Shown here piece after piece: positions 1-64,000 of a stretch of DNA of 64,000 nt. Made by a program: the position numbers and the translations under genes. Position 1 is the first letter of the stretch. The number at the start of each line of letters is the position of its first letter. The notes under the pieces were generated by a model. It made no database searches, was not told where the DNA came from, and saw only the letters and a program-made list of their open reading frames with translations. The stretch is taken from positions 25,073 to 89,072 of the forward strand of contig JAKFWZ010000078.1 of assembly GCA_021731695.1 (NCBI GenBank), written 5' to 3'. The stretch is from Candidatus Daviesbacteria bacterium. GTDB taxonomy: Bacteria; Patescibacteriota; Microgenomatia; Daviesbacterales; UBA10151.

Positions 1-255
1 TATGGAATTTCAACAATTTCCTCAGCTGTCTCGGAAGGCCAGTTTATTGCCTTAGACTCTCTGGCATACCACCGGGGCCGGGAAAGCAACATAGTTGCAA
101 TTATAGTGCAAAGAGAGGTAGGATTAGCGTTAGGAAGATTTATTTTCCTGATTATTTTAGGATTATTGTTTTGGTTTGGATTACCTATAGCAGTAGTTTT
201 TGTGATTGCAGCTCTAACATCACTTCTAACCAGGCTTTATCCGGAAAAGATATAA
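1..255 (+). CDS. 3' end of a membrane-protein gene truncated by the window edge
   Basis: Frame-1 ORF runs from the window start to a TAA at 253-255. It has a hydrophobic C-terminus (...FIFLIILGLLFWFGLPIAVVFVIAALT...). Its stop abuts the ATG of the next gene. Confidence 0.3.
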   Translation, partial: YGISTISSAVSEGQFIALDSLAYHRGRESNIVAIIVQREVGLALGRFIFLIILGLLFWFGLPIAVVFVIAALTSLLTRLYPEKI

Positions 256-1020
256 ATGGAAATTTTAGGCTATATTTTATTTTTTACATTTTTAGGAAGT
301 ATGGGTTCCTTACTCGGAGGACTGGTTTTACTTAGGAGTAAGTCAATCGCCGAAAAAGTCTCGCACTATCTTTATTCGTATGCAGCGGGTGTTTTATTGG
401 GCACCGCATTTTTAGATCTGCTTCCTGAGGCAAGTGCCGAATCAGGAGATACAAATATTTTTCTTTGGACATTAGTCGGCATGCTTTCTTTTTTTCTTCT
501 GGTAAGATTTATTCATTGGTTTCATCATCATGATGATCACACGAAAGGGGGAACTGAATCGACAGTTCCTTTAATAATAATTGGTGATACAATTCATAAT
601 TTTATTGACGGGGTGGCAATTGCAGCAACATTTTTAGTCAGTATTCCCCTGGGGATTTTAACTACAATTGCGGTTGCAGTTCATGAGATTCCTCAGGAAA
701 TTGGTGATTTTGCAATTTTACTAAGAAAAGGGCTAAAGCGAAGTCGCGTTTTATGGATTAATATTTTAAGCGCCTGTGCTGCATTTGCAGGTGCAATTTT
801 AATGTTTTATCTTCAGGATTATCTTGAGGGGTCGCTGCCCATATTTCTGGCTTTAACTGCCGGATTTTTTATATATATCGCTTCATCAGACTTAATTCCT
901 GAAATCCATAAACAGGATAATCAGAGATTGGCATTTATTGAAAGTATATTATTGATTTTGGGGTCTGGTACGGTTTTTATTGTCGCAAAAGTTATAGAAA
1001 GTTTTGGTCTTCATGTCTGA
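256..1020 (+). CDS. ZIP family divalent-metal (Zn/Fe) permease
   Basis: Carries the HEIPQEIGDFAILL motif and a His-rich loop (HWFHHHDDH). It is a multi-TM hydrophobic protein, typical of ZupT/ZIP transporters. Confidence 0.75.
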   Translation: MEILGYILFFTFLGSMGSLLGGLVLLRSKSIAEKVSHYLYSYAAGVLLGTAFLDLLPEASAESGDTNIFLWTLVGMLSFFLLVRFIHWFHHHDDHTKGGTESTVPLIIIGDTIHNFIDGVAIAATFLVSIPLGILTTIAVAVHEIPQEIGDFAILLRKGLKRSRVLWINILSACAAFAGAILMFYLQDYLEGSLPIFLALTAGFFIYIASSDLIPEIHKQDNQRLAFIESILLILGSGTVFIVAKVIESFGLHV

Positions 1021-1552
1021 GCAGATAATTTCAGAAGTTGACGATAACGGTAAGTTTATAAAGTATATCCCCAGAATGTTGGGGCATACAGGAAATGGCA
1101 GAAGACATTTAGGAATAACAATTTTAGTTTATAACTCGGAGGGCCAGTTACTTCTTCAAAAAAGAAAACACATGGTGTTTGATAATGTTTGGTGTTTTAC
1201 TGCGGATACACATCCTTACAGACTTAGAAGCGGTGAAGCTGAAACTGTTGATGAAGCTTCAAAAAGAGCACTAAAAGAAGATTTTAATATTGAAAATATT
1301 TCTTTGGAAGATCTTGGATCATTTAATTATTTTGCGATTGATGGGAAGTATTGTGAGAATGAATACTGTGCAATGATGATTGGGGAGTATGATGGTGAAA
1401 TTAAAATGAACCCTGAAAATGGATATGATTTTGAATGGATGGATAAAAAAGATTTTATTAGAGACTTTAAAGAAAATCCGGATAAATGGGCGCCATGGGT
1501 TTTGGGCGGAATAGAAATATTAAAAGAAAAGGGATTTTTTGATGGAGTATGA
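1004..1552 (+). CDS. idi: Nudix hydrolase, type-1 isopentenyl-diphosphate delta-isomerase-like
   Basis: Nudix fold with an IDI-like core (ILVYNSEGQLLLQKRK...SGEAE...RALKEDFNI). It sits directly upstream of the mevalonate operon. Confidence 0.55.
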   Translation: MVFMSEQIISEVDDNGKFIKYIPRMLGHTGNGRRHLGITILVYNSEGQLLLQKRKHMVFDNVWCFTADTHPYRLRSGEAETVDEASKRALKEDFNIENISLEDLGSFNYFAIDGKYCENEYCAMMIGEYDGEIKMNPENGYDFEWMDKKDFIRDFKENPDKWAPWVLGGIEILKEKGFFDGV

Positions 1553-2078
1553 CGGCGAGCTCATTGATATTGTCAGTGAAAATAATGAAGTTATTGGAAA
1601 AGCTACAAGAGGAGAAGCTCACAGAAAAGGATTAATTCACCGGGCACTTTCTGTTTTAGTTATAAGCTCAAAAGGTGAGCTATTGCTTCAGCAAAGATCT
1701 GCAAGTAGATCAATTCATGCTCTCTCTTGGGATCTTTCAACCTCTGAACATGTTCAATCAGGTGAAGCATTTGAAAGTGCAGGAGAAAGATCTTTAAAAG
1801 AAGAGCTTGGAATCACTGCGAATGTTATTAAAGCCAGTAGTCCAAAATTGCAAAAAAGAGAATACCATTTGAAAAGCGAAATGGTTTATGAGAATGAGAT
1901 AGTTCTATCTTTAACAGCAAATCATGAAGGTCCTTTTAAACCAGATCCGAATGAAGTTGCACAGGTTAGTTTTTTTTCTGTTGATGAAATAGAAAAAATA
2001 ATTGAATCCGGAGAAAAATTTACACCTTGGTTTATTGACGAATGGGAGAATGTTAAATCGTTAATCGTTAATCGTTAA
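1539..2078 (+). CDS. Nudix hydrolase, second IDI-like paralog
   Basis: Region ALSVLVISSKGELLLQQRS...SGEAFESAGERSLKEELGI is paralogous to the preceding gene. Its last 6 codons and the stop are encoded by the heptamer tract. Confidence 0.5.
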   Translation: MMEYDGELIDIVSENNEVIGKATRGEAHRKGLIHRALSVLVISSKGELLLQQRSASRSIHALSWDLSTSEHVQSGEAFESAGERSLKEELGITANVIKASSPKLQKREYHLKSEMVYENEIVLSLTANHEGPFKPDPNEVAQVSFFSVDEIEKIIESGEKFTPWFIDEWENVKSLIVNR

Positions 2079-2128
2079 TCGTTAATCGTTAATCGTTAAT
2101 CGTTAATCGTTAATCGTTAATCGTTAAT
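2059..2128. repeat. Tandem heptamer (CGTTAAT) x10 with stop codons in all six frames, between convergent genes
   Basis: Ten perfect 7-nt units. TAA occurs in every + and - frame. The tract lies between the stops of the Nudix gene and mvaD. Confidence 0.9.
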
Positions 2129-2133
2129 CAGTT

Positions 2134-3111
2134 TTAGAATAAATGCTTATCTGAAAGTTTCGTCCCATCTCCCGGTTCGTTTATTATAATTTGTTTTACT
2201 TCAGGAATTTCTTTAAGTTTCTTTCCTAATTTTTTTACATCCCTCTTTTTAGTTATTAAATGAACATCCTGACCGGTGTTGACAGTAAAGTATACTGTGA
2301 GACCTTCATCCCGCCACTTTTTTGTAAGCTTCATGATTAAAAGCGAGTTAGGGTTCAAATAAATTAACGGTGGGTTTTGAGTCATATAAATCGAGTGGAG
2401 CTCTAATGCTTCCTGCTCAATAAATTCCCCTAATTTGGTAAAGTCTTTTTTCTCTATAATTCTTTTTAGTTCTTCGTTTTTCTTTTTCATTCTCGCAACT
2501 CTTAACTTGAGAAAAGGAGAAGAGTCGGCATTTTCCTGTCCCTCAGAAGTCGGGACTTCTTTTCGGTTTCTCGAAACAACGGCGACTACATCTGCGATAT
2601 CCCAATGATCTTTAGGAAAAATTGTTTTAGCGTAAGAAGTTTCACTTGTATCTCCGTCCATCCATTCTACAATTCCAGACGGAATTGATCTGCAAGATGA
2701 TCCAGATCCCTGGCGGGCTAAAATAGATAATTCTTTTTCAGATAAATTGAGAGCTGCTGCGCTAGCTGCTGCGACAGTCAAAGCAGCAAAACCAGAAGCG
2801 GATGATGATAAGCCGGTTCCGGTAGGGAAAGAATTAACTGAAATCACTTTTGCAAATGTTTCAATTCCGGCGAGGTTTCTGATCCGGTCTAAATGCTTTG
2901 AAACTTTTGCTGCTTCTGTATCAAGTTTTTCATTGTTTATTATTATATCATCTGCTTTTAATTTTTCATCAAACTGCACTGTTGTAGTTGTTAGTAAATT
3001 TGATAAAGTCATGGAAATTGAACCATTTATAGGAAGACGCAAAATTTCATCTTTGCGTCCCCAGTATTTTGTAAAAGCAATATTTGACGGCGCAATCGCA
3101 GTTGTTTTCAT
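2134..3111 (-). CDS. mvaD: Diphosphomevalonate decarboxylase (GHMP kinase superfamily)
   Basis: N-terminus is AIAPSNIAFTKYWGRKDE. Carries the GHMP ATP-binding motif PTGTGLSSSAS. Confidence 0.85.
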   Translation of the reverse strand: MKTTAIAPSNIAFTKYWGRKDEILRLPINGSISMTLSNLLTTTTVQFDEKLKADDIIINNEKLDTEAAKVSKHLDRIRNLAGIETFAKVISVNSFPTGTGLSSSASGFAALTVAAASAAALNLSEKELSILARQGSGSSCRSIPSGIVEWMDGDTSETSYAKTIFPKDHWDIADVVAVVSRNRKEVPTSEGQENADSSPFLKLRVARMKKKNEELKRIIEKKDFTKLGEFIEQEALELHSIYMTQNPPLIYLNPNSLLIMKLTKKWRDEGLTVYFTVNTGQDVHLITKKRDVKKLGKKLKEIPEVKQIIINEPGDGTKLSDKHLF

Positions 3112-4082
3112 TTTTCTATTCTAACTCCTTCTGCATTTACTTCAACTTTTAAAACTTGTCCGCCGACTTTTTTAATAGCATTTTCAATCGCAGATTTTTT
3201 TGATGGGGAAGTGAGAGCAATCATACAATCACCAACTCCAGCTCCTGATAATTTTGCACCAAACGCACCGGCATCTCTTGCGGCATTAATCATATCGTCC
3301 AATTTTTTAGAACTGACCCCTATTTTGAAAAGATGAGTCTGGTTTAGATTCATAAAATCGCCTGCCTTTTTGTAGTTTTCATCAACTAATGCATTTTTCC
3401 CAAGCATCACGACCTTTTCTATTTCGTTAAATATATGAGTATAAAATTCAGGCTTCTTCTTAATTTTTTCCTGAAGCTGTTTAACTATTGTGGGTGTATC
3501 CGCCTTAGTTCCTGAGTATCCAACTACAAGGGAAAAGTTTTTTAAATGAAGCGGCTTTATCGCTTTTCCGCCAGTTAGAAAATAGATGGTTCCGCCATAA
3601 ATGGCAGCGGCTATATCAAATCCTGAACCAACTCCGGCAATTTCCAGAACTGTCTTATACGATAAATCAAAAATTTCTTTGTTAGACAGATTTAAATTTG
3701 AAATTTCAGATAGTGCTTTAATTGCACAAACCGTAGAAGCAGAGGAGGAGCCAAATCCAAAAGTGGATTTAAAATCAGAAATTGTTTTAAATTTAAAGCC
3801 TGACTTTTGAGGATATTCTTTAATGAAATTTTTTAATGCAATCTCTGTAAATTTTGCTCCTTTTGGAATGTCGCCTTTGCCTAAATCAAAAATCTTTTTT
3901 TTGTAACCATCTATTCCAACATCTGGCGCATCTAATTCGAAATATGGTGCTTCAATAGTTGTTAGTTGAAGCTTCAGCCTTTGATCAACAGCAGTAACGA
4001 TACAAGGTCTATTGTAAACAACAGCATGTTCTCCAAAAAGCATTAATTTGCCGGGTGCTGAAACAGTAATTTGGTTTTTCAT
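3108..4082 (-). CDS. GHMP kinase, probable phosphomevalonate kinase (mevalonate-kinase-like)
   Basis: Motifs APGKLMLFGEHAVVY and GFGSSSAS. Overlaps its neighbours by 4 nt within the operon. Confidence 0.6.
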   Translation of the reverse strand: MKNQITVSAPGKLMLFGEHAVVYNRPCIVTAVDQRLKLQLTTIEAPYFELDAPDVGIDGYKKKIFDLGKGDIPKGAKFTEIALKNFIKEYPQKSGFKFKTISDFKSTFGFGSSSASTVCAIKALSEISNLNLSNKEIFDLSYKTVLEIAGVGSGFDIAAAIYGGTIYFLTGGKAIKPLHLKNFSLVVGYSGTKADTPTIVKQLQEKIKKKPEFYTHIFNEIEKVVMLGKNALVDENYKKAGDFMNLNQTHLFKIGVSSKKLDDMINAARDAGAFGAKLSGAGVGDCMIALTSPSKKSAIENAIKKVGGQVLKVEVNAEGVRIEK

Positions 4083-4996
4083 ATTGTGATTGAATAATAA
4101 TCGTATTTGTTTTTCTTTGCAAATTCTACTATGGTATTTGGATCTTCGTGAAAGGCTAAAATCATTCCCGAACCTTCTTTGATTCCACCAGCGCCAGATA
4201 TTTTTCCTGCTCCGCCTAGCGTTTCGATATTGTGAATAATCTGTTTAGCGGCCTCACCAACAACTCCAAGTTTTTCCAGATTTCTTTCAGCTTTTTTTAT
4301 TATTTTAATAAACTTCTCCTGATCTCCCTTTTTTAAAACTTTTGCCATTCGAGTTGCTAATGCTCCCTGGGATTGAAAAATACCAATTATTTCTGATTGC
4401 GACCTTGCATAATTATCTTTGACTAATTGAAGCATTTCAGCTGTTGTCTCAGCTGGTTTTCCTGAATTAATCAAAACCAGATTCGCTATCTCTTCCGGGA
4501 TTTTAAATCCAAGCGGTTTAATTTTATTTGTGGTCTTACCCTTTCTGAATAGAATAATTCCTGATTGTAAAACTGCGGCCAAATCTCCACCAGACGGATT
4601 GCCGTGAAATATTTTTTCTCCCTCGATAGCGATGTCAAAAATATCTTTTTCTGTATAATCAATTTTTAAAAACTTTAGTAAACAAATTGCAAAAGCTGAA
4701 GAAAGCGAGGCGGAAGTTCCGAGACCGGAGCCGACTGGTATTTGTGTTTTATCTATTTCTATTTTATACATGGGAATTTCCACCCCAAATTTTTCTTTGA
4801 TCTTTTTCTCAATAGAATTTTGCAATCTATAAATTGCATCATCATAATGAACAATCCCTAAAATTTCTTTAGTCTTTGATTTAGTTATTTTTGCTGAAAG
4901 ATATAAATTAACCGAAGCTAAAATTGCTGGTTTTCCGTATACAACACTATGCTCACCGATCAAATGAATTTTCCCTGGGATTGATATTTTAATCAT
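4079..4996 (-). CDS. mvk: Mevalonate kinase
   Basis: Motifs IPGKIHLIGEHSVVYG and PVGSGLGTSAS. The start was moved to the ATG at 4994-4996. The 5185 start in the ORF track is a TTG extension through a GC-rich structured element. Confidence 0.65.
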   Translation of the reverse strand: MIKISIPGKIHLIGEHSVVYGKPAILASVNLYLSAKITKSKTKEILGIVHYDDAIYRLQNSIEKKIKEKFGVEIPMYKIEIDKTQIPVGSGLGTSASLSSAFAICLLKFLKIDYTEKDIFDIAIEGEKIFHGNPSGGDLAAVLQSGIILFRKGKTTNKIKPLGFKIPEEIANLVLINSGKPAETTAEMLQLVKDNYARSQSEIIGIFQSQGALATRMAKVLKKGDQEKFIKIIKKAERNLEKLGVVGEAAKQIIHNIETLGGAGKISGAGGIKEGSGMILAFHEDPNTIVEFAKKNKYDYYSITI

Positions 4997-5130
4997 ATTA
5001 ATGAAGCACCACGGGCTTACGCCCGTGGTTTCTTCTAGCTTCAAGCGGCTAAGGTCGCTTGTCCTCACACTACGTGTTCGGAAAATCTTCATCCGCGAGC
5101 TAATGCTCGTGGTTTTAAGATTTGTCGCTA
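4997..5130 (+). ncRNA. GC-rich structured element A, a candidate small RNA or terminator cassette homologous to 11830-11935
   Basis: One hairpin is CCACGGGC-TTAC-GCCCGTGG followed by TTTCTTCT (5009-5036). A second is CGAGC-TAAT-GCTCG followed by TGGTTTT (5096-5117). The shared motif CTTCATCC..CGTGGTTTT is also present in element B. Confidence 0.3.
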
Positions 5131-5230
5131 TAAACCAATAACCCAATATAACAAATAAAGCCAATGTCCAATAAAGTCGCAACAAAAATAATTAGGAATT
5201 GGTTTATTGGGTTATTTATATATTGGTTTA
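5131..5230. repeat. Partial copy of the dyad CCAAT/ATTGG intergenic element
   Basis: Contains aaaccaataacccaat...ccaatgtccaat...aattggtttattgggttat...attggtttatt. It shares motifs with 7791-7915 and 50297-50425. Confidence 0.5.
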
Positions 5231-5581
5231 TTATTTTATGGCGGGCCTCACTTTAACTATATATTCAATAATTTCCGATGGATTAACTTTTTTACCTCTT
5301 CTTATAACAGTCACAACTTTTAAATTTGGTTTTAATGAAGATTCTTCACAATCAACAATTTGAGCTGGCATTTTTTCTCCGTTTTCAAATTCAACAATAC
5401 CAGAAATATACGGAATAAAATCTTCAAAGCCTAAAGGAGGTACTGAAATTTTTGTCCACACCAAAAGTTTACCCGTTCTATTAAGGTACTTATTTAAAGT
5501 TTTATGGTGTCTCCAGACTTGTGATGGGTTAGTCATTTTGTAATATATGTACGGCGACTGTTGCACCTGTTCCTCCGACAT
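5231..5581 (-). CDS. DUF35-type OB-fold protein, partner of the thiolase/HMG-CoA synthase pair
   Basis: 116-aa protein with a C-terminal OB-fold-like region. It lies immediately downstream of the thiolase and HMGCS genes, as in archaeal operons. The true start may be Met16 at about 5536. Confidence 0.5.
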   Translation of the reverse strand: MSEEQVQQSPYIYYKMTNPSQVWRHHKTLNKYLNRTGKLLVWTKISVPPLGFEDFIPYISGIVEFENGEKMPAQIVDCEESSLKPNLKVVTVIRRGKKVNPSEIIEYIVKVRPAIK

Positions 5582-6662
5582 TTTGCGTTAATCCGATTTT
5601 CGGATTCTTAATTTGTCGGTTTACCGCAGTGCCTTTTAATTGTTCATAAACTTCAATAATTTGTTTCACACCAGTTGCACCAACCGGGTGACCGCAGCCC
5701 TTAAGGCCTCCTGAGGTGTTAACTGGCAGATTGCCGCCAAGCTTTGTTATTCCGCTCTCAATAAATTTTCCGCCATCACCTTTTTTGCAAAACCCTAAGT
5801 CTTCCATTGCCAGAATTTCAGCGATTGTAAAACAATCATGCACTTCGAGTAAGTCAACTTCTTTTTGAGTAATGCCTGCTTGTTCGAAGGCTTTTTTAGA
5901 AGCCCTTATTGTTGCTGATATTTCATTCAAGTTTTTTCTTTCTGATAGTCCGACAGAATCACTTGCGACAGCACTGGCACTGATGTAGACATCTGATGGT
6001 TTGGAAGAGCTTAATACAACAGCAGCAGCCCCGTCAGTAATGGGTGATGAATCAAAAAGTGTTAAAGGGTCAGCGATCATTGAAGAATTCAAAACTTTAT
6101 CAACAGAAATTTCAAAAGAGTATTGGGCTTTAGGATTTAAAGAAGCATGATAGTGATTTTTTACTGCAACCGAAGCCAGCTGTTCTCTCGTTGTTCCATA
6201 TTTTTTCATATGAGATTTTGACATCAATGCATAAAGAGCGGGAAAAGTTAGACCGGATTGTCTCTCGGCTTCCGAGGCTGCTCCCATTAGAGCTGTACCG
6301 ATTTCTGAAGTTGATAAATCTGTCATTTTTTCAACACCAATAACTAAAACATTTTCATAAAGTCCGGATAAGACTCCGGTAACTGCCTGATGAACCGCAA
6401 CGCCCCCTGAAGCACAGGCTGCTTCAACATGAGCGCTCGATGTATTAATTCCGAGCTTTTGTGCAACAAGCGCCCCCAGATGATCCTGACCGCTGGCTTT
6501 TCCATATAACATGTTTCCGACAATCACTGCATCAATCTGACCTGCTTTTAATCCAGAATCTTTTAAAGCTTCTGATCCCGCATCATATGCCAGATCCAAA
6601 AGTCCTTTATCCCAAAGTTCGCCAAATTTTGTAATACCGGAACCAAGTATGTTTACTTTCAT
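5529..6662 (-). CDS. Acetyl-CoA C-acetyltransferase (archaeal-type thiolase)
   Basis: N-terminus MKVNILGSGITKFGE. Thiolase Cys motifs (VEAACASGG; CGHPVGATG). Confidence 0.8.
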   Translation of the reverse strand: MKVNILGSGITKFGELWDKGLLDLAYDAGSEALKDSGLKAGQIDAVIVGNMLYGKASGQDHLGALVAQKLGINTSSAHVEAACASGGVAVHQAVTGVLSGLYENVLVIGVEKMTDLSTSEIGTALMGAASEAERQSGLTFPALYALMSKSHMKKYGTTREQLASVAVKNHYHASLNPKAQYSFEISVDKVLNSSMIADPLTLFDSSPITDGAAAVVLSSSKPSDVYISASAVASDSVGLSERKNLNEISATIRASKKAFEQAGITQKEVDLLEVHDCFTIAEILAMEDLGFCKKGDGGKFIESGITKLGGNLPVNTSGGLKGCGHPVGATGVKQIIEVYEQLKGTAVNRQIKNPKIGLTQNVGGTGATVAVHILQND

Positions 6663-6674
6663 AATTTAAAATTT

Positions 6675-7772
6675 TTAAACGTACCCTTTCGACATTAATA
6701 TTTTTAGTAGATAAGAGTAGTTAATATATTCTTTATTTTTGATTTGATCTGCAACCTTTGTTTTTTTCTTCTTTTGATAAGCAGTGATTAGGGGAGTAGC
6801 TTCCAGGATAAAAGCGTCGGATCCGGCTCCTGATCCGTAACTACATAAAAATATTTTTTGGTTTGGTTTAGCGATATCTAAAACTGCAGCTAATCCTAAA
6901 AGAGAAGAGGCAGAGTAGGGGTTGCCGATATCCTCAACTTTAAAACCTGCTTCTAATTGTTCTTTTTTAAAGCCTAATTTTTTTGCCACCTCTTTTGGGA
7001 ACTTACTGTTTGGCATATGAAAAACAACATAATCAAAATCTGAGGGTTTCGTCTTGGTTTTTTCCATCAAATGAGTTGATGCACTCATTACATGAGTGAA
7101 ATACGCCGGATCTCCGGTGAATCTGCCTCCGTGTGAGGGAAATTTTTGTCCGTCGCGTCTCCAAAAATCCGGTGTATCGGATGAATAGGATGTTGATTCG
7201 ATTACATTGGCGATGACTTTCTTGCCGCTTCCTAAAACGGATCCTTCAGCTCCTTTTGGGTTCTTGCTAGTTGAATCGGAACCCAAAATAAAAGCGGCGG
7301 ACGCAGAAGCTGCCGTGTATTCTAAAGCATCCCCGGGTTTTGCTTGTGCAACATCGGACCCAATCACTAAACCGTATTTATTTTTCTTAAGTTCATCCAT
7401 CATGGAGATAAGCCTCATCGCTGCGGTTGCGGCTTTGCAGGCAAATTGAGTGTCGATAGCCAAATAGTTGTGCGGAAGACCCAATATTTCGCCAACGATA
7501 GTAGAAGTAGGTTTTACTGCATATGGGTGAGATTCTGAACCAACCGCTAAAGCTTTAATGTCGGCCAAGGGGATTTGACCAGATTCGATTGCAGCCATAC
7601 CTGCTTCGACAGCAAGTGTCGTGGCGTCCTCGTCCAGTGAAGCTACGGATTTTTCACTGAGCCCTAAACCTCTTTCGATTTCTCCGGCATTCTTATTCCA
7701 GAAATTCGCAATTTCAGAAATCTTAACGCGATATTTAGGAATGTAAGTTCCGTATGAAATTATTCCAATCAT
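6675..7772 (-). CDS. mvaS: Hydroxymethylglutaryl-CoA synthase (archaeal type)
   Basis: N-terminus MIGIISYGTYIPKYRV. Motifs FACKAAT and GSGAGSDAF. Confidence 0.8.
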   Translation of the reverse strand: MIGIISYGTYIPKYRVKISEIANFWNKNAGEIERGLGLSEKSVASLDEDATTLAVEAGMAAIESGQIPLADIKALAVGSESHPYAVKPTSTIVGEILGLPHNYLAIDTQFACKAATAAMRLISMMDELKKNKYGLVIGSDVAQAKPGDALEYTAASASAAFILGSDSTSKNPKGAEGSVLGSGKKVIANVIESTSYSSDTPDFWRRDGQKFPSHGGRFTGDPAYFTHVMSASTHLMEKTKTKPSDFDYVVFHMPNSKFPKEVAKKLGFKKEQLEAGFKVEDIGNPYSASSLLGLAAVLDIAKPNQKIFLCSYGSGAGSDAFILEATPLITAYQKKKKTKVADQIKNKEYINYSYLLKILMSKGYV

Positions 7773-7790
7773 GTTTAATATTTAATAAAC

Positions 7791-7915
7791 CAATAAACCA
7801 ATAAACCAATTTCAAATAAAATTGCCTTGGGACTTCGTCTAAAACCAATTCCCAATGCGCTCCAATCTTATTGAAATTTGTATATTTGACATTGGTTTAT
7901 TTGTATATTCTAGCG
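7791..7915. repeat. Dyad CCAAT/ATTGG intergenic element, copy 2
   Basis: Structure is (aaaccaat)x3, then gacttcgtctaaaaccaattcccaat, then tttgacattggtttatttg. The core is 24/26 identical to 50348-50373. The arms are inverted (aaaccaatgtcaa vs ttgacattggttt). Confidence 0.6.
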
Positions 7916-9055
7916 TCCTTTCCTTCCAAGTTTAACATGCGAACTTGCCAGGGTGCCTTCTGAAAGTGAAGCAAGTAGTGAGAGTTCGCCGGCTAAAACT
8001 GAAGCGGCTATAACTTCAGAAAATTCTAGCACATCTTGAGCACCAATTATATTTAGAGCCTCTTTTTGCGAAGGCAGATTGGTTCCTCCGCCGACGGTCC
8101 CAACCATTAAGGAGGGGAGATAGACAGAGAAATATAAATCACCTTTTTCTGTAACTTCTGCACTGGTTACTCCTAAACTTCCTTCAACAATTTGTCCCAG
8201 GTCCTGTCCCGTTGCAGCAAAAATTGCAGCAATTATATTTGCAAAATGTGCATTAAATCCAATAGATCCGGCCATTGCCGAACCCGTTAGAACTTTTCTA
8301 TAAACTAAGTCAGCTATTTTTTCAGGTGTGGTTTTTAAAATCTCGCGAACGACAGATTTTTTAAGTGTGCAATCTGCCCAAACCATTTTTCCCCGACCTT
8401 CTATAAAATTCAGCCAAGCCGGTTTTTTATCAATATCATAATTTCCTGAAATAGAAATGCAACTTGATCCGGTATTTTTTTCAATAAACGGGATAACATC
8501 AGTAACAGCGATAGTTGCCATATTCATTCCCATTGCGTCTTTTGAATCAAAAGAAAATCTCACAAATAAATTTTTCCCTGCAAGGCTGGAAGTGATTGTA
8601 TTAAGTTTTAAATGAGAAGAGGTGCTTTCGCAAATCTTGGCAATTTTTCCGAAATTTCTCCCCAACCATTTTTTTATTTCAAAAGAGTGAGTGATGCCAC
8701 GGGTTTTAAAAACCGGACTTCTGGTTACACCAACATTTTGGATTTCGACAGAAGCTCCTCCTGAAAGAGCTACGGCTTTGCAGCCTCTTGAAACGGAAGC
8801 AACTAAAGCGCCTTCTGTTGTGGCGAGGGGAATGTAATATTTGCGCGTGGCTTGTGGCGCGTGGCGAATGGAAATTGGACCTGCAATTCCCAGAGGAATC
8901 TGAACAGAACCGATTAAGTTTTCAATATTTTTACCATTTACAGATTCCTCTGAAAAGTTAAAACCGGAAATTGCATTAAGATTTATTTTAAGCTCTGATT
9001 CTAAAAAATCTTTCCTACTCGCAGCTGTTTTAAAATCGCGAAGACTTTTGCTCAT
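7910..9055 (-). CDS. mvaA: HMG-CoA reductase
   Basis: Motifs ENLIGSVQIPLGIAGP, DAMGMNM and GTVGGGT. Confidence 0.85.
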   Translation of the reverse strand: MSKSLRDFKTAASRKDFLESELKINLNAISGFNFSEESVNGKNIENLIGSVQIPLGIAGPISIRHAPQATRKYYIPLATTEGALVASVSRGCKAVALSGGASVEIQNVGVTRSPVFKTRGITHSFEIKKWLGRNFGKIAKICESTSSHLKLNTITSSLAGKNLFVRFSFDSKDAMGMNMATIAVTDVIPFIEKNTGSSCISISGNYDIDKKPAWLNFIEGRGKMVWADCTLKKSVVREILKTTPEKIADLVYRKVLTGSAMAGSIGFNAHFANIIAAIFAATGQDLGQIVEGSLGVTSAEVTEKGDLYFSVYLPSLMVGTVGGGTNLPSQKEALNIIGAQDVLEFSEVIAASVLAGELSLLASLSEGTLASSHVKLGRKGR

Positions 9056-9081
9056 AAGCGAGATGTCATTCTAACAAATCT

Positions 9082-10218
9082 GTGCGCAAATGGGAAATTT
9101 GTGTTACAGTATCGGGCATGGATTTTACAGAGTTCTTAAAACTAAATTCAAAAAAAATTGATGAAGAAGTTGCAGAAATATTGCAGAATGAATTGGTATT
9201 CACTAAGAGATTAACCCCTCAGCTTAATGAATTTAAAAAAGCATCAATAGGCGGAAAAAGAGTTAGAGGAGCACTGGTATTGCTGGGGTATAGAATTGCC
9301 GGTGGAAAAAATTCTAAAGAAATTCTAAAAGCCTCAGCAGCTTTTGAAATCTTTCAAACTTCAATTCTTGCACAAGATGATGTAATCGATAAATCTTTAA
9401 CCAGAAGAGGGAAAAAATCCTTAGCAGCTTCTTTGGGAAATGATCATAAAGCTTTAGCTGATACGATTTGTCTAACAGATCTGGGATTTTTTATATCATA
9501 TAAAACTCTGGCTCTGCTTAAAATTGAGGAAAAATATAAGAATCAGGCGATAGTGCACTTTTCTGAAATGTCTGTGAGTACTGGTTTAGGTGAAATGCTT
9601 GATGTGGAGATTTCAATGAATAATGACATTAGTGAAGGCGAAATTTTAGAAGTGGCAAAGCTCAAAACTGCAATTTATACAATTTCCGGCCCCTTAGTGT
9701 TAGGGGCAATTCTTGCCGGAGCTAAAGATAAGCTAATTGAAGAACTTGAAAATTTTGGAGAGAATTTAGGAGTTGCATTTCAAATTCAGGACGACATATT
9801 AGGAGTTTTTGGAACTGAAAAAAAAACAGGAAAATCAGATACCTCAGACATAGAAGAAGGGAAGAAAACACTACTCTTAAGTCATGCGCTAGAGAATGCA
9901 AAAGTTGAGTCTAAGAGGACTCTGGTAAAAATCTACGGCAGTAGTAATATTGATAAGTTGGATTTAGAACAGGTTAAAAAGATTTTTACTGAAACAGGAA
10001 GTCTTGATTACGCAAAAGCCAGAGCTGAGGATTATTTTAGCAAGGCAGAAAGCACATTGAAAAATCCGCAACTTGATGTTTTAAGAGATCTGATTGATTT
10101 TATTGCCAAGCGGGAAAGTAGTGGGCTTCAGCTGGCGAATAAACAGAAATCATCCCGCGCCGCAAGAGGAGCCGCGGACTTAATTCCGCGGAGACTCATT
10201 AAAAAAAGGAAAAAATGA
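9082..10218 (+). CDS. trans-Polyprenyl diphosphate synthase (FPP/GGPP synthase family)
   Basis: Two Asp-rich motifs (LAQDDVIDKS and FQIQDDILG). The real start may be Met13 at 9118. Confidence 0.8.
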   Translation: MRKWEICVTVSGMDFTEFLKLNSKKIDEEVAEILQNELVFTKRLTPQLNEFKKASIGGKRVRGALVLLGYRIAGGKNSKEILKASAAFEIFQTSILAQDDVIDKSLTRRGKKSLAASLGNDHKALADTICLTDLGFFISYKTLALLKIEEKYKNQAIVHFSEMSVSTGLGEMLDVEISMNNDISEGEILEVAKLKTAIYTISGPLVLGAILAGAKDKLIEELENFGENLGVAFQIQDDILGVFGTEKKTGKSDTSDIEEGKKTLLLSHALENAKVESKRTLVKIYGSSNIDKLDLEQVKKIFTETGSLDYAKARAEDYFSKAESTLKNPQLDVLRDLIDFIAKRESSGLQLANKQKSSRAARGAADLIPRRLIKKRKK

Positions 10219-10304
10219 CTGAAAATTATATTCCAAAACACATAGCAATAATTATGGATGGAAATGAGTCTTTTTCGAAGCCTCTTTCCTGGCGAATTCT
10301 ATGA
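10215..10304 (+). CDS. 29-codon upstream ORF mimicking the UppS N-terminus, ATGA-coupled on both sides
   Basis: Encodes MTENYIPKHIAIIMDGNESFSKPLSWRIL. Its ATG overlaps the TGA of the prenyl synthase and its TGA overlaps the uppS ATG. It is a degenerate copy of uppS codons 10-25. Confidence 0.3.
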   Translation: MTENYIPKHIAIIMDGNESFSKPLSWRIL

Positions 10305-11047
10305 GTATTAATAAACAACCAAGCGAAGAATTTGTTCCTAGACATATTGCCATCATAATGGACGGAAATAGGCGCTGGGCGCGGGTTAGGGGACTTGAGG
10401 ATATCGAGGGACACGAGAAAGGTTCAGAAACTTTGGAAAAAATTGTAGAAGCCGCAGCCAAAGCGGGTGTTAAAACACTTACGGTTTATGCACTCTCAAC
10501 AGAAAATATAAAGGAGCGAGCTAAAAGGGAGATGGGGGGATTATTTAATTTAATGAAATCTTCTTACAACAAAAAAATAAAGAAGATGATGAAAAACGGG
10601 GTGCGGGTAGAAATCTTAGGAGAATTAAATGGTTTGCCTTCTATAATAAAAAATGTAATTAATGAAATCAGAAAAACATATATAGATAACGAAGCGATTA
10701 AATTAAACATTGCCCTAAATTATGGAGGCAAGAAAGAGCTAGTTGAGGCAGTTAAGGACTTAATAAAAGAAGGAATTGATTTAAATGAGCAAAGCTCGAA
10801 ACTTAAAGAATATGTTTCTAAATTAAGCGAATCTGATATCAGTAAAAAACTTTATACTAAAGGAGATACTGATCCCGAACTTGTCATCAGAACCGGCGGA
10901 AGGATTAGACTTTCAAATTTCTTACTCTGGCAGACTGCATACTCAGAGCTTTATTTTACAAAAACTCTTTGGCCGGATTTTGATGAAAAAGAATTTAAAA
11001 AAGCACTTAGCTGGTACAAAAGACAAAAAAGAAATTTTGGGAAGTAA
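10301..11047 (+). CDS. uppS: Undecaprenyl-diphosphate synthase (cis-prenyltransferase)
   Basis: Motifs PRHIAIIMDGNRRWA and RTGGRIRLSNFLLWQTAYSELYF. Confidence 0.9.
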   Translation: MSINKQPSEEFVPRHIAIIMDGNRRWARVRGLEDIEGHEKGSETLEKIVEAAAKAGVKTLTVYALSTENIKERAKREMGGLFNLMKSSYNKKIKKMMKNGVRVEILGELNGLPSIIKNVINEIRKTYIDNEAIKLNIALNYGGKKELVEAVKDLIKEGIDLNEQSSKLKEYVSKLSESDISKKLYTKGDTDPELVIRTGGRIRLSNFLLWQTAYSELYFTKTLWPDFDEKEFKKALSWYKRQKRNFGK

Positions 11048-11088
11048 AATCCATTGACATAGTGTACGCTTGTCAATATTATTAACTC

Positions 11089-11373
11089 ATGAACACTGTA
11101 AAAGTATCCGCCACCAAAGCTAGGAATAATTTCTTCGAACTTTTAAATCAGGTCGTACTTGGTGCCCGCATAATCATTGTGAAAGATAGAAAGGAGATTG
11201 CAGTCCTATCTCCTAAAAAAAACAAAACTGACTGGAAAGCGCTTCGCCTGGCGACCAAAAAATCACACGGAGCTTTAAAAGACTACGATCCAGAAGATAA
11301 CCCGCTTAGGAAAACAGGAGCGGCTGACTTCTTGGGTAAATGGGACACCAAAGATTACAAAATAGGAGGTTAG
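11089..11373 (+). CDS. Phd/YefM-family antitoxin
   Basis: N-terminus TKARNNFFELLNQVVLGARIIIV. Overlaps the downstream PIN gene. Confidence 0.6.
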   Translation: MNTVKVSATKARNNFFELLNQVVLGARIIIVKDRKEIAVLSPKKNKTDWKALRLATKKSHGALKDYDPEDNPLRKTGAADFLGKWDTKDYKIGG

Positions 11374-11762
11374 TTTCACTGAAATTAGTACTGGACACTA
11401 GTATATTGATTGACCATCTAAGAGGTGGTGATAAGTGGAAACGCATTCTAAGCGAGCTCGAAGAAGATACCGAAATCTATATATCTTCCATAGTGCTCTT
11501 TGAATTATATTCAGGAAAAAGTAGTCAGAATCCACAAATTTCCAGCAAAATCCAACAACTGGTCAAAAATTTTCAAAAAATAGAAATTGATGCCTATTTG
11601 GCGCAAAAAGCTGGAGAGCTTTATCGGGATATGAAACAGACTATTCAAATCCCAGATTATATAATAGCTGCCAGTGCATTGGAAATTGGTGCTCAAGTTG
11701 CAACTTTAAACAACAAAGACTTTGAACAGATCCCCGGTCTTAAACTATATTCAGTAACATAA
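11340..11762 (+). CDS. vapC: PIN-domain toxin (VapC-like)
   Basis: Motif LVLDTSILIDHLRGGD and later acidic residues. The start is uncertain: the ATG at 11340 overlaps the antitoxin, and the alternative lies near an AGGAGG at 11365. Confidence 0.65.
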   Translation: MGHQRLQNRRLVSLKLVLDTSILIDHLRGGDKWKRILSELEEDTEIYISSIVLFELYSGKSSQNPQISSKIQQLVKNFQKIEIDAYLAQKAGELYRDMKQTIQIPDYIIAASALEIGAQVATLNNKDFEQIPGLKLYSVT

Positions 11763-11767
11763 AATCC

Positions 11768-11822
11768 TCTGGCTGGATTTTGATGAAAAGGAATTCAAAA
11801 AAGCCCTAAGTTGGTATGAGCC
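11768..11822 (+). repeat. Direct repeat of the uppS 3' end (orphan fragment), about 85% identical to 10968-11025
   Basis: ctctggctggattttgatgaaaaggaattcaaaaaagccctaagttggtatgag matches the uppS C-terminal codons LWPDFDEKEFKKALSWY. Confidence 0.75.
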
Positions 11823-11829
11823 TCTGGGG

Positions 11830-11935
11830 ACTCCTCTTCGCTTCGCCCGTAGTTTCTCTTCCTGCCCGCCTTCGGCGGGATTCGCCTACCGGCGAAGCAA
11901 ACTTCATCCAGGACGCACATCCGTGGTTTTCGTTT
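11830..11935 (+). ncRNA. GC-rich structured element B, a candidate sRNA or terminator homologous to element A
   Basis: Outer stem gcttcgcc/ggcgaagc encloses a cccgcc-TTCG-ggcggg tetraloop hairpin. Then comes CTTCATCC and a weak hairpin plus CGTGGTTTT. Confidence 0.3.
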
Positions 11936-11995
11936 GAAGGAATAAAAAACAAAAAAGATGGAAATGAGGAACTATAAAAAGAGGTAAAGTTAGGT

Positions 11996-12535
11996 CTAAG
12001 GCTGCTTTGCTGATTTTGAGGATTCGCTTGCTCCCATTTCAGCGGGTCTGAACAAAGCTGCTGACCCGGAGGCGGTTGGGATAGGAGGCGGGGCCTTGTA
12101 TGGGACATTGTATATAATTGAAGATATCGTAAACTTATCCTCAACCATATCTAGGTTTACTGTAAGTTGTGTATTTAAATCAATTGACTCTGGGTCAACG
12201 TCTGGGATTTGTTGGTTATCTGAAGTAGTTTTATTTATATAAAATGTTTTGCCTGTTTCAAATGCTCCTTCAGTGCCGTTTTGGTTTTTGACAGTAATCC
12301 ATTTTCCGTCAACTTTTACAACTTTTCCTTCAATCGCGGCCGATTGTCTGGAAAAAACAGGTTTAGCTTTTAGGTTTTCCGGAGTCAATTTATTAGAACC
12401 TAAATTCATCCCCAAAATAAGACCAAAAATAATTCCTACAATTAACCCAAGTAAAATTTTCGCAATTTGAAAGCTTTTGCTCGATGGAATTTTTTGATTT
12501 ATATTAGGTTGGACATAAGGGCTTTCCGAATTCAT
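11996..12535 (-). CDS. Hypothetical N-terminally anchored protein
   Basis: One TM helix (ILLGLIVGIIFGLILG) followed by a soluble domain. Confidence 0.4.
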   Translation of the reverse strand: MNSESPYVQPNINQKIPSSKSFQIAKILLGLIVGIIFGLILGMNLGSNKLTPENLKAKPVFSRQSAAIEGKVVKVDGKWITVKNQNGTEGAFETGKTFYINKTTSDNQQIPDVDPESIDLNTQLTVNLDMVEDKFTISSIIYNVPYKAPPPIPTASGSAALFRPAEMGASESSKSAKQP

Positions 12536-14019
12536 ATTTTTTTCTCAAGCGCCTCGATCCGAGCTTTTAGCCTGTCGTTTTCAAGTTTAAGCTCTTGGAT
12601 TGCCTTTGTCGTGTATGGAATTACATCTCTATAATCCATAGAATAATATCCGCTGCCCTCCATATGTACACTTCCTGGCAGGATTGGCAAAGCATCCTGG
12701 GCAATAAATCCGCTGGCATTCTTTCTGCCGTCCAGATAATCAAATGTAGCGGGTTTTAGTTGGGCAACTATTTCAAGGCCGCTATTGTCACCTTCCAGAT
12801 AGCGGATATTTTCTTTTAACCTTTTGTCTGAGCCGCAATTCCCCATACTGCCTGAATTTGTGAAACATTGAGGATTGGAACCTGGTGCGTTCATAGCCGG
12901 ATCTTTGAAATCTCCAGTACCTCCAGCTAATATAATACTTCCGACTACAGAGAGTTTTTCAGAGGGATTTGTATCTCCAATCCCTACATTACCCAGTACA
13001 TCATTTAATACAATATTCCTCCAGGCAACACCAGGTTCGTGGTATCTAATGGCAAAATAGGGGGGCACAGGCGACGACGGGGTCACTGCAAACATCTCCA
13101 GCCCTTTTGTATTATTAATAGCAGGGGTTCCTAAAAAGATATTCCCTATTCCGGCACCCGGGTTGATCCTGGCGCTGCCGCAGACCATAAACGTAGCCCC
13201 GCCTCCCAGAGCTCCTCCACACCCCGCTCCTGATGGAGATCCGGAGTCGAATCCGTGCTGCATATACACAGGTTTATTGAATGCACGTACCCAACTAGAA
13301 TCCGTCATCCACCAGCCACCTGCATAAGTTTCGTTATACCAGCCAGCAGCCCCATAACTTCTATGCCAGCCTCCTCCCTGATCGATCACAGTTCCCGCAC
13401 TCATTGTTAAAGCTCCCTGAATAAGTGCATTTCCATTTACATCCAATGGCTGACTGGGGTTTATAGTTCCTATACCGACCCTTTTAGTAGTTGGATCAAC
13501 ATATAAAGTTTCTCCGGCCCTGATTTTTCCGATATTCGTACCCGGATCACCAGGAAAGTTTAAGTAGAGTTCTCCTTGGGCATTAATTACAAGATGAGTA
13601 TTCGTTCCTCTAATATAGTTAGTAGTAGTTGAAAATCCGTTATCAGTGCGTATTTGTAAGAGATTTTGGAGACCAGTCAAGTTAAGTTGTTCAACTGATA
13701 GGGTTTTGAGGACTGAGTTGGCACTGGGATCAAGATTATATGCAGCATTATTTAAATCTATCAGACTGCGGATTCCGGCTGCTCCGCCTGGGGTCAGTTG
13801 AAGGCTCTGCCCACTGGTTGCACCATTCCCCTGAAGGTAAAAATTTAAATTGGGAGGACTCGCAGTATCTCTGCTGGTTACCCAGTCTTGATTGTTGGTC
13901 TGAGCGAAACTCACGCTGCTTAAGCTCAAGACCGCTGCAAATCCCAGAAACAAAATTGAAAAAAAAGCATACATGATTTTAAATGGAAATTTTATATCTA
14001 TAGTTTCGAATTTATACAT
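12532..14019 (-). CDS. Tailspike/fibre-like surface protein with C-terminal S74 intramolecular-chaperone (auto-cleaving) domain
   Basis: Signal/anchor at the N-terminus and a Gly/Asn-rich beta-rich body. The C-terminus reads GSDKRLKENIRYLE...GFIAQDALPILP...AIQELKLENDRLKARIEALEKKI. Confidence 0.6.
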   Translation of the reverse strand: MYKFETIDIKFPFKIMYAFFSILFLGFAAVLSLSSVSFAQTNNQDWVTSRDTASPPNLNFYLQGNGATSGQSLQLTPGGAAGIRSLIDLNNAAYNLDPSANSVLKTLSVEQLNLTGLQNLLQIRTDNGFSTTTNYIRGTNTHLVINAQGELYLNFPGDPGTNIGKIRAGETLYVDPTTKRVGIGTINPSQPLDVNGNALIQGALTMSAGTVIDQGGGWHRSYGAAGWYNETYAGGWWMTDSSWVRAFNKPVYMQHGFDSGSPSGAGCGGALGGGATFMVCGSARINPGAGIGNIFLGTPAINNTKGLEMFAVTPSSPVPPYFAIRYHEPGVAWRNIVLNDVLGNVGIGDTNPSEKLSVVGSIILAGGTGDFKDPAMNAPGSNPQCFTNSGSMGNCGSDKRLKENIRYLEGDNSGLEIVAQLKPATFDYLDGRKNASGFIAQDALPILPGSVHMEGSGYYSMDYRDVIPYTTKAIQELKLENDRLKARIEALEKKI

Positions 14020-14120
14020 GTCTTAATCAAAACAGAAAATTAATACTTATGTCAACTAATCTGTTTTTTGGTCGGTTTCATCTGAATATTCCAGAACTCG
14101 ATTTACCCGGTTAAATAACT

Positions 14121-15122
14121 TCAGGTCCTTTGCCATAGGCAACCTGAGATTATTAAATTGCTTATAGTCCAAGATCTGTCAGGAGGAGGATTTAATAGTA
14201 CTTCCGTACAAATAGGAGGGGGGAGAGGTGTGGCTGAAGGATAGGGGGTGCTGGTAACGCCGGGGATAGTATAATGCTGGTCTTCGGTTGTAATAATCAA
14301 ATCCTTTGTAAATATCCCGCCTCTTAAAAGATATAAATACTTGGCCTGTTTATTTACTACTTCGGCAGGCTGGACATTTACCGCAAGGCTTCTAATGAAC
14401 TGGATTGCACTCGCAGAGCCCAGATCGGTTTTGTTTAGGGAAATTAAGCTGCCGTTGATTACGAGTTGCTGGGTTGAAGGAGTATTTACACAGCCTGGGC
14501 CGGTTACATACGAGGAGCAAATATATCCCGTAGTACTAGGCAGAGGTAGTCCATTCCCGGTTGAAATTAATACAGCATTAACCTGAGTAACGTTTGAATA
14601 AATATTTATATTGTCCCGGACTATAAAGACTAAGCCCGAATTCATATCGGCATTGGCATAGGTGATATTCCCTGTGATGTTTAAATCTCCCTGGACAAAA
14701 ATAACCTGAACTCCTGTTCCCGTACCTGTTACATTATTGATAGTTAGGGTGTTGGGTTGTAAATAAACTCCACTTCCTGCAGGAAAGTTTAAGGTTTGTA
14801 CCGGACTTTGGGGAGGCGCTGTAGTTTTTTTCGCCGCCGATCTGTTTAGAGCATAGAACTGGTCTTCAAGATCCTGATAGGTTGGAACTTTGAAATCCCG
14901 GTATTGAGCATTGTTTCCGGTAACGCAGATCTGCCCTGGATTCCCGGTGTTCCCGGTTGAGCCGCCGACTGCTGAAATTAACCCTTCATTTAAATCACTT
15001 AGGAGGCATTGAGCAAAAACCTTGGAATCAGTTTTTGATAACAGATAAACATTATAAAAAGTGGTCACAGCAAGTACAAAAAGCAGGAAAAATTTTAAAA
15101 TATCAAGCCATTGCCGGTTCAT
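14121..15122 (-). CDS. Secreted/anchored Thr/Gly/Asn-rich beta-helix-like protein
   Basis: N-terminal TM helix. Body rich in NITGNITYANADMNSGLVFIV-type repeats. Confidence 0.4.
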   Translation of the reverse strand: MNRQWLDILKFFLLFVLAVTTFYNVYLLSKTDSKVFAQCLLSDLNEGLISAVGGSTGNTGNPGQICVTGNNAQYRDFKVPTYQDLEDQFYALNRSAAKKTTAPPQSPVQTLNFPAGSGVYLQPNTLTINNVTGTGTGVQVIFVQGDLNITGNITYANADMNSGLVFIVRDNINIYSNVTQVNAVLISTGNGLPLPSTTGYICSSYVTGPGCVNTPSTQQLVINGSLISLNKTDLGSASAIQFIRSLAVNVQPAEVVNKQAKYLYLLRGGIFTKDLIITTEDQHYTIPGVTSTPYPSATPLPPPICTEVLLNPPPDRSWTISNLIISGCLWQRT

Positions 15123-15149
15123 TTTTCAGGAAGTATGAGTCGGTACATT

Positions 15150-18100
15150 TTAAGGTATATTAATAAATTCATTGGTGTGGACATCGCCTCCGGTTGTTTT
15201 AAGGAAAGGCTTCTTAAGCTTAATAAAAAAGTTTCTGGTTGTAAATTGAGTCTTTAAAGGGTGTACTGAGGTCAGATTTGTAAGAAGTTGATTAACTTCA
15301 GCGCCGGATAGTGCTTTGTTATACAATCTAAATTCATCAATTCTTCCGTTAAAGTAACCATTAAAACCATTTCCCAAGTAAACCGTTGCTGCATTAGCCT
15401 GAACCGCAACGCCGCCAGTATAAGTACCTACTAAAGCTCCATTAAGATAAAACGACCAGGTGCTTGAATTTGATAAGGTGACTGCTACATGATTCCATGT
15501 ATTCAGGGGAAAGGCAGTGGTTGCCCTGTAATTACCATCAACATAAAACCTCAAGCTATTATTTGCATTTTGCACCAGTATAAATGGACCGCCCGAAGTT
15601 AGAGAATTAGCCCACTGGAAAATCCCCTTCGTGCCTGATTCTGAAGGTGCATTAAACCAGAAAGATACAGTTGTATTGCTCAGTGAAGTCCCGGAAATAT
15701 TAGCAGAAACATAATCATTCGCTCCATCAAAATTCCCGGCATTGGCAAACCTACCTGTTGTGACAGTATTAGCTCCATTAGCAGCAGTGCCATGATTAGC
15801 ATTAGGTCCCGAATCCTTAACCTCACCAGCAGTTCCGTTCCAGCTGCCCTCATTCATACTCCAGTGAACCATCAGGGGATCAGGAGTGGTATTAATTGTA
15901 GAAGTTTTAAGTACATTAATCTCTGATCCCGTAAGTAATTTGTTATATATTCTGACATCATCAAGTCTTCCCCTGAAAAAGCCGTTGTTAAATTGTTTAC
16001 CAATCTGGGCTGTATCCCCGGGAATGTGAGTAATATTTGCAGTTCCGGTATTCTGGACGCTGCTCAAATTCCCGTCAACGTAAAATGACACTGTTCCTGC
16101 GGCTCTATTCCAAACACCGGCCAGGTGGTACCACTGGTTTAAGTTTAAGGAAGTGGTATCCGTATACCATCCCCTTACGCCGCCGTCGTTATAGGCATAG
16201 GCCAATTTTTGGTCTGAGCTTCCGGTGCCTGAACTTAAAATACCCCATTCATAACCGGCATTGCTTATATTGCTGGATCTGGCAAATATTATTCTGACAC
16301 CGGTGTTATAGTGAGCCGTTAAATAAACCCAGGTTGATAAGGTATGATTCTGAACTTGAAGCGAAGGGCCAGTTCCAAGAGAGATAATATCATTGCTCCC
16401 GTCAAAACTGCCCGCCCGGCCAAATTTACCTGCAGATATGGTTGTAACCCCTCCCTGAGCTGTTCCGTGATTATTATTTGCAGTTGAATCGGGAACTTGT
16501 GGAGCGGTTCCAGTCCAATTAGCTTCATCAAGCGCCCAATAACCTGCGAGTCCGGTAGTTATATCAACGGGTGTGCCTGGAATTGTTGAAATAACATCTC
16601 CGATATTATTATTTGTGCATGTTAGTGTGTATAAAGCACTGTTAGCCGGGGGGTTAACGAATTGCTGGGACAGTATTGAACCAGTCAAGGATGGATTTAC
16701 GCTTAGGTTATTCCAGTTGGGGTCTGGACCGGGAGCAGTAGGATTATTTGTAATAGCAGATGTCCCGGTGCAAACATCAGCATGAGATACGTTCCAGGTG
16801 AGATTAACTTTATTACCGGAATCTACATCGGGAAGAAATGAAAGTTCATCCCTGCCATCAACCAAAAGAGAGACGTTGGGTTTATTGCAGTCTTTTATTA
16901 AGGTAGGGGTGGCGGTATTAGACATCCTGGATGCGCCGCTGAAATCGTTGATTGCTTCAACAGAGTATTCAATATTGTGAGTTAAGTCTAAAGGGTCAAG
17001 AGGGAAGGATGGATTGTAAGTATCATCAAAATAATCATAAGTTCCGCCTGCGAACGGGAGAATATTTGAATTTATATCTACGGGGGCAGAGTCCAATCCT
17101 ATTCTCTTTCTGCTGATAACATATCGGGTTGCGTTAGCGGAATTAGAAAGAGTTGTTTTCATTAAAGGCGAAGTTCCTGAGCATGAACCGACAGGGCCCG
17201 AGAGAGTAAAAGGACTTGGAGCCGCGCATTCAATGGTTAGAACGGTTCTAGTTATGGGAGCTGACCAAACGCCACTTACCCGACGCCTTAGGCTATAGGT
17301 GTAGGATTGTCCGCCTGTATTTACGACACTTGGAGTTGTTTGAGTCATGGACAAGTTAGGTCCTGTATAGATTGGACTGGCAATATCACTTCTTGATAAT
17401 TCATATTCTGTAGCTCCCGTTACCGGATCCCATGCCAGTGTAATTTGGCCATTTTCAGTATTGGGTTGGCATCCAGGCGCTGCCACGAAAGCAGTTGAGG
17501 AACTATTGGGGTTAAGTCCAAATCTGACTCTGGTATCTATGTCTAAAGCAAAATATACTCCTTGAGGCGTGGTTCTGTGAAACCCCGTCGCTGCATCGTC
17601 GTGGACCACCAAATAATATCCCCCGGGTACATTGCTGAACCTATATGTTGGCGGTTCACCCGGATTTTGTGGAACTGTTGTTTGCTGTGCGTAAAAAGTA
17701 TATCCGCCGCTAGCTTGTCTCGCCCAAAGGCTTATGCTCTGATTATCTAAAGATACCTCAGTATCCTGATAAAAAGCATCCCCGTTAGGAGGGGGGATAT
17801 CATCTATATAGACCCTGCCGAATACTTCATAGGTAGAGGTTGGATTTGTCGGGGTTATAACCGGATCGTCGACGTATACATATATAGTGTCATTACTTGG
17901 GTCATCATCACTATTTGCAGACCCTCCGGTACCCGACGTTCGTCCATCCTTGTCTCCATTCCCTCCGTAACTATTATCAGCTTCATTAATATCCCCCCCA
18001 TCACCAACATCCTCTTGTACGCCCGAAGGAGAGTCATCTCCTCCATATTGAGCATAAACTTCTTGTACAACGCGTAAATAATCAAATATGGGTATATGAT

Positions 18101-18176
18101 TAAATATAAAAAAACCAACAAAAACTAATGAAGTTGTGATGAAAAATGTGTTGAACAAATGACTTATTTTTTGCAT
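15150..18176 (-). CDS. Giant surface protein with three LamG/concanavalin-like domains
   Basis: N-terminal TM helix. A LamG-like unit (NNHGTA..G...F.G..D....SL..WV......W.HLA.V.....G...FYVDG) recurs three times. Confidence 0.6.
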   Translation of the reverse strand: MQKISHLFNTFFITTSLVFVGFFIFNHIPIFDYLRVVQEVYAQYGGDDSPSGVQEDVGDGGDINEADNSYGGNGDKDGRTSGTGGSANSDDDPSNDTIYVYVDDPVITPTNPTSTYEVFGRVYIDDIPPPNGDAFYQDTEVSLDNQSISLWARQASGGYTFYAQQTTVPQNPGEPPTYRFSNVPGGYYLVVHDDAATGFHRTTPQGVYFALDIDTRVRFGLNPNSSSTAFVAAPGCQPNTENGQITLAWDPVTGATEYELSRSDIASPIYTGPNLSMTQTTPSVVNTGGQSYTYSLRRRVSGVWSAPITRTVLTIECAAPSPFTLSGPVGSCSGTSPLMKTTLSNSANATRYVISRKRIGLDSAPVDINSNILPFAGGTYDYFDDTYNPSFPLDPLDLTHNIEYSVEAINDFSGASRMSNTATPTLIKDCNKPNVSLLVDGRDELSFLPDVDSGNKVNLTWNVSHADVCTGTSAITNNPTAPGPDPNWNNLSVNPSLTGSILSQQFVNPPANSALYTLTCTNNNIGDVISTIPGTPVDITTGLAGYWALDEANWTGTAPQVPDSTANNNHGTAQGGVTTISAGKFGRAGSFDGSNDIISLGTGPSLQVQNHTLSTWVYLTAHYNTGVRIIFARSSNISNAGYEWGILSSGTGSSDQKLAYAYNDGGVRGWYTDTTSLNLNQWYHLAGVWNRAAGTVSFYVDGNLSSVQNTGTANITHIPGDTAQIGKQFNNGFFRGRLDDVRIYNKLLTGSEINVLKTSTINTTPDPLMVHWSMNEGSWNGTAGEVKDSGPNANHGTAANGANTVTTGRFANAGNFDGANDYVSANISGTSLSNTTVSFWFNAPSESGTKGIFQWANSLTSGGPFILVQNANNSLRFYVDGNYRATTAFPLNTWNHVAVTLSNSSTWSFYLNGALVGTYTGGVAVQANAATVYLGNGFNGYFNGRIDEFRLYNKALSGAEVNQLLTNLTSVHPLKTQFTTRNFFIKLKKPFLKTTGGDVHTNEFINIP

Positions 18177-18238
18177 CGGTAGTGAATATAAAGAATACCT
18201 GCAAAAATAGGTTTTATCAACTAAGGATTATGGGGATA

Positions 18239-19423
18239 TTAAAGTATTGAACTTATTTGTTCTGCAGAAATTCTACCTCTATGAACGAAATCGTTTACTA
18301 TTTCAAGCTCTCGACGCCTCTTCTCTTTAGGGTCTTTTAGTACAGCAGCATTGATCCAATCTTGGTAAATCGCTGCTATTCTTCCAGACTCTCCAACCTC
18401 TCCAACCCCAAGTCGAAGTTTTACACTACTGTAAATTCTCATCATGTCTCCTAGCACAAGATGAGAAAATGGGATTTCACCAAGAGGATTATCAATAGAA
18501 AAATAGCCCTGAACGTATTTTGGATTTTTGCCTTCGTTAAGTATTAATTGATCTCCTTTTTTTGAGAAAGCTCGAAGCAATTCAGTATGTAAATACAAAT
18601 TAAATACATCCTCTATTGTTCGACCCGAAGAACTGTCCTCTAGAAGCGCTCCTATTCCATTTAATGCGTAAACCACTTTTGGAAAATTATCAGATGTACC
18701 AATATGAGAGGCTAGCGGTCTACCAGAACTTGGTTGAGATGGATTTTTAGATTCCATTTCAGTCACAAAAACTCCTGTTTTATTAAGTGCTCGATTATTA
18801 TTATCGATTATGAAGTTTATAGTTGCTATTAAATGGGGATCGTTTAAGAAATAAATAGAATCAGATACCCTCTTGAGATGATCTCGCATTCTAAAGCTAT
18901 CCGCAGGCTGAGATTCTAATCTTCTGCCATTTGAAAGCTCGTAAATTTTAATTTTATCTATTCCCTGATGAACGGTATTAACCTCAGAAGGAGCTGTTTT
19001 ACTTAGCTCTGGGCGTGGTGCCGAAAGAATACTTGCGCTTAAATTAGGATCTGTTAAGGGTTTTTCTTCTATAACTTCAGTTGGCGGGATAGTTGGTTCA
19101 ATAATATCGGCAATGCCTGGTGCAGCACCCAATTCGTCAGAGAAGTCATGCTGCCTATCTGGTGCAGCGGCGATGTCGGCGTAAGTGCCTTTTAAATTTA
19201 ATTTTGAAGGATCTCTAAGGGAAATTCTGGCAATCTCAACTGCGCCTTCCGGGATCACAAAATCAACAGCAGGTTTAATAGAACTTGCAGCTCTTATGGT
19301 ATCTGTTGTCGCCTGAGCATTAACATCTCTGCTGTCCAAAAGCATGGCTGCCATGCCCAAACTACCAGCTAGTGGAGCTAATTTTCTAGTTACCCTTGTA
19401 AGAAAATCTCTTTCAGTTAACAT
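18239..19423 (-). CDS. Hypothetical protein
   Basis: 394-aa ORF with no recognised motifs. Confidence 0.4.
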   Translation of the reverse strand: MLTERDFLTRVTRKLAPLAGSLGMAAMLLDSRDVNAQATTDTIRAASSIKPAVDFVIPEGAVEIARISLRDPSKLNLKGTYADIAAAPDRQHDFSDELGAAPGIADIIEPTIPPTEVIEEKPLTDPNLSASILSAPRPELSKTAPSEVNTVHQGIDKIKIYELSNGRRLESQPADSFRMRDHLKRVSDSIYFLNDPHLIATINFIIDNNNRALNKTGVFVTEMESKNPSQPSSGRPLASHIGTSDNFPKVVYALNGIGALLEDSSSGRTIEDVFNLYLHTELLRAFSKKGDQLILNEGKNPKYVQGYFSIDNPLGEIPFSHLVLGDMMRIYSSVKLRLGVGEVGESGRIAAIYQDWINAAVLKDPKEKRRRELEIVNDFVHRGRISAEQISSIL

Positions 19424-19645
19424 TATTGTGTATTATCGCACACTATAAGTCCAAAATCAAATCTTTCGGGCTGAAATCGGCGTATTATTGAGAAAATTGG
19501 ACACAGAAAAGAAGTTGGAGCCTGAGAGTAATCTAATAAATAAGTCTTACTTAGTCTCATTTAGTGATTTATATCTAATGGCATTATACCACCGGCGTCA
19601 ATACTAAAAAAGCCTTAGTTATAAGATATTGCGCTTGGTACTGTT

Positions 19646-20158
19646 TTAAGGGGCTGTTGCTGAGGCGGATGCAGATTTAGGCGGCTGGTTTTTTAGGATT
19701 ACAACTGCGGTAGTCTGATATGTTTTTTGTTTTAACCCTTTTCGTGTAGTTAACTCTATTGTTTGTCCCTTTTGCAAATCTGAGGATGAAGCTGCAATGG
19801 TTTTATCCGCCTCTTTTATGCTAATTTTTGTCTTTGAATCTAGATAAAAAACTGATGGTATCCGTTTTCCCTTCAAATCTGTTGATAGCTGAATCATGTT
19901 TTGTTTATCAACTACTACATTTTCCAAATCCGTTACTTTTGCTTTAAGCGTGTAAACGAACCCGGCGCTTATTACAGCCGGATGATCCGGATCAATTGGC
20001 ACCAAATCATTTAAATTAGCAGATTTATCCGGGTTATTGGATTTTACCTGAGGGGAGGCTGTTTTTGGGGGATTACTGCCGTAAAAAAAGTAAATTCCGG
20101 CAAGAAAAGCAATAATAAGAACAACTAAAACCGCAAAAAAAAGCTTATTTCGGCTCAT
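19646..20158 (-). CDS. Small N-terminally anchored protein (family shared with 28868-30629)
   Basis: Signal-anchor MSRNKLFFAVLVVLIIAFLAGIYFF. Confidence 0.4.
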   Translation of the reverse strand: MSRNKLFFAVLVVLIIAFLAGIYFFYGSNPPKTASPQVKSNNPDKSANLNDLVPIDPDHPAVISAGFVYTLKAKVTDLENVVVDKQNMIQLSTDLKGKRIPSVFYLDSKTKISIKEADKTIAASSSDLQKGQTIELTTRKGLKQKTYQTTAVVILKNQPPKSASASATAP

Positions 20159-20215
20159 GATTTATTTTCTGCTTATTTATTCCTCAATGTCAAGTTATAT
20201 AATTGCACTAATAAA

Positions 20216-21415
20216 ATGTATTTTTATAAAGCCATTATTCTGGCTCTGCTATTTAGTATTCCGTTTGTTCCCATTCAACTAGACCCAATCATAAACTATC
20301 TAATTCATTTTTTAGCCATAATCCTTCTACCAATATTCCTGCCTCAACTTAAAAAAGACCTCCAGTCAAAAAATCTAATCACCATTTTTTTTATTGTTTT
20401 TCTGCTTTCCTCACTAATCTCCACATTTTTCTCCATTAACCCGGGAATAAGTCTTCGGATATTTTTTCTTTATCTATCTTATTTTGTGATATTTACCGCT
20501 TCAAAAAAGATTTTTAGCGAAAGATCTGATCAAAAACTTTTGGTAAGTTTATTAATACTGGCAACCTTATTTTTATCGCTTATATCCTTTTACAATACAG
20601 TTTTTCTAAACTACGTTAATAAAGATTTAATAGGATCAAGTTTTATGTGGCTTTATTATGGACACAACACACTGGCAAATCTGCTTCTTTATATAATCCC
20701 CTTATCGGTTTATTTCCTTCACTTAACATGGGAAAACTCTGTTAAAAGATATTTACTTTCCTTAATAACTGTTTTTTTGCTAATAAGCTTTTATTTGACA
20801 TTTGCCAGGGGAGCTTATCTGGCTCTTATCTTTTCCTTAATAATTACCATACTGCTATTCATAGATTTTTCTAAGAGCAATGTTAGATTGAGTTTAGTTA
20901 TTTTTTTATGGTTGTTAATGATCTCCTTCTTTTCCATAAATCTAATAGCATCAAATTTGAATTTGCATAAATCTGCTAATTTAATATCTGGTAGAGATAT
21001 CTACTGGCAGGAGGCTTTGAAAAATTTTCAGACAAAACCTTTAACCGGAACGGGTCTTAATACTTATAAAATTGTAAGCTTTAAGCAAACAAAAAAAGGT
21101 ATATTAAAAACCGACTCCGCTCATAACTTTTTCCTGCAAATGCTTTCTGATGGGGGAATATTGCTATTTTTATCGAGTATAGGATTAGTCGTAAGCTTAA
21201 TTATTTCAATCTTCAAAAAAATCAAACAAGTTTGTCGCTTCGCGATAAAAGAGCAAAAAAAAGATTATTTCTTACTATCGCTTTGGGTAGGATTTGTAAG
21301 TTCAATCTTGTATAATCTGGTGGATATTGGCTGGCAACTGCCTTTCTGTTTTCTCATTTTCTGGATAATCTCTGCCATTTTAATTCAAGATGAAAACCAT
21401 CTCAAACAAAGCTAA
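20216..21415 (+). CDS. O-antigen ligase/polymerase-family membrane protein
   Basis: About 10 TM segments and the Wzy_C-like loop YWQEALKNFQTKPLTGTGLNTY. Confidence 0.65.
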   Translation: MYFYKAIILALLFSIPFVPIQLDPIINYLIHFLAIILLPIFLPQLKKDLQSKNLITIFFIVFLLSSLISTFFSINPGISLRIFFLYLSYFVIFTASKKIFSERSDQKLLVSLLILATLFLSLISFYNTVFLNYVNKDLIGSSFMWLYYGHNTLANLLLYIIPLSVYFLHLTWENSVKRYLLSLITVFLLISFYLTFARGAYLALIFSLIITILLFIDFSKSNVRLSLVIFLWLLMISFFSINLIASNLNLHKSANLISGRDIYWQEALKNFQTKPLTGTGLNTYKIVSFKQTKKGILKTDSAHNFFLQMLSDGGILLFLSSIGLVVSLIISIFKKIKQVCRFAIKEQKKDYFLLSLWVGFVSSILYNLVDIGWQLPFCFLIFWIISAILIQDENHLKQS

Positions 21416-22379
21416 ATTTACAATTGTTATTCCAACAATCAGAGAAAATAATATTAATGAATTTCTCTCTAAGTGGCAGCATGAGTTCAAAGGTCAAGAC
21501 ATATTAATTATAGAAGACAACCCAACTAAAACTTTTAATCTCCCTAGTTGGGTAGCTCACTTTTCTTGGGAGGACATAGACAAAGAGTTAGGTAAAGATT
21601 CCTGGATAATCCCCAGAAGAGTTGCTGGCATCAGATCTTACGGCTTTTTAAAAGCCTGGCAAAAAAAATCTCAATATATTTTAACTTTAGATGATGACTG
21701 TCTTCCTGAAAAATATGAAGAAAAGTTTCTATCTCTAGTAGAAAAAGCTTTAGAAACAAAATGGGATTCAGATCAGTGGTGGAATACAGTTAAAGGCTTC
21801 TACCCTAGGGGTTACCCCTACAAAATTAGAAAACTAAAACAGGAAACTATTATTCATCATGGACTTTGGTCAAATATCCCAGACCTAGATGGCATCACCC
21901 AAAAACAAAATCCAAACTTAAGAACTGAGCCATTCGCTAAAGTTGAAAAAGTACCTTTTGGAAAGTTTTATTCAATGTGTTCAATGAACTTAAGCTTTAA
22001 AATAAAAGCTGTTCCCATGCTGTACTTTCTTTTAATGAGTGAAGATAGACAAGGGAATAAGTGGGAATATGATAGGTTTGATGATATCTGGGCGGGAATT
22101 TTTTCCAAAAAAATAGCAGACCACTTAGGGTTCGCTATCTCCTCAGGTGCCCCATCTGTTATTCATACCAGGGCATCAAATGTTGATACTAATATTCAAA
22201 AAGAAAAAAAGGGTATAGAGGTAAATGAATGGATATGGGAAAAAATTTCCAAAATCAAATTTCACTCAAATGATCTTAAAGGTTGTTATCTTGAGGTTGC
22301 AGAAGAGATAGAAAATATAAATCCATATTTCAAAAAATTATCACAGGCCATGAAGACCTGGATTAGTCTACTAAAATAA
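21390..22379 (+). CDS. GT-A glycosyltransferase, reversibly-glycosylated-polypeptide (GT75)-like
   Basis: Motif LTLDDDCLPE (DDD). N-terminus FTIVIPTIREN. Confidence 0.45.
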   Translation: MKTISNKAKFTIVIPTIRENNINEFLSKWQHEFKGQDILIIEDNPTKTFNLPSWVAHFSWEDIDKELGKDSWIIPRRVAGIRSYGFLKAWQKKSQYILTLDDDCLPEKYEEKFLSLVEKALETKWDSDQWWNTVKGFYPRGYPYKIRKLKQETIIHHGLWSNIPDLDGITQKQNPNLRTEPFAKVEKVPFGKFYSMCSMNLSFKIKAVPMLYFLLMSEDRQGNKWEYDRFDDIWAGIFSKKIADHLGFAISSGAPSVIHTRASNVDTNIQKEKKGIEVNEWIWEKISKIKFHSNDLKGCYLEVAEEIENINPYFKKLSQAMKTWISLLK

Positions 22380-23149
22380 TGAAAAAAAGATTTTTTAAAA
22401 CTAAGCAAATATTTGATATACCTGTTGCCAATACCTCACTTAAAGAAATAATACCTTTGATTAATACCCTAATTGAAACTTCTAATAAAAAAACTTTTTT
22501 TGGTTTGAACTCACATAATTTATCAGTAAGTCTAAAGAACAAAGGTTATAAGCAAGCCCTGCAAAAAGCAACTATGGTTTATCCTGAAGGGATAGGGACT
22601 ATTATAATTTCAAATATAGTGGGTAGCAAACTAAAGGGAAAAACCACTCTAATGGATTTTATTTATGAAATTTTGTCATCTGCCGAAAAAAATAAATGGT
22701 CAGTTTATTTGCTGGGAGGCAAACCTAATATCGCAAAAGAGGCTGTAGCTGAAATAAAAAAAAAATTTCCTAAAATTAAAATTTCAGGATCAGATCATGG
22801 CTATTTTAAACCCAATCAGGAAAGCAGTATTATTGGTAAAATCAATAAAACCAACACGGATATTCTATTCGTGGCGTTAGGGTCTCCAACCCAGGAACTA
22901 TGGATTGACAGAAATTTAGAAAAAATAAAAGCAAAAGCATTCTTTGGGATTGGGGGATCAATAGATCATCTGTCAGGCAAAATTCCCAGAGCTCCAGCAT
23001 GGATGCACAAGCATGGTTTGGAATGGATTTTTCGCTTAATCAAAGAACCAAAAAGATTATGGAGACGCTATTTATTGGAAAACTTCATTCTTTTAGGAAT
23101 AGTTATGAAAGAAGTTTTGAGTGATAATAATAATGAAGAGAGTTTTTGA
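22379..23149 (+). CDS. WecB/TagA/CpsF-family glycosyltransferase (GT26)
   Basis: Motif LLGGKPNIAKEA...ILFVALGSPTQELWI. Confidence 0.8.
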   Translation: MKKRFFKTKQIFDIPVANTSLKEIIPLINTLIETSNKKTFFGLNSHNLSVSLKNKGYKQALQKATMVYPEGIGTIIISNIVGSKLKGKTTLMDFIYEILSSAEKNKWSVYLLGGKPNIAKEAVAEIKKKFPKIKISGSDHGYFKPNQESSIIGKINKTNTDILFVALGSPTQELWIDRNLEKIKAKAFFGIGGSIDHLSGKIPRAPAWMHKHGLEWIFRLIKEPKRLWRRYLLENFILLGIVMKEVLSDNNNEESF

Positions 23150-23759
23150 TATTTCCATAAGTTTTTTGCTACTAATTTTTCTGATTCCCCTCTGGCTGAT
23201 TTTATTTCTAGTTTTAAAAATTTTTTCACCAGGACCCTTCATCTTTACTCAGCTGCGAATGGGCAAAAATAGCAAGCCCTTTAAAATTTATAAAATCAGG
23301 ACCATGATAAGGGACGCTGAGGAAAAAAAGAAGTCACTCCTGAAATTTAATGAAGTCCAAGCACCAGTTTTTAAAATTAAGAACGATCCAAGGTTCATTA
23401 AATTTGGCAAAGTCTTATCCAGTACCGGCCTTGATGAGTCTATTCAAGTATTGAATGTTTTAAAAGGGGAGATGTCCTTAGTTGGTCCTCGACCATTGCC
23501 TATTAGTGAAGCCAAAAAACTGCCTATTAAATATAAAAAACGCTTTTCCTCACTCCCAGGAATTACCTCAGAATGGGTGATTGAAGGGGCTCACCATATG
23601 AGCTTAAAGCAATGGATGAATTTAGATTTAGAATATGTTAAAAAGGGAAATATCTTTTTTGATTGTTACATTTTATTTGCAACTCTTGAAATAATCTCAA
23701 AAAAACTTATAAACTATGGAAAAGAAATTAATAAAAAACCCAGTCCCCCTAAAGATTAA
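23121..23759 (+). CDS. Undecaprenyl-phosphate sugar phosphotransferase (bacterial sugar transferase)
   Basis: Motifs RVFDISISFLLL and LNVLKGEMSLVGPRP. Confidence 0.8.
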   Translation: MIIIMKRVFDISISFLLLIFLIPLWLILFLVLKIFSPGPFIFTQLRMGKNSKPFKIYKIRTMIRDAEEKKKSLLKFNEVQAPVFKIKNDPRFIKFGKVLSSTGLDESIQVLNVLKGEMSLVGPRPLPISEAKKLPIKYKKRFSSLPGITSEWVIEGAHHMSLKQWMNLDLEYVKKGNIFFDCYILFATLEIISKKLINYGKEINKKPSPPKD

Positions 23760-25746
23760 AAACATTATTTTTATTATTGCTGACACCTTAAGGTTTAAAA
23801 GCACTGGCCTTAGTGGTCTCAACCCATCGCCAACCCCGTTTATAGATTATTTAGCCAGCATGGGTATCAATTTTACTAATGCTTATGCATCCATCACCTG
23901 CACAGATCCTTCTATCACATCTTTGATGAGTGGGAAATATCCCTTATCAATTGGTCTTGTAAACCATGCTAGATTTGTCACGGAAGAAGAAAAAAGCAAT
24001 ATTCATAATTTAGTTTTACTCCCAGAAATATTGAGTAAAAATGGATTTAAAACCATAGCTATAGATTGGGTAGGAAGATGGCATAAAAAAGGTTATCAAT
24101 TCTACTCAAATGGATTAAGCAGTTCTACAAGAAGCGACTTTATTATGGATAAAATTCCCTCACTAGCTATTTTAATGAGAAGTTTTGATAAAATTTCTCT
24201 GAGAACTTTAAACAGAGAATTTTTCATCAACGGTTATTATGCTTTTTACCCAAATCCCAAAATACCGTATGATCCCGCTGATAGAGTAGTTGATGAAGCT
24301 ATTATTAAGTTAAAAAAAAATGAAAAACAAAAAAAATTTATTTATCTTCACCTTTGGGATGCACATTGGCCACACACAAGGTCAACAGGATTGAGCTCTT
24401 ATTTAAAAAACTCTATTGAAGATACATATTTAGCTGAAGTTAGTTTTCTAGATCAGCAATTAGCTCGGCTATTCGCTTATCTAAAACAGTCTGATAAGTT
24501 GAGTGAAACTTTAATAATTTTTACAGCCGACCATGGAGAGAATTTTTACGAACATGATAACCCCCTAACTCATCAAAATTTATATGAGGATGTTGTAAAA
24601 ATTCCTTTAATTCTCTATCATCCCAATCTCAAGCAAAAAAAAACTTCTTCTTTAGTCCAACATACCGATATTTTCCCCACAATACTTGAATTTCTAAAGA
24701 TAAAGTTTAATCAAAAAATTGATGGAGTCAGTCTATTACCACTAATCAATTCCACCAAACAAAGTATTCATAAAGTCGTTTTTTTTGAAGATATAGTTTA
24801 TAGAAGAATAAAATTTAGCAATTTTGTTAAAAGAAGAAGGGGATTAAGAAACAAAAAATATAAATACATCGCCACCTATAAAGGCTCGGAAAAAGAGATA
24901 TATAAAATTAACCTCAGGGAAGACCAGAAAATTTATTCTGAAGAACTTTATGATCTGAGTAAAGATCCTTTAGAGCAATTAAATATAGCAAATATTAAGC
25001 CCAACATAATTAAATCATTAAGAAAAGATTTAACAAAAACTGTACTCCACCAAAATTTTAATAGAATAATAAATGATCCTCTAATCGGTTCAAAAGTTAA
25101 GAATTCAGTTTCAATTCTTAAACAGGCATTTAGAAAATATCCAAGCAAAAAACTAATCATAGCCTGGAAAGGAGGTAAAGATACCACAGTTATGATGCAT
25201 ATTATTCGTTGCATCTTTAAAGAGGAAATACCTATCAGGGTTTTTTTTAATGATACAACTTTGGAGTTTAAGGAGACGTATCAATTTATTGAAAAAATAA
25301 AAAAACTATGGAACCTTAATTTAGTAGTAATCAAACACGATAAAAAAGAACTTTTAGAGTACTACAAAACTAAAGATTTAAATAAAAAGAAAGAACTTTC
25401 CAGAATAATGAAAATTACAGTAATAAATAAAGCTCTTGAAAAATACAAATTAAAAGGTTTCTTGCTTGGGATAAGGAAAGATGAAAATCCAGCTAGGAAA
25501 AACGAAAAATACTTTTCAAAAAGAAAAAACCATATTAGAATCCATCCCTTACTTGATTGGACTGAATCAGACATCTGGTACTACACCCAAAATATGGGAG
25601 TCCCATACTCGGTACTTTATGATCAAGGATATCGTTCAGTTGGAGAACAACCCTTTACTTCTAAATCTTACTCAAATGAAAGATCTGGAAGAGAGCAAGA
25701 AAAAGAAGCATCAATGGGAAGACTCAGAAAACTCGGGTATTGGTAA
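23716..25746 (+). CDS. Fusion protein: sulfatase-family domain (degenerate FGly signature) plus PAPS-reductase/PP-loop domain
   Basis: N-terminal half has CTDPSITSLMSGKYP (sulfatase signature with R changed to I) and TADHGE. C-terminal half has IAWKGGKDTTVMMH, a PP-loop of the PAPS reductase family. Confidence 0.55.
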   Translation: MEKKLIKNPVPLKIKNIIFIIADTLRFKSTGLSGLNPSPTPFIDYLASMGINFTNAYASITCTDPSITSLMSGKYPLSIGLVNHARFVTEEEKSNIHNLVLLPEILSKNGFKTIAIDWVGRWHKKGYQFYSNGLSSSTRSDFIMDKIPSLAILMRSFDKISLRTLNREFFINGYYAFYPNPKIPYDPADRVVDEAIIKLKKNEKQKKFIYLHLWDAHWPHTRSTGLSSYLKNSIEDTYLAEVSFLDQQLARLFAYLKQSDKLSETLIIFTADHGENFYEHDNPLTHQNLYEDVVKIPLILYHPNLKQKKTSSLVQHTDIFPTILEFLKIKFNQKIDGVSLLPLINSTKQSIHKVVFFEDIVYRRIKFSNFVKRRRGLRNKKYKYIATYKGSEKEIYKINLREDQKIYSEELYDLSKDPLEQLNIANIKPNIIKSLRKDLTKTVLHQNFNRIINDPLIGSKVKNSVSILKQAFRKYPSKKLIIAWKGGKDTTVMMHIIRCIFKEEIPIRVFFNDTTLEFKETYQFIEKIKKLWNLNLVVIKHDKKELLEYYKTKDLNKKKELSRIMKITVINKALEKYKLKGFLLGIRKDENPARKNEKYFSKRKNHIRIHPLLDWTESDIWYYTQNMGVPYSVLYDQGYRSVGEQPFTSKSYSNERSGREQEKEASMGRLRKLGYW

Positions 25747-27214
25747 CTTTACTAGATCTCGATTTAGACAGGATATTTATTAGTAAACCGAGCATTAGAA
25801 AAAAAAGTATTCCAACTCTATCTCCAAATGATCTCATTGTCATAAGGCTGTTGAAAAAAAACGTTATATAAGACGCAAATAGAACAAGTGAAAGTTGCTT
25901 TTTCTCCTCAGGAACGAAGCGAATAAAATGCAATATAAAAAAGAAAGATGTCACTGAAAAAACGGACACTATCAATAGTCCAGTTAATCCTTGTTCTGTG
26001 GCAATTAGCAGCTGAAAGTTATGCACAGCAGCAAGAAATTTTGTTGAAGTATCTGACTCTGTAAAGTCATAATTTGCAAAATAATACAAAAACCCACCTC
26101 CGCCAACTCCCAACAAAGGATTACTTCTAATAATCTGAACAGATTGATCCACTAATTCTTCTCTAGTCAAAAGACTATTATCTTCCAAACTGAAGCTTAG
26201 AAATCGATTAGTTCCAAAGCCACTAATTACCATTACTGAAAAAATCAACACTATAGCCAAAAAGTCAATTTTTATCTCCTCAAAAATTTTTCTAATACTT
26301 ATGACTCCGTATCTCCAAAGTAAAAAAATTGTAGTCGCATAAGCAAAAATACAGCTCACTAAGCCCCATCTAGATAAAGCAATAAGTGAAGTAAAAATAC
26401 AAGCAAAAAATGCTAAGTGACCACCAGTCCTATACCATTTATTAGGTGATAAAAACGATAAAACAGCAATGGGTAAAAGAAGAGCTAAATAATTGGTCAA
26501 ATAATTAGGATGAGATAATGTACCGACAACTCTAAACGATGCATATTGAATAGGTCGATTAACTGCTTGATGAGCGTAATTTAAACGGTCGACGCTCTCT
26601 AAAGGTATTCCAATAACCCCACCATATATAAACTGAAAAAAAGAAATAATCCCTTCCAAGAAAATTGTTCCAAGTAAGCCAACTACAATAAAAGAGATTG
26701 CCTGTCTATTAAGGTTGAGCCGGGAGAACACAAAGTAAACTGATAAACTCAAAATAAATTTTAATAACCAAACTGAAGAAGCATCCAAATCAACCCCATT
26801 TAAAATAGAAATTTCCGAAATAATTAAAAAGAATAGTAGTACTAACTCAAAAAAGAAAAGCCTTATTTTTTGATGACTTAAATTGTATTGTCTCACCAAA
26901 AAAAAAGCTAAAAAAACCAGTAACAAGTTAGCAAATGATAAAAAAACAATTCCATATTGACTTTGACTTAAATTAATCTTTTGAGAGGATATGTTAGATA
27001 ATTGGATCTGAGAACTAGGAGCAATTGGTAAAAAAATAATAAATAAAAACAAAACAAGAGGTAGCAAGTTAACCTTATAAATTAAAAATCTTGATAAAAC
27101 TCTAGAAAATAACTTGTAGGACTTGCTTGAAATGGAATTTGTTAAAAAAGCATTGATAATAAAACTGGAATATTCATGGTCAATGGATAAACTTTTGGTT
27201 TTTTTAATTATCAT
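25724..27214 (-). CDS. Polytopic membrane protein, O-antigen ligase/polymerase-like
   Basis: At least 10 TM helices, in glycan-cluster context. Confidence 0.45.
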   Translation of the reverse strand: MIIKKTKSLSIDHEYSSFIINAFLTNSISSKSYKLFSRVLSRFLIYKVNLLPLVLFLFIIFLPIAPSSQIQLSNISSQKINLSQSQYGIVFLSFANLLLVFLAFFLVRQYNLSHQKIRLFFFELVLLFFLIISEISILNGVDLDASSVWLLKFILSLSVYFVFSRLNLNRQAISFIVVGLLGTIFLEGIISFFQFIYGGVIGIPLESVDRLNYAHQAVNRPIQYASFRVVGTLSHPNYLTNYLALLLPIAVLSFLSPNKWYRTGGHLAFFACIFTSLIALSRWGLVSCIFAYATTIFLLWRYGVISIRKIFEEIKIDFLAIVLIFSVMVISGFGTNRFLSFSLEDNSLLTREELVDQSVQIIRSNPLLGVGGGGFLYYFANYDFTESDTSTKFLAAVHNFQLLIATEQGLTGLLIVSVFSVTSFFFILHFIRFVPEEKKQLSLVLFASYITFFFNSLMTMRSFGDRVGILFFLMLGLLINILSKSRSSKVTNTRVF

Positions 27215-28050
27215 TTAACACCAACTATATAAGCCTCAGTAATCTTTGTCCCATTGCTCACAAAAGAAACTTTTTCGCCTATAATTATTGCCTGATCCTT
27301 TTTAAAAACGATGGTATTGCCAAATTTTTGAACTAGCATCTTAACTCTTAAAGTTATGTCAACTTTTTGAGGATCAGTAGTTAGAATCTTCTGTCCATTA
27401 GCATCATCCACTGTAATTTCAGCAGGTACTACTTTTTTTTCTAAAATCTCGACCCTTGCTTGTGGATTCTCTAGATTAGTCATAACGCCAGGTTTAATGC
27501 TATCTGCATACCATGGCCACTGACCATAAATCTTAAGTGCTACTTCAATAGGTTCAAACTTTTCCTCAGTACTACTATCTTCTCTAATTTCAGAAATAGT
27601 TCCATTAATTTGTCCATTAGTCAGCCTTAGCTCAATAGGGGAACCAACTTTAATTATTTTATTTTTATATTCATATTCACCAGTTCTGGAATTAATCTTT
27701 GTTTTAAGCTTTAACTGAACCCTAATATCTTTATTAGAAGTTGGTCCATTAGTTGCATTAACAGAAGATTGTAAATTGCTATAAGTAATTACATCTGAAA
27801 CTTCAGCTATAGTCTCCCCAGTTGGACTTTTCTCAATATCTCCCTCTTTTACAGAATAAGCTCTAAATACTGGAATATTTGCGTCCATCACCTCAACATT
27901 TATCCATTTTTCTTCAGGATTCAGAAACTTATATAATATAAACCCACCCAAAATAACTATGATAATAATCAAATAATCCAGCAGCTTTAGTTTTCTAAGT
28001 AGGGAAGTGAGTTTCATCAAGTGTAAACCTATCTTAAATAGATTTCCCAA
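27211..28050 (-). CDS. N-terminally anchored hypothetical protein
   Basis: One TM helix then a soluble domain. The gene overlaps the upstream gene by 4 nt. Confidence 0.4.
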   Translation of the reverse strand: MGNLFKIGLHLMKLTSLLRKLKLLDYLIIIIVILGGFILYKFLNPEEKWINVEVMDANIPVFRAYSVKEGDIEKSPTGETIAEVSDVITYSNLQSSVNATNGPTSNKDIRVQLKLKTKINSRTGEYEYKNKIIKVGSPIELRLTNGQINGTISEIREDSSTEEKFEPIEVALKIYGQWPWYADSIKPGVMTNLENPQARVEILEKKVVPAEITVDDANGQKILTTDPQKVDITLRVKMLVQKFGNTIVFKKDQAIIIGEKVSFVSNGTKITEAYIVGVK

Positions 28051-28079
28051 AAAGTCAACTTATCTGTTAAAATCACAAA

Positions 28080-28871
28080 ATGAAAAAAGATCTAAAACTT
28101 ACCTCATCATTATTTGTTGGCAGGTTCCAACCCTTTCACAAGGGGCATCAAACTTTAATAGAAACAGTTTTAAAAAAAGGCAAACCTGTGGTTATTGCTT
28201 TAAGAGATACAGAAATCTCTCATAAAAATCCTTATACAGTTCATGAAAGATGGTCCATGATTCAGAAAGCCCTTAAAAAATATGGCGAGCTTGTCAAAAT
28301 TGTAGTAATACCTGATATTGATGAAATTTGTTACGGCAGGGAAGTGGGCTATGACATCAGAAAAATAGATCTGGACGAGAGAACCGAAAGTATCTCCGGG
28401 ACAAAAACCAGAGAAAAAAACCCACCCACAAAACCCATCATCTGGCTGACTGGTCAATCAGGTGCAGGCAAATCAACTTTAGCTAATGCTCTCCAAAAAG
28501 AAATTGGGGGAGTAATCTTAGATGGGGATGAAATGAGGGAAACTATCTCTCAAGGCCTAGGCTTTTCAAAGATAGACAGGGAAACTCATAACTTAAAAGT
28601 AGCAAGTCTTGCTTTGATGCTTGCAAAAAAAAATATAGTTATAGTCTCAGTCATAGCTCCCTTTGCAGATACCAGAGTAAAAATAGATAAATTAATTAAA
28701 CCAATCTGGGTTTATGTTAAAAGAAAATTACCTAAAGATTCGAGTAAGCCTTATGAAGAACCTCGCGATCCTGATATAGGAGTCGAATCTGACAAACAAA
28801 CTACAGCTAAACAGGTAGCAGTAATAACTGAATTTCTTAAAAAAACTAACCATAAATTTGGTAACCTCTAA
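28080..28871 (+). CDS. Fusion: small HxGH nucleotidyltransferase domain plus adenylylsulfate (APS) kinase
   Basis: N-terminal domain has GRFQPFHKGH (cytidylyl/adenylyl-transferase superfamily). C-terminal domain has IWLTGQSGAGKST...LDGDEMR..GLGFS..DR..N..., the CysC signature. Confidence 0.7.
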   Translation: MKKDLKLTSSLFVGRFQPFHKGHQTLIETVLKKGKPVVIALRDTEISHKNPYTVHERWSMIQKALKKYGELVKIVVIPDIDEICYGREVGYDIRKIDLDERTESISGTKTREKNPPTKPIIWLTGQSGAGKSTLANALQKEIGGVILDGDEMRETISQGLGFSKIDRETHNLKVASLALMLAKKNIVIVSVIAPFADTRVKIDKLIKPIWVYVKRKLPKDSSKPYEEPRDPDIGVESDKQTTAKQVAVITEFLKKTNHKFGNL

Positions 28872-29329
28872 GGCGATACGGATGGCTGGACTTTAGTTGC
28901 TAAACTAGGTGCAGGTCTTGGTGAGGATTGCGGAGTCGTGTATTGAATAGAAACTACCTGGTATTTTCCATCCAACATCTCAAGACCTATAACCGCCTCT
29001 TTGTTAAGCTCGATAGTTGATAAATCTCCTTTAGATACCTTATTTGCGGGTGAAATAATTACTAATCCATATGCAGCTCCAAAGGTTTCAGATAAATTAT
29101 TGTTTGTGCTGGTAATTTTTAACTCTTCACTCAAAACTTGGATTATTTTGCCCCGAATATAGGCGTTTTGAGTAAAAAATAGTCTAGTGTCAACTTCAGG
29201 TTGTGCTTGCGGAGTTAGATTGACTGGAGCTGAATTATTACCCCAAATCAAAAATCCAATAATAACTCCGGCGAGAAAAAAAATTACAGATAAAAAATAA
29301 GGCATGCCTCTCTTTATTACATTTACCAT
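28868..29329 (-). CDS. Small anchored protein, paralog of 30174-30629
   Basis: Shared EAVIGLEMLDGKYQVVSIQY block. Confidence 0.45.
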   Translation of the reverse strand: MVNVIKRGMPYFLSVIFFLAGVIIGFLIWGNNSAPVNLTPQAQPEVDTRLFFTQNAYIRGKIIQVLSEELKITSTNNNLSETFGAAYGLVIISPANKVSKGDLSTIELNKEAVIGLEMLDGKYQVVSIQYTTPQSSPRPAPSLATKVQPSVSP

Positions 29330-29419
29330 ACTATATTTTTGCGCTAATTAGTTTTAGTTGTCAACCAAGGCCTTATTTATTATTCTAATGTAATGCTACA
29401 TCGTCTTAGATTGAGTAGT

Positions 29420-30085
29420 TCATGGGACTACTATTTGGGAAGAACTGGTTGCCTGTTGATTCGCGGTTGTGGCATTGCGGTTTAGTTTATGCATAATATT
29501 AATCCTATCCAGCTTTATAACTCCGGACTTTAGCCCCTTGCTGATTGTTATCCTAATTTGTTGGTATTGTTTTAGATCAGTAAGCTTAGCTTTAGCATAG
29601 TACTCTTTGCCTGGTATAACCTGGCCATTGATAGAAAATTTGGCATTTTGACCAAGAGCATAAAACTGAGTTTTACTATCTATTATAAATTTCTGGATCT
29701 CAGGATTTTTCTCCTGCAGGTCAGTTTTAAGTTCTGTTTGGTCACCGGCTTTTACAATATCTTTAACCACAGCATCTAGTATGTAAGTTGTGCGGGCTGA
29801 CTGAACATAAGATTCGTCTAGCGGAAATAGATATTGACCAGAATCAGTTTGATCATCTTTATTAAGAGTGGACGACTCAGGATAAAAATTTCTAACGATA
29901 ATAAAAGAGATTATCCCAGCTAATATTAACCCAATCAGAGTAAAGACTATAGCGAATATAACTTTATATTGTGATTTAGGAGCTTGTCCGATTTGTGTTT
30001 GTTCCGGATGAGAAGCGGGTAGGTTTGGCTGAATATTGGTAGTAGCAGGTTGCAAGACGCCGGAGGCAGAATTCTGATCAGCCAT
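29420..30085 (-). CDS. Small anchored protein
   Basis: TM helix VIFAIVFTLIGLILAGIISFIIV. Confidence 0.4.
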   Translation of the reverse strand: MADQNSASGVLQPATTNIQPNLPASHPEQTQIGQAPKSQYKVIFAIVFTLIGLILAGIISFIIVRNFYPESSTLNKDDQTDSGQYLFPLDESYVQSARTTYILDAVVKDIVKAGDQTELKTDLQEKNPEIQKFIIDSKTQFYALGQNAKFSINGQVIPGKEYYAKAKLTDLKQYQQIRITISKGLKSGVIKLDRINIMHKLNRNATTANQQATSSSQIVVP

Positions 30086-30173
30086 AATTTATTATGCTAT
30101 TAAGGTTAAGTTAAAATCAACTTTGTAGAATATTTGTAGCAGGGATCTGAAGTCTGAAGGCACAAGATTGACA

Positions 30174-30629
30174 TTAAAGGCTTTGTAACTGGGAGGATTG
30201 AGTTGCTGGTTTTAAGGCGGGCCTAAGAAGAGGTGGGGAAGCAGAAATATATTGTATAGTTACTGCCTGATAAGTTCCGTTAATCATTTCGAGCCCAATT
30301 AAAACCTCCTTACCTGCCTCAAGTACTGATAAATCTGATGTGGGCTTATTGTTTCCAGGGATGGTGATAATTATTCTGTCGGAGACTGCAACATTCCCGG
30401 AGATATTATTGTTCAAATTGGTAACTGCAAGATTTTTACCATTAATTTGATCAATTCTGCCACGGATATTTGCAATTTGCGAAGAATACAGAGGATTATC
30501 TATATTTATTTTAGTCTCCTGAATTACAGGCTGAGAAGGTGCGGGTTTGTTGTTTGCAAAAAAGCCCAAACCTATTCCGGCTAAGAATACAATTCCTGTG
30601 AATAAATAAAATCTAATATCTTTTGGCAT
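30174..30629 (-). CDS. Small anchored protein, paralog of 28868-29329
   Basis: Shared EVLIGLEMINGTYQAVTIQY block. Confidence 0.45.
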   Translation of the reverse strand: MPKDIRFYLFTGIVFLAGIGLGFFANNKPAPSQPVIQETKINIDNPLYSSQIANIRGRIDQINGKNLAVTNLNNNISGNVAVSDRIIITIPGNNKPTSDLSVLEAGKEVLIGLEMINGTYQAVTIQYISASPPLLRPALKPATQSSQLQSL

Positions 30630-30807
30630 AATATAATTCTTGCCTTAATTTCTAATGTTGTCAACCTTTAAAAGTAAGGTTCGTAGATAATTGAGTGAAG
30701 CAGAAAACTACGGATTTTAATTCGTGGGTTAAGTGAGTTTCCCCTGGAGAGGAGACTGTCCCGCTCGAGGTTTTAATTTCGCAAAATAAGCTGTTTTCGG
30801 GTAAAAT

Positions 30808-31020
30808 ATGCAGATGAAATTAAATGCAAAACAACTTCGTAATTCGTTATTAGTTAAGTCGTTAAAAAACAAAACGAAAAACGAAACAACGAAAAACGAG
30901 ATCTATATAATCTTAGACAATATTGTAGACACTTATAATATTGGTGCGATTTTCAGGCTGGCTGATGCAGTTGCAACTAAAAAAGCTTACCCTTGGGGAA
31001 AAATGGATTATTCTTCCTAG
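30808..31020 (+). pseudogene. Orphan 5' fragment of a SpoU/TrmH methyltransferase gene, about 88% identical to 31792-31965
   Basis: Encodes MKLNAKQLRNSLLVKSLKNKTKNETTKNEIYIILDNIVDTYNIGAIFRLADA, then diverges and stops. It is interrupted by the TA module. Confidence 0.65.
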
Positions 31021-31433
31021 GGTTCTTTGCGGATTATGTTAGTAATTTTATCAAAATCCTCATCGTAAGAGTAAATTGTCTTGGCTGTTGATTGTTGGGT
31101 AAGCACAGCGAGTATTGCATCTGTGAAGTCGATATTTTTATCAACATAATAATCCAATGCTTGAATGATGACTTGTTTATTCTCAACTTTAAAGTTTGGA
31201 TATCGCAACAGAGGAACTAATAAATCCCTTATCTTGTGTTTGGGCAAATTGTAGAGATTGGGGGATGAAAGTACAAAAACTGCATCAGCAATGACAGTTT
31301 CAGGCGCAGATAAAATTAATTCACCTCCTGAGGCCTTTTCAAAAAGAACTGTCGAATCTTTACGTCTACGCTCATCATCACCGGTTAGAAGTCTAATAAT
31401 TACATTTGTATCAACATATGAATCATTTGCCAT
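31017..31433 (-). CDS. vapC: PIN-domain toxin (VapC-like)
   Basis: Motifs YVDTNVIIRLL...TDAILA...YDEDFD. Confidence 0.7.
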   Translation of the reverse strand: MANDSYVDTNVIIRLLTGDDERRRKDSTVLFEKASGGELILSAPETVIADAVFVLSSPNLYNLPKHKIRDLLVPLLRYPNFKVENKQVIIQALDYYVDKNIDFTDAILAVLTQQSTAKTIYSYDEDFDKITNIIRKEP

Positions 31434-31740
31434 ATTTCTCTTTTAAATAATCCTCACGGGCTATATTTCGCACTTGCTTCCAAGGAAGGGGTTTTTTGAG
31501 TTTTCCTGCACCACCACTTAAGGATTTAATGTCAGGATATTTGGCAGGTGTCACCTGGACTAAGCCGCCTGGGCTGATAACAAAAGCCACTTTATCATTA
31601 GTATCTACTCCTAAATGTTTACGTACCTCAATAGGAATAGTTATTTGTCCTTTACTGCTTAATGTAGTGACTAATTGTTTAGAATGGGTATTTTGTAGCA
31701 TGAGTAAGAATATATTATCATTGTCCTTACTTACCGTCAA
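31423..31740 (-). CDS. AbrB/MazE/SpoVT-fold antitoxin
   Basis: Motif SSKGQITIPIEVRKHLGV. The likely start is Met14. Confidence 0.6.
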   Translation of the reverse strand: MTVSKDNDNIFLLMLQNTHSKQLVTTLSSKGQITIPIEVRKHLGVDTNDKVAFVISPGGLVQVTPAKYPDIKSLSGGAGKLKKPLPWKQVRNIAREDYLKEKYGK

Positions 31741-31789
31741 TAGGTAAAGAATTTGATAAAATTATGCTATTATACAATTTACAATATTT

Positions 31790-32332
31790 ATGAAACTTAA
31801 TGCAAAACAACTTCGTAATTCGTTATTCGCTAAGTCGCTGAAAAAGAAAACGAAAAACGAAACAACGAAAAACGAAATTTATATTGTTTTAGATAATATT
31901 CTGGACACTTATAATATTGGTGCGATTTTCAGGCTGGCTGATGCTATTGCCGCAAAAAAAGTTATGATTTGTGGTGATTCAGAAATTCCGCCAAACCACA
32001 GAATTAAAAAAGCCTCAATTAATACTACAGAAGTTGTGGACTGGAGCTATTCAGAAACAACGGCTGAGGCCATAAAAAATTTGCGTAAAACTGTTTCAGG
32101 GATTCAAATTGTAGCTATAGAGCAGGCGGAAAATTCAATTCGTTATGATGAATTTGAATATAAATTTCCGATAGCTTTAATCGTGGGGCATGAAACCGAC
32201 GGTATTTCTAAAGAGGTTTTGGATGAGTGCGATGGGATTGTAGAAATGCCAATGTATGGAATAAATATCAGTTTAAATGTAATGGTTTCACTGGCGATTG
32301 TTCTGTATAAAGCACTGGAGAAAATTCAGTAA
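31790..32332 (+). CDS. SpoU/TrmH-class RNA 2'-O-methyltransferase
   Basis: Motifs IVLDNILDTYNIGAIFRLADA and IVGHETDGIS. Confidence 0.7.
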   Translation: MKLNAKQLRNSLFAKSLKKKTKNETTKNEIYIVLDNILDTYNIGAIFRLADAIAAKKVMICGDSEIPPNHRIKKASINTTEVVDWSYSETTAEAIKNLRKTVSGIQIVAIEQAENSIRYDEFEYKFPIALIVGHETDGISKEVLDECDGIVEMPMYGINISLNVMVSLAIVLYKALEKIQ

Positions 32333-32363
32333 ATCTGGATTAGTACTATGGTACAATCCCGTT

Positions 32364-32603
32364 ATGACAAGAATTATTATAGATCCCAAGATTATGCTGG
32401 GTAAACCAATAGTAGCCGGGACCAGAATAACAGTAGAGCAGATTCTGAGGCTGTTAGCGCAGAAATTAACTATTAAAGATATTTTAGAAGATTTCCCCCA
32501 GCTTAAAGAAGCTGATGTTAAAGCAGCTGTAGAATATGCTGCAAAAAGAGTTGCAGAGCCGGAGCCCGACGCTATACGCTACCTGCATGAAATTCATCAC
32601 TGA
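32364..32603 (+). CDS. DUF433 antitoxin-like protein
   Basis: Motif IIIDPKIMLGKPIVAGTRITVEQIL. Confidence 0.55.
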   Translation: MTRIIIDPKIMLGKPIVAGTRITVEQILRLLAQKLTIKDILEDFPQLKEADVKAAVEYAAKRVAEPEPDAIRYLHEIHH

Positions 32604-32910
32604 TGAAAACCTGGGGGTCCGGATACCCCGATTCCTTAAGAGTCTGGGCTTCGATATTATCTCCGTAACGGAAGTTGCATTAAGTCACCCTGACACTGAT
32701 GTTTTGGCACTAGCCAATAAAGAAAATAGAATTCTTCTGACGACAGATAAAGATTTTGGCGAACTGGTTTTCAAAGAAAAACTGATTCATTCCGGCGTAA
32801 TACTGCTTAGGTTAAAAGATGAATCGGTTGAGAATAAAAAAAGGGTGTTGTTGCGGGAGTTAAAATCAGGTAAAAATTTTGAAGGAAAATTTACTAGAGT
32901 TAGGGATTAA
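32587..32910 (+). CDS. DUF5615 PIN-like toxin partner
   Basis: Motif MKFITDENLGVRIPRFLKSLGFDI...ILLTTDKDF. Confidence 0.55.
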   Translation: MKFITDENLGVRIPRFLKSLGFDIISVTEVALSHPDTDVLALANKENRILLTTDKDFGELVFKEKLIHSGVILLRLKDESVENKKRVLLRELKSGKNFEGKFTRVRD

Positions 32911-32983
32911 ATGATTTTAAACCCGGAGTCAAAAATATATCCGGCTGGTATATTGCGTATCCGATCAGGAAAAACAGCGAGAT

Positions 32984-33991
32984 TTAACGGATAATCAATT
33001 TTTCGGATAAAGAATTACCTGATTCAATTCTTAAAATTGCCTCAGCGACTAATTCTGCAATGCTAACAACTTCAACTTTAGGGCAATCTAAAACTTTTTC
33101 TGGTTGAGGAAGAGTATCAGTGATTAATATTTTTTCAATCGGGGAATTAACTATTTTTTCTAAAGCGCCTTCGGTAAATACTCCGTGAGTAACAGCAGCC
33201 CAGATTTTGCTTGCACCCTTATCTTTAATTAATTGTGCAGCATTACATAAAGTTCCGGCGGTTGTAACCATATCATCAGCAAGTAAAACTTCCTTTCCGG
33301 CAACATCTCCGATAATATCTAATGCTTCTGATTGATCCTGACTCATGACATCGCGGACTTTATAAACAATCGCAACGCCTTTGGCATCAAGCCTTTTTGC
33401 ATAGGCTGTAGCAGTTGGCACGCCGCCTTTATCTGGAGAGGCAACAACTAAGTCGTTAAATTTTTCTTTTTCGAGCCTTGGGATCATGGAATAACTTGAA
33501 TAAAGATTATCCCAGGGAGCTTTTACAAATCCCTGAAGCTGTTCTGAGTGAATATCAATTGTACAGATTTTATCAGCGCCTGCAAATTCAATAGCCCTTG
33601 CCATAACAGAAGAGCTGATTGGGACCCTCGGACGATCTTTTCGGTCTTGTCTTGCGTATCCAAAATAGGGAATCATTACGATAATTTCTTGAGCTGAAGC
33701 TCTTTTTGCTGCATCAATCATCAGTAAAAGTTCAACAATATGGCTATTGATGTCCGGAGGACAAGTCGATTGCAAAATTACAACACTTCCTCTTCTGATA
33801 TTAATTGGGATCTGAACTCTGATTTCACCGTCTGCAAATTTGGTAATAGGGTTATAAACCGCAGTGTTTAAAAGTTTTGCGACTTTTTTTGCAAGTTCAG
33901 GATTGGAGTTACCAGAAAGGAGAACGAAATCTCCGTTGCCTTTTAGAAGTTCTTCGTCAGAAATTATTGTTACATCAGAGTTCTGAGGCAT
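32984..33991 (-). CDS. prs: Ribose-phosphate pyrophosphokinase
   Basis: Motifs LLSGNSNPELAKKVAK, MIPYFGYARQDRK and VVASPDKGGV. Confidence 0.9.
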   Translation of the reverse strand: MPQNSDVTIISDEELLKGNGDFVLLSGNSNPELAKKVAKLLNTAVYNPITKFADGEIRVQIPINIRRGSVVILQSTCPPDINSHIVELLLMIDAAKRASAQEIIVMIPYFGYARQDRKDRPRVPISSSVMARAIEFAGADKICTIDIHSEQLQGFVKAPWDNLYSSYSMIPRLEKEKFNDLVVASPDKGGVPTATAYAKRLDAKGVAIVYKVRDVMSQDQSEALDIIGDVAGKEVLLADDMVTTAGTLCNAAQLIKDKGASKIWAAVTHGVFTEGALEKIVNSPIEKILITDTLPQPEKVLDCPKVEVVSIAELVAEAILRIESGNSLSEKLIIR

Positions 33992-34134
33992 GTTGCGATA
34001 TTATATTACACTTATGCCTAGCTTTCAAATTGACAAATCAGATTAAAATTTCAAAATCTGATTTGTCATCCCGAACTTAAGAGTGCAACTCGCAAGCTTT
34101 GCTTATTTCGGGATCCCATAGGATTAGCCCGTAA

Positions 34135-35028
34135 CTATGGTTTTAAGTTCGGAAGAAATAGCGCGTAATCGAGTCCGTTAACAGTACCGTCGCCGTTTAA
34201 ATCCGCTTTTTTCTTTAAATCTGTATCAAGCTCATTGCCCCATGCGCTATAAACAACAGAGAGATCGATGCTATTAATTAACGAGTCAGAATTGAAATCA
34301 AACGATGCGGCAGAGGAACTTGCTACAGGATTACGGGAGGCTAAAGGGCGTGAGGTAGCAAGTGGTTTTATTGAGGCTGAAGCAGAGGCTTGAAGAGATT
34401 GAGGGGGGTTTGGGGCTGCGCTTTTAACAGAGACTATGGCATTTTGGACAGGAGCTAAAGAGTTTGTCGTGCTGCCAAGAATATTTATCTGTGTTTGGGA
34501 ATTGTCCAGTGAGATAATTGTTGAGGGCGCTGCTTTTTTTGAAGTAAAACTCAAAGTTGCGACTACTCCGGAACCTGAAATTCCGGCATTGCCATCTGTC
34601 CCCAAGGAAACTGATGCAGAGCCCGGGGCCATTACCGGCGCAATTAAAACTTTGGGCAAAAACTCTTTGGGTGTTATGCTTGTCAACTCTAAAATTTCAG
34701 GATCATATTTTATGGCCAGCTTAGCGCTGGTGATTTGATTGTTATTGGCGTTTGCAAAAATATCAATGCTAAATTTATCTCCAACTTTAGTGTCCGTAGC
34801 CGGTGGTTTAAAGGAGAGATCTGTAGGAGTTAAGTTTGCCTGGGTTTGAGTCTGCTGAGGTCTCTGGGTCAAATAGACTCCTGCTCCAACCCCGACAACC
34901 AATAAAAATACAGCAGTTAAGGAGCCTAAAATTTTGGGATTTAAAATACTGTTTTTAAAAATGCTTTTATTTTTATAGCTTTCAGCTGAGATGACGATTG
35001 GTTTATCTTTGGAAGGTATGATTTGCAT
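34135..35028 (-). CDS. Anchored surface protein with cohesin-like domain and C-terminal dockerin-like EF-hand pair
   Basis: N-terminal TM helix. Block DKFSIDIFANANNNQITSAKLAIKYDPEILEL. C-terminus DLNGDGTVNGLDYALFL. Confidence 0.5.
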   Translation of the reverse strand: MQIIPSKDKPIVISAESYKNKSIFKNSILNPKILGSLTAVFLLVVGVGAGVYLTQRPQQTQTQANLTPTDLSFKPPATDTKVGDKFSIDIFANANNNQITSAKLAIKYDPEILELTSITPKEFLPKVLIAPVMAPGSASVSLGTDGNAGISGSGVVATLSFTSKKAAPSTIISLDNSQTQINILGSTTNSLAPVQNAIVSVKSAAPNPPQSLQASASASIKPLATSRPLASRNPVASSSAASFDFNSDSLINSIDLSVVYSAWGNELDTDLKKKADLNGDGTVNGLDYALFLPNLKP

Positions 35029-35112
35029 AAATCCAGTATAGCCCTAAAAAAAATGAACTGCCAGATATTAAGAATCTCCGGTATCTTTCGGAATAAAATG
35101 AAAAGAGGGGAA

Positions 35113-35220
35113 GGGTCTTGACCCCGTACGAAGCATGTTCATTAATTTAGAGTGTTAATGATTTGTTAAGCCAACATTTAGCGCATTATTTTAAATGCAT
35201 AAACTTCGTACGGGGTTGAC
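35113..35220 (+). promoter_or_regulatory. Long imperfect hairpin H1 (about 20-bp stem, about 60-nt loop) ending in TTGACA
   Basis: Left arm cttgaccccgtacgaagcatg. Right arm cataaacttcgtacggggttgaca. Confidence 0.4.
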
Positions 35221-35251
35221 AGGTGGATGCATAATAATAATGTAATTCTCT

Positions 35252-35659
35252 ATGCCAAACCAATCCCAAAAACTAAGTCAGTCTGGAATCGATCATACAA
35301 TCATTGTGGTTTACAGTCTGCCTGTTAACGAAATGCGTTTAGGGGGCGCTGTGATAAAAGCCGGACATTCTGCGGGAATGGAACTTTCGGGAACTGCTGC
35401 TACAATTTTTCGAAATAGAGGGCATCGGGTCGAGATTGTAAAAACTTCAAGAATGCTGGTTTCAAATCCTGACCCAAATCTTGTAGGAGTTTACCTGGAA
35501 ACTGAGAATACCTTTGTTTCTTCTCAGGAAGAAGTTAATCATGAAACAAGAAAAGGAAGTGGTAGATTTATAACAACGATACTCACGACTTTAGAGAGGG
35601 TTGAAGGAATGGACGAATTGAGAGGCTTATCCGAGCAGCAATTATTGAAAGCAGTATAA
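35252..35659 (+). CDS. Hypothetical 135-aa ORF bracketed by hairpins H1 and H2
   Basis: ORF with no motif. It may be non-coding. Confidence 0.25.
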   Translation: MPNQSQKLSQSGIDHTIIVVYSLPVNEMRLGGAVIKAGHSAGMELSGTAATIFRNRGHRVEIVKTSRMLVSNPDPNLVGVYLETENTFVSSQEEVNHETRKGSGRFITTILTTLERVEGMDELRGLSEQQLLKAV

Positions 35660-35682
35660 TTCAATCTTCTTGATGAGGCAGT

Positions 35683-35790
35683 GTGTGCCTGACCCCGTTA
35701 GAAGTATAGTCATGATATTGAAAAAGTTGATCAACGTAATCAGTTCTTATTTCGGATTATGTTAAGTCAACATACTTCGAACGGGGTTGA
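35683..35790 (+). promoter_or_regulatory. Hairpin H2 homologous to H1, ending in a TTGACA-N17-TTAAAAT promoter-like box
   Basis: Left arm cctgaccccgttagaagtatag. Right arm atacttcgaacggggttgaca, followed by tagcttgcgagcctctg and ttaaaat. Confidence 0.4.
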
Positions 35791-35997
35791 CATAGCTTGC
35801 GAGCCTCTGTTAAAATCTACTTTACCTTTAAATCCATGAGGATTAGGTTAGACTGGAGAAAGTTTCTATCAAGTAATACTACTTACAGTTGAATATTTAG
35901 TTATGGGTAATGAGTTATGAGTGATGAGTTTTCTCGTAACACATAACTCAAAGCAAGCCATAAGGCTAGCGCACTCATCACTAAAAAGCACCTTAAC

Positions 35998-36031
35998 AAC
36001 CGAAAGACAACATTCACTCTTTCGGTTTTTT
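35998..36031 (+). terminator. Rho-independent terminator
   Basis: accgaaag(acaacattcact)ctttcggt followed by TTTTTT. Confidence 0.55.
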
Positions 36032-36341
36032 CTTGCGTAAAAGTAGGAAAAAGACCTGTCGATACTATCTAACCGGATAGCTTCGACTCCAAAAGAGTGG
36101 TGGGAAAAAACACGATCAATTAAATGATTGTGAGACAAGAGTATAAGTTTCATGAAAGTGAAGCCAAGCTCTGTCAATTCCAAATTTTAGTAAGCAAAGC
36201 TTGCGATAGTTCCGGCTAACGCCGTGTAACTATCTAAGTAATACTTACTTCGAAAACAATAAATCGAAATTTCACTTTCACAAGTGATACAGCGTTTTAG
36301 AGTTGGAAAAACTTTTTAAGTGTTTTAAAAACACTTTATTT

Positions 36342-36384
<43 letters not shown>

Positions 36385-36589
36385 TAAGCATGCAAGTCGA
36401 ACGATCTGTAGCAATACAGGTAGTGGCGGACGGTCGAGTAACGCGTGGGGATCTGCCTTAAAGTTGGACATAGCTCATCGAAAGGTGGGGTAATTTCCAA
36501 TGTGAACGTAAGTTCAAAGCCGCAAGGCGCTTTAAGATGAACCCGCGTCCTATCAGCTAGTTGGTGGGGTAAAAGCCTACCAAGGCATC

Positions 36590-36621
<32 letters not shown>

Positions 36622-37159
36622 GGAATAGCACTGAGACACGGGCTATACATCTACGGATGGCAGCAACTGGGAATCTTGCGCAATGGGGGAAACCCTGACG
36701 CAGCGACGCCGCGTGGAGGATTGAAGGCCCTCGGGTTGTAAACTCCTTTTGACTGGGAAGATTATGACTGTACCAGTAGAATAAGCACCTGCTAACTACG
36801 TGCCAGAAGCCTCGGTAATACGTAGGGTGCAAGCGTTATCCGGATTTATTGGGCGTAAAGTGTTGCGTAGGCTGATTTGCGCATTTTGTTTAAAAGGCTA
36901 AGGCTTAACCTTAGTTTTGGGCAAAATATGGCAAATCTTGATGGTTTAAGAGGGTACTGGAACTTAACATGTAGCAGTGAAATGCGTTGATATGTTAAGG
37001 AACACCAAAGGCGTAGGCAGGTACCTGGGAAACTCATGACGCTGAGGCACGACAGCTAGGGGAGCGAAGCAGATTAGAGACCTGCGTAGTCCTAGCCGTA
37101 AACGATGAATGCTAGTTAGTCCCTCTTTTGGGACCGACGTAAGGTAACCCGTTAAGCAT

Positions 37160-37210
<51 letters not shown>

Positions 37211-37671
37211 AGGCGCACAAGCAGTGGAGCATGTGGTTTAATTCGATACAAAGCGAAAAACCTCACCAGGGTTTGACATGTAGTTGCTAAGCCTAAGAAA
37301 CTAGGCCTCCTTCGAGGGTACTACACAGATGGTGCATGGCTGTCGTCAGCTCGTGGCGTGAGCTGTACCGTTAAGTCGGGTAACGAGCGCAACCCGCATC
37401 GTATGTTAAATAATTCATACGAAACAGCCCCAATTTTTGGGGAGGAAGGCGCGGATGACGTCAAGTCAGCACGCCTCTTACACCCTGGGCTACACACATC
37501 CTACAATGGCGAATAACAACGAGTTGCAAGCCGGTAACGGCAAGCTAATCTCTAAAATTTCGCCCCAGTTCAGATTGAGGGCTGCAATTTGCCCTCATGA
37601 AGTCGGAATTGCTAGTAATCGCGAATCAGCAGGTCGCGGTGAATACGTTCTCGCCTCTTGTACACACCGCC

Positions 37672-38603
37672 TTATAGTATTTAACATAATGCTATAAAAA
37701 AACGCGCGTGGCAGCGTAAATATCTAGTTGGTTAAAGTCCAACCTATACTTAATAGTAGTCAAAAAAATTTGGCAGATCCGATAGAGTAATTTATCGATT
37801 TGGAGGGCCTGAGACAAATAGCAGTCCTCAGATAAAAAAATCTTTTAATAAGTGATCTCAGCCGGGCGGTTTGAGAGAAATTTAACGATTAGGAAAAGAT
37901 TTTTGAGGAATGTTAGGAATAGATATTAACGTGACCCATGGAGATCCTACTGGGAAGAAGGTAATTGCCCAGAGGAAGTCAGCAGATTCATAGTAGGTAT
38001 TATTGACATTTGGGTTAGATTCGGGTTAATCTGAATTTATACCAAATAAATACTGAAGGGATCTACGAAATGTTAACACCAGACTATATTGTTGGTTTAA
38101 CCGATGGAGAAGGCTGTTTTCTGGTTCAGATAAGAACCGATTGTCGAATAGTCTTGAGATATTTTATTACACAACGTTTTGATAATGTCGAACTTTTAAA
38201 CAAAGTTTATGGCTTTTTCAAAATAGGCTATGTATATCGAAAATTTCAGGGAAATGACAAAAAGAAAATGACCTTTGTCTATGAGGTAACGAAACAAAAC
38301 GATATTCAAAATGTGATTATTCCTTTCTTTAGGAAATATCCATTAGAAGGTATCAAAAATGAGTCTTTTAGAAGGTTTGCCCGTATTGCTGAGATTGTAA
38401 AAAATCGACAGGATACACGTAAATTATCTGAAGATGAATTAAAAGAAGTCTGGCATTTGAAGCTCTCTATGAATTCTCTTCATAATGAGCCAAAGGATCG
38501 TCTGAGCGGAGCTCGTAATGATCCCAGAAACATTTCGGCTCGCTTAGTGCCGGAAATCGGCTCGCTAAGTGGGAACGGAAAACAACCTTAAGTTATTCCA
38601 ATC
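37672..38603 (+). mobile_element. Self-splicing intron (probably group I) in 16S near E. coli position 1400, carrying a homing-endonuclease ORF
   Basis: Insertion between ACACCGCC and CGTCA. Contains the LAGLIDADG ORF. Boundaries are good to about 2 nt. Confidence 0.65.
38070..38591 (+). CDS. LAGLIDADG homing endonuclease (intron-encoded)
   Basis: Motif YIVGLTDGEGCF. It lies inside the 16S insertion. Confidence 0.75.
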   Translation: MLTPDYIVGLTDGEGCFLVQIRTDCRIVLRYFITQRFDNVELLNKVYGFFKIGYVYRKFQGNDKKKMTFVYEVTKQNDIQNVIIPFFRKYPLEGIKNESFRRFARIAEIVKNRQDTRKLSEDELKEVWHLKLSMNSLHNEPKDRLSGARNDPRNISARLVPEIGSLSGNGKQP

Positions 38604-38785
38604 CGTCAAGGCAGCAAAGTTGGGGGCGCCCGAACTTCTTTTATTAGGAGGAAGGCGAAACCAGCGATGAAGCTTAAGTCGTAACAAGGTATCCCTAGCC
38701 GAAGCTGGGGATGGATCACCTCCTTTCTGGAGACGTTATGTGGCTGAGGATTCCTGTAAAATTTGTTGGTAGAAAGGTCGAAAGA

Positions 38786-38805
38786 CCTGCCTGCCGGCAG
38801 GCAGG
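38786..38805. repeat. Perfect 20-nt GC palindrome CCTGCCTGCCGGCAGGCAGG, copy 1 (58 nt after the 16S 3' end)
   Basis: An exact copy lies at 61412-61431. It is preceded by a ggtc-GAAA-gacc hairpin. Confidence 0.85.
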
Positions 38806-39080
38806 TAGCCTGGCGCACATACATAAACCTTTCACGCGCTTGGAGTTTAACCGCTTCAAGTTCAAGGTTGAGAAGTTCTAAAGTTCTTCTTTAAAAAAAC
38901 TTCCGGGTGAAACCGGAAAACATTCCCACCACTCTTTTGTAAAAAAGGTCAATAATGAAAAGGGTTAAGATCAGCTGTTGATAGTTCTGTTTCGCAGATA
39001 AGCAAACCTTGCGACTTTCAGTCTAAAGCAAACCTTAAAATAGTGCTTAACCCGTTTAAATGTCATTCAGACATTCAAAC

Positions 39081-39103
39081 TCCCCTTTAAAAGGGGATTT
39101 TTA
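39081..39103 (+). terminator. Rho-independent terminator downstream of 16S
   Basis: tcccctt-taaa-aagggga followed by TTTTT. A TATAAT box follows at 39098-39103, ahead of the next gene. Confidence 0.55.
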
Positions 39104-39116
39104 GTATAATCGCTAA

Positions 39117-39662
39117 ATGATGAAACCAAAATCAAAGCCAGTAGTCATCTTATATCCTGAAATTGCCGATAAAATATCACAGATGGTTAAAAGTGATCAG
39201 GAAATGAGAGTAAGAATGCAGGATGATCCAAAAGCTTACAAATCTGATATAGATACGAGGAATACAGATCAATTGAGAAAAATTGTTGAGGAAATTGGCT
39301 GGCCAATTTTTTCTAAAGTTGGTGAAGAAGCGTCAGGGAGTGCATGGCTTCTTATCCAGCATGCCGATCATGATGTTGTCTTTCAGGAAAAGTGTTTGAA
39401 GCTAATGAAAAAAGCTCCTAAAAAACAAATACAAATCCAAAATATTGCGTATCTTGAAGATAGAGTGAGGATTAATCAGGAAAAACCTCAAATTTACGGA
39501 ACACAATTTGAATTAGTCGGGGAGAACGACTGCAAGCCAAAAAACCTTGAGGATCCAAAAAACGTTGACAAAAGAAGGAAATCTATGGGGTTGAATACGA
39601 TTGAGGAATATAAAAAAGAATTTATGGAGTTTTATCAGCTAAAAGCAAAACACCACGGATGA
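39117..39662 (+). CDS. Hypothetical protein
   Basis: 181-aa ORF with a -10 box upstream. Confidence 0.4.
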   Translation: MMKPKSKPVVILYPEIADKISQMVKSDQEMRVRMQDDPKAYKSDIDTRNTDQLRKIVEEIGWPIFSKVGEEASGSAWLLIQHADHDVVFQEKCLKLMKKAPKKQIQIQNIAYLEDRVRINQEKPQIYGTQFELVGENDCKPKNLEDPKNVDKRRKSMGLNTIEEYKKEFMEFYQLKAKHHG

Positions 39663-39795
39663 ATCCGTGGGTGAAAGCTTTACCGCGGAGCGGTCAGCGA
39701 ACAGCTTTTAGCTGTGAAGCTGTATTGAGAAGCTCGCTGCTTTAGCAGTGCAGCTTCATAGAGTCGGCAAGTAAGGCTTTTGATATACTTAAGTT

Positions 39796-40626
39796 ATGGT
39801 TTTGTGGCTAATTAATATTCTTCTCTGGGTTTCAGCAATCCTTGTCTATAAAAAAAGATTTACGTCTCAAGGCAGGATAAGCGGGATGTATTTTGTTCAG
39901 CTCTATTATTTTATTTTGGCAATTGCTGATTCTTTACTGATGATTATGATTGCTCTGAATATTTTTCAAAGGCCAGAACTTCATAACCTGCAGATCTCCT
40001 CATCTTTTGTCTTTGGACTATTTTCAGCGTCTGTGATTACTGCGGCTATTGGCGTTGGAATTCATTCAACTGCGACTTCGGTTTATCAGGCTCTGATAAA
40101 AGAAAAACAAACTGAACTTAAAAGTTTTCGTATCAATGAAATTTTTCATCTTAATTTAAGTCACAATTTAATCTTTATTAGCGTGATTTTAGCTTCTTTT
40201 TTTCTTGCAGTTTTAGAGATAAATCATCCGTCAACGCGTGATTCAATGTTTTTAAACGCAGGCTCAACAATTACGCTAGGTGTAATGATTGGGTTAATTG
40301 AAACAATCGCAATTTTAAGAAGTTCCGGAACAACATTTTCTTCGCATTTGAATTACTGTATTTTAGGGACGTTTTTGGGAAGTGTAGCGATATTTATTTT
40401 TTGCCGGCCTTTTATGACGAGCGTTGATGCGTATCCTGTGGCTTATATTATGTTTGCTTCATTAGTGACCGTATTTTTGTCTTTGATAATTACAACTGCA
40501 ATTTTTATGACATCACATACTTTGAGTTCAAAGATTGTTAAAAGAACTTTTCCCGAAGGTCATCCCTTTAGGGAAGTGTTAAAGCTAAAGGTTTTTTTGA
40601 TAAAAATTGAGAGAGAATGGCTCTAA
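39796..40626 (+). CDS. Polytopic membrane protein
   Basis: Seven or more hydrophobic segments. Confidence 0.4.
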   Translation: MVLWLINILLWVSAILVYKKRFTSQGRISGMYFVQLYYFILAIADSLLMIMIALNIFQRPELHNLQISSSFVFGLFSASVITAAIGVGIHSTATSVYQALIKEKQTELKSFRINEIFHLNLSHNLIFISVILASFFLAVLEINHPSTRDSMFLNAGSTITLGVMIGLIETIAILRSSGTTFSSHLNYCILGTFLGSVAIFIFCRPFMTSVDAYPVAYIMFASLVTVFLSLIITTAIFMTSHTLSSKIVKRTFPEGHPFREVLKLKVFLIKIEREWL

Positions 40627-40630
40627 GGCT

Positions 40631-41866
40631 TTAGCTGTTCGATTGGCATTCTACCTTCAGGTTTTCCGGAAGTCTTGAGCAATAATTTTTGTATTCTTCT
40701 GATCCCTTATTAAAAACTTTGTTAGGATAGTTAATAAGAAATTCATCACATTTTTTGCCGTTTTCTGGTGAAGTTTTAGCTGCTTCCCGGCACATAAAAA
40801 TAGCCTTATCCGTTAGATTAATACTTGTTTGAAGAATTCTACTGGTAGTTTGTAAAAAACATAGCGACTGAAAATTTGTAGGAAGTTTAGTGCAGAAATC
40901 AGCAAGAAAAGGCAAATTATTTTTTTTAAAAGCAAAATGATTTGCAACAGCATTCATAAGAGTTTTGTAGCATTTGGTTTGTTGAGGAAAATCAGACGTG
41001 TATGAACAAAAGTTAGTCAGCCCTTCGGGAGTGCTGATGTCATTCCAAAAATATGGCCAGGATTCTCTATGACATACATAATAGGGTATACCTGTAAAGC
41101 TATCGCAAAACTTATCGATACTTTGTTTGTTCTTCTGAGGAGCAATATTTTCTATAAGTGTAAAATCGTCAGGCTCTAGAGGTTGGAAGAGTTGCATAAA
41201 AACCCCGGAGATACAATTTTCTATATATTCGCGACCTTCAGTTTCCTTACCTATATCTTCGCAAATCTCAACCGATTTTGAGATATTTGCATTTGTTAGA
41301 AACATACTTAAATGACCAAGTCCATGATTGCAGTTATAGACATCAACTTCTTTAGGGTGCCAATCTTCTCTAGGTTCACATATAGTTGCCAGTTCTGATT
41401 TTAAAGAATCTGCTTGACCTTCAGCTATAGTTTCGGTTTTAAATTTCTCGATAAAAGCTCCATGAGAACAGCCGCCGCTACAAAGATTCGAAGGGCATCT
41501 GGCTGCGACATCTTTCCAATTGGCAGGATTCTTTGTGACTTCCGCTGAACCCAAATCGTGAGCTAGAGTATGACAATAGGCAAAAGTGGGATCTTTCTCC
41601 CGGACATTTTCAAGAATTTGGAAGGCCTCTTCCATAGTTAAATTCACTGGATCTTTAGTAAGTTTAAAAATCTTATCACTATAACATTTATCCTTACCTT
41701 TAAATTCCTTACAAGTTTCAAAGATTTTTTCTGCATACTGAGTGAGGGTTGGGGCTGGTGGACTAAGTTTTCTCGAAAGAAATATTGAGAGCATGTAAAT
41801 TAAACCAATAAATATAAAGCAAATTACGAGCTTAAGTAATTGGTTTTTCTTAATGGTTTTTCTCAT
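40631..41866 (-). CDS. Anchored Cys/His-rich protein with repeated C-x-H-x-x-x-H motifs
   Basis: Recurrent motifs YCHTLAHDLG, GCSHGAF and NCNHGLGHL, plus about 20 Cys. Confidence 0.4.
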   Translation of the reverse strand: MRKTIKKNQLLKLVICFIFIGLIYMLSIFLSRKLSPPAPTLTQYAEKIFETCKEFKGKDKCYSDKIFKLTKDPVNLTMEEAFQILENVREKDPTFAYCHTLAHDLGSAEVTKNPANWKDVAARCPSNLCSGGCSHGAFIEKFKTETIAEGQADSLKSELATICEPREDWHPKEVDVYNCNHGLGHLSMFLTNANISKSVEICEDIGKETEGREYIENCISGVFMQLFQPLEPDDFTLIENIAPQKNKQSIDKFCDSFTGIPYYVCHRESWPYFWNDISTPEGLTNFCSYTSDFPQQTKCYKTLMNAVANHFAFKKNNLPFLADFCTKLPTNFQSLCFLQTTSRILQTSINLTDKAIFMCREAAKTSPENGKKCDEFLINYPNKVFNKGSEEYKNYCSRLPENLKVECQSNS

Positions 41867-41966
41867 ACTGAATTGTAGATTTAATATATAGCGGAATTTA
41901 TAACAGAATAATAGTTAACAAAACTTGAGGAGTGGGAAGATCTCAATTTCTTTCAGAAATTATCTC

Positions 41967-42180
41967 ACCAAATCGAAGATTTGTTGATTCCTAATCTCGT
42001 CTAATTTTTCAAATCAAACCACAGGGGTTTGCTTCAAAAAATGAGGCACGAAGGGGATAGCACACCCTCCGCCAAGGCGGAGCCGAACCAAATCAGAGAT
42101 TTGTTTTGATTCCCAATCTCGCTTTAATTTTTAAGCCCAATCTTTGAGATTGGCCCTAAAAATCTGAGGCACGAAGGGGA
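41967..42180. repeat. Tandem duplication (two units of about 92 nt) of the tRNA-Cys 3' end plus its downstream flank
   Basis: accaaatc[ga]agatttgtt..gattcc.aatctcg...taatttttaa....aaaaatgaggcacgaagggga occurs at 41967-42057 and 42087-42180. Confidence 0.7.
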
Positions 42181-42238
42181 ATCGAACCCCTGCATCGAGG
42201 TTTTGCAGACCCCAGCGTTTCCACTTCGCCATCGTGCC
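42167..42238 (-). tRNA. tRNA-Cys (GCA)
   Basis: Cloverleaf with acceptor ggcacga/tcgtgcc, anticodon loop cTGCAaa and T-arm ggttcgattcc. No encoded CCA. Confidence 0.8.
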
Positions 42239-42292
42239 GGTTACATGAGCGAGCAAGTGAATTTTAGCACAAAAGAGTCTTAAAAAATGAAT

Positions 42293-43327
42293 CTAAGCCG
42301 CTTTTTCATATAACTTGGCGACATTTCTAGCTTCATCTATTGTTACAAACGATAAGGCATTCAATGCCGGGAACACTGAGTCACGGCCAATTCGATCTCT
42401 CTCAAACGCGCCTATCTTTACCAAATTTCTGAGAGACCTTATAGGGTTTTCCAGGAGAGTTTGTGCGGGCATCTCAAAATTGGTACTGACATAAAAGACA
42501 TCTTGTCTTGTGCCCTCAGGATCTATCTTATACTCTTCTTCCAAAAGCCTTCTAAAAACTCCGTGGTGGTAATTTTCATCCCGTCCTATTAAGTCAAAAA
42601 TAGCAGCTACTGTAAGTGCACCTTCTCTTAAAGCAGCCTCTTTAATCCTTTCATAATTATTAGCTGTCACTTTTTCTTGAATATTCGCATAAGCTGCAAT
42701 TTGCCGTCTCGTTTTAAAAGGAGGAACCCATGTGTGAGCTAAATTTTTATAATACTCTGCTTCAATTTGCTCGAGAGTCTTAAAAGAATTTTTATCGGGA
42801 GCTTGCTCTTGAGAGTCTGCGTTTACTCCTAGGGGTCTTTTAACACTTGTTAGAATTAAGCCGAATGCATTACCATGTTGATTTTCTTCTGTATCCCACA
42901 TGCCATATACATCGTTATATCCCCAAACTGTTTGAGAAAATTCTTTAGCCCATCTCATGTAAAAGGGTAGCTTATCTTCAACCATTTTTACATCTACAAT
43001 AACTCCCGCGAGAGGTTCAGAAATAGTTTCGTTTGCTAGATTGTCTGTAATTATGATTCTTGACCGAAGATCAGCTTTTCCTTTTTCACCGGGGATACGT
43101 TCTACTTCTCCATCCTTAAGTGGTCTATCTATAGTAATTACTCCATTGCGATAAACCCAAGGCAGGGGTCGTTTTAGTTTGGTGTTAAAAAGTCTATGTG
43201 TTTCAATACCCAGTGCTCGTTCTTGGTGGGTTATAACTAAAGTTTCAGAAGTGTGATCATATCCAGGTCCCAATTCTTTATATTTAAGCATTGGGTTATC
43301 TGCGTGTCTTTCCAGTTGAGTCATAGT
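42293..43327 (-). CDS. Acyl-ACP desaturase-like di-iron protein
   Basis: Motifs EENQHGNAFG and GRDENYHHGVF. The start was trimmed to Met58 so the gene does not run through tRNA-Ile. Confidence 0.65.
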   Translation of the reverse strand, partial: TMTQLERHADNPMLKYKELGPGYDHTSETLVITHQERALGIETHRLFNTKLKRPLPWVYRNGVITIDRPLKDGEVERIPGEKGKADLRSRIIITDNLANETISEPLAGVIVDVKMVEDKLPFYMRWAKEFSQTVWGYNDVYGMWDTEENQHGNAFGLILTSVKRPLGVNADSQEQAPDKNSFKTLEQIEAEYYKNLAHTWVPPFKTRRQIAAYANIQEKVTANNYERIKEAALREGALTVAAIFDLIGRDENYHHGVFRRLLEEEYKIDPEGTRQDVFYVSTNFEMPAQTLLENPIRSLRNLVKIGAFERDRIGRDSVFPALNALSFVTIDEARNVAKLYEKAA

Positions 43328-43435
43328 TAAGGGTATTACTAAAGTAGCCTGGCGTTGTAAACATTTAGTAAACCTAAAGTAGAATCCTAGCTTCGGGCAT
43401 GTTAAAATACCTAGGTTTGGAATGAAAATTTTTTT

Positions 43436-43507
43436 GGGCGCGTAGCTCAGCGGTAGAGCGCGTCTCTGATAAAGACGAGGCCCTTGGTTCGACACCAAGC
43501 GCGCCCA
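43436..43507 (+). tRNA. tRNA-Ile (GAU)
   Basis: GGGCGCGTAGCTCAGCGGTAGAGCG, anticodon loop cTGATAa and T-arm GGTTCGA. Confidence 0.85.
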
Positions 43508-43627
43508 CCCCTAAAATTAATTCCTTGCAATTTCAACCGAAATTGTAAAAACGCAACGCTAGGGGTTCGACACAATCACCGCCCACATTGATACTTTTTG
43601 GTTTCTTCTGTTTAAATTTTCCAAAAA

Positions 43628-44071
43628 TTATGGGCTAGAGGAGGGCGCTGCTGATGCTTCTGGACTTGAAGATGCAGTGGGCGATTCAGCAGGGGATGAG
43701 CTTGGTGAGGATGTTGCAGATGCAGAGGGACTTGGGGTAGGCGTAGGAGTTGAGATTGTTGATGCAGATGGGGAAGGTAAAGCACTTGCCGAAGGAGAAG
43801 GGGTTGCGCTTGGTTTTACAGAAGGCTTTGGTGTGGCTTTAACTGCTGGTTTTATTGAAGCTTTAGCTGAAGCGGACGGACTTGGTGAGGGTTCTGGAGT
43901 GGGTGTAGCGGTCGCAGAAGGTGATGGACTGGATGTTTCCCCTAATACTTCAGGCGAAGGGAAAAAGGTATTTTTAACGAATATTCCACCACCTACGAGC
44001 ATTAGTACTAAAAAAGAAGCTAGCCCTACTGTAAGTTTTGAGGGCTTATTCGCAAAGAGTCTTTGGAACAT
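43628..44071 (-). CDS. Anchored Ser/Pro/Thr/Ala-rich low-complexity protein
   Basis: TM helix followed by (SPSPSASA)-type repeats. Confidence 0.4.
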   Translation of the reverse strand: MFQRLFANKPSKLTVGLASFLVLMLVGGGIFVKNTFFPSPEVLGETSSPSPSATATPTPEPSPSPSASAKASIKPAVKATPKPSVKPSATPSPSASALPSPSASTISTPTPTPSPSASATSSPSSSPAESPTASSSPEASAAPSSSP

Positions 44072-44552
44072 GTAAACATTATATACATAAATTAAATATT
44101 TGCGCTTTCAGGCTCAGAGCAAACAGTTTTTACATAATTCTTTCTCTATTTATATTTGAACTTTCACACTACTTTCGTAAATTACGTGTTATGGATGATG
44201 AAGTTATTGCTGGTCACCAGGCAGATATAGAGGATGCTCAGAATCAGATTCAGGAACAGCAAACCCGGGTTGAAACTGCTCAGGCTGCGATTGACCAGAG
44301 AATGAGTGATTTGCAAAGTCAAGCTGATCAGGCTCAGTCACAGGCTGCTCAAACTCCTTAGGTAGTGTAAAACCTCTTTGTGCGGGTCTTTACGCTTCTT
44401 CAGACAGACTATTAAATTAAGCAGAAAAAGTCCGGATCCGCTAGGATCAAGAATTTTTTAATGACTAAAATCCCTAATTTGGGAAAAATTATAGCAAAAA
44501 AGCAAAAAAAGTTGACTAATTTAGGCCTGGTGAGTTAAACTACTTTTTTGAA

Positions 44553-45488
44553 TTGGCTTCTAAGTTAAAACACATCCTAAAGTCTCAACAATTCAGCCGG
44601 GAATGGCTGGAGAATGAATTTTTCCCTTTATCTTCGGAAATGAAACAATCAGTTTTGAATGGAGAAAGACGCCATGATCTGGACGGAAAAATTGTTTCCC
44701 TTTTATTTTATGAGCCCTCAACCAGAACCAGAACTTCATTTCAACAGGCTGCTTTAAAACTCGGCGCGCTAACTGTTGCCACAGAAAACGCCAAAGAATT
44801 CTCTTCGGCTGTAAAAGGCGAGACTATGAAAGATACAACGCGGATTATGAATGCATATCACTTTGACGCGGTCGTGATCCGCGCAGATTACGAGGGAGCC
44901 GCGGAAGAAGCAGCTTCTGTTTCGGATTCTCCGATTATTAATGCCGGAGACGGTGCAGGGCAGCATCCAACTCAATCTCTTCTCGATATATTCACAATTT
45001 ATGAAAAGTTCGGAAAAATCGATGGGCTTAAAGTTGCCTTTGTCGGAGATCTGAAGTATGGAAGAACTGTGCGGTCTTTATGTTATTTGCTGGGAAAATT
45101 TAAGGATGTTGAGGTTCATTTTGTCGCACCGGATTCGCTTCAGATGAGAGAGGATATTTTGGAATATCTAAAAGAAAGCGGAATTAAATACGAGTTGCAT
45201 TCTGATATCAATGAAGTTGCAGAGATTGCAGATGTTTTTTATATGACCAGAGCTCAAAAAGAGAGGATGAAAGAAGGAGAGGAATTTTCGCCTGACGGTT
45301 ATAGAATTACGGAAGCTTTGCTGAAAAAAATCAGAAAAGAAGCGATTATCTTGCATCCTTTGCCTCGTTCAAATGACTTTAATGAAATTCCGGAGGAGTT
45401 AACCGATGATCCGAGAATTTTAATTTTCAGACAGGCAGAAAACGGATTATTCACCCGCATGGCGCTTTTGAAAATGGTTATTGAGTAG
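44553..45488 (+). CDS. pyrB: Aspartate carbamoyltransferase catalytic subunit
   Basis: Motifs STRTRTSF, HPTQSLLD and HPLPR. Confidence 0.85.
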   Translation: MASKLKHILKSQQFSREWLENEFFPLSSEMKQSVLNGERRHDLDGKIVSLLFYEPSTRTRTSFQQAALKLGALTVATENAKEFSSAVKGETMKDTTRIMNAYHFDAVVIRADYEGAAEEAASVSDSPIINAGDGAGQHPTQSLLDIFTIYEKFGKIDGLKVAFVGDLKYGRTVRSLCYLLGKFKDVEVHFVAPDSLQMREDILEYLKESGIKYELHSDINEVAEIADVFYMTRAQKERMKEGEEFSPDGYRITEALLKKIRKEAIILHPLPRSNDFNEIPEELTDDPRILIFRQAENGLFTRMALLKMVIE

Positions 45489-45786
45489 TTTTTTCTTCTA
45501 CCACTGAATCGCAAATTTTCTCTTTGCAACTTTGGCAGCAAAGTTGCGCAAACTGGGCTCGCTGGAAAGTCGACCTAATTTTACTCAGTCGCTGATCGGG
45601 GAGGCTGCCCCTTCGGCTTTTTTGCTAATCGCAAAAAACCGAAATCCCCTGATAGCTCCTTCATAAAATCTAATACACCCTTTGCTTCGCAAAGCAACGG
45701 TCTTTGTTTCTAAGCTCGCTCTCTAAAAAGCAGCTGCGTTCATGCTCGCAAATAAGACGATTGCTTTATGTGTTAGAATTTAATTC

Positions 45787-46782
45787 ATGCAGGTTGTTGC
45801 CCCGGAATTAATCCAAAACAAGCGCGTACTTCTTCGTTTAGATCTTGATGTTCCTTTAAAAGAAGTTAATGGTGTTATGACTATCGAAGATGATACCCGG
45901 CTGATGGCTGGTATGGAAACTCTCGGTCTTTGTTTAGAATTTGCTTCATCTGTAACTATCTGTGGCCATCTAGGACGGCCTAATCCGCCGGCTGGCGGAG
46001 AAGATCCAAAATTATCAGTTAAACCAATCGTCGATTGGCTTGAGGAAGGATACGGTCATATTCAGCTTCCTGTCGGAAAATTACATATATTGGAGAATTT
46101 AAGATTTGAACCGGGCGAAGATTCCTCGGATCCTGAATTTGCAAAAGAGTTAGCTTCGCATGGTGACTTTTATATATATGAAGCTTTTGCAACTCATCGG
46201 CCTTCAGCTTCCACGACAGTAGTCCCAACACTTTTACCTCATGCAGCAGGTTTGCGGTTTACCAGGGAGGTGGACGAACTGAAACAGGTTAGAGAAAATC
46301 CAATCAGACCTCAAGTTGTAATTTTGGGAGGAGCGAAAGTTGAGGATAAAATGCCGGTTATAAAAGCCATGGCTTCTAAAGCAGATGTGGTTTTAGTCGG
46401 CGGAAAATTAGCCAAAGAAATTAAAGAGCAGGGAATTGAAAACCTTGGAGCAAATGTGATGGTAGGGAAGCTAACTGAGGATGGGTTTGATATTTCGGAC
46501 GAAACAGCAAGTGCATGGGCAAATCTTTTAAAAACAGCAAAAGAAGTCGTCTGGAATGGACCTTTAGGAAAATTTGAAGATGATAAATATTCCAACACTA
46601 AAAAAGTTGCTCAAGCGATTATTGATTCCGGAGCGAAAAGTATAATCGGCGGAGGAGATACTATTTCTGCTGTTACAAAATATGGAATGATTGAAAAATT
46701 TACATTTGTCTCAACCGGTGGCGGGGCAATGCTTAACTTTTTAGCTGATGGTACACTTCCGACTATCGAAGCGCTAAAATAG
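45787..46782 (+). CDS. pgk: Phosphoglycerate kinase (short form)
   Basis: Motifs RVLLRLDLDVPL, LENLRFEPGE and GGGAMLNFL. Confidence 0.8.
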   Translation: MQVVAPELIQNKRVLLRLDLDVPLKEVNGVMTIEDDTRLMAGMETLGLCLEFASSVTICGHLGRPNPPAGGEDPKLSVKPIVDWLEEGYGHIQLPVGKLHILENLRFEPGEDSSDPEFAKELASHGDFYIYEAFATHRPSASTTVVPTLLPHAAGLRFTREVDELKQVRENPIRPQVVILGGAKVEDKMPVIKAMASKADVVLVGGKLAKEIKEQGIENLGANVMVGKLTEDGFDISDETASAWANLLKTAKEVVWNGPLGKFEDDKYSNTKKVAQAIIDSGAKSIIGGGDTISAVTKYGMIEKFTFVSTGGGAMLNFLADGTLPTIEALK

Positions 46783-46844
46783 CCCTCTTTCGAGTAACTT
46801 CACTCAATTGACAATAACCTCGGGGTGAAATACGCTAGAAATCT

Positions 46845-49079
46845 ATGTGGAATGAGTTAATGGGGGATGAAACTCCTAAAAACAGACACAAACTTTATAT
46901 AAAAATTGGTATTTTGGCAATTCTGCTAGTACTAATTCCGTTGGGTGTTTACTTAGTAAGGCAAACTCAAATTTTTAGACCCAAAGCTGTTGATGAGCAA
47001 ATAAACCCGGAAACTAGTTTTAGTCTTGAAGGACCTTTAGAGCAAGTTATATGTGTTAGGGCTCCCTGTCCGCCGGTGCCTGTTTCTACTTTAAATATAG
47101 GTTCAGAATTCGAGGTTAATGTTTTGGTAAGGTCTGATTTTGATTCAGCAAATGTCTTTAAAGCGAATGTTAATTTTCCAAAAGACCTTTTAGAAGTAAT
47201 AGCCATTGACACTCCCATAATAACAAACCCTCCGATTTGTGGAGGGATTGCCGGTTTAAGCTGTCCTAGCGGTTACTATTGCCGTATGAGCGAGCCTGCA
47301 AATATGCCGGACCAATCAGGTGTATGTTTGCCTGAAGATCAAATCACCTGTAATACCAGTGCCCGGGAATCAGGTTGTCCGAGAGGTTACAGTTGCGAAC
47401 AATACTGTCCTCCAGGCTCTGGAGACTGCTCTTTAACTGCAGGAGTATGTAAGGCAATTTCTTCAGAACCTCAAGCTTGTGGCGGGTATCCAGATGAAAA
47501 CGGAAATTCTCCAACCTGTCCTCAGGGTTATACATGTGATTATTCGGGAAATGACGAGCAGGTTGCTGATCAGATGGGAGTCTGTATTCCGTCGGATACA
47601 GCGCCCAAGTCCTGTTCAGGTCCCACCGATAATTCCTGTCCCGCAAATTACACCTGTTATCAGGATTGCGGGCCGCCTGTTGTCCGAGGAGGTGATCCGG
47701 AACCAGGCTATACCTGTTTAAGCCAGGCTCAAATAGCTTCGCGCGAAGTTAGTGGGTGCCCCATATGTCTTTCTTCATCAACGAAAATCTCCACGCCAAA
47801 AGGTTCTGTTTATGTCTCGGAGCTAAAGGAAGGAATGGAAGTTTATTCTCAAGATAAATCTGGAAAGCAAACAATTGCTAAAATCTTAAAAACCTCATCA
47901 GTTAAAGCACCTCTAACTCATAAAGTGGTACATCTGTCATTAAAAGATGGCAGAAATGCATATATATCCCCAAATCACCCAACCATAAGCGGTGTAACCG
48001 TTGGAGAACTAAAAGCAGGTGATAGCTATGACGGTTCTGTTGTAAAAAGCGCAGAACTTGTGCCCTACACCAGAGGTAGAACTTATGATCTTCTCCCCGA
48101 GGGAGAAACAGGTTTCTATTACGCGGACGGGGTTTTAATGGCCTCAACCCTAAAAGGCTCGGTTAAAGGACTCACAGCCAATGCTCAAAATACAGAGAGC
48201 TCGTGCCGGGAAGACGCTCAATGTGCAGAAGGTTTTTACTGTAAGAGCAGGACGCGCTGCCGAACCCTTCCTGATGGGACAGCCCAGTGTACAAATGTAA
48301 TTGGTGGTGATTGTTATCCTAAACCCAGTGAGGGGGAGTGTGCTCAGGTTATCACTAGGGCCTGTTCCAATACAGCCCCCCAGGTTTGCAGGGATTTTCC
48401 AACGCCTTGTGATGTTCCGGATGGTTGGGTAGTTCCGGGATTAAACTCTAGAAATTCCAACTACTTCATAGTAGATTGGGTTCAAAAGTCCTTTGATAAT
48501 GGTGCTGGGACGATCACTTTAAACGGGAAAAGCCAGGGAACTAAAACCAACCTTACACCTCTCACTATGGTCACTATTAAATTTAAGGCTAAAAAAGCTG
48601 GTACGGGGACAATCTCATTTGGGGACTCCACACAAATACTAAGGCTTTCAGATTCACAAAACATACTCCAGACTAAGAGAAACTTGGAGTTCACAGTTGC
48701 CGGAGCAACGCCTTCAGCTTCTGTTATAGGTGATCCTTGTGGGCCTGGTGGGATAGCCCCTTGTCCTTCCGCATCGGCTTCACCTTTGGCAGGCACTTGT
48801 CATACCACACCAGATTGTTCAGCTAATCAATATTGTCAATACGTTGAGGCGGAATGTTCGGTGGGAAATTGTCCCCGATACGGATACTGCGTGGCAAATA
48901 ATGGAGGCAAGGGCGATGCCAACAATGACGGATTTATTGATCTGGCTGATTTATCGATTCTTTATTCCAGCTTTCTTAAGAATGTAGCAAAACTTGACTT
49001 TAATAATGACAATAAAATTAACAGTATTGATTTTGGGTACATGATTTTACTTCTGCGTTCACTGCGCGTTATTAATTAA
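46845..49079 (+). CDS. Cys-rich surface protein with Hint (bacterial intein-like) domain, cohesin-like modules and C-terminal dockerin-like motif
   Basis: Hint module CPICLSSSTKISTPKGSVYV..LKEGMEVYS...SPNHP...TYDLLPE..GFYYADGVLMAS. C-terminus DANNDGFIDLADL...DFNNDNKINSIDF. Confidence 0.6.
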   Translation: MWNELMGDETPKNRHKLYIKIGILAILLVLIPLGVYLVRQTQIFRPKAVDEQINPETSFSLEGPLEQVICVRAPCPPVPVSTLNIGSEFEVNVLVRSDFDSANVFKANVNFPKDLLEVIAIDTPIITNPPICGGIAGLSCPSGYYCRMSEPANMPDQSGVCLPEDQITCNTSARESGCPRGYSCEQYCPPGSGDCSLTAGVCKAISSEPQACGGYPDENGNSPTCPQGYTCDYSGNDEQVADQMGVCIPSDTAPKSCSGPTDNSCPANYTCYQDCGPPVVRGGDPEPGYTCLSQAQIASREVSGCPICLSSSTKISTPKGSVYVSELKEGMEVYSQDKSGKQTIAKILKTSSVKAPLTHKVVHLSLKDGRNAYISPNHPTISGVTVGELKAGDSYDGSVVKSAELVPYTRGRTYDLLPEGETGFYYADGVLMASTLKGSVKGLTANAQNTESSCREDAQCAEGFYCKSRTRCRTLPDGTAQCTNVIGGDCYPKPSEGECAQVITRACSNTAPQVCRDFPTPCDVPDGWVVPGLNSRNSNYFIVDWVQKSFDNGAGTITLNGKSQGTKTNLTPLTMVTIKFKAKKAGTGTISFGDSTQILRLSDSQNILQTKRNLEFTVAGATPSASVIGDPCGPGGIAPCPSASASPLAGTCHTTPDCSANQYCQYVEAECSVGNCPRYGYCVANNGGKGDANNDGFIDLADLSILYSSFLKNVAKLDFNNDNKINSIDFGYMILLLRSLRVIN

Positions 49080-49104
49080 TTTTCGGTATAATGATTTTAT
49101 CGCG

Positions 49105-50298
49105 ATGGATCAAAATACCCAGCAATTACCTCATCTTGTAGTCGAAGACGAACACAAAAGAAGTCCCTGGGCGATTGTCGGAATTGTGACCTTGTCGATT
49201 ACACTTCTCGCGATACCTTTAGGCATTTACTTAGTTGGACAGCGAACTCAGCTTGCTCCGCAAGCTGCAGTAGCAACACCTGCGCCCGAAGCGCCAACCT
49301 CGATTTTTTTAGAATCAAGACTTTCACCTGATTCGGGCGGAGGAGTAATTCCAGTTGACGTCTTTATCAAGTCAACTCAGGATCCACTTAATCTCGCAAA
49401 TGTAAAATTTAAATTTGATCCCTCGTTTTTATCAGTTGATAATATTGCAACTGGTGCTGCTGAACCGGGAAAAAATCAGATTTTTACTAAATGGTTAGAA
49501 GCTTCATCGAATGATGAAAAAGGGGAGATTTCGATTATTGCAGGAGTGCCAAATCCGGGTATTTTATCTTCAGATGTGCCTGAGGGAAAAGTTTATCTTG
49601 CTACATTGAATCTAAGACCAAAAAAATCAGGGACTGCAGTTTTACAAATTGGCAGTAATTCCGAGCTCTTAAGAAATTCAGATAACCAAAATATTTTTCA
49701 GTCAGCTACGGATTTAGTTCTAAATTTACCGAATCAGGTCCCCTCAGCGACTCCTGTGCCTTCTGCAAAATCCCAAAACAATCAGCCATTAATTGTGATC
49801 ACAAATCCGGTAACGGCGGCTAATTATTCCTATTTCACCCCACTAGATATTATCTGGAGCTCATTCAATGTCGAGATTATTTCGCAGATAAATCTTCTCG
49901 TTAACGGTGTTTTATATGGTCCGATTGGAGAAAATGTTGATCCTGCAACAGGTAAATATACATGGAATCCGCAGGATAGTCTGTCCATTCCTTATATTCA
50001 AAGCGCGAATACTTTTTCAATTGAAATTGTCGGACTCGGAAAAGACGGAGAAACAGTCAGAGCACATACCGGACCTTTTGGATTAGTTGGTTCGGATACA
50101 GTTTCTGGTTTAGCACCAAATCTAACCCTGTTCTTACAGAATCAGCTTTCGGTCGCCGATGCCTCAAAACTTCTTGCAAACTATTTAGGTTCTCCTGTTG
50201 CTGATAAAGCTTTAGATTTTAATCGTGACGATATTATTAATGAGCTTGATTTTTATTTGTTAAAGCAAAACCTTACGGGTCGGGGGATAATTAAATAA
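49105..50298 (+). CDS. Anchored surface protein with cohesin-like domain and dockerin-like C-terminus
   Basis: TM helix. Block VIPVDVFIKSTQDPLNLANVKFKFDP. C-terminus LDFNRDDIINELDFYLL. Confidence 0.5.
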   Translation: MDQNTQQLPHLVVEDEHKRSPWAIVGIVTLSITLLAIPLGIYLVGQRTQLAPQAAVATPAPEAPTSIFLESRLSPDSGGGVIPVDVFIKSTQDPLNLANVKFKFDPSFLSVDNIATGAAEPGKNQIFTKWLEASSNDEKGEISIIAGVPNPGILSSDVPEGKVYLATLNLRPKKSGTAVLQIGSNSELLRNSDNQNIFQSATDLVLNLPNQVPSATPVPSAKSQNNQPLIVITNPVTAANYSYFTPLDIIWSSFNVEIISQINLLVNGVLYGPIGENVDPATGKYTWNPQDSLSIPYIQSANTFSIEIVGLGKDGETVRAHTGPFGLVGSDTVSGLAPNLTLFLQNQLSVADASKLLANYLGSPVADKALDFNRDDIINELDFYLLKQNLTGRGIIK

Positions 50299-50425
50299 AC
50301 CAATGAGTAAACTCGCGCTTTGCGCTAAACCAATGAGCAGAGCTTGCGACTTCGTCTTAAACTAATTCCCAATATTGTCTTTTGTGTTTTAATTGGACAT
50401 TTGTTTATTTGGCATTGGGTTATTG
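50297..50425. repeat. Dyad CCAAT/ATTGG intergenic element, copy 3 (upstream of gap)
   Basis: Structure is aaaccaatgag x2, then gacttcgtcttaaactaattcccaat, then ttggacatttgtttatttggcattgggttattgg. Confidence 0.6.
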
Positions 50426-50503
50426 GTTTATTCAAAATTAGAATAATTTTGTTTATTTCTTGTCTGGAATTGCTTAAATATTTATGTTAGGTTTAATTAG
50501 TAG

Positions 50504-51694
50504 ATGATAAAAGTTGCGATTAATGGATTCGGAAGAATTGGGAGAAATGCCTTCAAAGTAGCAGTTGAGTACCACACAGATGCTTTAGAGATAGTAGCTA
50601 TTAACGACCTCTCAAAACCTGAAGTTCTGGCCCATCTTTTGAAATACGACACATCCTATGGAATATGGAATAAAAAAATTGGATTTGATGAGACCAATCT
50701 TATTATTGATGGAAAACCTTACCCTGTTGTAGGTGAAAAAGAACCGGCTAACTTACCCTGGAAAAGGTACGAAATAGATGTGGTTATCGAATCAACCGGC
50801 AGATTTACCGACGCGGAAGGAATGAGGCAGCATTTGTCAGCCGGTGCAAAAGCGGTTGTTTTATCGGCTCCGGCAAAAGGCGATGGGGTTCAAACATTTT
50901 TGATTGGTGTAAATCATGGCCAGTATAAAGGCGAACAGCTGATTAATAACGCTTCGTGTACAACAAATTGTATTGCGCCTGTTGCGGCAATTCTTGAGGG
51001 AAAATTTGGAATCCTAAAAGCCTTGATGACAACAGTTCATTCCGTTACCGCGGAGCAAAATTTAGTTGACGGGCCGCCTCCAGGAGGTAAATCAGGGGAT
51101 TTAAGACGTGCCAGATCAGGGTTTATGAATATGATTCCGACGACAACAGGCGCAGCGATCGCCACAACCGAAGTTATGCCTCAGCTAAAAGGACTTTTCG
51201 ATGGACGTTCAATCAGAGTTCCCACCTTAGTGGGATCCATTACTGACTTTACTCTTTTGCTTAAATCCAAGACAACGGTTGAGGAAGTGAATGAAACATT
51301 TAAACAGGCAGCTGCGTCAGAGCAGTGGAAGGGAATTGTAGCGGTAACTGAGGAGCCCTTAGTCTCGTCGGACATTATCGGTAGGAGTGAGTCTTCAATT
51401 GTTGATCTTGGCTTAACTCAATTGATTGATGGCGATTTTCTTAAAGTTTTTGCCTGGTATGATAACGAATGGGGTTATTCCAATCGCTTAGTAGAGCAGG
51501 TGATTAATGTAGGAAATAATCTTCCGTCTGTTGTGATTCCCGGACCTGAGCATGCTGAAGCTGCATCTCCTGTATCTGAGCCTGAGCAAGCTGAAACTGC
51601 AGAAAAAGAGCCTGAAGCTCCGAAGGATGAGCTAAAAGAATATGATGTGAATCCAGTTGTTCACAAAGCTGAGGATTTAGAAAAAACTTCCTAA
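50504..51694 (+). CDS. gap: Glyceraldehyde-3-phosphate dehydrogenase with an acidic C-terminal extension of about 60 aa
   Basis: Motifs KVAINGFGRIGRN and SCTTNCIAP. The tail reads PEHAEAASPVSEPEQAETAEKEPEAPKDE. Confidence 0.9.
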   Translation: MIKVAINGFGRIGRNAFKVAVEYHTDALEIVAINDLSKPEVLAHLLKYDTSYGIWNKKIGFDETNLIIDGKPYPVVGEKEPANLPWKRYEIDVVIESTGRFTDAEGMRQHLSAGAKAVVLSAPAKGDGVQTFLIGVNHGQYKGEQLINNASCTTNCIAPVAAILEGKFGILKALMTTVHSVTAEQNLVDGPPPGGKSGDLRRARSGFMNMIPTTTGAAIATTEVMPQLKGLFDGRSIRVPTLVGSITDFTLLLKSKTTVEEVNETFKQAAASEQWKGIVAVTEEPLVSSDIIGRSESSIVDLGLTQLIDGDFLKVFAWYDNEWGYSNRLVEQVINVGNNLPSVVIPGPEHAEAASPVSEPEQAETAEKEPEAPKDELKEYDVNPVVHKAEDLEKTS

Positions 51695-52341
51695 GAGATT
51701 TCTTTGAGAGCGGAAAAAGCCCGGTCAATATCTTTTTTATCCAGAAAAATAGTTAGTTCAGTATATGAGGATGCAACCTCAATAATACTAATTCCTTCCC
51801 AGGCTAATTTTTTCAAGATTGCATAATAAACTCCGCTAATATGAGGGGCCTCTTCAGGCAGCATTATTGTTATTGAGGAAAGATTTTCATGCTTTATTTT
51901 TATCCGTTCCTGTTTAAAAACCTCTTCAATTTTATTTTGCAAATTTGTTGAGGCAAATATGGAGCTTTCAAAAATACCGTTAGTTACTGTTAAGAAGCTA
52001 TTAGGTACAGTTAAGATGTGCTCTGAAATCATAGCGACATTTTTCGGTAGAGTAGGAGATTTGCTATAAGTAAATTCGACAATATTTGATCTTACCGTTA
52101 TATCAGTGATTCTGGTAAGGATATTCCGCAAGGGTTTATTTTTACCCTGAGCTTCCCCGGAAAATCTTTTTAGAGCCATGATAATAGCTCCGGTTTGGAC
52201 TTTTTTATAGAGCTTTTCTTCGAGTTCCGGTTTAATTTTTCTGGCGAGTGCGGATAGATTTATTAAATTTTGCGAAAGTCCTTCTTCGAGAAAAGGGGAT
52301 TGGCTAATCAGCTCTTTGACAGCCTCTGGGATAGTAATCAT
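51691..52341 (-). CDS. Hypothetical protein, possibly with tandem ACT-like domains
   Basis: 216-aa ORF with weak ACT-like beta-alpha-beta-beta-alpha-beta periodicity. Confidence 0.35.
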   Translation of the reverse strand: MITIPEAVKELISQSPFLEEGLSQNLINLSALARKIKPELEEKLYKKVQTGAIIMALKRFSGEAQGKNKPLRNILTRITDITVRSNIVEFTYSKSPTLPKNVAMISEHILTVPNSFLTVTNGIFESSIFASTNLQNKIEEVFKQERIKIKHENLSSITIMLPEEAPHISGVYYAILKKLAWEGISIIEVASSYTELTIFLDKKDIDRAFSALKEIS

Positions 52342-52425
52342 GTTAAGAATTTAACAAATTGTATTAAATTTGTCAAAAATATTTAAAAATTTGTTAAATT
52401 CAGATCTGCATAGTATATTCACGTA

Positions 52426-52713
52426 ATGAGATCAGAAATTTTAGGACTTAGGCTTAATCCCCGACAAAGAAGGAATTTAATGCATAAACCAAGTGAGGTG
52501 TACGCTACTGATGAGGGAGAGAGCAGGATTCATTTTACAAGGAGCGGAGATGGTAGGTTGCGCTGGATTGGGATGCAGGAAAATCCTGATGGTCGCTGGG
52601 TTTTTGATCCCTCCAAGGCGGGATTCGCAATTGGTCCTAAAGGTCATACCTCAATTCAGCATATTGCTGAATCAGCAGGTTATAAGAAAAGATTAGTTGC
52701 CGCATCTTCCTAA
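52426..52713 (+). CDS. Hypothetical small protein
   Basis: 95-aa ORF with no motif. Confidence 0.25.
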   Translation: MRSEILGLRLNPRQRRNLMHKPSEVYATDEGESRIHFTRSGDGRLRWIGMQENPDGRWVFDPSKAGFAIGPKGHTSIQHIAESAGYKKRLVAASS

Positions 52714-52754
52714 AAGTAGCAAAGAAATTGATTCTTTAGTACTATTACTCCTGA

Positions 52755-53885
52755 ATGTTAAGTGTTTTAAGCGAATTCTTAAGTAGAAAATTCACTCCTT
52801 TAAATTTAATTACAATATCAAAATCCAGGCTAATCCAGAATTACGAAAGCTTGAGCAAAATTAATCCGGAAATAAAAGTTGCACCGGTTTTAAAATCAAA
52901 TGCTTATGGTCACGGGATAAAACTCGCGGGTAAAATTCTTGATGAAGTTGACGCACCGTTTTTATGCGTAGATTCCTTATACGAAGCCTTTCAGTTAAGA
53001 ACTCACGCCAAAGTAAAAACTCCTATTTTGATTATGGGTTATATTCATCCGGAAAGCTTAAAGATAAAACAGCTTCCTTTTTCTTTTGCTGTTTACGATC
53101 TGGAGCATGTAAAAGCTTTGAATAAGTATCAGGAAAAAGCCCGGGTTCATATCTTTGTCGATACAGGAATGCACAGAGAGGGAATTGATTTGGATAATCT
53201 TGAGGAATTTTTAGAAAGACTAAAAAAACTTGAAAATATTGAAGTCGAAGGCTTGATGTCGCATCTTGCAGAAGCATCAAAACCAGAGTCTCTATTAACT
53301 AAAAAGCAGATAGAAAATTTTGCAAAAGCTAAAGAGATAGTTTTAAAGAAGGGCTTTAAGCCAAAATGGTTTCATATTGGCGGAACTTACGGACTTTTGA
53401 ACAATTTAGCTGCCGGATGTAATTTAGTCCGGATTGGCAGAGCTGTTTACGGGATAGAAGAAAAAGGGGTGGCGGGAATAAATCTCGAACCTGCTTTAAA
53501 ACTGACTACAACTTTGGTTCAGATAAAAAAAGTTAAAAAGGAGGAAAAGATTGGTTATAGCGGAACTTTTACAGCAGATAAAAATATGAGCATAGGGATT
53601 TTGCCATTAGGCTATAACGAAGGTGTAGACCGGAGGCTTTCAGATAAGGGGGTGGTGCTGATTGACGGTATTAAATGTCCCATTGTCGGGCTTGTTAGTA
53701 TGAATATCACGACTATTGATATATCGAACGTAAAAAGACCTGTTTTGGGGCAGGAAGTGGTTGTTTTTTCGGATAATGATGAAGATCCAAACTCTTTAAT
53801 TAAAGCCTGTAAAGCCGGAGGAATTTTGCCGCATGAGATGTTAATTCATATCGCAGAATCAACCAAGAGAGTTATTATTTCCTAG
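52755..53885 (+). CDS. alr: Alanine racemase
   Basis: PLP motif VLKSNAYGHG. C-terminal barrel region. Confidence 0.8.
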   Translation: MLSVLSEFLSRKFTPLNLITISKSRLIQNYESLSKINPEIKVAPVLKSNAYGHGIKLAGKILDEVDAPFLCVDSLYEAFQLRTHAKVKTPILIMGYIHPESLKIKQLPFSFAVYDLEHVKALNKYQEKARVHIFVDTGMHREGIDLDNLEEFLERLKKLENIEVEGLMSHLAEASKPESLLTKKQIENFAKAKEIVLKKGFKPKWFHIGGTYGLLNNLAAGCNLVRIGRAVYGIEEKGVAGINLEPALKLTTTLVQIKKVKKEEKIGYSGTFTADKNMSIGILPLGYNEGVDRRLSDKGVVLIDGIKCPIVGLVSMNITTIDISNVKRPVLGQEVVVFSDNDEDPNSLIKACKAGGILPHEMLIHIAESTKRVIIS

Positions 53886-53953
53886 TGATTAGTGATTAGT
53901 GATTAGTGATTAGTGATTAGTGATTAGTGATTAGTGATTAGTGATTAGTGATT
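53883..53953. repeat. Tandem heptamer (TAGTGAT) x10 with six-frame stops, between convergent genes
   Basis: The first unit supplies the alr TAG stop. The minus-strand neighbour has its TAA stop at 53945-53947, inside the tract. Confidence 0.9.
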
Positions 53954-54487
53954 TAGGGAGTTGAGGGCTTGGTTAAATTTACCGTTTGATTCGATCCTGA
54001 CCTTTAAAACTTTTATTGCGCCAATCTCTCCGTTTCTGTCGCTTGCGATAATAAGTTGATATGAATCAGGGATTGTTTCTGTCGGGATCTGAAAACTGAA
54101 ATTTCCTTCATAATCCGGAGTTATGCCATGCTTTAATCCATCCGGTGCCAGCCATATTTGAAGTGTTGTGCCGGCAGTAGTTGTCCCGCTGATAAAATCG
54201 CCCTGTTTCATTAAATATTGCCTATCAGGATCAAGAGAATCAATCGCGTAATTGTTGGGTTGGACAGCCAGATATTTTTGATAGAGAGGAATTCTTAAAA
54301 ACCAAATTAAAACAAGAATGCCGATAATTTCTGTGATAATTAGCGGAAAGATAAGTTTTTTTCGTTTAGCGCGGGTTAAACCGAATTGATAAGTAATAGC
54401 ATTCATATAAATTTGACGGTAGACGATTGAAGATGGAAGATTGTGGGAGATGGTAGAGAATGGAAAGTAGATAAAATCTATCTTCAA
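53945..54487 (-). CDS. Anchored hypothetical protein
   Basis: TM helix ILVLIWFLRIPLY followed by a soluble domain. Confidence 0.4.
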   Translation of the reverse strand: MKIDFIYFPFSTISHNLPSSIVYRQIYMNAITYQFGLTRAKRKKLIFPLIITEIIGILVLIWFLRIPLYQKYLAVQPNNYAIDSLDPDRQYLMKQGDFISGTTTAGTTLQIWLAPDGLKHGITPDYEGNFSFQIPTETIPDSYQLIIASDRNGEIGAIKVLKVRIESNGKFNQALNSLNH

Positions 54488-54539
54488 TTTTCTATCATCA
54501 AAATACTATCCTCCATTTTCTACCGTCTATAGTCTAAGA

Positions 54540-54842
54540 TTAATTCCCCTCAAGTGCTCTCTGTATTTCTTCAGGAGTTAGGTCTTCAGGATCGCTATTA
54601 ATGGTTTCACAATCTGCGTTATAAGGGTCATTGCATGCAGTATCATCCTCAACCGGATCGGAGACTGGAATAGGGGAAACCGGAATTTTACCGTCACCAA
54701 TTTTAATTACCCCCGTTCCGATCAATGCAAGAGTTGTGGCTAAAATAAGTCCAATCATAGTTAAAACCGCAAGAGCAGAAAAACCTCTGAAAGTGATGAG
54801 TGATGAGTGATGAGTGATGAGTCGGGCAGATTTTTTTATCAT
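54540..54842 (-). CDS. Small single-pass protein with acidic C-x8-C tail and a (GTGATGA)x4 tract in codons 8-17
   Basis: ATGA overlap with the upstream gene. Codons 8-17 (LITHHSSLIT) are encoded by the heptamers. C-terminal motif ACNDPYNADC. Confidence 0.45.
   Translation of the reverse strand: MIKKSARLITHHSSLITFRGFSALAVLTMIGLILATTLALIGTGVIKIGDGKIPVSPIPVSDPVEDDTACNDPYNADCETINSDPEDLTPEEIQRALEGN
54793..54820. repeat. Heptamer tract (GTGATGA) x4 inside the 5' coding region
   Basis: Four perfect units. One unit is 7 nt, not a multiple of 3. Confidence 0.85.
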
Positions 54843-55765
54843 TGTTGTAGGGCTTTTACGGTGATCTCGTTAATTTTGCGTCCGAGTGAATAAAGTATAA
54901 AAGTCTGACCATTTGGCCCGATGTCGAGAATATCTTCACTGCCGTTTCTTGATCTTTCAACAAATTTGCCATCTTTTGTTTTTACTTCAACCGGATCAGA
55001 TGTTTCATCAGAAACATCCCATTCAATTTCAACTTCTCCGCAAGTTGATGTGCCTGCAGGAATTATGCACGGATTAGGATTTGCAGAAATTACGCCTGAA
55101 GGTTGCGTCAAACCCATTTTTTTAACCAGAATATCAAAAGCATCTTTTGGTGGTATATTTTTCATCTGGAGATCTTCTCTTTTAGCATCGGCTTCGCTAA
55201 TTGGCAATAATTTCCCCTTGTATGAAACCCTTAAAATCTTTTCGCCCGAATCATTTGTACAAAGATAAACGGTCGCATCGTCTTTTATGCTTTCTCCGGT
55301 GCCGTCTTCTAAAGGAACATCGATCATAACTTTAAGCGATGTGTTTACTCCTAAATCAGCTTTAACGCAAAGATTTGGTTTTCCTTCTTCAATTTGTAAA
55401 TACTTTAAAACACGGTTGAATTTTTTAGCCAGTTTATAGTCAAACTTAATTTTTCCGCGGCAGGTTCTTAAAGCATCTGGGTCCTGAGACTGCAAACAGG
55501 TACTGTCTTCGGAAACCACCCGGCTTAAATATGATTTGAATTCCTGTGCAGTTCTTATTCCCAGATCTTTTTTAAATACACCATATTGTCCTTTTTCACT
55601 CCAGTCTAAATATGTCTGCATAACTTTGAGTCTTTCCTGGCTAACCTGGACTTTGTTTGCAGAATCCTGTGCAAAAACAGCCTGATTTATTGAGATAATG
55701 ATTATGAGAAATAAAAGAGTTAATAGATAAACTTTAGAAGTAGTGGACAGTGAGAAAAATTTCAT
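54839..55765 (-). CDS. Secreted protein of the CV[KP]ADLG-domain family
   Basis: Signal peptide. Block YLQIEEGKPNLCVKADLGVNTS is shared with 56445-58817 and 59337-60071. Confidence 0.5.
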   Translation of the reverse strand: MKFFSLSTTSKVYLLTLLFLIIIISINQAVFAQDSANKVQVSQERLKVMQTYLDWSEKGQYGVFKKDLGIRTAQEFKSYLSRVVSEDSTCLQSQDPDALRTCRGKIKFDYKLAKKFNRVLKYLQIEEGKPNLCVKADLGVNTSLKVMIDVPLEDGTGESIKDDATVYLCTNDSGEKILRVSYKGKLLPISEADAKREDLQMKNIPPKDAFDILVKKMGLTQPSGVISANPNPCIIPAGTSTCGEVEIEWDVSDETSDPVEVKTKDGKFVERSRNGSEDILDIGPNGQTFILYSLGRKINEITVKALQQ

Positions 55766-55829
55766 GGCTCATTCTCTAGAATATAACCTTTGCTCAGGAG
55801 TTTGCAACATTTTCTGTAGGATTCTTACA

Positions 55830-56039
55830 CTAAGGAAGAAGGAAAACATCATTGCTATCGTTGCAATTTCCTTCTTCTCCTGACTCACAAATAACCTGAG
55901 GCTGATTTGCCTGCTCAATTTTTTTTTGTTTATCCACCTCGGAAAAATAGGTGAATGTCTGGGTAAATTCCCACATTATAAAGATGCCGATTACCACAAT
56001 GAAAAGTAACGATAGGGGTGATATGCCTTTTTGATTCAT
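55830..56039 (-). CDS. Small single-pass protein with acidic C-x8-C tail
   Basis: N-terminus MNQKGISPLSLLFIVVIGIFIMW. C-terminal motif ICESGEEGNC. Confidence 0.35.
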   Translation of the reverse strand: MNQKGISPLSLLFIVVIGIFIMWEFTQTFTYFSEVDKQKKIEQANQPQVICESGEEGNCNDSNDVFLLP

Positions 56040-56196
56040 AATTTATGGACGCTTGAAGATAGAAAATGGAAGATAGTGGTAGAGAATGGAAAATTGAGAA
56101 TGGACGTCTTAGACGAAGTCGCAAGCCTCGCTTATCTTCGATTCTCAATCTTCAAAATACTATGTTCTATCCTCGATAATCTATCGTCTAATATTT

Positions 56197-56442
56197 CTAA
56201 TTATTATCATCCTGATTAACAGTCGAAAGTATTTCAAGCTGTTCCTGATCAAGTTGGTATTTTTCCTGAACAGGTGCGTATTTTGGATCATTGGAAATGT
56301 TATAAGGGGTAGACTCGGGTGAGGGAGTTACCGAAGCAATTGGAGATTGTTTAAAAAAACCCATGTAAAATGCAAAGCCTAAAAAGGCAAGAAAAAGTAT
56401 TCCGATTATTATAAAAATTCCACTTGATGCTTTTTGGTTCAT
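56197..56442 (-). CDS. Small single-pass protein (MNQK paralog)
   Basis: N-terminus MNQKASSGIFIIIGILFLAFLGF. It starts 2 nt after the upstream gene's stop. Confidence 0.35.
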   Translation of the reverse strand: MNQKASSGIFIIIGILFLAFLGFAFYMGFFKQSPIASVTPSPESTPYNISNDPKYAPVQEKYQLDQEQLEILSTVNQDDNN

Positions 56443-56444
56443 AC

Positions 56445-58817
56445 TTAATTAATAGGACACGTATCTATAGCATTAGGTGTTCCCGGATATATTTGATTTG
56501 ATGAATTCCTGCACTGTCCACATGAGTCGCAAGTTGGATAATTCCCGGGGCAACTGTGAGAGTATTCTGAGTCAGGGCTAAGCTTATTGCAGTAGAAATC
56601 CTTATTAAAGACTCCTTTAATAGTACAGTATAAGTTGTCGTCAATTCTCGATAAGTTGCATGCACCTGTAGAAAGAGAGCAGGTGAAATTGGATTCATAA
56701 CATCTTGGCAGTGATGAATTCGACGGTGAGGAAGTGGAATTGGAAGTTAGGGAGGTGTCATTTCCTGACTCGACTGAAGTTTTGCCGTCACAGAAGGTGT
56801 TTTGGATAAACCCGGGCTGATTTTTGAAAAGAGTTTCCGCGTTTCGGTAGTGGGTTATGACATCCGTTGGCAGGGTTGCGCAGGTTGGATTCGGTTTAAA
56901 CTTTTGATCTGTTGAAAGAATCGGCGTAAAAGTACCGCCTGCAAAAATCATCCAAATTTTTTGCGGGACCCGCCTGTCGTTACAAATATTAACTCTTCCG
57001 GTTGTGTTGTTTGCGGAAGTTGCAGTGAATAGCGGATTTAAACCTAAATCAGCTTTAACGCAAATTCCCGGAATGTCATTAAAAACTGCATAAAATGCGG
57101 ATAATCTGGCGGCGGTTTTAGCCAGATCAAATCTGGTTCTGAATTTTGAATCGATACATTGTCCGACGTTTGCATTATCCGGGCATGTAGGTAATTCGTT
57201 GACGATTGAAGTTAATTCATTCTTGGCGAGGGTTGAGACGATTCGGAGATTGCCGCTTGGAGAAGCGGGCAACCTTTGGTTTAATGCATCAAAACTTGAT
57301 TTAAATCCAATAATTTCTGCCTTAGTTAAGCTAATTGGAATTGTACCTCCTCCGCCGGAACTTGCAGATGGAGCAGGGCTTGTGCTTGCAGCGGGAGAAG
57401 CACTTCCTGATGGAGATGCTGATGCACTGCCTGAGGGTGAAGATGAAGCAGAGGATGATGGGGATGGTGAGGAGGAAGGTGAAGCAGCAGCACACTGATT
57501 ATTAACGCATTTGTTGGATGCACAATCTTTGTTTTCGTTACAGGCTCTTCCTGTGGCTGTGGTGCCTCCTGCGCATTTATTGTTTGTGCAGGTTCCCGAC
57601 TGGCACTCCGACCCGCTGGTGCAGGAAGAGCTGCCGGTTTTCGTGCCTGTTGAATCACATTTTCCGTTAGTGCAGGATCCTGATGCGCAATCGGTGCCTT
57701 TAGTGCATGATGAACCTGAGGTTTTCGCTCCTCCGACGCATTTTCCTCCCGAACAATCGCCGGATTTACACTGGGAGTCCTTACCGCAAGACTTTCCTGC
57801 ATCCAATAGACTGCCGGTGCTGTCGTTTTTGCTTCCCGGGGCGCATTTTATATTCTGGTTTTCCGGATCCTTAGGAACAAAAGCCACGATTTCGCTGGGG
57901 GTTATCTGTAGAATTGCCGGGAAAGGTGTCCAGCCGTTATATGAGACAGCGTCTGGGGTCCCGATGGTATTCGGCACGCCCGAATCATTTTGCCCCGAAC
58001 CGCCGGTTACATAGTTCGTATAGATGACAATTCGGTCATTATCATAGCCTGTGGCTACATAACCGCTGGTTGACTGTTTATCGTTCCCGGTTCCTCTTTG
58101 CTGGAATTTTTCTCCGTTTGGATCCTTGACCGATGTTTCGATCATCGTTCCCCGGTCAAAATGAGACATTGTGGCTAGAGGGAATTTTCCGTTTGCCGGG
58201 CTTGCGGTCCCCGGGTTTTCGGTTAAGCATGAATTAGAGTTTGCATCATAACCTAAATTTTCGCATTTATAATATTGGTTCCAATCTTTAACTTTGAGAT
58301 ATTCATCCTTATACGGGTCCTCTTTTAAAGTATCGTTGGGGTTTTTGCCCTTTCTTATTGTATATATCCATTCATCACCGTCCGCGCTAAATTTATAAAC
58401 CACATCCTTAAACTCCTTTGCTCTTAGCTCTTCGCCTTTTTTACCATCGAATCCGCTGTCCCGGCCGAATTGTTCATATTCGGGACCTGAACTTTTCTTT
58501 GGTTCAATATTGTCTTCGTTGGAATTTTTAAACGCCACATAGCGGTTACTCTCACTAAGACCAACCTTTACGCATCCGTCGGGCGGGGTGGGGAGAGTGG
58601 CCGCGAACGGGACTATGTTTGTCCTTTGCTGGACTAAGTAAACCGTCAGGCCGATTGCCGCAACTAAAAATAAGGGAAGGAGTATCTGGGAAATGCCCCG
58701 CTGGTTCAGCGTTATTCGTTGTTCGTTATTCGTTGTTCGTGATTCGTTATTCGCTGCAGACAGAGGCTGTTTTTTTTGATGAACGATGAACGAAAAACGA
58801 TTAACCAGATCGGGCAT
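56445..58817 (-). CDS. Large N-terminally anchored Cys-rich surface protein (CxxGxxCxSGxCxxGKC x5 and CVKADLG domain) with heptamer tract in its 5' end
   Basis: Cytoplasmic tail KKQPLSAANNESRTTNNEQRIT, then a TM helix. Five Cys-knot-like repeats, a Ser/Pro linker, and the block SAFYAVFNDIPGICVKADLG. Confidence 0.55.
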   Translation of the reverse strand: MPDLVNRFSFIVHQKKQPLSAANNESRTTNNEQRITLNQRGISQILLPLFLVAAIGLTVYLVQQRTNIVPFAATLPTPPDGCVKVGLSESNRYVAFKNSNEDNIEPKKSSGPEYEQFGRDSGFDGKKGEELRAKEFKDVVYKFSADGDEWIYTIRKGKNPNDTLKEDPYKDEYLKVKDWNQYYKCENLGYDANSNSCLTENPGTASPANGKFPLATMSHFDRGTMIETSVKDPNGEKFQQRGTGNDKQSTSGYVATGYDNDRIVIYTNYVTGGSGQNDSGVPNTIGTPDAVSYNGWTPFPAILQITPSEIVAFVPKDPENQNIKCAPGSKNDSTGSLLDAGKSCGKDSQCKSGDCSGGKCVGGAKTSGSSCTKGTDCASGSCTNGKCDSTGTKTGSSSCTSGSECQSGTCTNNKCAGGTTATGRACNENKDCASNKCVNNQCAAASPSSSPSPSSSASSSPSGSASASPSGSASPAASTSPAPSASSGGGGTIPISLTKAEIIGFKSSFDALNQRLPASPSGNLRIVSTLAKNELTSIVNELPTCPDNANVGQCIDSKFRTRFDLAKTAARLSAFYAVFNDIPGICVKADLGLNPLFTATSANNTTGRVNICNDRRVPQKIWMIFAGGTFTPILSTDQKFKPNPTCATLPTDVITHYRNAETLFKNQPGFIQNTFCDGKTSVESGNDTSLTSNSTSSPSNSSLPRCYESNFTCSLSTGACNLSRIDDNLYCTIKGVFNKDFYCNKLSPDSEYSHSCPGNYPTCDSCGQCRNSSNQIYPGTPNAIDTCPIN
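58711..58752. repeat. Heptamer tract (GTTATTC/GTTGTTC/GTGATTC) x6 inside the 5' coding region
   Basis: Six 7-nt units encode NNESRTTNNEQRIT. Confidence 0.85.
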
Positions 58818-58991
58818 ATAAATTAACTATATAAATTGAAGGAGCGTTTGTCCAGTTAATGATGAGGGATAGGTTTAGAGTTATACGGTTAGGAGGCTGG
58901 TATCGTGAGGAGGTTAGGAAGATGGTGCCTAATACCAAAAACCCTTTAACCCTAAACCATACGAGCTTCGTTACCCTTTAACTCTAAGCTA

Positions 58992-59333
58992 TCATTTAGC
59001 GTAAATAGTAGATTCGGACTCTGTAGGATTTCTTTCACCGTCATCTGTCCAGGTCATAAATTGAGACGAAGTGTCGCATCCTGTGTAATCAGTATCAGGA
59101 CACTCAGGATCAGCAGGGTGAATGATAGCAGTAGAAGAGTTTTGGTTTTGAACAGGAACTTCAGAAGCTGCCTCTTTAGGTTTAGATTGCGCAGCCCAAA
59201 AACCATAAAAAATTACTCCTGAAACGAAAATTACAGCAACTGAAATAAATATAATTAACGATGTAATACCTTTTTCTGAGTTTGGCATTTGCTTGTACTG
59301 AGTAAAGCGAACGCTAAGTTTGACATTTTTCAT
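58992..59333 (-). CDS. Small single-pass protein with acidic C-x8-C tail
   Basis: TM helix LIIFISVAVIFVSGVIFYGFW. C-terminal motif ECPDTDYTGC. Confidence 0.35.
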   Translation of the reverse strand: MKNVKLSVRFTQYKQMPNSEKGITSLIIFISVAVIFVSGVIFYGFWAAQSKPKEAASEVPVQNQNSSTAIIHPADPECPDTDYTGCDTSSQFMTWTDDGERNPTESESTIYAK

Positions 59334-59336
59334 TTT

Positions 59337-60071
59337 TTACAGCCCCACCTTTTCTTTGGCTAGTTTGATTTGTTCCGCAAAACCCTGCTCAATAGTATCT
59401 CTTGAAGGATCTTCCTTACCTGTGGCTGGCTTTAGCTGATTGTTAACAACAACTCTCCAAACTAAAGCACCATCATTGCCGGAGCATAGCAGCAATCTTC
59501 CTGAACCTCCGCCTGCTGCATTTGCAGGGATTTGTGTGCCTACTCCTAAGTCTGCAGGAACACATAGTCCTGCGACACCTTCTTTAATAGCATAAAATCT
59601 TGCTAAGTTATTAGCAACTTTTGCATCATAATAGGAAGTTGCAACTGTTGTTTTATCTTCAGGTGTTTCTTTGCAGACAGGGGAAGAGGTTGAAGTTGAT
59701 GTTGACGAAGAAGATCCGGAGCCTTTATAAGCTTTTTCACCTTTACCGATTCCGGGAGCATATCCACCAGGATCTTTGCAGGGAATTCCTTTTGTAATAA
59801 GTTCTTTTTCGTGCTCAGCAACCCACTCTTCAACAGCGTTTGGTCCGTAAACAGCTGCAAAGTCAGCTTTAGACTGCTCGCTTTGTCCGCCTAGAGTTTG
59901 TCCGTCGCAGGCTACAGTTTTTCCCGCGGCCCACGGTAAAAAGCCCGTGCCGCTTTGAACTAAAAGAGTTCCGGCAATAATGCCTACTGCCACTAAAGCT
60001 AAAATTAAAACAGGGGAAAATCCTGATTGTTTATTAATATAGTATGTTTTGTTTTTCATTTTGCTATACAC
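59337..60071 (-). CDS. Anchored protein of the CV[KP]ADLG-domain family
   Basis: Block RFYAIKEGVAGLCVPADLG. The gene overlaps the upstream gene by 16 nt. Confidence 0.5.
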   Translation of the reverse strand: MYSKMKNKTYYINKQSGFSPVLILALVAVGIIAGTLLVQSGTGFLPWAAGKTVACDGQTLGGQSEQSKADFAAVYGPNAVEEWVAEHEKELITKGIPCKDPGGYAPGIGKGEKAYKGSGSSSSTSTSTSSPVCKETPEDKTTVATSYYDAKVANNLARFYAIKEGVAGLCVPADLGVGTQIPANAAGGGSGRLLLCSGNDGALVWRVVVNNQLKPATGKEDPSRDTIEQGFAEQIKLAKEKVGL

Positions 60072-61537
60072 GCGTTTGCTTTAGCTTTTGCAGCTTCAAG
60101 TTTTTCTTTAGCCTTTGCTTCGATTTCGCTGTTAATTTTTCCTTTAACATTGCTTAAGATTTGATTAAATTCATCGTATCTCGTAAGCGCGATTTTTGCA
60201 TCTGCCTCAGTTGCGGCCAGATCTTCAGGAGTAAATACACCGATTGCATAGCAGGGGATATTAAGACCATTTGAATCAACTCCGCAGGTACCTGAAGATG
60301 AAGATTTGCCTGGAGCTGATTGAGAAGCGGGGGCTTCACCGCCTGTTGATTGTGCTGACGGAGCTTTATTTGTACTTGCTCCAGTACTTCTACTGCCTGA
60401 ATTGGTCACAGCTAATTTAGCCGCTGTGCAGCGTGTGTATTGAACAGCAACAGCCGCACCATTTTTTATCACAGAGGTTTCGCCTATCTCGCACCCTTCT
60501 CTTTTGTCTGTATCAGTTGGATCGTTATCGCCTCTACACCAGGAGGTTTCTACTTGTGTACACTTAGCAGTCGTATAAGTACATCTGGCTTTCTTTTCAA
60601 TTACGTAACAGCCCAGTGTATTTCCAGCACATTCGTCACTGCATTGCTGCGTATCAGTTGCTGAAGCAGCTGATTGCCCCTTAGGTGAGCAGCCGTCGGC
60701 ATAAGGGCCAGTATAACCTCCCCGACATTCAAGATTGGTCTGGCTGTGTTTTTTATTGCACCAGTTTAGATCATCAGAATTAAATTCTTCACAGCTTGTC
60801 TGATTTGCTTTTACAACGCAGCCATCGTTAAACGGTCCTCCGGATCCACCAAAGCATTCATAATTGGCACCATGTGATTTACAGAATGAAGTTGGTTCTC
60901 CTTCGCAGGTGTTAGTCATAGTATTGATCTGCGGTACATTCGTGAGAGTGCAGAGACCGGTATTAATATTAATTGAAGTATTCACTCCATAACCTGCGCA
61001 ATCATCAAGATTACGGGGTGGTGCACAGCGGGCCTCACTTGAAGAGATATTTATACAGATTTTCCCAAAATTGCTACCCTGACTGCAATTTTCAACTATT
61101 TGACCATTTTGATTCCGGATTTCATTGCCACCACCACAATGTGTTTGGTTTAGATTAGTTGGGGAATTAATACAACTTGCCTGACCGGCAGCTTCAACGC
61201 ATACATAATCTGCACCATAATCTGCGCAATTCTCTTTAAAACCATTATTAGCCTTGAACCTGACAGATGCGCCATTACAATAGGTGTCGAAAGAATTTGT
61301 AGGATTGGAGGCATCATCTGCTCTAGGTAAAAAGTTAACACCATTCTGAATAAGTAAAACGCCTGCGGCAATGCCGAAGAGGAGCAAAACTAAAACGGGG
61401 ATGGGGGCGAAACCTGCCTGCCGGCAGGCAGGGCCTTTTTCGTGATTCGTTATTCGTTCATCGTTTGTCGTCAGCGCAGGTCGCTTTTTGCTATGAACTA
61501 ATAACCAATAACGACGAACTATTTTCGGCAGGTTCAT
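60056..61537 (-). CDS. Anchored Cys-rich surface protein. Its 5' coding region carries degenerate heptamers and the 20-nt GC palindrome
   Basis: Tail KKRPALTTNDERITNHEKGPACRQAGFAP, then a TM helix, then a domain with about 40 Cys. Confidence 0.5.
   Translation of the reverse strand: MNLPKIVRRYWLLVHSKKRPALTTNDERITNHEKGPACRQAGFAPIPVLVLLLFGIAAGVLLIQNGVNFLPRADDASNPTNSFDTYCNGASVRFKANNGFKENCADYGADYVCVEAAGQASCINSPTNLNQTHCGGGNEIRNQNGQIVENCSQGSNFGKICINISSSEARCAPPRNLDDCAGYGVNTSININTGLCTLTNVPQINTMTNTCEGEPTSFCKSHGANYECFGGSGGPFNDGCVVKANQTSCEEFNSDDLNWCNKKHSQTNLECRGGYTGPYADGCSPKGQSAASATDTQQCSDECAGNTLGCYVIEKKARCTYTTAKCTQVETSWCRGDNDPTDTDKREGCEIGETSVIKNGAAVAVQYTRCTAAKLAVTNSGSRSTGASTNKAPSAQSTGGEAPASQSAPGKSSSSGTCGVDSNGLNIPCYAIGVFTPEDLAATEADAKIALTRYDEFNQILSNVKGKINSEIEAKAKEKLEAAKAKANACIAK
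61412..61431. repeat. 20-nt GC palindrome, copy 2 (inside the coding region, followed by a T-run on the + strand)
   Basis: CCTGCCTGCCGGCAGGCAGG followed by GCCTTTTTC. It encodes PACRQAG on the minus strand. Confidence 0.85.
61443..61470. repeat. Degenerate heptamer tract (GTGATTC GTTATTC GTTCATC GTTTGTC)
   Basis: Four related 7-nt units encode TNDERITNH. Confidence 0.7.
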
Positions 61538-61790
61538 TTTTGTATTCTTACATTAATATTAAGTAATTTTTCAGCTTGACACAAGTGTGAATAATCTAGT
61601 AGAATTGCTTACTGATGTTTTCTAAGAGAAACAACGTATTTAATTTAGCTTCCGTTTAAGCTTGGCAACCGTTCGTCCGCCAGCTGGCGGAGGCGGATAG
61701 TCCCAAGCGTTGCACCCCTCGAATTTAAAAGTGAATAAATTAGTTAATGACAAGTCTAAACCGCTTGTTGGTTTTGTGGAGCAGAGGTTC

Positions 61791-61862
61791 GGGCCCGTAG
61801 TTCACCGGTAGAACGCTTCATTTGCAATGAAGATGCAGGAGGTTCGACTCCTCTCGGGTCCA
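61791..61862 (+). tRNA. tRNA-Ala (UGC)
   Basis: GGGCCCGTAGTTCACCGGTAGAACG, anticodon loop tTTGCAa and T-arm GGTTCGACTCC. Confidence 0.85.
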
Positions 61863-62254
61863 CAGGTTTAATGATTAAAGAATGATGATTAAGGATTAAT
61901 GAATAAAATCATTAATCGTAAATCTTTAATCACTAATCAATCTTTTTTTGACTTGGATATGGATTTTTGACGAAGAATAGTTGAAAGTCCATATCCGGGC
62001 CGAAGATATGGCTTTAATTCTATTAATTCCCACTAGGGAAAGAGGAATAAAGTTTAAGTCCTTGGAGTTTGTACTTTGAAATGTGAATACGACATAAATG
62101 AAGAGCAATCAGCTCTCAGTCAACAGTCGTCAGCCAATCGCAAGAAAAGCTGAAGTCTGAAAGCTGAAGTCTGAAAGCTCTTTTATGAGAAGGCCAATAA
62201 GGGTCAGATTTAACATCTGATCCATGAGCGTCGTCGAGACGCTCAAAATAGTCA

Positions 62255-64000
<1,746 letters not shown>

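Follow-up and report, generated by a model that had tools for sequence, protein, structure and literature searches.

How can a bacterium gain a block of accessory genes in the middle of a housekeeping locus, keep the housekeeping gene intact and be left with a second, truncated copy of its first codons? The question is a general one for the CPR/Patescibacteria, which have tiny genomes with few recognisable mobile elements and in which the gain of accessory and defence-type genes is poorly understood. It is posed here by a 64-kb stretch of DNA (the window) in which a toxin-antitoxin cassette separates a fragment of spoU, an RNA methyltransferase gene, from a complete copy of the same gene. Taken together, this locus and its relatives represent a concrete and recurrent route of gene gain, with cassettes lying at conserved gene ends, flanked by allelic sequence and with no recombinase found.

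The spoU locus and its toxin-antitoxin cassette

The strongest internal repeat of the window (88.4% over 172 nt, E = 9.9e-58 in a self-blastn comparison) is formed by codons 1-58 of spoU. The repeat search aligned the two copies, 30814-30985 and 31790-31961, without gaps at 88% identity and with a start-to-start spacing of 976 nt (Table 1). A first-pass annotation of this DNA had described a duplication of the spoU 5' end at about 88% identity; it is present, within about 6 nt of where it had been placed; the homology begins at the ATG at 30814 and not at 30808. The upstream copy is an orphan whose 58 codons contain neither a frameshift nor a stop codon. It is contained in a 70-codon open reading frame (30808-31020), the TAG of which (31018-31020) overlaps the stop codon of vapC on the opposite strand (31017-19), and it matches only profile positions 2-30 of PF00588, below the cut-off. 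The downstream copy is the first 172 nt of the intact gene, whose product covers positions 2-142 of the 142 in the SpoU_methylase profile, i.e. the full-length domain; the NCBIfam equivalog models for the subtypes RlmB and TrmH all score below their cut-offs. The homology break between the two copies is sharp and abuts the cassette. The promoter-like site directly 5' of the orphan presumably belongs to the resident spoU gene as its promoter; transcripts from it would now run into the orphan and, in antisense orientation, into vapC.

Table 1. Features of the spoU and uppS loci (positions are those of the window)
Feature	Position	Strand	Basis
Orphan 5' uppS fragment MTENYIPKHIAIIMDGN, without cargo	10216..10266	+	34 nt 5' of intact uppS
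uppS 3'-end example	10961..11816	+	repeat 10961-11016 vs 11761-11816
Phd-family antitoxin at uppS	11089-11373	+	
PIN toxin at uppS	11340-11762	+	
Promoter-like site TTCGCA-18-TAAAAT, directly 5' of orphan	30778..30807	+	consensus scan
Orphan 5' spoU fragment, codons 1-58	30814..30985	+	repeat search, self-blastn
Cassette tail, orphan end to vapC stop codon	30986..31016		alignment with L161
VapC-type PIN-domain toxin, 138 aa	31017..31433	-	PF01850, E 1.6e-12, above cut-off
AbrB/MazE-fold antitoxin	31423..31740	-	PF04014 (MazE_antitoxin), E 1.7e-8, above cut-off; TIGR01439 AbrB domain, above cut-off
Promoter-like site of toxin-antitoxin pair, TTGACG-17-TAATAT with TG	31712..31747	-	consensus scan
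Outward AT-rich segment, TACAAT hexamers 5-12 nt before spoU ATG	31748..31789	+	
Intact SpoU/TrmH-family RNA 2'-O-methyltransferase gene, 180 aa	31790..32332	+	PF00588, E 2e-33
Second toxin-antitoxin-like pair, DUF433 + DUF5615/PIN-like	32364..32910	+	Pfam

The cassette is about 0.8 kb long (window positions ~30986-31789) and consists of a tail, vapC, the AbrB/MazE antitoxin gene and an outward-facing AT-rich segment. It sits between two different alleles of spoU codons 1-58, of which the upstream one is a dead end and the downstream one is part of the working gene. The earlier assignment of a VapC/AbrB-type pair, with an orphan 5' piece of spoU on one side and the complete gene on the other, is supported. 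The VapC residues D8, D19/D20, D50, D105, D124 and D126 are invariant in 20 homologues (47-97% identity), and there are 546 homologues at E <= 1e-10, those with names coming mostly from Microgenomates. The antitoxin gene lies upstream of vapC and overlaps it by 11 nt, and the two are kept together in the related loci L161-L170. The antitoxin open reading frame begins at a TTG (31740), and its true start is probably the ATG at 31701, which would give a protein of 92 aa, the same length as the gene call in L161. By its PIN domain, acidic residues and adjacent antitoxin, the pair is classified as a type II toxin-antitoxin system of the VapBC type. It is like VapBC in having a PIN toxin after an overlapping AbrB/MazE-fold antitoxin, a promoter-like site with an inverted repeat, and conserved acidic residues; it differs from the VapBC references in that the toxin gave no sequence match to solved structures and no match to the NCBIfam VapC equivalog models. 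Its activity is a predicted one.

The promoter-like site of the pair is conserved in L161, L162 and L163, and is overlapped by a 5-bp inverted repeat, TTACC-N7-GGTAA (31731-31747), which is a candidate operator; the promoter and operator functions are those expected from the motifs. The outward AT-rich segment is nearly identical in L161 up to the ATG (3 substitutions and 1 indel) and likely acts as the promoter of the intact spoU gene. Downstream, the second toxin-antitoxin-like pair of Table 1 is placed between the spoU stop codon and the convergent prs gene and has no flanking repeat. As spoU directly abuts prs in L171, L082 and L091, we read this pair as an insertion without a flanking repeat, and some cassettes of the same family as the one at spoU likewise have no flanking orphan.

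The same architecture had been claimed for uppS, also in the window, and there it is real, although the repeat is shorter (84% over 56 nt, E 2e-9 in self-blastn) and flanks a Phd antitoxin and a PIN toxin. One repeat copy (10961-11016) is inside intact uppS (10301-11047) and the orphan 3' piece (11761-11816) begins at the stop codon of the PIN toxin; 8/10 nucleotide differences between the two are synonymous. The cargo-free 5' fragment of uppS is probably the scar of an earlier gene-end replacement: it matches the uppS gene of L162 at 28/33 nt and the intact uppS of the window at 25/33 (counted by hand), and 7/8 of its differences from the intact copy are synonymous. A GC-rich stretch of 115 nt after the uppS orphan matched no Rfam family and has no copy in any locus. 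A 9-nt match is all that suggests a shared ancestral start for the uppS orphans of the window and L162.

Relatives and the divergence of the two copies

The presence of two copies of the spoU 5' end could be explained most simply by tandem spoU paralogues, one of which decayed, with the toxin-antitoxin pair lying between them by chance. The two copies themselves are the only support for this explanation, which the first-pass annotation had set against its own reading. Two full-length copies of spoU were found in 0 of 114 related loci, and the extra copies that do occur are fragments of <= 68 aa which consist of gene ends only. The single-copy state is seen in about 100 loci in addition to L004 and L171, both of which are syntenic with the window and carry one spoU gene and no cassette, as the comparison with cassette-free relatives suggested earlier has now established. 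Together with the sharp homology break at the cassette, this means that paralogue decay is already refuted by the relatives examined, and we give it next to no weight.

The nature of the differences between the copies bears directly on mechanism. When 11 orphan/intact pairs were pooled (299 codons) there were 94 synonymous and 35 nonsynonymous differences (pN/pS about 0.10), 74% of the differences fell in third codon positions, and only one stop codon was present among the 11 orphans. The window spoU pair has 12 synonymous and 9 nonsynonymous differences (pN/pS 0.20), and in the L096 pair all 16 differences are synonymous. Under the null model, i.e. in-place duplication followed by neutral decay of the orphan, about 67-70% of the differences are expected to be nonsynonymous (P <= 1e-20). 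Because the differences are biased in this way towards synonymous sites, the orphan and intact copies read as alleles that diverged while both were functional, and not as a decayed in-place duplication. The suggestion that the copies are alleles of different lineages, made earlier from the window spoU pair, therefore holds across all 11 pairs, and the synonymous bias of the repeat divergence provides a sequence signature by which mechanisms can be judged.

The spoU gene of L171 is itself a mosaic. Over its first 172 nt it shares 87% identity with both window copies (150/172 and 148/172, compared with 152/172 between the copies themselves), whereas the remaining 371 nt are only 69% identical and the prs gene of L171 is 68% identical to the window prs; similarity drops where the window repeat ends. 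Site patterns across the three alleles (L171, orphan and intact) are star-like, with no block structure of the kind that would mark chimerism. A search for a close relative of the window gave a next-best SpoU of 76% identity among 5.8 billion proteins, and genome and metagenome scans gave 71% identity at most.

The most informative relative is L161, where the ~0.8-kb cassette is 94% identical to that of the window (pS about 0.19). The identity includes tail positions 30991-31016 and the putative outward promoter and extends up to the spoU ATG, after which similarity collapses. The cassette in L161 likewise lies between an orphan and an intact spoU and the cassette-to-flank junctions are reproduced, but its spoU pieces are of a different allele type. 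The difference in allele type indicates that transfer of the cassette is not simply tied to that of the gene end, and to that extent the earlier proposal of a donor carrying the cassette next to the same gene is not fully supported.

The pattern in L161 is accounted for most simply by a true long target duplication, in which a naked cassette would have inserted with an in-place duplication of 172 nt and the intact copy would later have been overwritten by allelic recombination, since the window and L161 would then share sequence up to the ATG with lineage-specific flanks. The first 12 codons of the window copies are also almost identical, including a 27-nt identical run, the L005 pair and the two L096 orphans each reach 91% identity, and restriction-modification systems provide a precedent (PMC2853133). 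However, duplication plus decay alone is rejected by the pooled pN/pS of 0.10, and a second, independent recombination event would be required in all 11 pairs. Identities are 82-91% in the strongest pairs and 79% in two short ones, and none is near 100%; moreover, the two repeats around a restriction-modification system usually resemble each other more closely than they resemble the empty site. We consider a long target duplication unlikely.

Since the source of the window is a metagenome-assembled genome, and its repeats are alleles that have diverged, two strain variants might have been joined in assembly. This we regard as highly improbable: like structures are found in independent NCBI, JGI, ENA and Logan assemblies, including three pairs of independent assemblies with matching structures (L002=L084, L089=L092 and L158=L159), the cassette-to-flank junctions recur in L161, and an identity of 88% is far beyond strain-level variation.

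Recurrence and the search for mobility machinery

A genome-wide look for further cassettes flanked by gene-fragment repeats had been recommended, and orphan gene ends were found in at least 8 other Microgenomates loci. The cargo between the orphan and intact ends is mostly toxin-antitoxin pairs and also includes metabolic and RiPP-like clusters. 5' orphans of spoU occur in L089/L092 and L005 (MNT+HepT pair), L016, L161, L165 and L096, the last with a ParE-like pair and MNT+HepT as cargo and a nested second orphan. 3' orphans of spoU occur in L158 (MazE+PIN, with three stacked orphans), in L092 (YcaO, nitroreductase and M16 peptidase) and in L002 and L086. Orphans of other genes are found in L096 (a 339-aa gene, with a PIN pair), in L128/L006 and at uppS in L162, where the match is weak taken alone (30 nt, 83%, E 0.017). 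The MNT-HepT cassettes of L005, L089 and L096 were considered for a second comparison of cassette and arm divergence, and were too diverged for it (about 70%).

The cassette boundaries are variable. The 5' orphan ends at codon 58 in the window, at about codon 36 in L161 and at about codon 17 in L165, and on the cassette side 0-31 nt have been lost, at the extreme as far as the stop codon of the toxin gene. Variation of this kind is expected from trimming plus rejoining. There is also some regularity, as the 5' orphans of three lineages (window, L089 and L096) end at about codon 58, and 3' orphans begin near codon 150-153 in three lineages. The shared codon-58 end could reflect a site preference rather than random trimming; alternatively, the A-run at that spot could serve as microhomology.

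No integrase or transposase was found among the ten neighbouring genes checked (25.7-39.7 kb), and no recombinase gene in any of the cassettes examined (about 16 cargo regions, with cargo from eight other loci). The only open reading frames of the window cassette are the two of the toxin-antitoxin pair. A search for a vehicle among the viral contigs of IMG/VR, the plasmids of PLSDB and the phages of INPHARED gave no match to the cassette. As possible terminal inverted repeats we considered a 16-nt pair (31043-58/31749-64); part of it falls within the sequence coding for the conserved DFDKI motif, and it is not conserved in L161. The candidate junction motifs CCTCTGG and CYTYTGGGGA are present at several junctions and are not enriched (7 against 5.1 expected and 17 against 16.6 expected, respectively). 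With no transposase, no conserved terminal repeats and a repeat of 172 nt at 88% identity, the cassette is not an insertion sequence or transposon, and the earlier view that the repeat is no transposon target-site duplication was correct. Nor is it a recognisable integrase-mediated element, having no recombinase nearby and junctions that vary for the same cassette, although a recombinase encoded at another place in the genome could still act in trans.

These observations also bear on the idea of a site-specific integrative element, or its remnant, which would carry a surrogate spoU 5' end in its attachment site and depend on an integrase that acts in trans or has been lost. A long, diverged gene-end duplication is the classic signature of such elements, and the recurrent orphan boundaries near codon 58 and codon 150-153 would fit fixed sites. 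Set against this are the missing integrase (none in the about 16 cargo regions or the neighbouring genes checked), the junctions of the same cassette at codons 58, 36 and 17, the targeting of many genes and of both gene ends, the lack of enrichment of the junction motifs and the lack of conservation in L161 of the 16-nt inverted repeat near the cassette ends. We therefore think a site-specific element very unlikely.

A proposed recombination anchored in the conserved gene

The explanation we favour, to which we would give an even chance of being right, is that the cassette was brought in, and one gene end displaced, by host recombination with its anchor in the conserved gene. The recombination machinery of the host would have acted within spoU with no dedicated recombinase, on donor DNA from a related lineage in which the cassette was joined to that lineage's spoU 5' end. 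Homologous recombination with a cassette-bearing relative was the earlier proposal too, and the allelic divergence of the copies fits it, but an ordinary double crossover does not fit, as it would give a clean insertion. Because a double crossover leaves no duplication, either the single crossover of a circle or a one-sided event combining homologous and illegitimate joining is needed. The most likely form would be Campbell-type integration, in which a circularised fragment enters through one homologous crossover; the product would be no different if a linear fragment had been joined homologously at one end and illegitimately at the other (homology-facilitated illegitimate recombination, HFIR). 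In both cases, of the two gene ends beside the insert one would be resident and the other imported. The gene would stay intact only if the fragment carried a true gene end, which would account for the exclusive occurrence of 5' and 3' ends. The process would recur at spoU, uppS and other Microgenomates genes, leaving nested and stacked orphans, and mosaic genes after cassette loss. The flanking repeats would ease deletion of the cargo and an addictive pair would resist it, which may explain the predominance of toxin-antitoxin pairs.

The linear, one-sided form is in effect a sub-variant of this explanation and not different biology. In it, the donor would pair via spoU downstream of codon 58 and the end of the cassette would join illegitimately at codon 58, so that the orphan would consist of resident DNA alone and the intact gene would begin with purely donor DNA. 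It fits the allelic divergence and the variable orphan lengths, and would explain the absence of near-identical pairs, since DNA from a close donor would be exchanged cleanly on either side; three competent species are known to undergo HFIR, the joints showing 3-10 bp of microhomology, and A-rich sequence is present at several of the junctions here. However, in the experiments recipient DNA of insert-like size is usually deleted, the duplications seen there came from single crossover of a circle, and L161 presents the same difficulty as it does for the favoured model. We regard the linear form as a minor, if realistic, possibility.

Several considerations weigh against the favoured reading. 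In model bacteria, sequences that differ by 12-18% recombine inefficiently, and L161 would need extra steps, e.g. a rare crossover in the first conserved codons followed by spread through the clade. The shared end of the 5' orphans near codon 58 in three lineages also counts against it, as do the DUF433 pair and the cassettes of the same family that have no flanking orphan, and no donor turned up in the protein search, where the next-best SpoU was 76% identical. If this reading is true, it explains how toxin-antitoxin pairs build up beside housekeeping genes, how spoU and uppS mosaics arise and how a cassette crosses between lineages, and it carries the phenomenon of long target duplication, known from restriction-modification systems, over to a further class of addictive modules. 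In annotation, orphan gene ends can easily be mistaken for small proteins or pseudogenes, and they could be used as markers of past gene flow.

A more far-reaching proposal, which we put forward tentatively and with clearly less confidence, is that the Microgenomates cassettes form a recombinase-free mobile class whose sole mobility determinant is a borrowed housekeeping gene end, the direct repeat allowing loop-out and re-entry into related genomes by RecA-dependent single crossover, and the arms being re-templated on the local allele at each cycle. One and the same cassette could then reach lineages between which the target genes can no longer be aligned, the stacked orphans and mosaic housekeeping genes would be the scars of cycles of cassette entry and exit, and toxin-antitoxin pairs would be the preferred cargo, as they penalise loss.

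Several known systems share part of this architecture, the closest being the long target duplications of restriction-modification systems and single-crossover integration. Phage 21 and e14 in icd, and SCCmec at the 3' end of rlmH (a SPOUT methyltransferase gene), supply a surrogate gene end to their target, and such elements use dedicated integrases or Ccr recombinases with fixed core sites. As in these elements, the target gene at our loci is kept intact by a diverged copy of its end, the displaced end is orphaned and tandem accretion occurs; unlike them, no recombinase was found and the junction positions vary. The Neisseria minimal mobile elements of Saunders and Snyder (2002) are reportedly cassettes free of mobility genes that occupy fixed sites between conserved genes. 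They are exchanged by transformation and homologous recombination, and their cargo includes toxin-antitoxin genes. Minimal mobile elements are flanked by two different genes and show no duplication, whereas here a single gene end supplies both arms.

Insertion with long target duplication is known from restriction-modification complexes (Nobusato et al. 2000; Furuta, Abe and Kobayashi 2010, PMC2853133), which are flanked by direct repeats of 46-420 bp whose sequence is present only once in the empty site; most cases come from naturally competent species and the mechanism is unresolved (PMC2853133). The likeness lies in an addictive module with no mobility gene flanked by long direct repeats. 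By the Kobayashi-type criterion the spoU locus has no mobility genes and a repeat of >30 bp (172 nt) that is single-copy elsewhere, but its copies are about as close to each other as each is to the empty-site allele of L171. Restriction-modification repeats are nearly identical and are read as target duplications, whereas those described here are alleles of 82-91% identity with synonymous-biased differences. The present repeats also differ in always including a gene end, in their toxin-antitoxin or metabolic cargo and in their CPR host.

HFIR (2002) resembles the process proposed here in having one homologous anchor in a conserved gene and an illegitimate joint, and in relying on host recombination and natural transformation; its typical outcome is an insertion coupled to a deletion, in contrast to the duplicated gene end seen here. 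Within the Patescibacteria, the Saccharibacteria are naturally competent and integrate DNA by homologous recombination (PMC10633639). In experiments with recircularised DNA, integration by single crossover produced duplications of 109-950 bp of the homologous end in 56/60 clones, and how long the duplication was depended on how far the ends had been trimmed before the DNA recircularised (Amarir-Bouhram et al. 2011, PMC3240628). Campbell-type integration gives the same product as that observed at spoU, i.e. an insert between two copies of a homologous segment, although the precedent is a laboratory plasmid in E. coli, whereas the present loci would reflect natural exchange of chromosomal fragments between diverged lineages by way of a putative circle.

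The spoU repeat and other insertions in the window

The strongest internal repeat of the window (self-blastn, E 9.9e-58) is a gap-free direct repeat of 172 nt, 88% identical and with a spacing of 976 nt, formed by an orphan 5' piece of spoU (copy A) and the start of the intact gene (copy B), with homology ending abruptly at 30985/31961. The first-pass annotation had placed a toxin-antitoxin (TA) pair between an orphan fragment and intact spoU, and this was confirmed, with the two copies flanking PIN and AbrB/MazE genes. The stop codon of the orphan ORF overlaps that of the convergent vapC, and the antitoxin probably starts at 31701. Acidic residues of the PIN protein were invariant in the 20 homologues compared. 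Ten neighbouring genes between 25.7 and 39.7 kb were checked, and none showed an integrase or transposase domain. SpoU has a variable N-terminal linker whose coding sequence is an imperfect run of AAAACGA-like heptamers; this region is wholly different in sequence and length between lineages, and may change by slippage.

The annotation's claim that the same architecture recurs at uppS was also borne out, i.e. 56 nt from the 3' end of uppS are repeated at 84% identity, with the second copy directly 3' of the Phd/PIN pair's stop codon. Upstream of intact uppS, at a distance of 34 nt and without intervening cargo, is a 17-codon uppS 5' orphan. It differs from the intact copy at eight positions, seven of them synonymous, and matches uppS of the related locus L162 at 28/33 nt, against 25/33 for the window's intact copy (a weak comparison, counted by hand). 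It is probably the scar of an earlier gene-end replacement. In this AT-rich genome, a GC-rich stretch of ~115 nt stands directly 3' of the 3' orphan, in place of the last nine codons expected of it; a strong fold is predicted for either strand (-42 and -46 kcal/mol), and neither an Rfam family nor another copy in the window or any fetched locus was found.

Since spoU directly adjoins prs in three related loci that lack the DUF433/DUF5615 pair (L171, L082 and L091), this pair is an insertion too, so insertions stand on both sides of the window spoU. Elsewhere, the rRNA operon appears to be split by inserted DNA; the 16S and 23S genes are separated by tRNA-Ile, tRNA-Ala and some 20 protein-coding ORFs, with a LAGLIDADG endonuclease ORF 330 nt past the 16S end.

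Features of the window and orphan gene ends at related loci
Feature	Location	Strand	Remarks
Direct repeat (copy A, copy B)	30814-30985, 31790-31961
Orphan spoU 5' piece (copy A)	within ORF 30808-31020	+	first 58 codons; ORF of 70 codons
PIN-domain toxin (vapC)	31017-31433	-	between copies A and B
AbrB/MazE-fold antitoxin	ORF 31423-31740	-	overlaps toxin ORF by 11 nt
Intact SpoU_methylase gene	31790-32332	+	180 aa, PF00588, E 2e-33; opens with copy B
SpoU linker heptamers	31846-31878, 30870-30902
DUF433 + DUF5615 (PIN-like/Mut7-C) pair	32364-32910		between convergent spoU and prs; no flanking repeat
uppS 5' orphan	10216-10266
uppS 3'-end piece and its repeat (3' orphan)	10961-11016, 11761-11816
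GC-rich stretch	11817-11935
Small paralogous gene families	28868-29329, 30174-30629, 11996-12535; also 19646-20158 / 29420-30085		no Pfam domain; 27-38% identity
16S and 23S rRNA region	36336-37743, 38070-38591, 43435-43510, 61791-61863, 62260-64000		16S and 23S genes 24.5 kb apart
Tandem heptamer array (AGTGATT)n and related degenerate copy	53870-53953, 58710-58751		4.8 kb apart
Intergenic repeats near the array	54422-54541, 56048-56195		53-63 nt
spoU 5' orphan	L089/L092, L005		cargo MNT+HepT pair
spoU 5' orphan	L096		cargo ParE-like pair and MNT+HepT; second, nested orphan (15 codons) between both cassettes
spoU 5' orphan	L016		cargo 527-aa gene
spoU 3' orphan	L158/L159		cargo MazE+PIN pair; three stacked orphans
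spoU 3' orphan	L092		cargo YcaO, nitroreductase, M16 peptidase cluster
spoU 3' orphan	L002/L084		cargo 598-aa, AAA_17 and NUDIX proteins
spoU 3' orphan	L086		cargo two PLP-dependent enzymes, methyltransferase-like protein, HAD hydrolase
3'-end orphan of 339-aa gene	L096		cargo PIN pair
5'-end orphan of 200-aa gene	L128, L006		methyltransferase suggested by sequence

Related loci and recurrence in Microgenomates

The best SpoU matches were 71% identical in one-genome-per-species and JGI metagenome scans, and the next-best after the source protein was 76% identical in a search of 5.8 billion proteins. The syntenic locus L004 is an empty site, with the upstream 151-aa gene, one spoU 78 nt from it and prs downstream. 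Paralogue decay, of which tandem full-length spoU genes in relatives would be the sign, is ruled out, as two such genes occur at none of the 114 related loci and the extra copies are end fragments of at most 68 aa; this was the refuting observation that the annotation itself had named. One of the small paralogues precedes spoU as a conserved neighbour, and adjoins it in L004, L083 and L085 too.

L171 has a single spoU, with neither cassette nor orphan. The first 172 nt of this gene are 87% identical to the window's intact copy and 86% to the orphan (the window copies being 88% identical to each other), whereas over its other 371 nt identity to the window gene drops to 69%, and in prs it is 68%; the break coincides with the end of the 172-nt repeat. 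This is how a locus would look after gain of a foreign gene end and subsequent loss of the cassette by recombination between the repeats, and the mosaic shows that the spoU 5' module has a history of its own.

The closest VapC to that of the window (P0001, 97% identical) is encoded on a 931-nt contig, L161, which is 94% identical to the window from about 30991 to the spoU ATG at 31790, a block that comprises a 26-nt tail beyond the vapC stop, both TA genes (pS 0.17-0.21, pN 0.01-0.02) and the AT-rich segment before spoU. Directly after the ATG similarity collapses. On the vapC side, L161 too carries a 5' orphan of spoU, which stops at about codon 36. This piece belongs to the allele type of L161 itself; synonymous changes and in-frame indels separate it from the intact L161 spoU. 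In L165 the cassette is 83% identical and a spoU orphan of ~17 codons adjoins the vapC stop codon; in L162 it is 81% identical and convergent with uppS, with a possible ~12-codon uppS-tail orphan on the far side (a weak match only: 30 nt, 83%, E 0.017). No orphan was present beside the family members in L163, L166, L167 and L170. These alignments argue that the movement of the cassette is not tied to the gene end.

The window locus is one instance of a recurrent Microgenomates phenomenon (table). By our count about 10 of 16 cargo regions carry TA genes, and no recombinase genes were found in any cargo region examined at these loci. Identical structures occur in three pairs of independent assemblies, which argues against assembly artefact. 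In L092, a RiPP-like cluster at 5613-9230 (YcaO cyclodehydratase, nitroreductase-family protein, M16 peptidase and a small cysteine-rich ORF, 5613-5834) is bracketed by intact spoU and a 60-codon spoU 3' orphan, and this biosynthetic cluster was therefore gained by the same route. In L158 (6416-6673; L159 4207-4464) three spoU 3' orphans stand in series, 32-45 nt apart, downstream of the MazE/PIN cassette, suggesting that cassettes were gained and lost repeatedly at this site.

Divergence of orphan and intact copies, and mechanism

We compared 11 orphan/intact pairs (299 codons, 129 nucleotide differences). Pooled, these gave 94 synonymous and 35 nonsynonymous differences, 74% of differences being at third codon positions (pS 0.51, pN 0.049, pN/pS 0.10), with a stop codon in only one orphan. 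The window spoU pair alone has 12 synonymous and nine nonsynonymous differences (pN/pS 0.20), and the L096 pair 16 and none. In-place duplication followed by neutral drift of the orphan predicts about 67-70% nonsynonymous differences, at odds with the observed counts (binomial P <= 1e-20). Identity is 82-91% in the strongest pairs and 79% in two short ones, and never near 100%. The codon pattern thus points to alleles, not a decayed duplicate; given the synonymous bias and this range of identity, at least one copy per pair probably came from another lineage's working gene. True in-place duplication followed by allelic replacement would account more simply for L161, but it fits the codon data poorly and requires a second event in every pair.

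We infer that the mechanism is host recombination, by either of two routes; a clean double crossover is excluded, as it cannot create a duplication. In route (a), cassette and gene end would be carried on a circularised fragment, and one homologous crossover would integrate it. Such duplications were present in 56 of 60 clones of an E. coli system (109-950 bp in the 14 sequenced), and followed end trimming and then recircularisation (PMC3240628). In route (b), one homologous and one illegitimate joint would be formed, i.e. homology-facilitated illegitimate recombination. Both routes would account for the allelic divergence, the variable orphan end (codons 58, 36 and 17), a cassette side shortened by 0-31 nt, as far as the toxin stop codon, the nested and stacked orphans and the absent recombinase. 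Under either, only true gene ends would be targeted because only those keep the gene intact, and near-identical pairs would be missing because recombination with close donors would be clean at both flanks. L161 would need an extra step, namely a single rare crossover among the first, conserved codons or else an illegitimate joining, and then spread within its clade. Natural competence and homologous integration are known in another Patescibacteria group (PMC10633639).

The first-pass annotation had proposed recombination with a related lineage, and is right in the main, with a probably foreign allele and host recombination as the likely agent; it is incomplete as to mechanism and to the cassette's independence from the gene end. 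Three lineages share the codon-58 orphan end; an A-run there may have served as microhomology, or the site may be preferred. Toxin-antitoxin modules stabilise against their own loss. On such general grounds, TA cargo may predominate because any cargo between direct repeats can be deleted, which an addictive module would resist.

Comparison with known systems

In the literature searched, we found no description of such orphan-flanked gain for TA cassettes or in CPR bacteria. Minimal mobile elements of Neisseria are cassettes exchanged by homologous recombination, as proposed here, but unlike here they leave no duplication. Phage 21/e14 in icd and SCCmec in rlmH bring surrogate gene ends that resemble the spoU structure, and need recombinases and fixed cores; we found no recombinase in the neighbouring genes and cargo regions checked, and no fixed junction core. 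The nearest described phenomenon is the "insertion with long target duplication" of restriction-modification systems (PMC2853133), which has in common addictive cargo, long direct repeats, a lack of mobility genes and, presumably, hosts that are competent; however, the repeats in that case are near-identical copies of the target, whereas those described here are diverged alleles.

Follow-up and report, generated by a model that had tools for sequence, protein, structure and literature searches.

How did a 16S and a 23S rRNA gene on the same strand come to be separated by 23,530 nt carrying protein genes on both strands, with tRNA-Ile near the one and tRNA-Ala near the other? A sequence-only reading of the window (the whole 64,000-nt stretch of DNA analysed here) had put the separation at about 23.5 kb, in agreement with our measurement, and had explained it as an rRNA operon progressively disrupted by insertions. 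Our results indicate that the four RNA genes are most plausibly the remains of a 16S-Ile-Ala-23S operon on a Patescibacteria/CPR chromosome; this operon was probably split between its spacer tRNAs well before the sampled relatives separated, which would have left three same-strand units and a gap composed of a stable backbone and variable slots. We give this reading a probability of roughly 0.78.

Layout of the rRNA and tRNA genes

An Rfam scan matched the 16S rRNA gene over 36336-37743, the 23S rRNA gene from 62260 to the end of the window, and three tRNAs (Table 1); no second rRNA locus was found within the window, a check that the earlier reading had proposed. The 16S gene, tRNA-Ile(GAU), tRNA-Ala(UGC) and the 23S gene keep their strand and order. 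The tRNA-Ile gene lies 4,705 nt 3' of 16S, as claimed (4.7 kb), and tRNA-Ala lies 396 nt before 23S, close to the 390 nt given earlier. The window stops within the 23S gene, short of its 3' end and of any 5S gene.

Table 1. Features of the split rRNA locus, in window coordinates.
Feature	Coordinates	Strand	Evidence or remark
Predicted 16S promoter, TTGACA, 18 nt, TG-extended TAAAAT	35787-35816	plus	11/12 + TG
16S processing stem, leader strand CAAAAGAGTGGTGGGAA	36090-36106	plus	perfect 17-bp complement of 38923-38939
16S rRNA gene, interrupted	36336-38728	plus	Rfam RF00177, 1278 bits over 36336-37743; 3' exon read directly
16S intervening sequence, ~932 nt, near E. coli position 1400	37672-38602	plus	alignment to uninterrupted 16S of L006 and L026
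LAGLIDADG ORF within the intervening sequence	38070-38591	plus	Pfam LAGLIDADG_1, E=4e-16
16S processing stem, trailer strand	38923-38939	plus	complement of leader 36090-36106
Terminator-like hairpin and T-run after 16S	39081-39103	plus	sequence scan
DUF6624 gene, window-specific, in variable slot after 16S	39117-39662	plus	Pfam 1e-22
Membrane-protein gene, 276 aa, conserved backbone marker	39796-40626	plus	57 homologues; after 16S in all relatives
Cys-rich hypothetical gene, 411 aa, window-specific insert	40631-41866	minus	no Pfam match
tRNA-Cys(GCA), antisense to the rRNA genes	42166-42238	minus	Rfam and ARAGORN
Ferritin-like/desaturase-like gene, window-specific, in tRNA-Cys/tRNA-Ile slot	42293-43330	minus	Pfam FA_desaturase_2, 4e-11
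Extended -10 element TGTTAAAAT before tRNA-Ile	43400-43408	plus	identical to 16S -10 element
tRNA-Ile(GAU), acceptor type GGGCGCG	43435-43510	plus	Rfam and ARAGORN
Relic tRNA-Ile 3' third (T-arm and acceptor strand), type GGGCGGT	43562-43586	plus	matches L001, L008, L030
Core-gene block	44553-53885	plus	Pfam
pyrB	44553-45488	plus	Pfam
pgk	45787-46782	plus	Pfam
gap	50504-51694	plus	Pfam
alr	52755-53885	plus	Pfam
Seven genes of a paralogous family, products Cys-rich and membrane-anchored or secreted	53945-61537	minus	BLASTP paralogy
Predicted tRNA-Ala-23S promoter, TTGACA, 18 nt, TAGAAT	61576-61605	plus	11/12
tRNA-Ala(UGC)	61791-61863	plus	Rfam and ARAGORN
23S rRNA gene, 5' 1.7 kb, extends past window	62260-64000	plus	Rfam RF02541, 1226 bits; 3' end cut

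The 16S rRNA gene and its predicted transcription

The Rfam match to 16S ends early because an intervening sequence interrupts the gene. The first exon ends with GTACACACCGCC at 37671, the second restarts at about 38603 with CGTCAAGG, and the genuine 3' end, GGATCACCTCCTTTCT with the anti-Shine-Dalgarno sequence, was read at 38713-38728, which fits the end that had been placed at 38729. The intervening sequence contains a LAGLIDADG ORF; it gave no match to the group I model and only a sub-threshold one to group-II-D1D4. The 16S primer sites of the window are unusual.

The predicted 16S promoter is the best sigma-70-type match in 35000-45000, and both hexamers, TTGACA and TAAAAT, recur in L006 with similar spacing and a conserved leader after them. 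The leader and trailer of the gene can pair in a processing stem, whose trailer motif ATTCCCACCACT is kept in 7/7 aligned sequences (the window and six relatives' loci). The structure directly after 16S, already noted as a terminator, is indeed a terminator-like hairpin with a T-run. L001, L006, and L013 have an equivalent hairpin and T-run at the corresponding position, its loop or stem differing in sequence. The promoter and terminator predictions are consensus matches whose totals in the scanned regions were not above shuffled expectation, so their function is argued from conservation and position only. The first unit would thus run from the promoter and leader through 16S, which has a leader/trailer processing stem of its own, to the terminator; transcription of 16S on its own, as earlier suggested, appears likely, since the predicted terminator that closes the unit recurs in relatives.

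Pfam agrees that the housekeeping genes pyrB, pgk, gap, and alr are on the plus strand, and this orientation had been taken as a sign of read-through from the rRNA region. However, three minus-strand protein genes and the antisense tRNA-Cys occupy the interval from 16S to pyrB. As these antisense genes and the recurring terminator intervene, read-through is not supported.

A conserved backbone with variable slots

Comparison with related lineages, each an independent assembly, showed that the order 16S, terminator, membrane-protein gene, antisense tRNA-Cys, and tRNA-Ile is common to nine of them (L001, L006, L007/L008, L012, L013, L024, L025, L026, and L030; the contigs of L024 and L025 stop before tRNA-Ile), and pyrB-pgk follow wherever a relative's contig extends that far. 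All relatives have tRNA-Cys at this position and on the minus strand. No 23S gene was found downstream of the relatives' 16S within 12.2 kb (L001), 13.6 kb (L013), 11 kb (L006), and 19.1 kb (L007 and L002). The proposed synteny check thus revealed a shared 16S-to-pyrB-pgk backbone, with 23S unlinked in the flanks recovered. The split is still present in the most distant relatives, in which the adjacent membrane protein has 42-50% identity, and the 5S gene of relatives is also detached.

Between these conserved elements the gene content varies. The slot between the 16S terminator and the membrane gene holds 0, 1, 2, 4, 5 or 6 unrelated genes according to the relative. Toxin-antitoxin pairs and methyltransferases are among the contents of the variable slots. 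The DUF6624 gene found there in the window is absent from this slot in L001, L006, L007, L012, L013, L024-L026, and L030, where the slot is empty or contains other genes. The 411-aa Cys-rich gene sits between the membrane gene and tRNA-Cys, where relatives lack it, and beside it, at 42043-42059, lies a duplicated fragment of the tRNA-Cys 3' end. In other relatives the slot between tRNA-Cys and tRNA-Ile, which holds the desaturase-like gene in the window, is empty or carries unrelated genes. The listed start of that ORF, 43498, overlaps tRNA-Ile, and its true start is therefore probably a later ATG. Lineage-specific accessory genes are continually acquired and lost in the slots. The membrane-protein gene, tRNA-Cys, pyrB, pgk, gap, and alr form the stable part of the gap. 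The turnover in the slots explains why the spacing varies among genomes: the distances from 16S to tRNA-Ile are 1.26, 1.53, 2.5, 4.5, 4.6, 4.7, 4.9, 5.0, and 6.7 kb.

These results bear on the proposal that an intact operon is now being broken stepwise by recent insertions, with the plus-strand housekeeping genes expressed by 16S read-through. The absence of the DUF6624, 411-aa, and desaturase-like genes from the corresponding places in L001 and L006 accords with it, as does the location of pyrB, pgk, gap, and alr on the rRNA strand. Insertion and deletion of genes are indeed real and ongoing, as the varying slot contents show, and this part of the progressive-disruption idea stands. A recent stepwise break-up does not, because the split and the pyrB-pgk block (with gap and alr in L001 and L013) are common to every sampled relative, even at the lowest membrane-protein identities. 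Synteny largely refutes a recent break-up with read-through, which we consider improbable. The split is old and predates the clade, since all sampled relatives share it. No linked-operon relative was among those recovered, so the ancestral operon is a state that we infer rather than observe.

Might the contig instead be a chimera, joined at conserved rRNA, of a genome whose operon is really linked? Ribosomal RNA genes are classic points of breakage and mis-joining in metagenome assemblies, and many of the relatives' contigs break within the 16S 3' end. However, L006 and L026 cover the entire 16S gene and continue into the same downstream genes, as do six contigs that start in the 16S 3' end (L001, L007, L008, L012, L013, and L030) and two that start in the 16S trailer (L024 and L025). 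The junction of upstream genes, tRNA-Ala, and 23S is independently present in L017 and L022, and a Logan contig is 100% identical over 39337-40699. Such an artefact is hardly credible.

The predicted tRNA-Ile and tRNA-Ala units

The tRNA-Ile gene had been described as stranded. A passive stranding is not supported: the gene has its own predicted extended -10 promoter, whose motif TGnTAAAAT is kept upstream of tRNA-Ile in L006, L010, L012, L013, L026, and L030, and in relatives it is always accompanied by tRNA-Cys and the membrane-protein gene. Its orientation also varies, being opposite in L001, L010, and L013/L014, and several relatives carry a second tRNA-Ile that is nested in the first and has overwritten it. 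The relic downstream of the window's tRNA-Ile is the remnant of an older tRNA-Ile, and its counterpart is the 3' end of the tRNA-Ile that is still intact in L001, L008, and L030.

On the 23S side, tRNA-Ala lies 430-560 nt before 23S in 6/6 related contigs with enough upstream sequence (L016-L019, L021, and L022), and no 16S or tRNA-Ile was found upstream of their 23S genes in up to 6.8 kb. The predicted tRNA-Ala-23S promoter is the best match in 53000-62400; a -35/-10 pair and, after it, the leader ACTGATG(A/T)TTTnnAAGAGAAACAACG are kept in L016, L018, and L021, while the -10 and leader are visible in the stretch compared in L017 and L022. The minus-strand genes preceding this promoter have no Pfam match. 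BLASTP showed paralogy among their 308-, 790-, 244-, and 493-aa products, and the N-terminal membrane anchors of this family fit the earlier description of surface-protein cassettes. L017 and L022 reproduce the window's upstream genes in the same order, followed by tRNA-Ala and 23S. With minus-strand genes and the antisense tRNA-Cys between them, 16S, tRNA-Ile, and tRNA-Ala-23S appear to be separate transcription units, the second with tRNA-Ile under its own predicted extended -10 promoter and the third running from its predicted promoter through tRNA-Ala into 23S.

The coupling of tRNA-Ile to tRNA-Cys and the membrane gene, its own predicted promoter, and its location on the opposite strand in three lineages could also mean that the two tRNAs were never spacer tRNAs, with tRNA-Ile belonging to an independent module near 16S. 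However, 9/9 lineages with data have tRNA-Ile downstream of 16S, at a distance of 1.3-6.7 kb, and tRNA-Ala(UGC) precedes 23S in all six related contigs. Ile(GAU) followed by Ala(UGC) is, moreover, the canonical bacterial rRNA spacer pair. By a rough estimate, not a calculation, the chance of finding one specific tRNA at most 5 kb after 16S and another at most 400 nt before 23S, in canonical order and orientation, is << 1e-4 in a genome of ~1 Mb. Coincidence is thus very improbable, and descent of both tRNAs from the spacer of a former operon is favoured. Since the membrane gene and the antisense tRNA-Cys intervene in every relative, the spacer origin of tRNA-Ile is argued from proximity, order, and what is generally known of spacers in bacteria.

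In the relatives, the genes for tRNA-Ile, tRNA-Cys, and tRNA-Ala take a nested "tRNA-in-tRNA" form with a conserved RNA element of 80 nt in the D-loop; only relics of them are present in the window. Disrupted tRNAs are known from archaea and red algae, where the bulge-helix-bulge splicing endonuclease yields one tRNA. They resemble the nested genes in their non-canonical interruption, including in the D-loop, and in the occurrence of related inserts in different tRNA species. Split, permuted, and multi-intron forms of such tRNAs are the subject of PMC3978253 and PMC3728597. The nested genes differ in that the host is bacterial, the insert contains a complete second tRNA with the same anticodon, and the outer gene lacks an anticodon arm.

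Origin of the split

The core block contains pyrB, pgk, two cohesin/dockerin-type secreted proteins (one with a Hint domain), gap, and alr, with a minus-strand ACT-domain gene between gap and alr. Its order is the same in L001 and L013, and pyrB-pgk also occur in L006 and L002/L007. The only relative of the window's pgk with an informative taxon record is Candidatus Staskawiczbacteria (CPR), which, together with the LAGLIDADG-encoding insertion in 16S and the unusual primer sites, points to a CPR chromosome. The core block could have come to lie between the halves by reciprocal loss: two direct-orientation rRNA operons would have flanked it, of which the upstream one lost tRNA-Ala-23S-5S and the downstream one lost 16S-tRNA-Ile, with no insertion into a spacer. 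This would account in one step for core housekeeping genes, not just accessory DNA, between the halves, and for the kept strand and order of all four RNA genes. In reduced genomes, according to the textbook account, rRNA genes become unlinked by recombination or loss among rRNA copies. This route is also discussed in 10.1101/705046. However, no rRNA fragments or pseudogenes were found in the 23.5-kb gap at E<=1, and the intermediate was seen in no relative. CPR genomes also carry, as a rule, a single rRNA copy. Reciprocal loss is an unlikely, though not negligible, explanation, and an old split between the spacer tRNAs remains our preferred reading.

Comparison with known rRNA loci

The canonical rrn operon, e.g., E. 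coli rrnA, has tRNA-Ile(GAU) and tRNA-Ala(UGC) in its spacer. Like it, the window keeps 16S, Ile, Ala, and 23S on one strand, with a leader/trailer processing stem around 16S and, by prediction, a strong promoter upstream of it. In contrast, the gap is 23.5 kb instead of ~0.4 kb and contains antisense genes, a predicted terminator follows 16S, and a separate promoter is predicted for tRNA-Ile and another for tRNA-Ala-23S.

Borrelia burgdorferi also has 16S separated from 23S by kilobases of coding DNA with both spacer tRNAs between them, and its rRNA region was shown experimentally to yield three independent transcripts (PMC3037291). Its tRNA-Ile runs opposite to the rRNA genes, an arrangement also seen in L001, L010, and L013. 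However, the Borrelia tRNA-Ala comes after 16S and shares its transcript, tRNA-Ile is the closer of the two to 23S, the gap spans only a few kb, and 23S-5S forms a tandem duplication (PMC3037291). In the window, Ile precedes Ala across the 23.5-kb gap, a predicted terminator ends a 16S unit without a tRNA, and Ala would lead the 23S unit.

Unlinked rRNA genes in Patescibacteria/CPR are already published. Two reports describe a coherent Patescibacteria cluster with unlinked genes (Brewer 2019 preprint, later ISME J 2020, 10.1101/705046), and 27/34 circularised CPR genomes with unlinked genes and gaps of 2.9-309 kb (Lui 2021, PMC8172020). The window's gap lies within this range, near published examples of 24.6 and 26.3 kb, and resembles the category "unlinked by distance, same strand" (>2 kb, with opposite-strand genes between) in PMC8172020, which also contains genomes "linked by 2 tRNAs plus ORFs" and some with a detached 5S. 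A homing-endonuclease insertion in an rRNA gene is common to the window and published unlinked Patescibacteria/CPR, and a detached 5S to the window's relatives and one published Microgenomatia genome. Being old, common to the sampled relatives, and documented in Patescibacteria/CPR, the split itself is ordinary. The parts of 10.1101/705046 and PMC8172020 consulted here report distances and linkage status, without the fate of the spacer tRNAs or a comparison of close relatives. The window differs from these published loci in that Ile is found on the 16S side and Ala on the 23S side, and its gap is resolved into a backbone and variable slots.

Arrangement of the rRNA and tRNA genes

According to Rfam and ARAGORN, the window contains a single 16S gene, three tRNA genes and the 5' part (1.7 kb) of a single 23S gene, which runs off the window end with its 3' part beyond position 64000. 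The 16S, tRNA-Ile(GAU), tRNA-Ala(UGC) and 23S genes lie in the canonical order, all four on the plus strand, with a gap of 23,530 nt between 16S and 23S. The tRNA-Ile gene is located 4,705 nt past 16S and the tRNA-Ala gene 396 nt ahead of 23S, which leaves 18.3 kb between these tRNAs. The 16S end, the gap and both tRNA positions were re-measured and agree with those of the sequence-only reading. At 23,530 nt the gap exceeds the 1500 bp beyond which Brewer et al. regard rRNA genes as unlinked, and the arrangement, with both genes on the same strand and opposite-strand genes between them, belongs to the class 'unlinked by distance' of Lui et al. (2021, Fig 3D). The spacer tRNAs of a canonical rrn operon, Ile(GAU) then Ala(UGC) on the rRNA strand, are present; a common transcript of 16S and 23S from a single promoter, with a short spacer between them, appears to be lacking, given the 23.5-kb gap, the terminator-like site and the antisense genes.

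Age and origin of the split

Contigs of related lineages (L001 to L030) were compared on both sides of the split. Those of the 16S side were gathered via pgk, whose exact product is not on record, and via the 276-aa membrane protein encoded downstream of 16S (57 homologues, one of them 100% identical). Among them, L006 and L026 span 16S, L001, L007, L008, L012, L013, and L030 start inside the 16S 3' end, and L024 and L025 start in the trailer. All these contigs have a common backbone, consisting of the 16S trailer, 0-6 genes, the membrane-protein gene, 0-2 genes, and tRNA-Cys on the minus strand, which continues with 0-2 genes, tRNA-Ile, variable genes, and, in contigs that are long enough, pyrB-pgk. 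L024 and L025 stop short of tRNA-Ile, and the gap and alr genes come after pyrB-pgk in L001 and L013. No 23S gene was found in the 11-19 kb recovered past 16S in the relatives, even in those with a membrane protein identity of only 42-50%, and the split is thus older than the clade.

On the 23S side, a metagenome scan with the lineage-typical 23S 5' motif yielded eight contigs. The tRNA-Ala(UGC) gene lies 430-560 nt ahead of 23S in all six contigs with enough sequence, and neither 16S nor tRNA-Ile was found in up to 6.8 kb upstream of 23S in those six. Homologues of the 790-, 244-, and 493-aa genes of the window precede tRNA-Ala in the same order in L017 and L022, whose 23S genes are 89-92% identical. 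Since these two contigs share both the upstream genes and the tRNA-Ala-23S pair, the junction in the window is independently confirmed. The 5S gene is also detached from 23S, lying 2.7 kb past it in L016 (5432-8214) and 6.7 kb past it in L019 (4488-11309), with type IV pilin-like genes, cohesin/dockerin proteins and a transposase-like gene in between.

The slot that follows the 16S terminator is empty in L001, L006, and L012. It contains a single gene in the window and in L024, two genes in L007/L008 and in L013, four genes in L026, five genes in L030, and six genes in L025. These gene sets are unrelated to each other and include MazE/PIN toxin-antitoxin pairs and methyltransferases; no integrase or transposase was seen in this hypervariable slot. 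The distance from 16S to tRNA-Ile ranges from 1.26 to 6.7 kb across relatives. Because the inserts are each lineage-specific, gain of the slot genes would be more parsimonious than repeated loss.

The region had been read from the sequence as an rRNA operon progressively disrupted by insertions. Our results partly support this view: a relic operon with ongoing insertions agrees with the lineage-specific slot genes, but the split itself is old, occurs in all relatives sampled and is not recent. The layout is compatible with two ways in which the genes may have come apart, the growth of one spacer or a reciprocal loss that started from two operons. Decayed rRNA fragments, sought in the interval between 16S and 23S with a two-operon origin in mind, were absent at E<=1, as were riboswitches and other known RNAs, and no intermediates of the split were found among the relatives.

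Predicted transcription units

The top sigma-70-type match of the 16S region, TTGACA-18-TGTTAAAAT, is located at 35787-35816, and L006 has these hexamers upstream of 16S as well, similarly spaced and with a conserved leader after them. The leader (36090-36106) and the trailer (38923-38939) contain a 17-bp perfect complement, and this predicted pairing is the usual processing stem; the trailer motif is kept in each of the seven sequences aligned (one from the window and six from loci of relatives). A hairpin with a T-run follows 16S at 39081-39103, and L001, L006, and L013 have a counterpart in the corresponding position. Ahead of tRNA-Ile, TGTTAAAAT at 43400-43408 is identical to the 16S -10 element, and TGnTAAAAT upstream of tRNA-Ile is kept in relatives. 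Ahead of tRNA-Ala, TTGACA-18-TAGAAT (61576-61605) is the top match of its region. In L016, L018, and L021, tRNA-Ala is preceded by an equally spaced -35/-10 pair and then the leader ACTGATG(A/T)TTTnnAAGAGAAACAACG, and the -10 element and the leader are present in the stretch inspected in L017 and L022. The totals of the promoter and terminator scan were not above shuffled expectation, so the argument for separate units rests on position and conservation. By these two features, 16S, tRNA-Ile and tRNA-Ala-23S each looks like its own unit. No boxA-like or leader motif common to the 16S and 23S leaders was found, and AAGAGAAACAACG occurs only in the tRNA-Ala leader. Read-through from the rRNA region into the housekeeping genes, which had been suggested earlier, is not supported, because a transcript reaching pyrB from 16S would have to cross the predicted terminator, three protein genes in antisense orientation and a tRNA that is antisense as well.

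Several further elements were observed near these leaders. A boxA-like GCACCTTAACAAC is present at 35988-36000, and its function is unsupported. A 40-nt element occurs twice, 571 nt apart and 80% identical (35182-35221 and 35753-35792), with both copies ending in TTGACA; the first copy precedes a 135-aa ORF (35252-35659) and the second carries the -35 box of the 16S promoter, so the pair may be a tandem promoter arrangement. The hairpin repeat GCGATAGTTCCGGCTAACGCCGTGTAACTATC (~36205-36240) is extra in the 16S leader of the window compared with L006, and a close copy adjoins tRNA-Ile in L001 (~1405-1440).

Interrupted 16S gene

The Rfam match to 16S stops at 37743, an artefact of the interruption of the gene. 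With the exon junction set by alignment to the uninterrupted 16S genes of relatives, the first exon reads ...GTACACACCGCC up to 37671, and the gene resumes at ~38603, with its 3' end GGATCACCTCCTTTCT at 38713-38728. The 16S genes of L006 and L026 do not contain the intervening sequence. No match to the group I catalytic core (RF00028) was found at E<=1 in 35800-39400. A group II intron was also considered for the insertion and was not accepted (group-II-D1D4-1, 32.6 bits; threshold 35). Group I matches (RF00028) are present in the 23S genes of relatives, with one or two such introns in L016 and L019.

LAGLIDADG-encoding rRNA insertions are a frequent marker of Patescibacteria/CPR, though they do not strictly define the group, and the 16S insertion of the window encodes an ORF of this kind (LAGLIDADG_1). 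The universal-primer sites of this 16S gene are aberrant, and the one informative taxon among the weaker matches of the window pgk is that of a partial match to a Candidatus Staskawiczbacteria genome (46%). Judged by sequence, the LAGLIDADG-bearing rRNA insertion, the aberrant primer sites and the candidate-phylum relative of pgk mark the organism as Patescibacteria/CPR.

Gene content and repeats

The features of the interval and their counterparts in relatives are listed in the table. Of the features of a tRNA-targeted island, duplicated tRNA 3'-end fragments (of tRNA-Cys and tRNA-Ile) are present, and no integrase, recombinase or transposase domains were detected with Pfam among the 20 interval ORFs searched; support for an integrase-driven island model was thus not obtained.

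Features of the rRNA region in the window and in related contigs
Feature	Sequence	Coordinates (strand)	Remarks
Intervening sequence, ~932 nt	Window	37672-38602	Near E. coli position 1400, 16S decoding-centre region
LAGLIDADG endonuclease ORF, 173 aa	Window	38070-38591	Pfam LAGLIDADG_1, 4e-16
DUF6624 gene, then 276-aa membrane-protein gene	Window
411-aa Cys-rich gene (-), tRNA-Cys (-), desaturase-like gene (-), tRNA-Ile	Window
Pro/Ser-rich gene	Window	(-)	Between tRNA-Ile and pyrB-pgk
Two cohesin/dockerin-type secreted proteins, gap, ACT-domain gene (-), alr	Window		After pgk
Seven genes for membrane-anchored Cys-rich proteins	Window	(-)	Mutual paralogues
Minus-strand genes in the interval	Window	40631-41866, 42166-42238, 42293-43330, 43628-44071, 51691-52341, 53945-61537 (-)
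Tandem heptanucleotide repeats	Window	2044-2138, 35899-35929, 53869-53953, 54792-54822, 58695-58761, 61433-61471, 61900-61939
Tandem heptanucleotide repeats, further sites	Window	5130-5239, 7776-7821, 50404-50440, 62150-62188
Slot after the 16S terminator	Window	39104-39795
Equivalent slot	L025	175-3604
Equivalent slot	L026	1875-6229
Equivalent slot	L030	380-4066
Equivalent slot	L013	334-2770
Equivalent slot	L007	303-2278
Nested tRNA genes	L007	4793-5063
Nested tRNA genes	L013	4466-4740 (-)
Nested tRNA genes	L012	2393-2588, 1115-1310 (-)
Nested tRNA genes	L017	1100-1380 (-)
Nested tRNA genes	L022	2570-2850 (-)
Nested tRNA genes	L026	8250-8368
D-loop element	L007	4811-4894
D-loop element	L013	4638-4723 (-)
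D-loop element	L012	2409-2487, 1208-1290 (-)
D-loop element	L017	1290-1360 (-)
D-loop element	L022	2761-2831 (-)

Cohesin/dockerin-type secreted proteins flank the rRNA region, at 46845-49079 (+), 49105-50298 (+), and 34135-35028 (-), and the 744-aa protein of this type has a Hint (intein-like) match below the Pfam threshold. The minus-strand secreted proteins (56445-58817, 59337-60071, 60056-61537, and 54540-54842) have a common N-terminal leader, ..VHxKKxP..N.E.R.TN.E.., then (Q/R)xG|(F/I) and a hydrophobic helix, which is reminiscent of a prepilin-type signal without Glu at +5. A domain of ~110 aa with a CV(K/P)ADLG motif is common to three of them.

Tandem heptanucleotide repeats, such as TAATCGT, TGATTAG, TTATTCG, TGATGAG, ATAAACC and similar, are found in intergenic leaders. 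Among these sites are the 16S leader, where the repeat is an insertion relative to L006, and the tRNA-Ala/23S spacer, and some repeats extend into the N-terminal parts of the 790- and 493-aa ORFs as annotated. A 172-nt direct repeat with 88% identity is located at 30814-30985 and 31790-31961; its second copy forms the 5' end of a 180-aa ORF, and its first copy resembles a truncated duplicate. A perfect GC palindrome of 20 nt, CCTGCCTGCCGGCAGGCAGG, has exactly two copies (38786-38805 and 61413-61432; chance expectation 0), 57 nt past 16S and 358 nt ahead of tRNA-Ala, near both interval edges. It was considered as a possible recombination scar and not used as such; it is absent from the nine relatives' loci searched, and its first copy lies in a variable trailer hairpin.

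Nested tRNA genes

The alignment of the tRNA-Ile loci shows a gene being overwritten. A simple tRNA-Ile of acceptor type GGGCGGT is found in L001, L008, and L030. In L007 and L013, the GGGCGGT tRNA-Ile is interrupted twice, in the D-loop and in the anticodon arm, and the anticodon-arm insert is a complete tRNA-Ile of acceptor type GGGCGCR, with an enclosing helix whose sequence varies by lineage. In L006 and the window, the inner tRNA-Ile remains together with relics of the outer gene, in the window at 43562-43586, the site of a duplicated tRNA-Ile 3'-end fragment; a similar fragment of tRNA-Cys lies at 42043-42059. The tRNA-Ile of L026 shows the reverse nesting. At 15621, inside a 1008-aa ORF, a separate 16-nt stretch matches the 3' end of tRNA-Cys, probably by chance. 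A covariance model of the D-loop element revealed the nested architecture in two further tRNA species, tRNA-Cys of L012 and tRNA-Ala of L017/L022; the outer tRNA-Ala of L017 has an intact G3:U70 pair. In the outer tRNA, whether Ile, Cys, or Ala, the acceptor, D and T arms are retained, and the anticodon arm is replaced by a closing helix around the inner tRNA, which is complete and has the same anticodon as the outer one and a different acceptor stem.

The D-loop element is ~80 nt long, forms two hairpins, starts with GGTTTAAA, ends with CC(A/C)GGAA, and is located after G18-G19 of the outer tRNA. Compensatory changes were observed in 10 of its 20 pairs, and 93.5% of cells were paired; the covariation score was reached by none of 500 shuffles, and slid controls were far lower. 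No Rfam family corresponds to it. Copies were absent from the window, also with filters off, and IMG/VR viral contigs contain no credible copy (best covariance-model score, 21 bits), with 33 pattern matches dismissed as AT-rich chance matches. Inner tRNAs that are fully nested have complementary flanks (z -3.1 to -4.7). The flanks of simple tRNAs gave z ~+1 in four of five genes of the window and its closest relatives, and z -1.2 and -1.8 for the simple tRNA-Ala of L016 and L021, respectively. The unconstrained fold of the 274-nt unit of L013 is a perfect cloverleaf inside a cloverleaf. Strain pairs with membrane proteins 99-100% identical differ in having the simple, nested or inverted state.

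We consider it unlikely, on present evidence, that the tRNA genes of spacer origin next to the split rRNA genes are targets of an undescribed 'tRNA-in-tRNA' system. The D-loop element or the nested unit may represent either a mobile cassette supplying a replacement tRNA or a precursor scaffold under selection. If this RNA architecture is mobile or selected, the former spacer could be continually rearranged by its turnover, through inversions, tRNA allele replacement and adjacent gene slots. A literature search on nested tRNA genes in Patescibacteria yielded nothing relevant, and nested tRNAs, should they turn out to be functional or mobile, would interest RNA biologists more widely.

Significance and comparison with known systems

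This clade will escape amplicon and long-read methods that span 16S to 23S. The relatives provide a comparable genome series in which the former spacer appears to have grown from ~1.3 kb to several kb by slot-wise gene gain, and this series could serve to study how rRNA-adjacent DNA becomes an accessory-gene hotspot. The predicted promoters, terminator and processing stem are testable with regard to the balancing of 16S and 23S output from separate promoters and a single rRNA copy.

Unlinked rRNA genes are already documented for Patescibacteria/CPR, and the window adds one lineage. One study defines them by a spacer of >1500 bp that separates a 16S gene from the nearest 23S gene, and lists Patescibacteria among the coherent unlinked clades (10.1101/705046). 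Another reports unlinked genes in 27 of 34 circularised CPR genomes, with gaps of 2.9-309 kb, defines the class of genes on the same strand, >2 kb apart and with opposite-strand genes between, and describes some detached 5S genes (PMC8172020). The tracing of the spacer tRNAs and the structure of a backbone plus slots do not appear in the portions of 10.1101/705046, PMC8172020 and PMC3037291 that were available. The best-studied analogue with stranded spacer tRNAs is Borrelia burgdorferi, in which three transcripts were shown experimentally and tRNA-Ile is inverted (PMC3037291). However, the tRNA that stays with each rRNA gene in B. burgdorferi differs from that in the window (PMC3037291).

Follow-up and report, generated by a model that had tools for sequence, protein, structure and literature searches.

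A putative non-splicing Hint cassette nested in the loop of a cohesin-like domain in a Daviesbacteria surface protein

What is a Hint (Hedgehog/intein) domain doing in the middle of a cysteine-rich protein that also carries cohesin-like and dockerin-like domains, and could it splice, ligate or cleave the chain in which it is embedded? The question is raised by one gene of a Candidatus Daviesbacteria bacterium, which lies in the 64,000-nucleotide stretch of contig JAKFWZ010000078.1 analysed here (the window). The gene is an open frame whose translation has 744 residues, 41 of them cysteines, and its features are collected in Table 1. The full-length AlphaFold model is poor overall (mean pLDDT 64) and predicts a helix at residues 14-41. 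The Cys-rich repeats at the start of the loop insertion have low pLDDT, and their only profile matches, to Lustrin_cystein and Myxo_Cys_RPT, are weak. The Cys module that accompanies the Hint domain follows the pattern C..C..C...CGPPV...PGYxC....C305-P-I307, so that its last residue adjoins the predicted scissile bond.

Table 1. Coordinates of the features discussed, numbered from the first nucleotide of the window.
Feature	Position	Strand	Basis or remark
Third membrane-anchored cohesin and dockerin protein, 297 aa	34135..35028	-	Cohesin E 2.5e-11, Dockerin_1 E 1.2e-10
Whole gene: membrane-anchored Cys-rich cohesin/Hint/dockerin surface protein	46845..49079	+	ORF list; translation, 744 aa
N-terminal hydrophobic helix, signal anchor, residues 17-38	46893..46958	+	LYIKIGILAILLVLIPLGVYLV, preceded by a basic stretch
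Cohesin-like domain, N-terminal half, residues 55-125	47007..47219	+	
Three Cys-rich repeats, residues 132-247, start of loop insertion	47238..47585	+	Cys pattern in sequence
Cys module accompanying Hint, residues 257-307	47613..47765	+	kept in CPR-type relatives
Hint autoprocessing domain, Cys308-Lys437	47766..48155	+	profile searches, AlphaFold model, Foldseek
Cys308 codon, predicted nucleophile, intein block A position 1	47766..47768	+	Cys in 163/164 relatives
Block B, S375-P-N-H378-P	47967..47981	+	Ser375, His378 invariant, 164/164
Block F, T413-Y-D415	48081..48089	+	Thr413, Asp415 invariant, 164/164
S434-T435, sites of intein terminal Asn and +1 nucleophile	48144..48149	+	gp41-1 alignment register
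Post-Hint Cys-rich modules, residues 454-522, end of loop insertion	48204..48410	+	include CAQVITRAC...CRDFPTPCDVP module
Cohesin-like domain, C-terminal half, residues 538-620	48456..48704	+	
Cys-rich linker, residues 632-682, 8 Cys	48738..48890	+	sequence
Type I dockerin, residues 689-732	48909..49040	+	Pfam Dockerin_1 E 3.9e-6
Conserved downstream partner gene, 397 aa	49105..50298	+	anchor, uninterrupted cohesin-like domain, middle domain, dockerin-like end

A first-pass annotation of this DNA had placed a Hint or bacterial-intein-like (BIL) module at residues ~300-430, and both profile searches and structure matching uphold that assignment. All of the motifs that it quoted are found (C308-LSSSTKISTPKG, S375-PNHP, T413-YDL and F424-YYADGVL), and the boundaries can now be put at 308-437, as set by 150 relatives whose last residue aligns to Lys437. 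The Pfam profile Hint_2 (PF13403; gathering score 28.4) matches this protein at 22.3 bits (E 1.8e-4) and three orthologues, P0004, P0002 and P0005, at 39.2, 36.4 and 35.4 bits, all above the gathering score. Hint_2 is also the best Pfam match in 113 of 126 relatives (E <= 1e-3), and it is matched in its first half only, from positions 1-47 to positions 1-85 of 147. NCBIfam intein_Nterm matches the protein at E 0.011, and a profile of 20 sequences reaches solved inteins at E 8.9e-7 and 4e-4 and a Clostridium thermocellum BIL domain at E 0.029. When residues 256-445 were modelled (pLDDT 85), Foldseek matched the model to inteins and BIL domains at E 4e-8 to 1e-6, with TM scores of up to 0.79. 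The fold, the block A nucleophile, block B and block F are all present, which places the domain in the Hint superfamily. By tblastn, the 64-kb window holds no second copy; a weak hit at 15720-15962 (E 0.36) lies inside a lectin-domain protein and was discarded as noise.

The domain had been described as sitting between cohesin-like beta-domains. We find it instead inside a loop of one cohesin, which is split into residues ~55-125 and ~538-620, and the Hint domain and the Cys-rich modules together amount to a 400-residue insertion in that single loop. On the native sequence, Pfam Cohesin (PF00963), with its gathering threshold of 24.1 bits, gives no match. When residues 129-535 are removed in silico, the same profile matches across the junction at 20.1 bits (E 7.6e-4), a score below the threshold. 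We assign a cohesin beta-sandwich fold to the protein; the alignment used consisted of collinear orthologues and Hint segments.

If the domain is a Hint domain, which of the residues needed for Hint chemistry does it retain? The expected nucleophile is there and is almost invariant: Cys308, in 'CLSSSTKISTPKG', is Cys in 163 of 164 relatives. Ser375 and His378, which align to the TxxH of intein and Hedgehog block B with Ser in place of the usual intein Thr, are invariant (164/164), as are Thr413 and Asp415; between the latter, Tyr414 is Tyr in 158 relatives and Phe in six. Asp415 falls in 'TYDLL', which aligns with the 'YDLL' of the Cat intein. The terminal His-Asn pair, which had also been expected, is missing. 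When the gp41-1 alignment is extended ungapped ('ANDIL-THN/S' against 'ADGVL-MAS/T'), the His-Asn sites hold Ala433-Ser434 in this protein, and Gly, Lys or Ala followed by Ser in the family; position 434 is Ser in 162 of 163 relatives and position 435 is Thr in all 163. The proposed reaction accounts for no role of the invariant Ser434-Thr435 pair. Four versions of the protein carry the domain in the loop, and all of them keep the same invariant catalytic residues; this one departs from the family consensus at Asp428 (for Asn) and Tyr426 (for Trp).

These residues bear on the suggestion, made in the first-pass annotation, of autoproteolysis or ligation. Autoproteolysis is well founded in the near-invariance of Cys308, the Ser-x-x-His motif and the Asp. 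Splicing-type ligation is not supported: because His-Asn is replaced by Ala433-Ser434, splicing by this domain is unlikely, and since the module is the last element of the protein in ~150 of 164 relatives, these have no C-extein to ligate. The cysteine count is regular as well. Cys1 is the sole cysteine within the Hint domain in all 129 complete relatives, and the number of cysteines upstream of it is even in 117 of them. In this protein the tally is 22, then Cys308, then 18, with exactly six in the module at 257-305. A C-P-[IV]-C motif is kept in ~150 of 163 relatives.

Our preferred reading, to which we give a probability of roughly 0.6, is that this is a membrane-anchored surface protein whose loop-nested, non-splicing Hint domain cleaves itself at the Ile307-Cys308 bond outside the cell. 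The reaction steps are proposed by homology to inteins and Hedgehog. Residues ~55-125 and ~538-620 would fold jointly into one extracellular cohesin-type beta-sandwich, from which a loop of ~400 residues would extend, carrying disulfide-rich repeats and a competent, non-splicing Hint domain, with the type I dockerin at the C-terminus. Cys308, as the putative sole unpaired cysteine, would attack the carbonyl of Ile307 with the aid of Ser375/His378 and Asp415, giving an N-to-S acyl shift. With Ala433-Ser434 in the His-Asn sites, no succinimide would form and no splicing would follow. The thioester would be resolved by water or another nucleophile, possibly via Thr435, and the chain would be cut between Ile307 and Cys308. 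The predicted products are a membrane-anchored fragment, 1-307, and a distal fragment, 308-744, with the Hint domain, the second cohesin half and the dockerin. The two may stay joined only by the shared cohesin sandwich, which, as pure conjecture, could then serve as a non-covalent, breakable joint in the surface scaffold. Several points weigh against this reading. The chain to be released ends in Ile307, and a beta-branched side chain at that position usually makes a thioester slower to resolve; block B has Ser for the usual Thr; the Hint_2 score of this protein is below the gathering score; and the reaction gives the invariant Ser434-Thr435 pair no clear role.

Could the thioester be used rather than simply lost? 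The C-terminus at Ile307 might be moved to a lipid, a component of the wall or S-layer, another surface protein or a host cell, which would amount to self-catalysed, sortase-independent anchoring or adhesion similar to Hedgehog cholesteroylation or to isopeptide formation by BIL2. The family mostly has Hedgehog topology, with secreted cargo followed by a terminal Hint domain, and in the many relatives that consist of anchor, stalk and Hint, shedding the Hint domain has no evident benefit if the new C-terminus then goes unused. Most of the family also occurs in lineages presumed to have a single membrane, as CPR bacteria, archaea, Chloroflexota and Actinobacteria are taken to do, and Tetrahymena BIL2, a close structural match, forms isopeptide bonds to lysines without ATP (PMC8616854). 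However, most relatives have nothing after the Hint domain with which to recruit a nucleophile, whereas Hedgehog has its sterol-recognition region there; no partner gene is conserved and no acceptor can be seen, and such thioesters hydrolyse by default; we consider ligation doubtful. A disulfide between the two cysteines of C305-P-I-C308 could alternatively lock the precursor under oxidising conditions until reduction triggered cleavage. The conservation of C-P-[IV]-C in ~150 of 163 relatives fits such a redox trap, the fold matches include the trapped structure 3nzm, and a passage of PMC3922620 describes both an engineered Cys-3/Cys1 disulfide that blocked N-cleavage by the Ssp DnaE intein until reduction (Callahan 2011) and a native equivalent in the Pyrococcus abyssi MoaA intein. 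We nevertheless think it unlikely, as 117 of 129 relatives have an even number of upstream cysteines, Cys(-3) included, and the Hint domain has no cysteine but Cys1; the simplest pairing from this parity joins Cys(-3) to another upstream cysteine and leaves Cys1 free.

The domain might instead be catalytically dead, with no more than a structural or binding role in the loop, as its rare internal position, the weak Pfam score of this protein and its few departures from consensus (Asp428 and Tyr426) would allow. Yet every family-invariant residue is kept here and in the three other loop-inserted orthologues, which argues for continued selection on catalysis and makes a dead domain very unlikely. 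At the other extreme stands a true (mini-)intein that excises itself and rebuilds an intact cohesin domain. The interruption of a folded domain, the invariant +1 Thr and the fact that inteins are the best sequence matches would all suit an intein, but there is neither a terminal Asn nor a penultimate His, and Cys-rich modules of hundreds of residues on either side would stay in the loop after excision. Moreover, ~150 of 164 relatives lack a C-extein past T-L-K, there is no homing endonuclease (nor room for one in a 130-residue domain), and the host, a surface protein, evolves fast and is encoded at a hypervariable locus, with the cassette in different positions among orthologues. We regard this as extremely unlikely and set it aside on the missing His-Asn, the absent C-extein in most relatives and the variable host.

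Self-cleavage without splicing remains our preferred reading, and it raises the question of how the domain is distributed. The family comprises at least 1,371 clusters at 50% identity, with hosts among CPR bacteria, Nitrosopumilaceae, Chloroflexota and others, and is marked by the signature C-P-I-C/L ... S-P-x-H-P ... T-Y-D ... S-T-L-K. The Hint module forms the C-terminal end (...S-T-L-K-stop) of ~150 of 164 relatives, and 124 of 155 begin with a hydrophobic N-terminus. The N-terminal parts are diverse and mostly without annotation, and many relatives are nothing but an anchor, a Cys-rich stalk and the Hint domain. The few source names available for members read 'hypothetical protein' or refer to an unrelated domain. 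A description of the family was not found in the literature on Hint/Hint_2, CPR, Thaumarchaeota or cohesin/dockerin, where matches to Hint_2 concerned the unrelated human gene HINT2, and this large family is apparently undescribed so far. All-against-all BLAST across 80 genomic loci revealed no conserved partner gene besides the Hint proteins themselves, and the absence of a recurrent neighbour fits a self-sufficient module.

Comparison of close relatives suggests that the module also moves. Orthologues at the same pgk-gap locus differ in where the cassette lies: some have it in the loop, some at the C-terminus, and others lack it. Between the cassette of this protein (257-437) and the one that ends P0005, a syntenic orthologue, identity is 60%, against 34-41% over the remaining protein, and the domain order of the two is not collinear. 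In the closest relative the cohesin is split in the same way around a different insert, one that lacks Hint, and the CAQV module is found in the cohesin loop of P0002 and P0005 too. Among close relatives this gene slot is hypervariable and the loop insert varies. Judged by these alignments, the unit of Cys module plus Hint is a portable cassette.

What kind of protein receives this cassette? The dockerin-like pair proposed for the C-terminus is confirmed by Pfam Dockerin_1, which matches residues 689-732 at 27.4 bits (gathering score 22.9) over two Ca-loop-like repeats, DANNDGFIDLAD and DFNNDNKINSID. A cohesin-like plus dockerin-like layout had likewise been claimed for two other genes, and it holds in both: the third protein has both domains by Pfam, and the downstream partner has a weak dockerin match (E 1.5e-3) and a cohesin-like domain that aligns to the cohesin-like halves of the Hint protein at E 6e-12. 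Orthologues of the partner, also downstream, occur at loci L001 (36% identity), L002 (59%), L084 and L085. Each of the three proteins has a membrane anchor, one cohesin or cohesin-like domain and one dockerin or dockerin-like domain. Pfam finds no enzyme, no carbohydrate-binding module (CBM) and no more than one cohesin in any of them, and cellulosome-style assembly, though plausible from the domain layout, is conjectural. No glycoside hydrolase appeared among the neighbouring and large ORFs scanned with Pfam, which are part of the ORFs of the window.

How does the family compare with known Hint systems? B-type BIL domains have all intein motifs but the C-terminal one, undergo N-terminal cleavage and lie within hypervariable parts of bacterial proteins that are not conserved (PMC7765530). 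The present family shares with B-type BIL/Hint_2 domains the Hint fold, the retention of blocks A, B and F, the missing C-terminal His-Asn, the placement in variable parts of secreted or surface proteins that lack conservation and the expected N-terminal autocleavage; it differs in its own C-P-I-C/L...S-T-L-K signature and its fixed, extreme C-terminal position. Its taxonomic range also differs as far as is known, covering CPR bacteria, Nitrosopumilaceae and Chloroflexota instead of alpha-proteobacteria. With the Hedgehog Hint domain (1at0), block B aligns (TPAH against SPNH), a terminal Asn is lacking on both sides and, at the family level, secreted cargo precedes a Hint domain that removes itself. 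In hhalign against an approximate Drosophila Hh-C sequence, only the N-terminal half, block B included, aligned (probability 51%); by eye only, the Hedgehog end '...VAAS-CYA' resembles '...VLMAS-TLK'. The cleavage site, however, is Gly-Cys-Phe in Hedgehog and Ile-Cys-Leu here, identity is ~15%, the host here is prokaryotic, and the family has no post-Hint sterol-recognition region; in this protein the Hint domain is internal and followed by Cys-rich modules.

Class 1 mini-inteins (gp41-1, the Cat consensus and NpuDnaB) are the best sequence matches (E 9e-7 to 4e-4), and have blocks A, B and F in common with the domain here, as well as the hydrophobic portion of block G and the +1 Thr, but they have the His-Asn that is absent here, and the host here is not a conserved housekeeping protein. 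BIL/HintN domains have been annotated in cohesin/dockerin cellulosomal proteins, namely ScaO of C. clariflavum and in B. cellulosolvens (PMC4582956, PMC5590126), which are precedents for a Hint domain with a cohesin and/or dockerin in one protein. In ScaO, however, the BIL domain is one of a string of separate modules, whereas here it is nested inside the cohesin fold; the A-type BIL domain of Clostridium thermocellum (2lwy) ends in His-Asn, and the Hint domain here does not; and no cellulosomal enzymes are visible in this window. In BIL2 of Tetrahymena BUBL (6tmm, 6y75), the Hint thioester conjugates the upstream domain to a lysine (PMC8616854). BIL2 differs in its terminal Asn (the structure was solved for the N143A mutant) and in being eukaryotic and cytoplasmic, and no acceptor is implied for the Hint domain described here.

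Both inteins and Hedgehog signalling depend on the chemistry of Hint domains, which are also workhorse tools for protein engineers, and this family sits in the poorly understood CPR/Patescibacteria, Nitrosopumilaceae and Chloroflexota. Present evidence does not yet indicate chemistry of a new kind. If active, the family would be a prokaryotic, Hedgehog-like system of C-terminal processing, and would offer a natural, non-splicing module of 130 residues with a single cysteine that works extracellularly beside disulfide-rich domains and could help to produce protein thioesters in oxidising conditions. The cassette can nest in a cohesin loop and shift within a gene between close relatives, and its movement illustrates the diversification of surface proteins in ultra-small bacteria. 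It is a bolder and rather unlikely proposal that the family is a prokaryotic counterpart of Hedgehog processing, in which the terminal thioester attaches the protein to a lipid, an envelope polymer, a surface protein or a host cell. If true, it would mean sortase-independent, energy-free anchoring or a covalent 'harpoon' for adhesion in CPR epibionts, ammonia-oxidising archaea and Chloroflexota, and in the present protein Hint chemistry, sited in the cohesin loop, would either cross-link a surface lattice of cohesins and dockerins or release it.

The gene for the Hint protein lies between pgk and a partner gene encoding a further surface protein, beyond which gap is found (see table); the G+C content of the window is 39%. 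Among named organisms, Candidatus Daviesbacteria have the PGKs most similar to the window's (58-60% identity), which makes the host an uncultured CPR/Patescibacteria bacterium of the Microgenomates type. The 744-residue product begins with a basic stretch and a 22-residue hydrophobic helix (residues 17-38) and contains 41 cysteines; residues 689-732 form a type I dockerin (27.4 bits against a Pfam threshold of 22.9).

Features of the Hint gene, its catalytic residues and other genes of the window
Feature	Position	Strand	Details
Hint gene	46845..49079	+	744 codons, clean frame (ORF list)
pgk	45787-46782		phosphoglycerate kinase
Partner gene	49105-50298	+	further surface protein
gap	50504-51694		glyceraldehyde-3-phosphate dehydrogenase
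Third anchored protein	34135-35028	-	
Block A, residue 1	Cys308		163/164
Block B 'SPNHP'	Ser375, His378		164/164 each
Block F	Thr413, Asp415		164/164 each
Block F	Tyr414		158/164, Phe in other 6
Position of intein terminal Asn	Ser434		162/163
Intein +1 position	Thr435		163/163
Pilin-like protein	12532-14019	-	495 aa; Shufflon_N region (E 5e-8), C-terminal Peptidase_S74 (E 1.5e-11)
Lectin-domain protein	15150-18176	-	1008 aa; two Laminin_G_3/ConA-like lectin domains (E 7e-50)
Rejected second Hint	15720-15962		tblastn, E 0.36
Sulfatase fusion	23716-25746	+	676 aa, single frame; sulfatase (E 2e-47), PAPS-reductase (E 4e-42)
Desaturase-like ORF	42293-43498	-	FA_desaturase_2-like (E 4e-11)
tRNA-Ile(GAT)	43435-43510	+	
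Low-complexity protein	43628-44071	-	147 aa

The Hint domain of this protein is real. Searched alone, the sequence gives weak signals: Pfam Hint_2 matched at E 1.8e-4, under its gathering score, NCBIfam intein_Nterm at E 0.011, and phmmer against the PDB returned the Cat consensus intein (E 0.011) and the Pab PolC intein (0.049). They become firm once relatives are included. A1, a profile built from 20 sequences, picked up the Cat intein (E 8.9e-7), the entire length of the gp41-1 intein (E 4e-4) and the BIL domain of C. thermocellum (E 0.029), and the target's orthologues scored 35-39 bits, above the Hint_2 threshold. When residues 256-445 were modelled with AlphaFold (pLDDT 85) and the model was searched with Foldseek, the matches were inteins, BIL domains and Hedgehog (gp41-1, E 3.7e-8; 2lwy, TM 0.79). 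The first-pass annotation named the domain content correctly.

An exhaustive HMMER search returned 1,371 cluster representatives at E <= 1e-3 (1,107 of them at <= 1e-10), and conservation was counted in an alignment of 164 of the 1,371. Besides the residues in the table, these relatives also keep the hydrophobic stretch of block G ('TGFYxANGIL'). Judged by its residues, the machinery for the N-to-S acyl shift is intact. The C-terminal register was taken from the gp41-1 alignment by ungapped extension ('ANDIL-T-H-N|S' against 'ADGVL-M-A-S|T'), which puts Ser434 and Thr435 at the terminal-Asn and +1 positions and Ala433 at the penultimate-His position, where the family has Gly, Lys or Ala. Both in this register and in the relatives' alignment, the Asn for succinimide formation is missing from the C-terminal end of the Hint, so neither splicing nor classical C-terminal cleavage is expected. 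Of the catalytic residues singled out in the first-pass annotation, the nucleophile is therefore in place, but Ala433-Ser434 stands where the terminal His-Asn was sought; the ligation of a surface scaffold suggested there is not supported, and nor is splicing. The domain would instead work like B-type BIL or Hedgehog-type Hint domains, with N-terminal autoprocessing and no splicing. It lacks the terminal His-Asn that defines canonical inteins and A-type BILs, as well as the Gly-Cys-Phe site and sterol-recognition region of Hedgehog, and it matches only the first half of the Hint_2 profile.

The Hint had been placed between cohesin-like domains; we find it inside one. Pfam Cohesin matches neither flank of the insertion alone, but it does match residues 51-128 joined to 536-625, across the join (E 7.6e-4; positions 9-112 of the 139 in the profile), and the joined segment aligns continuously to the uninterrupted cohesin-like domain of the partner protein (E 6e-12). 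The target's cohesin is thus one domain split by a loop insertion, and because the joined flanks match in this way, we read the protein as membrane anchor, cohesin N-half, loop insertion, cohesin C-half, Cys-rich linker and dockerin. The insertion comprises, in order, three Cys repeats, a Cys module, the Hint and further Cys modules.

Comparison with related loci points to movement of the Hint cassette within orthologous genes. The orthologue P0005 is likewise found in a pgk ... gap setting, in a genome whose PGK shares 80% identity with that of the window, and has the same split cohesin, but its insert is Cys-rich and Hint-less, including a shared 'CAQVxTRAC...TPCDVP' module; a dockerin follows the cohesin, and a Cys module plus Hint lies at the extreme C-terminus. 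The segments are not collinear, and the window cassette (257-437) is 60% identical to that of P0005, against only 34-41% for the scaffold parts. The slot between pgk and the partner gene is hypervariable among close relatives. At L085, the closest related locus found (PGK 88% identical), the slot (1701-4339) holds a Wzy_C protein and a split-cohesin protein; this orthologue keeps both cohesin halves (E 1e-13, 1e-10) around a different loop insert, some 170 residues that are unrelated, Cys-poor and without Hint. At L084 (PGK 84%) a different gene occupies it (3085-4128), encoding a secreted protein of 347 aa with the metalloprotease motif HExxHxxGxxH, and the downstream partner gene is conserved; orthologues of the latter were found in 4/4 related loci. 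BIL domains have likewise been described as modules that process themselves and sit in hypervariable regions of bacterial proteins that are not conserved (PMC7765530).

Across the family the Hint is usually terminal. The match reaches the last residue, or stops at most 3 residues short of it, in about 150 of the 164 relatives retrieved, the end reading '...S-T-L-K'; only the target and its three nearest orthologues (P0002-P0004) have it internally. A hydrophobic N-terminus is present in 124/155, and the central regions vary widely and mostly lack annotation (Gmad2, PKD and metallopeptidase occur), with a dockerin in only 7/126. This family-level layout is the Hedgehog topology, a secreted cargo followed by a terminal Hint. 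A scan of one genome per species gave 140 confirmed loci, 80 of them listed; by record titles, the 80 comprise CPR/Patescibacteria lineages (45), Chloroflexota (13), Nitrosopumilaceae/Nitrosotalea/Nitrosarchaeum, including the complete Ca. Nitrosotalea devanaterra genome (7), 'uncultured Gammaproteobacteria' on short MAG contigs carrying the CPR-type module (6), Actinobacteria (3), unspecified 'bacterium' (3), and Acetothermia, Acidobacteria and Methanoperedens (1 each). No recurrent gene family adjoins the Hint genes at these 80 loci, consistent with a self-sufficient module. The 80 (L003-L082) encode 94 Hint-family proteins, some genomes having two or more copies close together. In archaeal members (P0012-P0021, L037, L059 and other Nitrosopumilaceae loci), the place of the CPR-type Cys module before the Hint is taken by a beta-rich stretch, conserved and some 50 residues long, that contains a single Cys ('LNFxDYPVA..G.PITLH.G..ASNGCTVE.TL.KI...TATFLKKE...RPCPICL').

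Clostridial cellulosomes include annotated proteins in which a Hint domain accompanies cohesin and/or dockerin modules (C. clariflavum ScaO, PMC4582956; B. cellulosolvens HintN, PMC5590126), so the combination is not new. What appears to be new is the large distinct, usually C-terminal family with the signature C-P-I-C|L ... S-P-x-H-P ... T-Y-D ... S-T-L-K, of which we found no description in the literature searched, the nesting of a Hint within a cohesin fold, and the translocation of the cassette within orthologous genes.

Peptidase_S74 serves endosialidase and tail-fibre proteins as an intramolecular chaperone that cleaves itself, and in the pilin-like protein it is a second self-cleaving C-terminal module of the window, unrelated to Hint, on a likely surface fibre. 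A second Hint candidate within the large lectin-domain surface protein was rejected as noise. Elsewhere, the sulfatase fusion is an unusual pairing; tRNA-Ile(GAT) lies across the first ~60 nt of the desaturase-like ORF as mechanically called, whose true start is probably further in; and the low-complexity protein has an N-terminal hydrophobic segment and a Pro/Ser/Ala/Thr tail, the antisense ORF of similar length opposite it being a by-product of repeat composition.

Cys(-3)-Pro-Ile-Cys1 is conserved (Cys305 in 150/163 relatives), and a Cys(-3)/Cys1 disulfide could act as a 'redox trap' of the kind built into the Ssp DnaE intein by engineering and native to the P. abyssi MoaA intein (PMC3922620). 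The parity count speaks against this minor alternative: cysteines upstream of Cys1, Cys(-3) included, are even in number in 117 of 129 complete relatives, and none of the 129 has a second Cys within the Hint. The target has 22 upstream, Cys308, and 18 downstream. The simplest reading would be that all cysteines but Cys1 are disulfide-paired, with Cys(-3) stapled to the upstream module and Cys1 the sole free thiol, and such pairing fits an extracytoplasmic location.

Given the observed fold, conserved residues, missing Asn, domain position, split cohesin and dockerin, we propose the following. The protein would be exported and held by its N-terminal helix, and the cohesin sandwich and disulfide-rich modules would fold extracellularly. 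Cys308, helped by Ser375, His378 and Asp415, would attack the Ile307 carbonyl, and the thioester would be hydrolysed or handed to another nucleophile, perhaps via Thr435, cleaving the chain at Ile307|Cys308 without splicing. Use of the thioester for covalent anchoring or adhesion, along the lines of Hedgehog and of the BIL2 domain that conjugates to lysine (PMC8616854), seems unlikely. As for the cellulosome-style assembly suggested earlier, nothing resembling an enzyme-bearing cellulosome appeared in Pfam scans of the three anchored proteins and the neighbouring and large ORFs of the window. Cleavage would leave a membrane-bound piece (1-307) and a distal piece (308-744) with the Hint, second cohesin half and dockerin, joined only through their shared beta-sandwich, a breakable joint resembling other autoproteolysed surface domains. 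The dockerin could plausibly bind cohesin or cohesin-like modules of the three anchored proteins, which would give a putative surface lattice.
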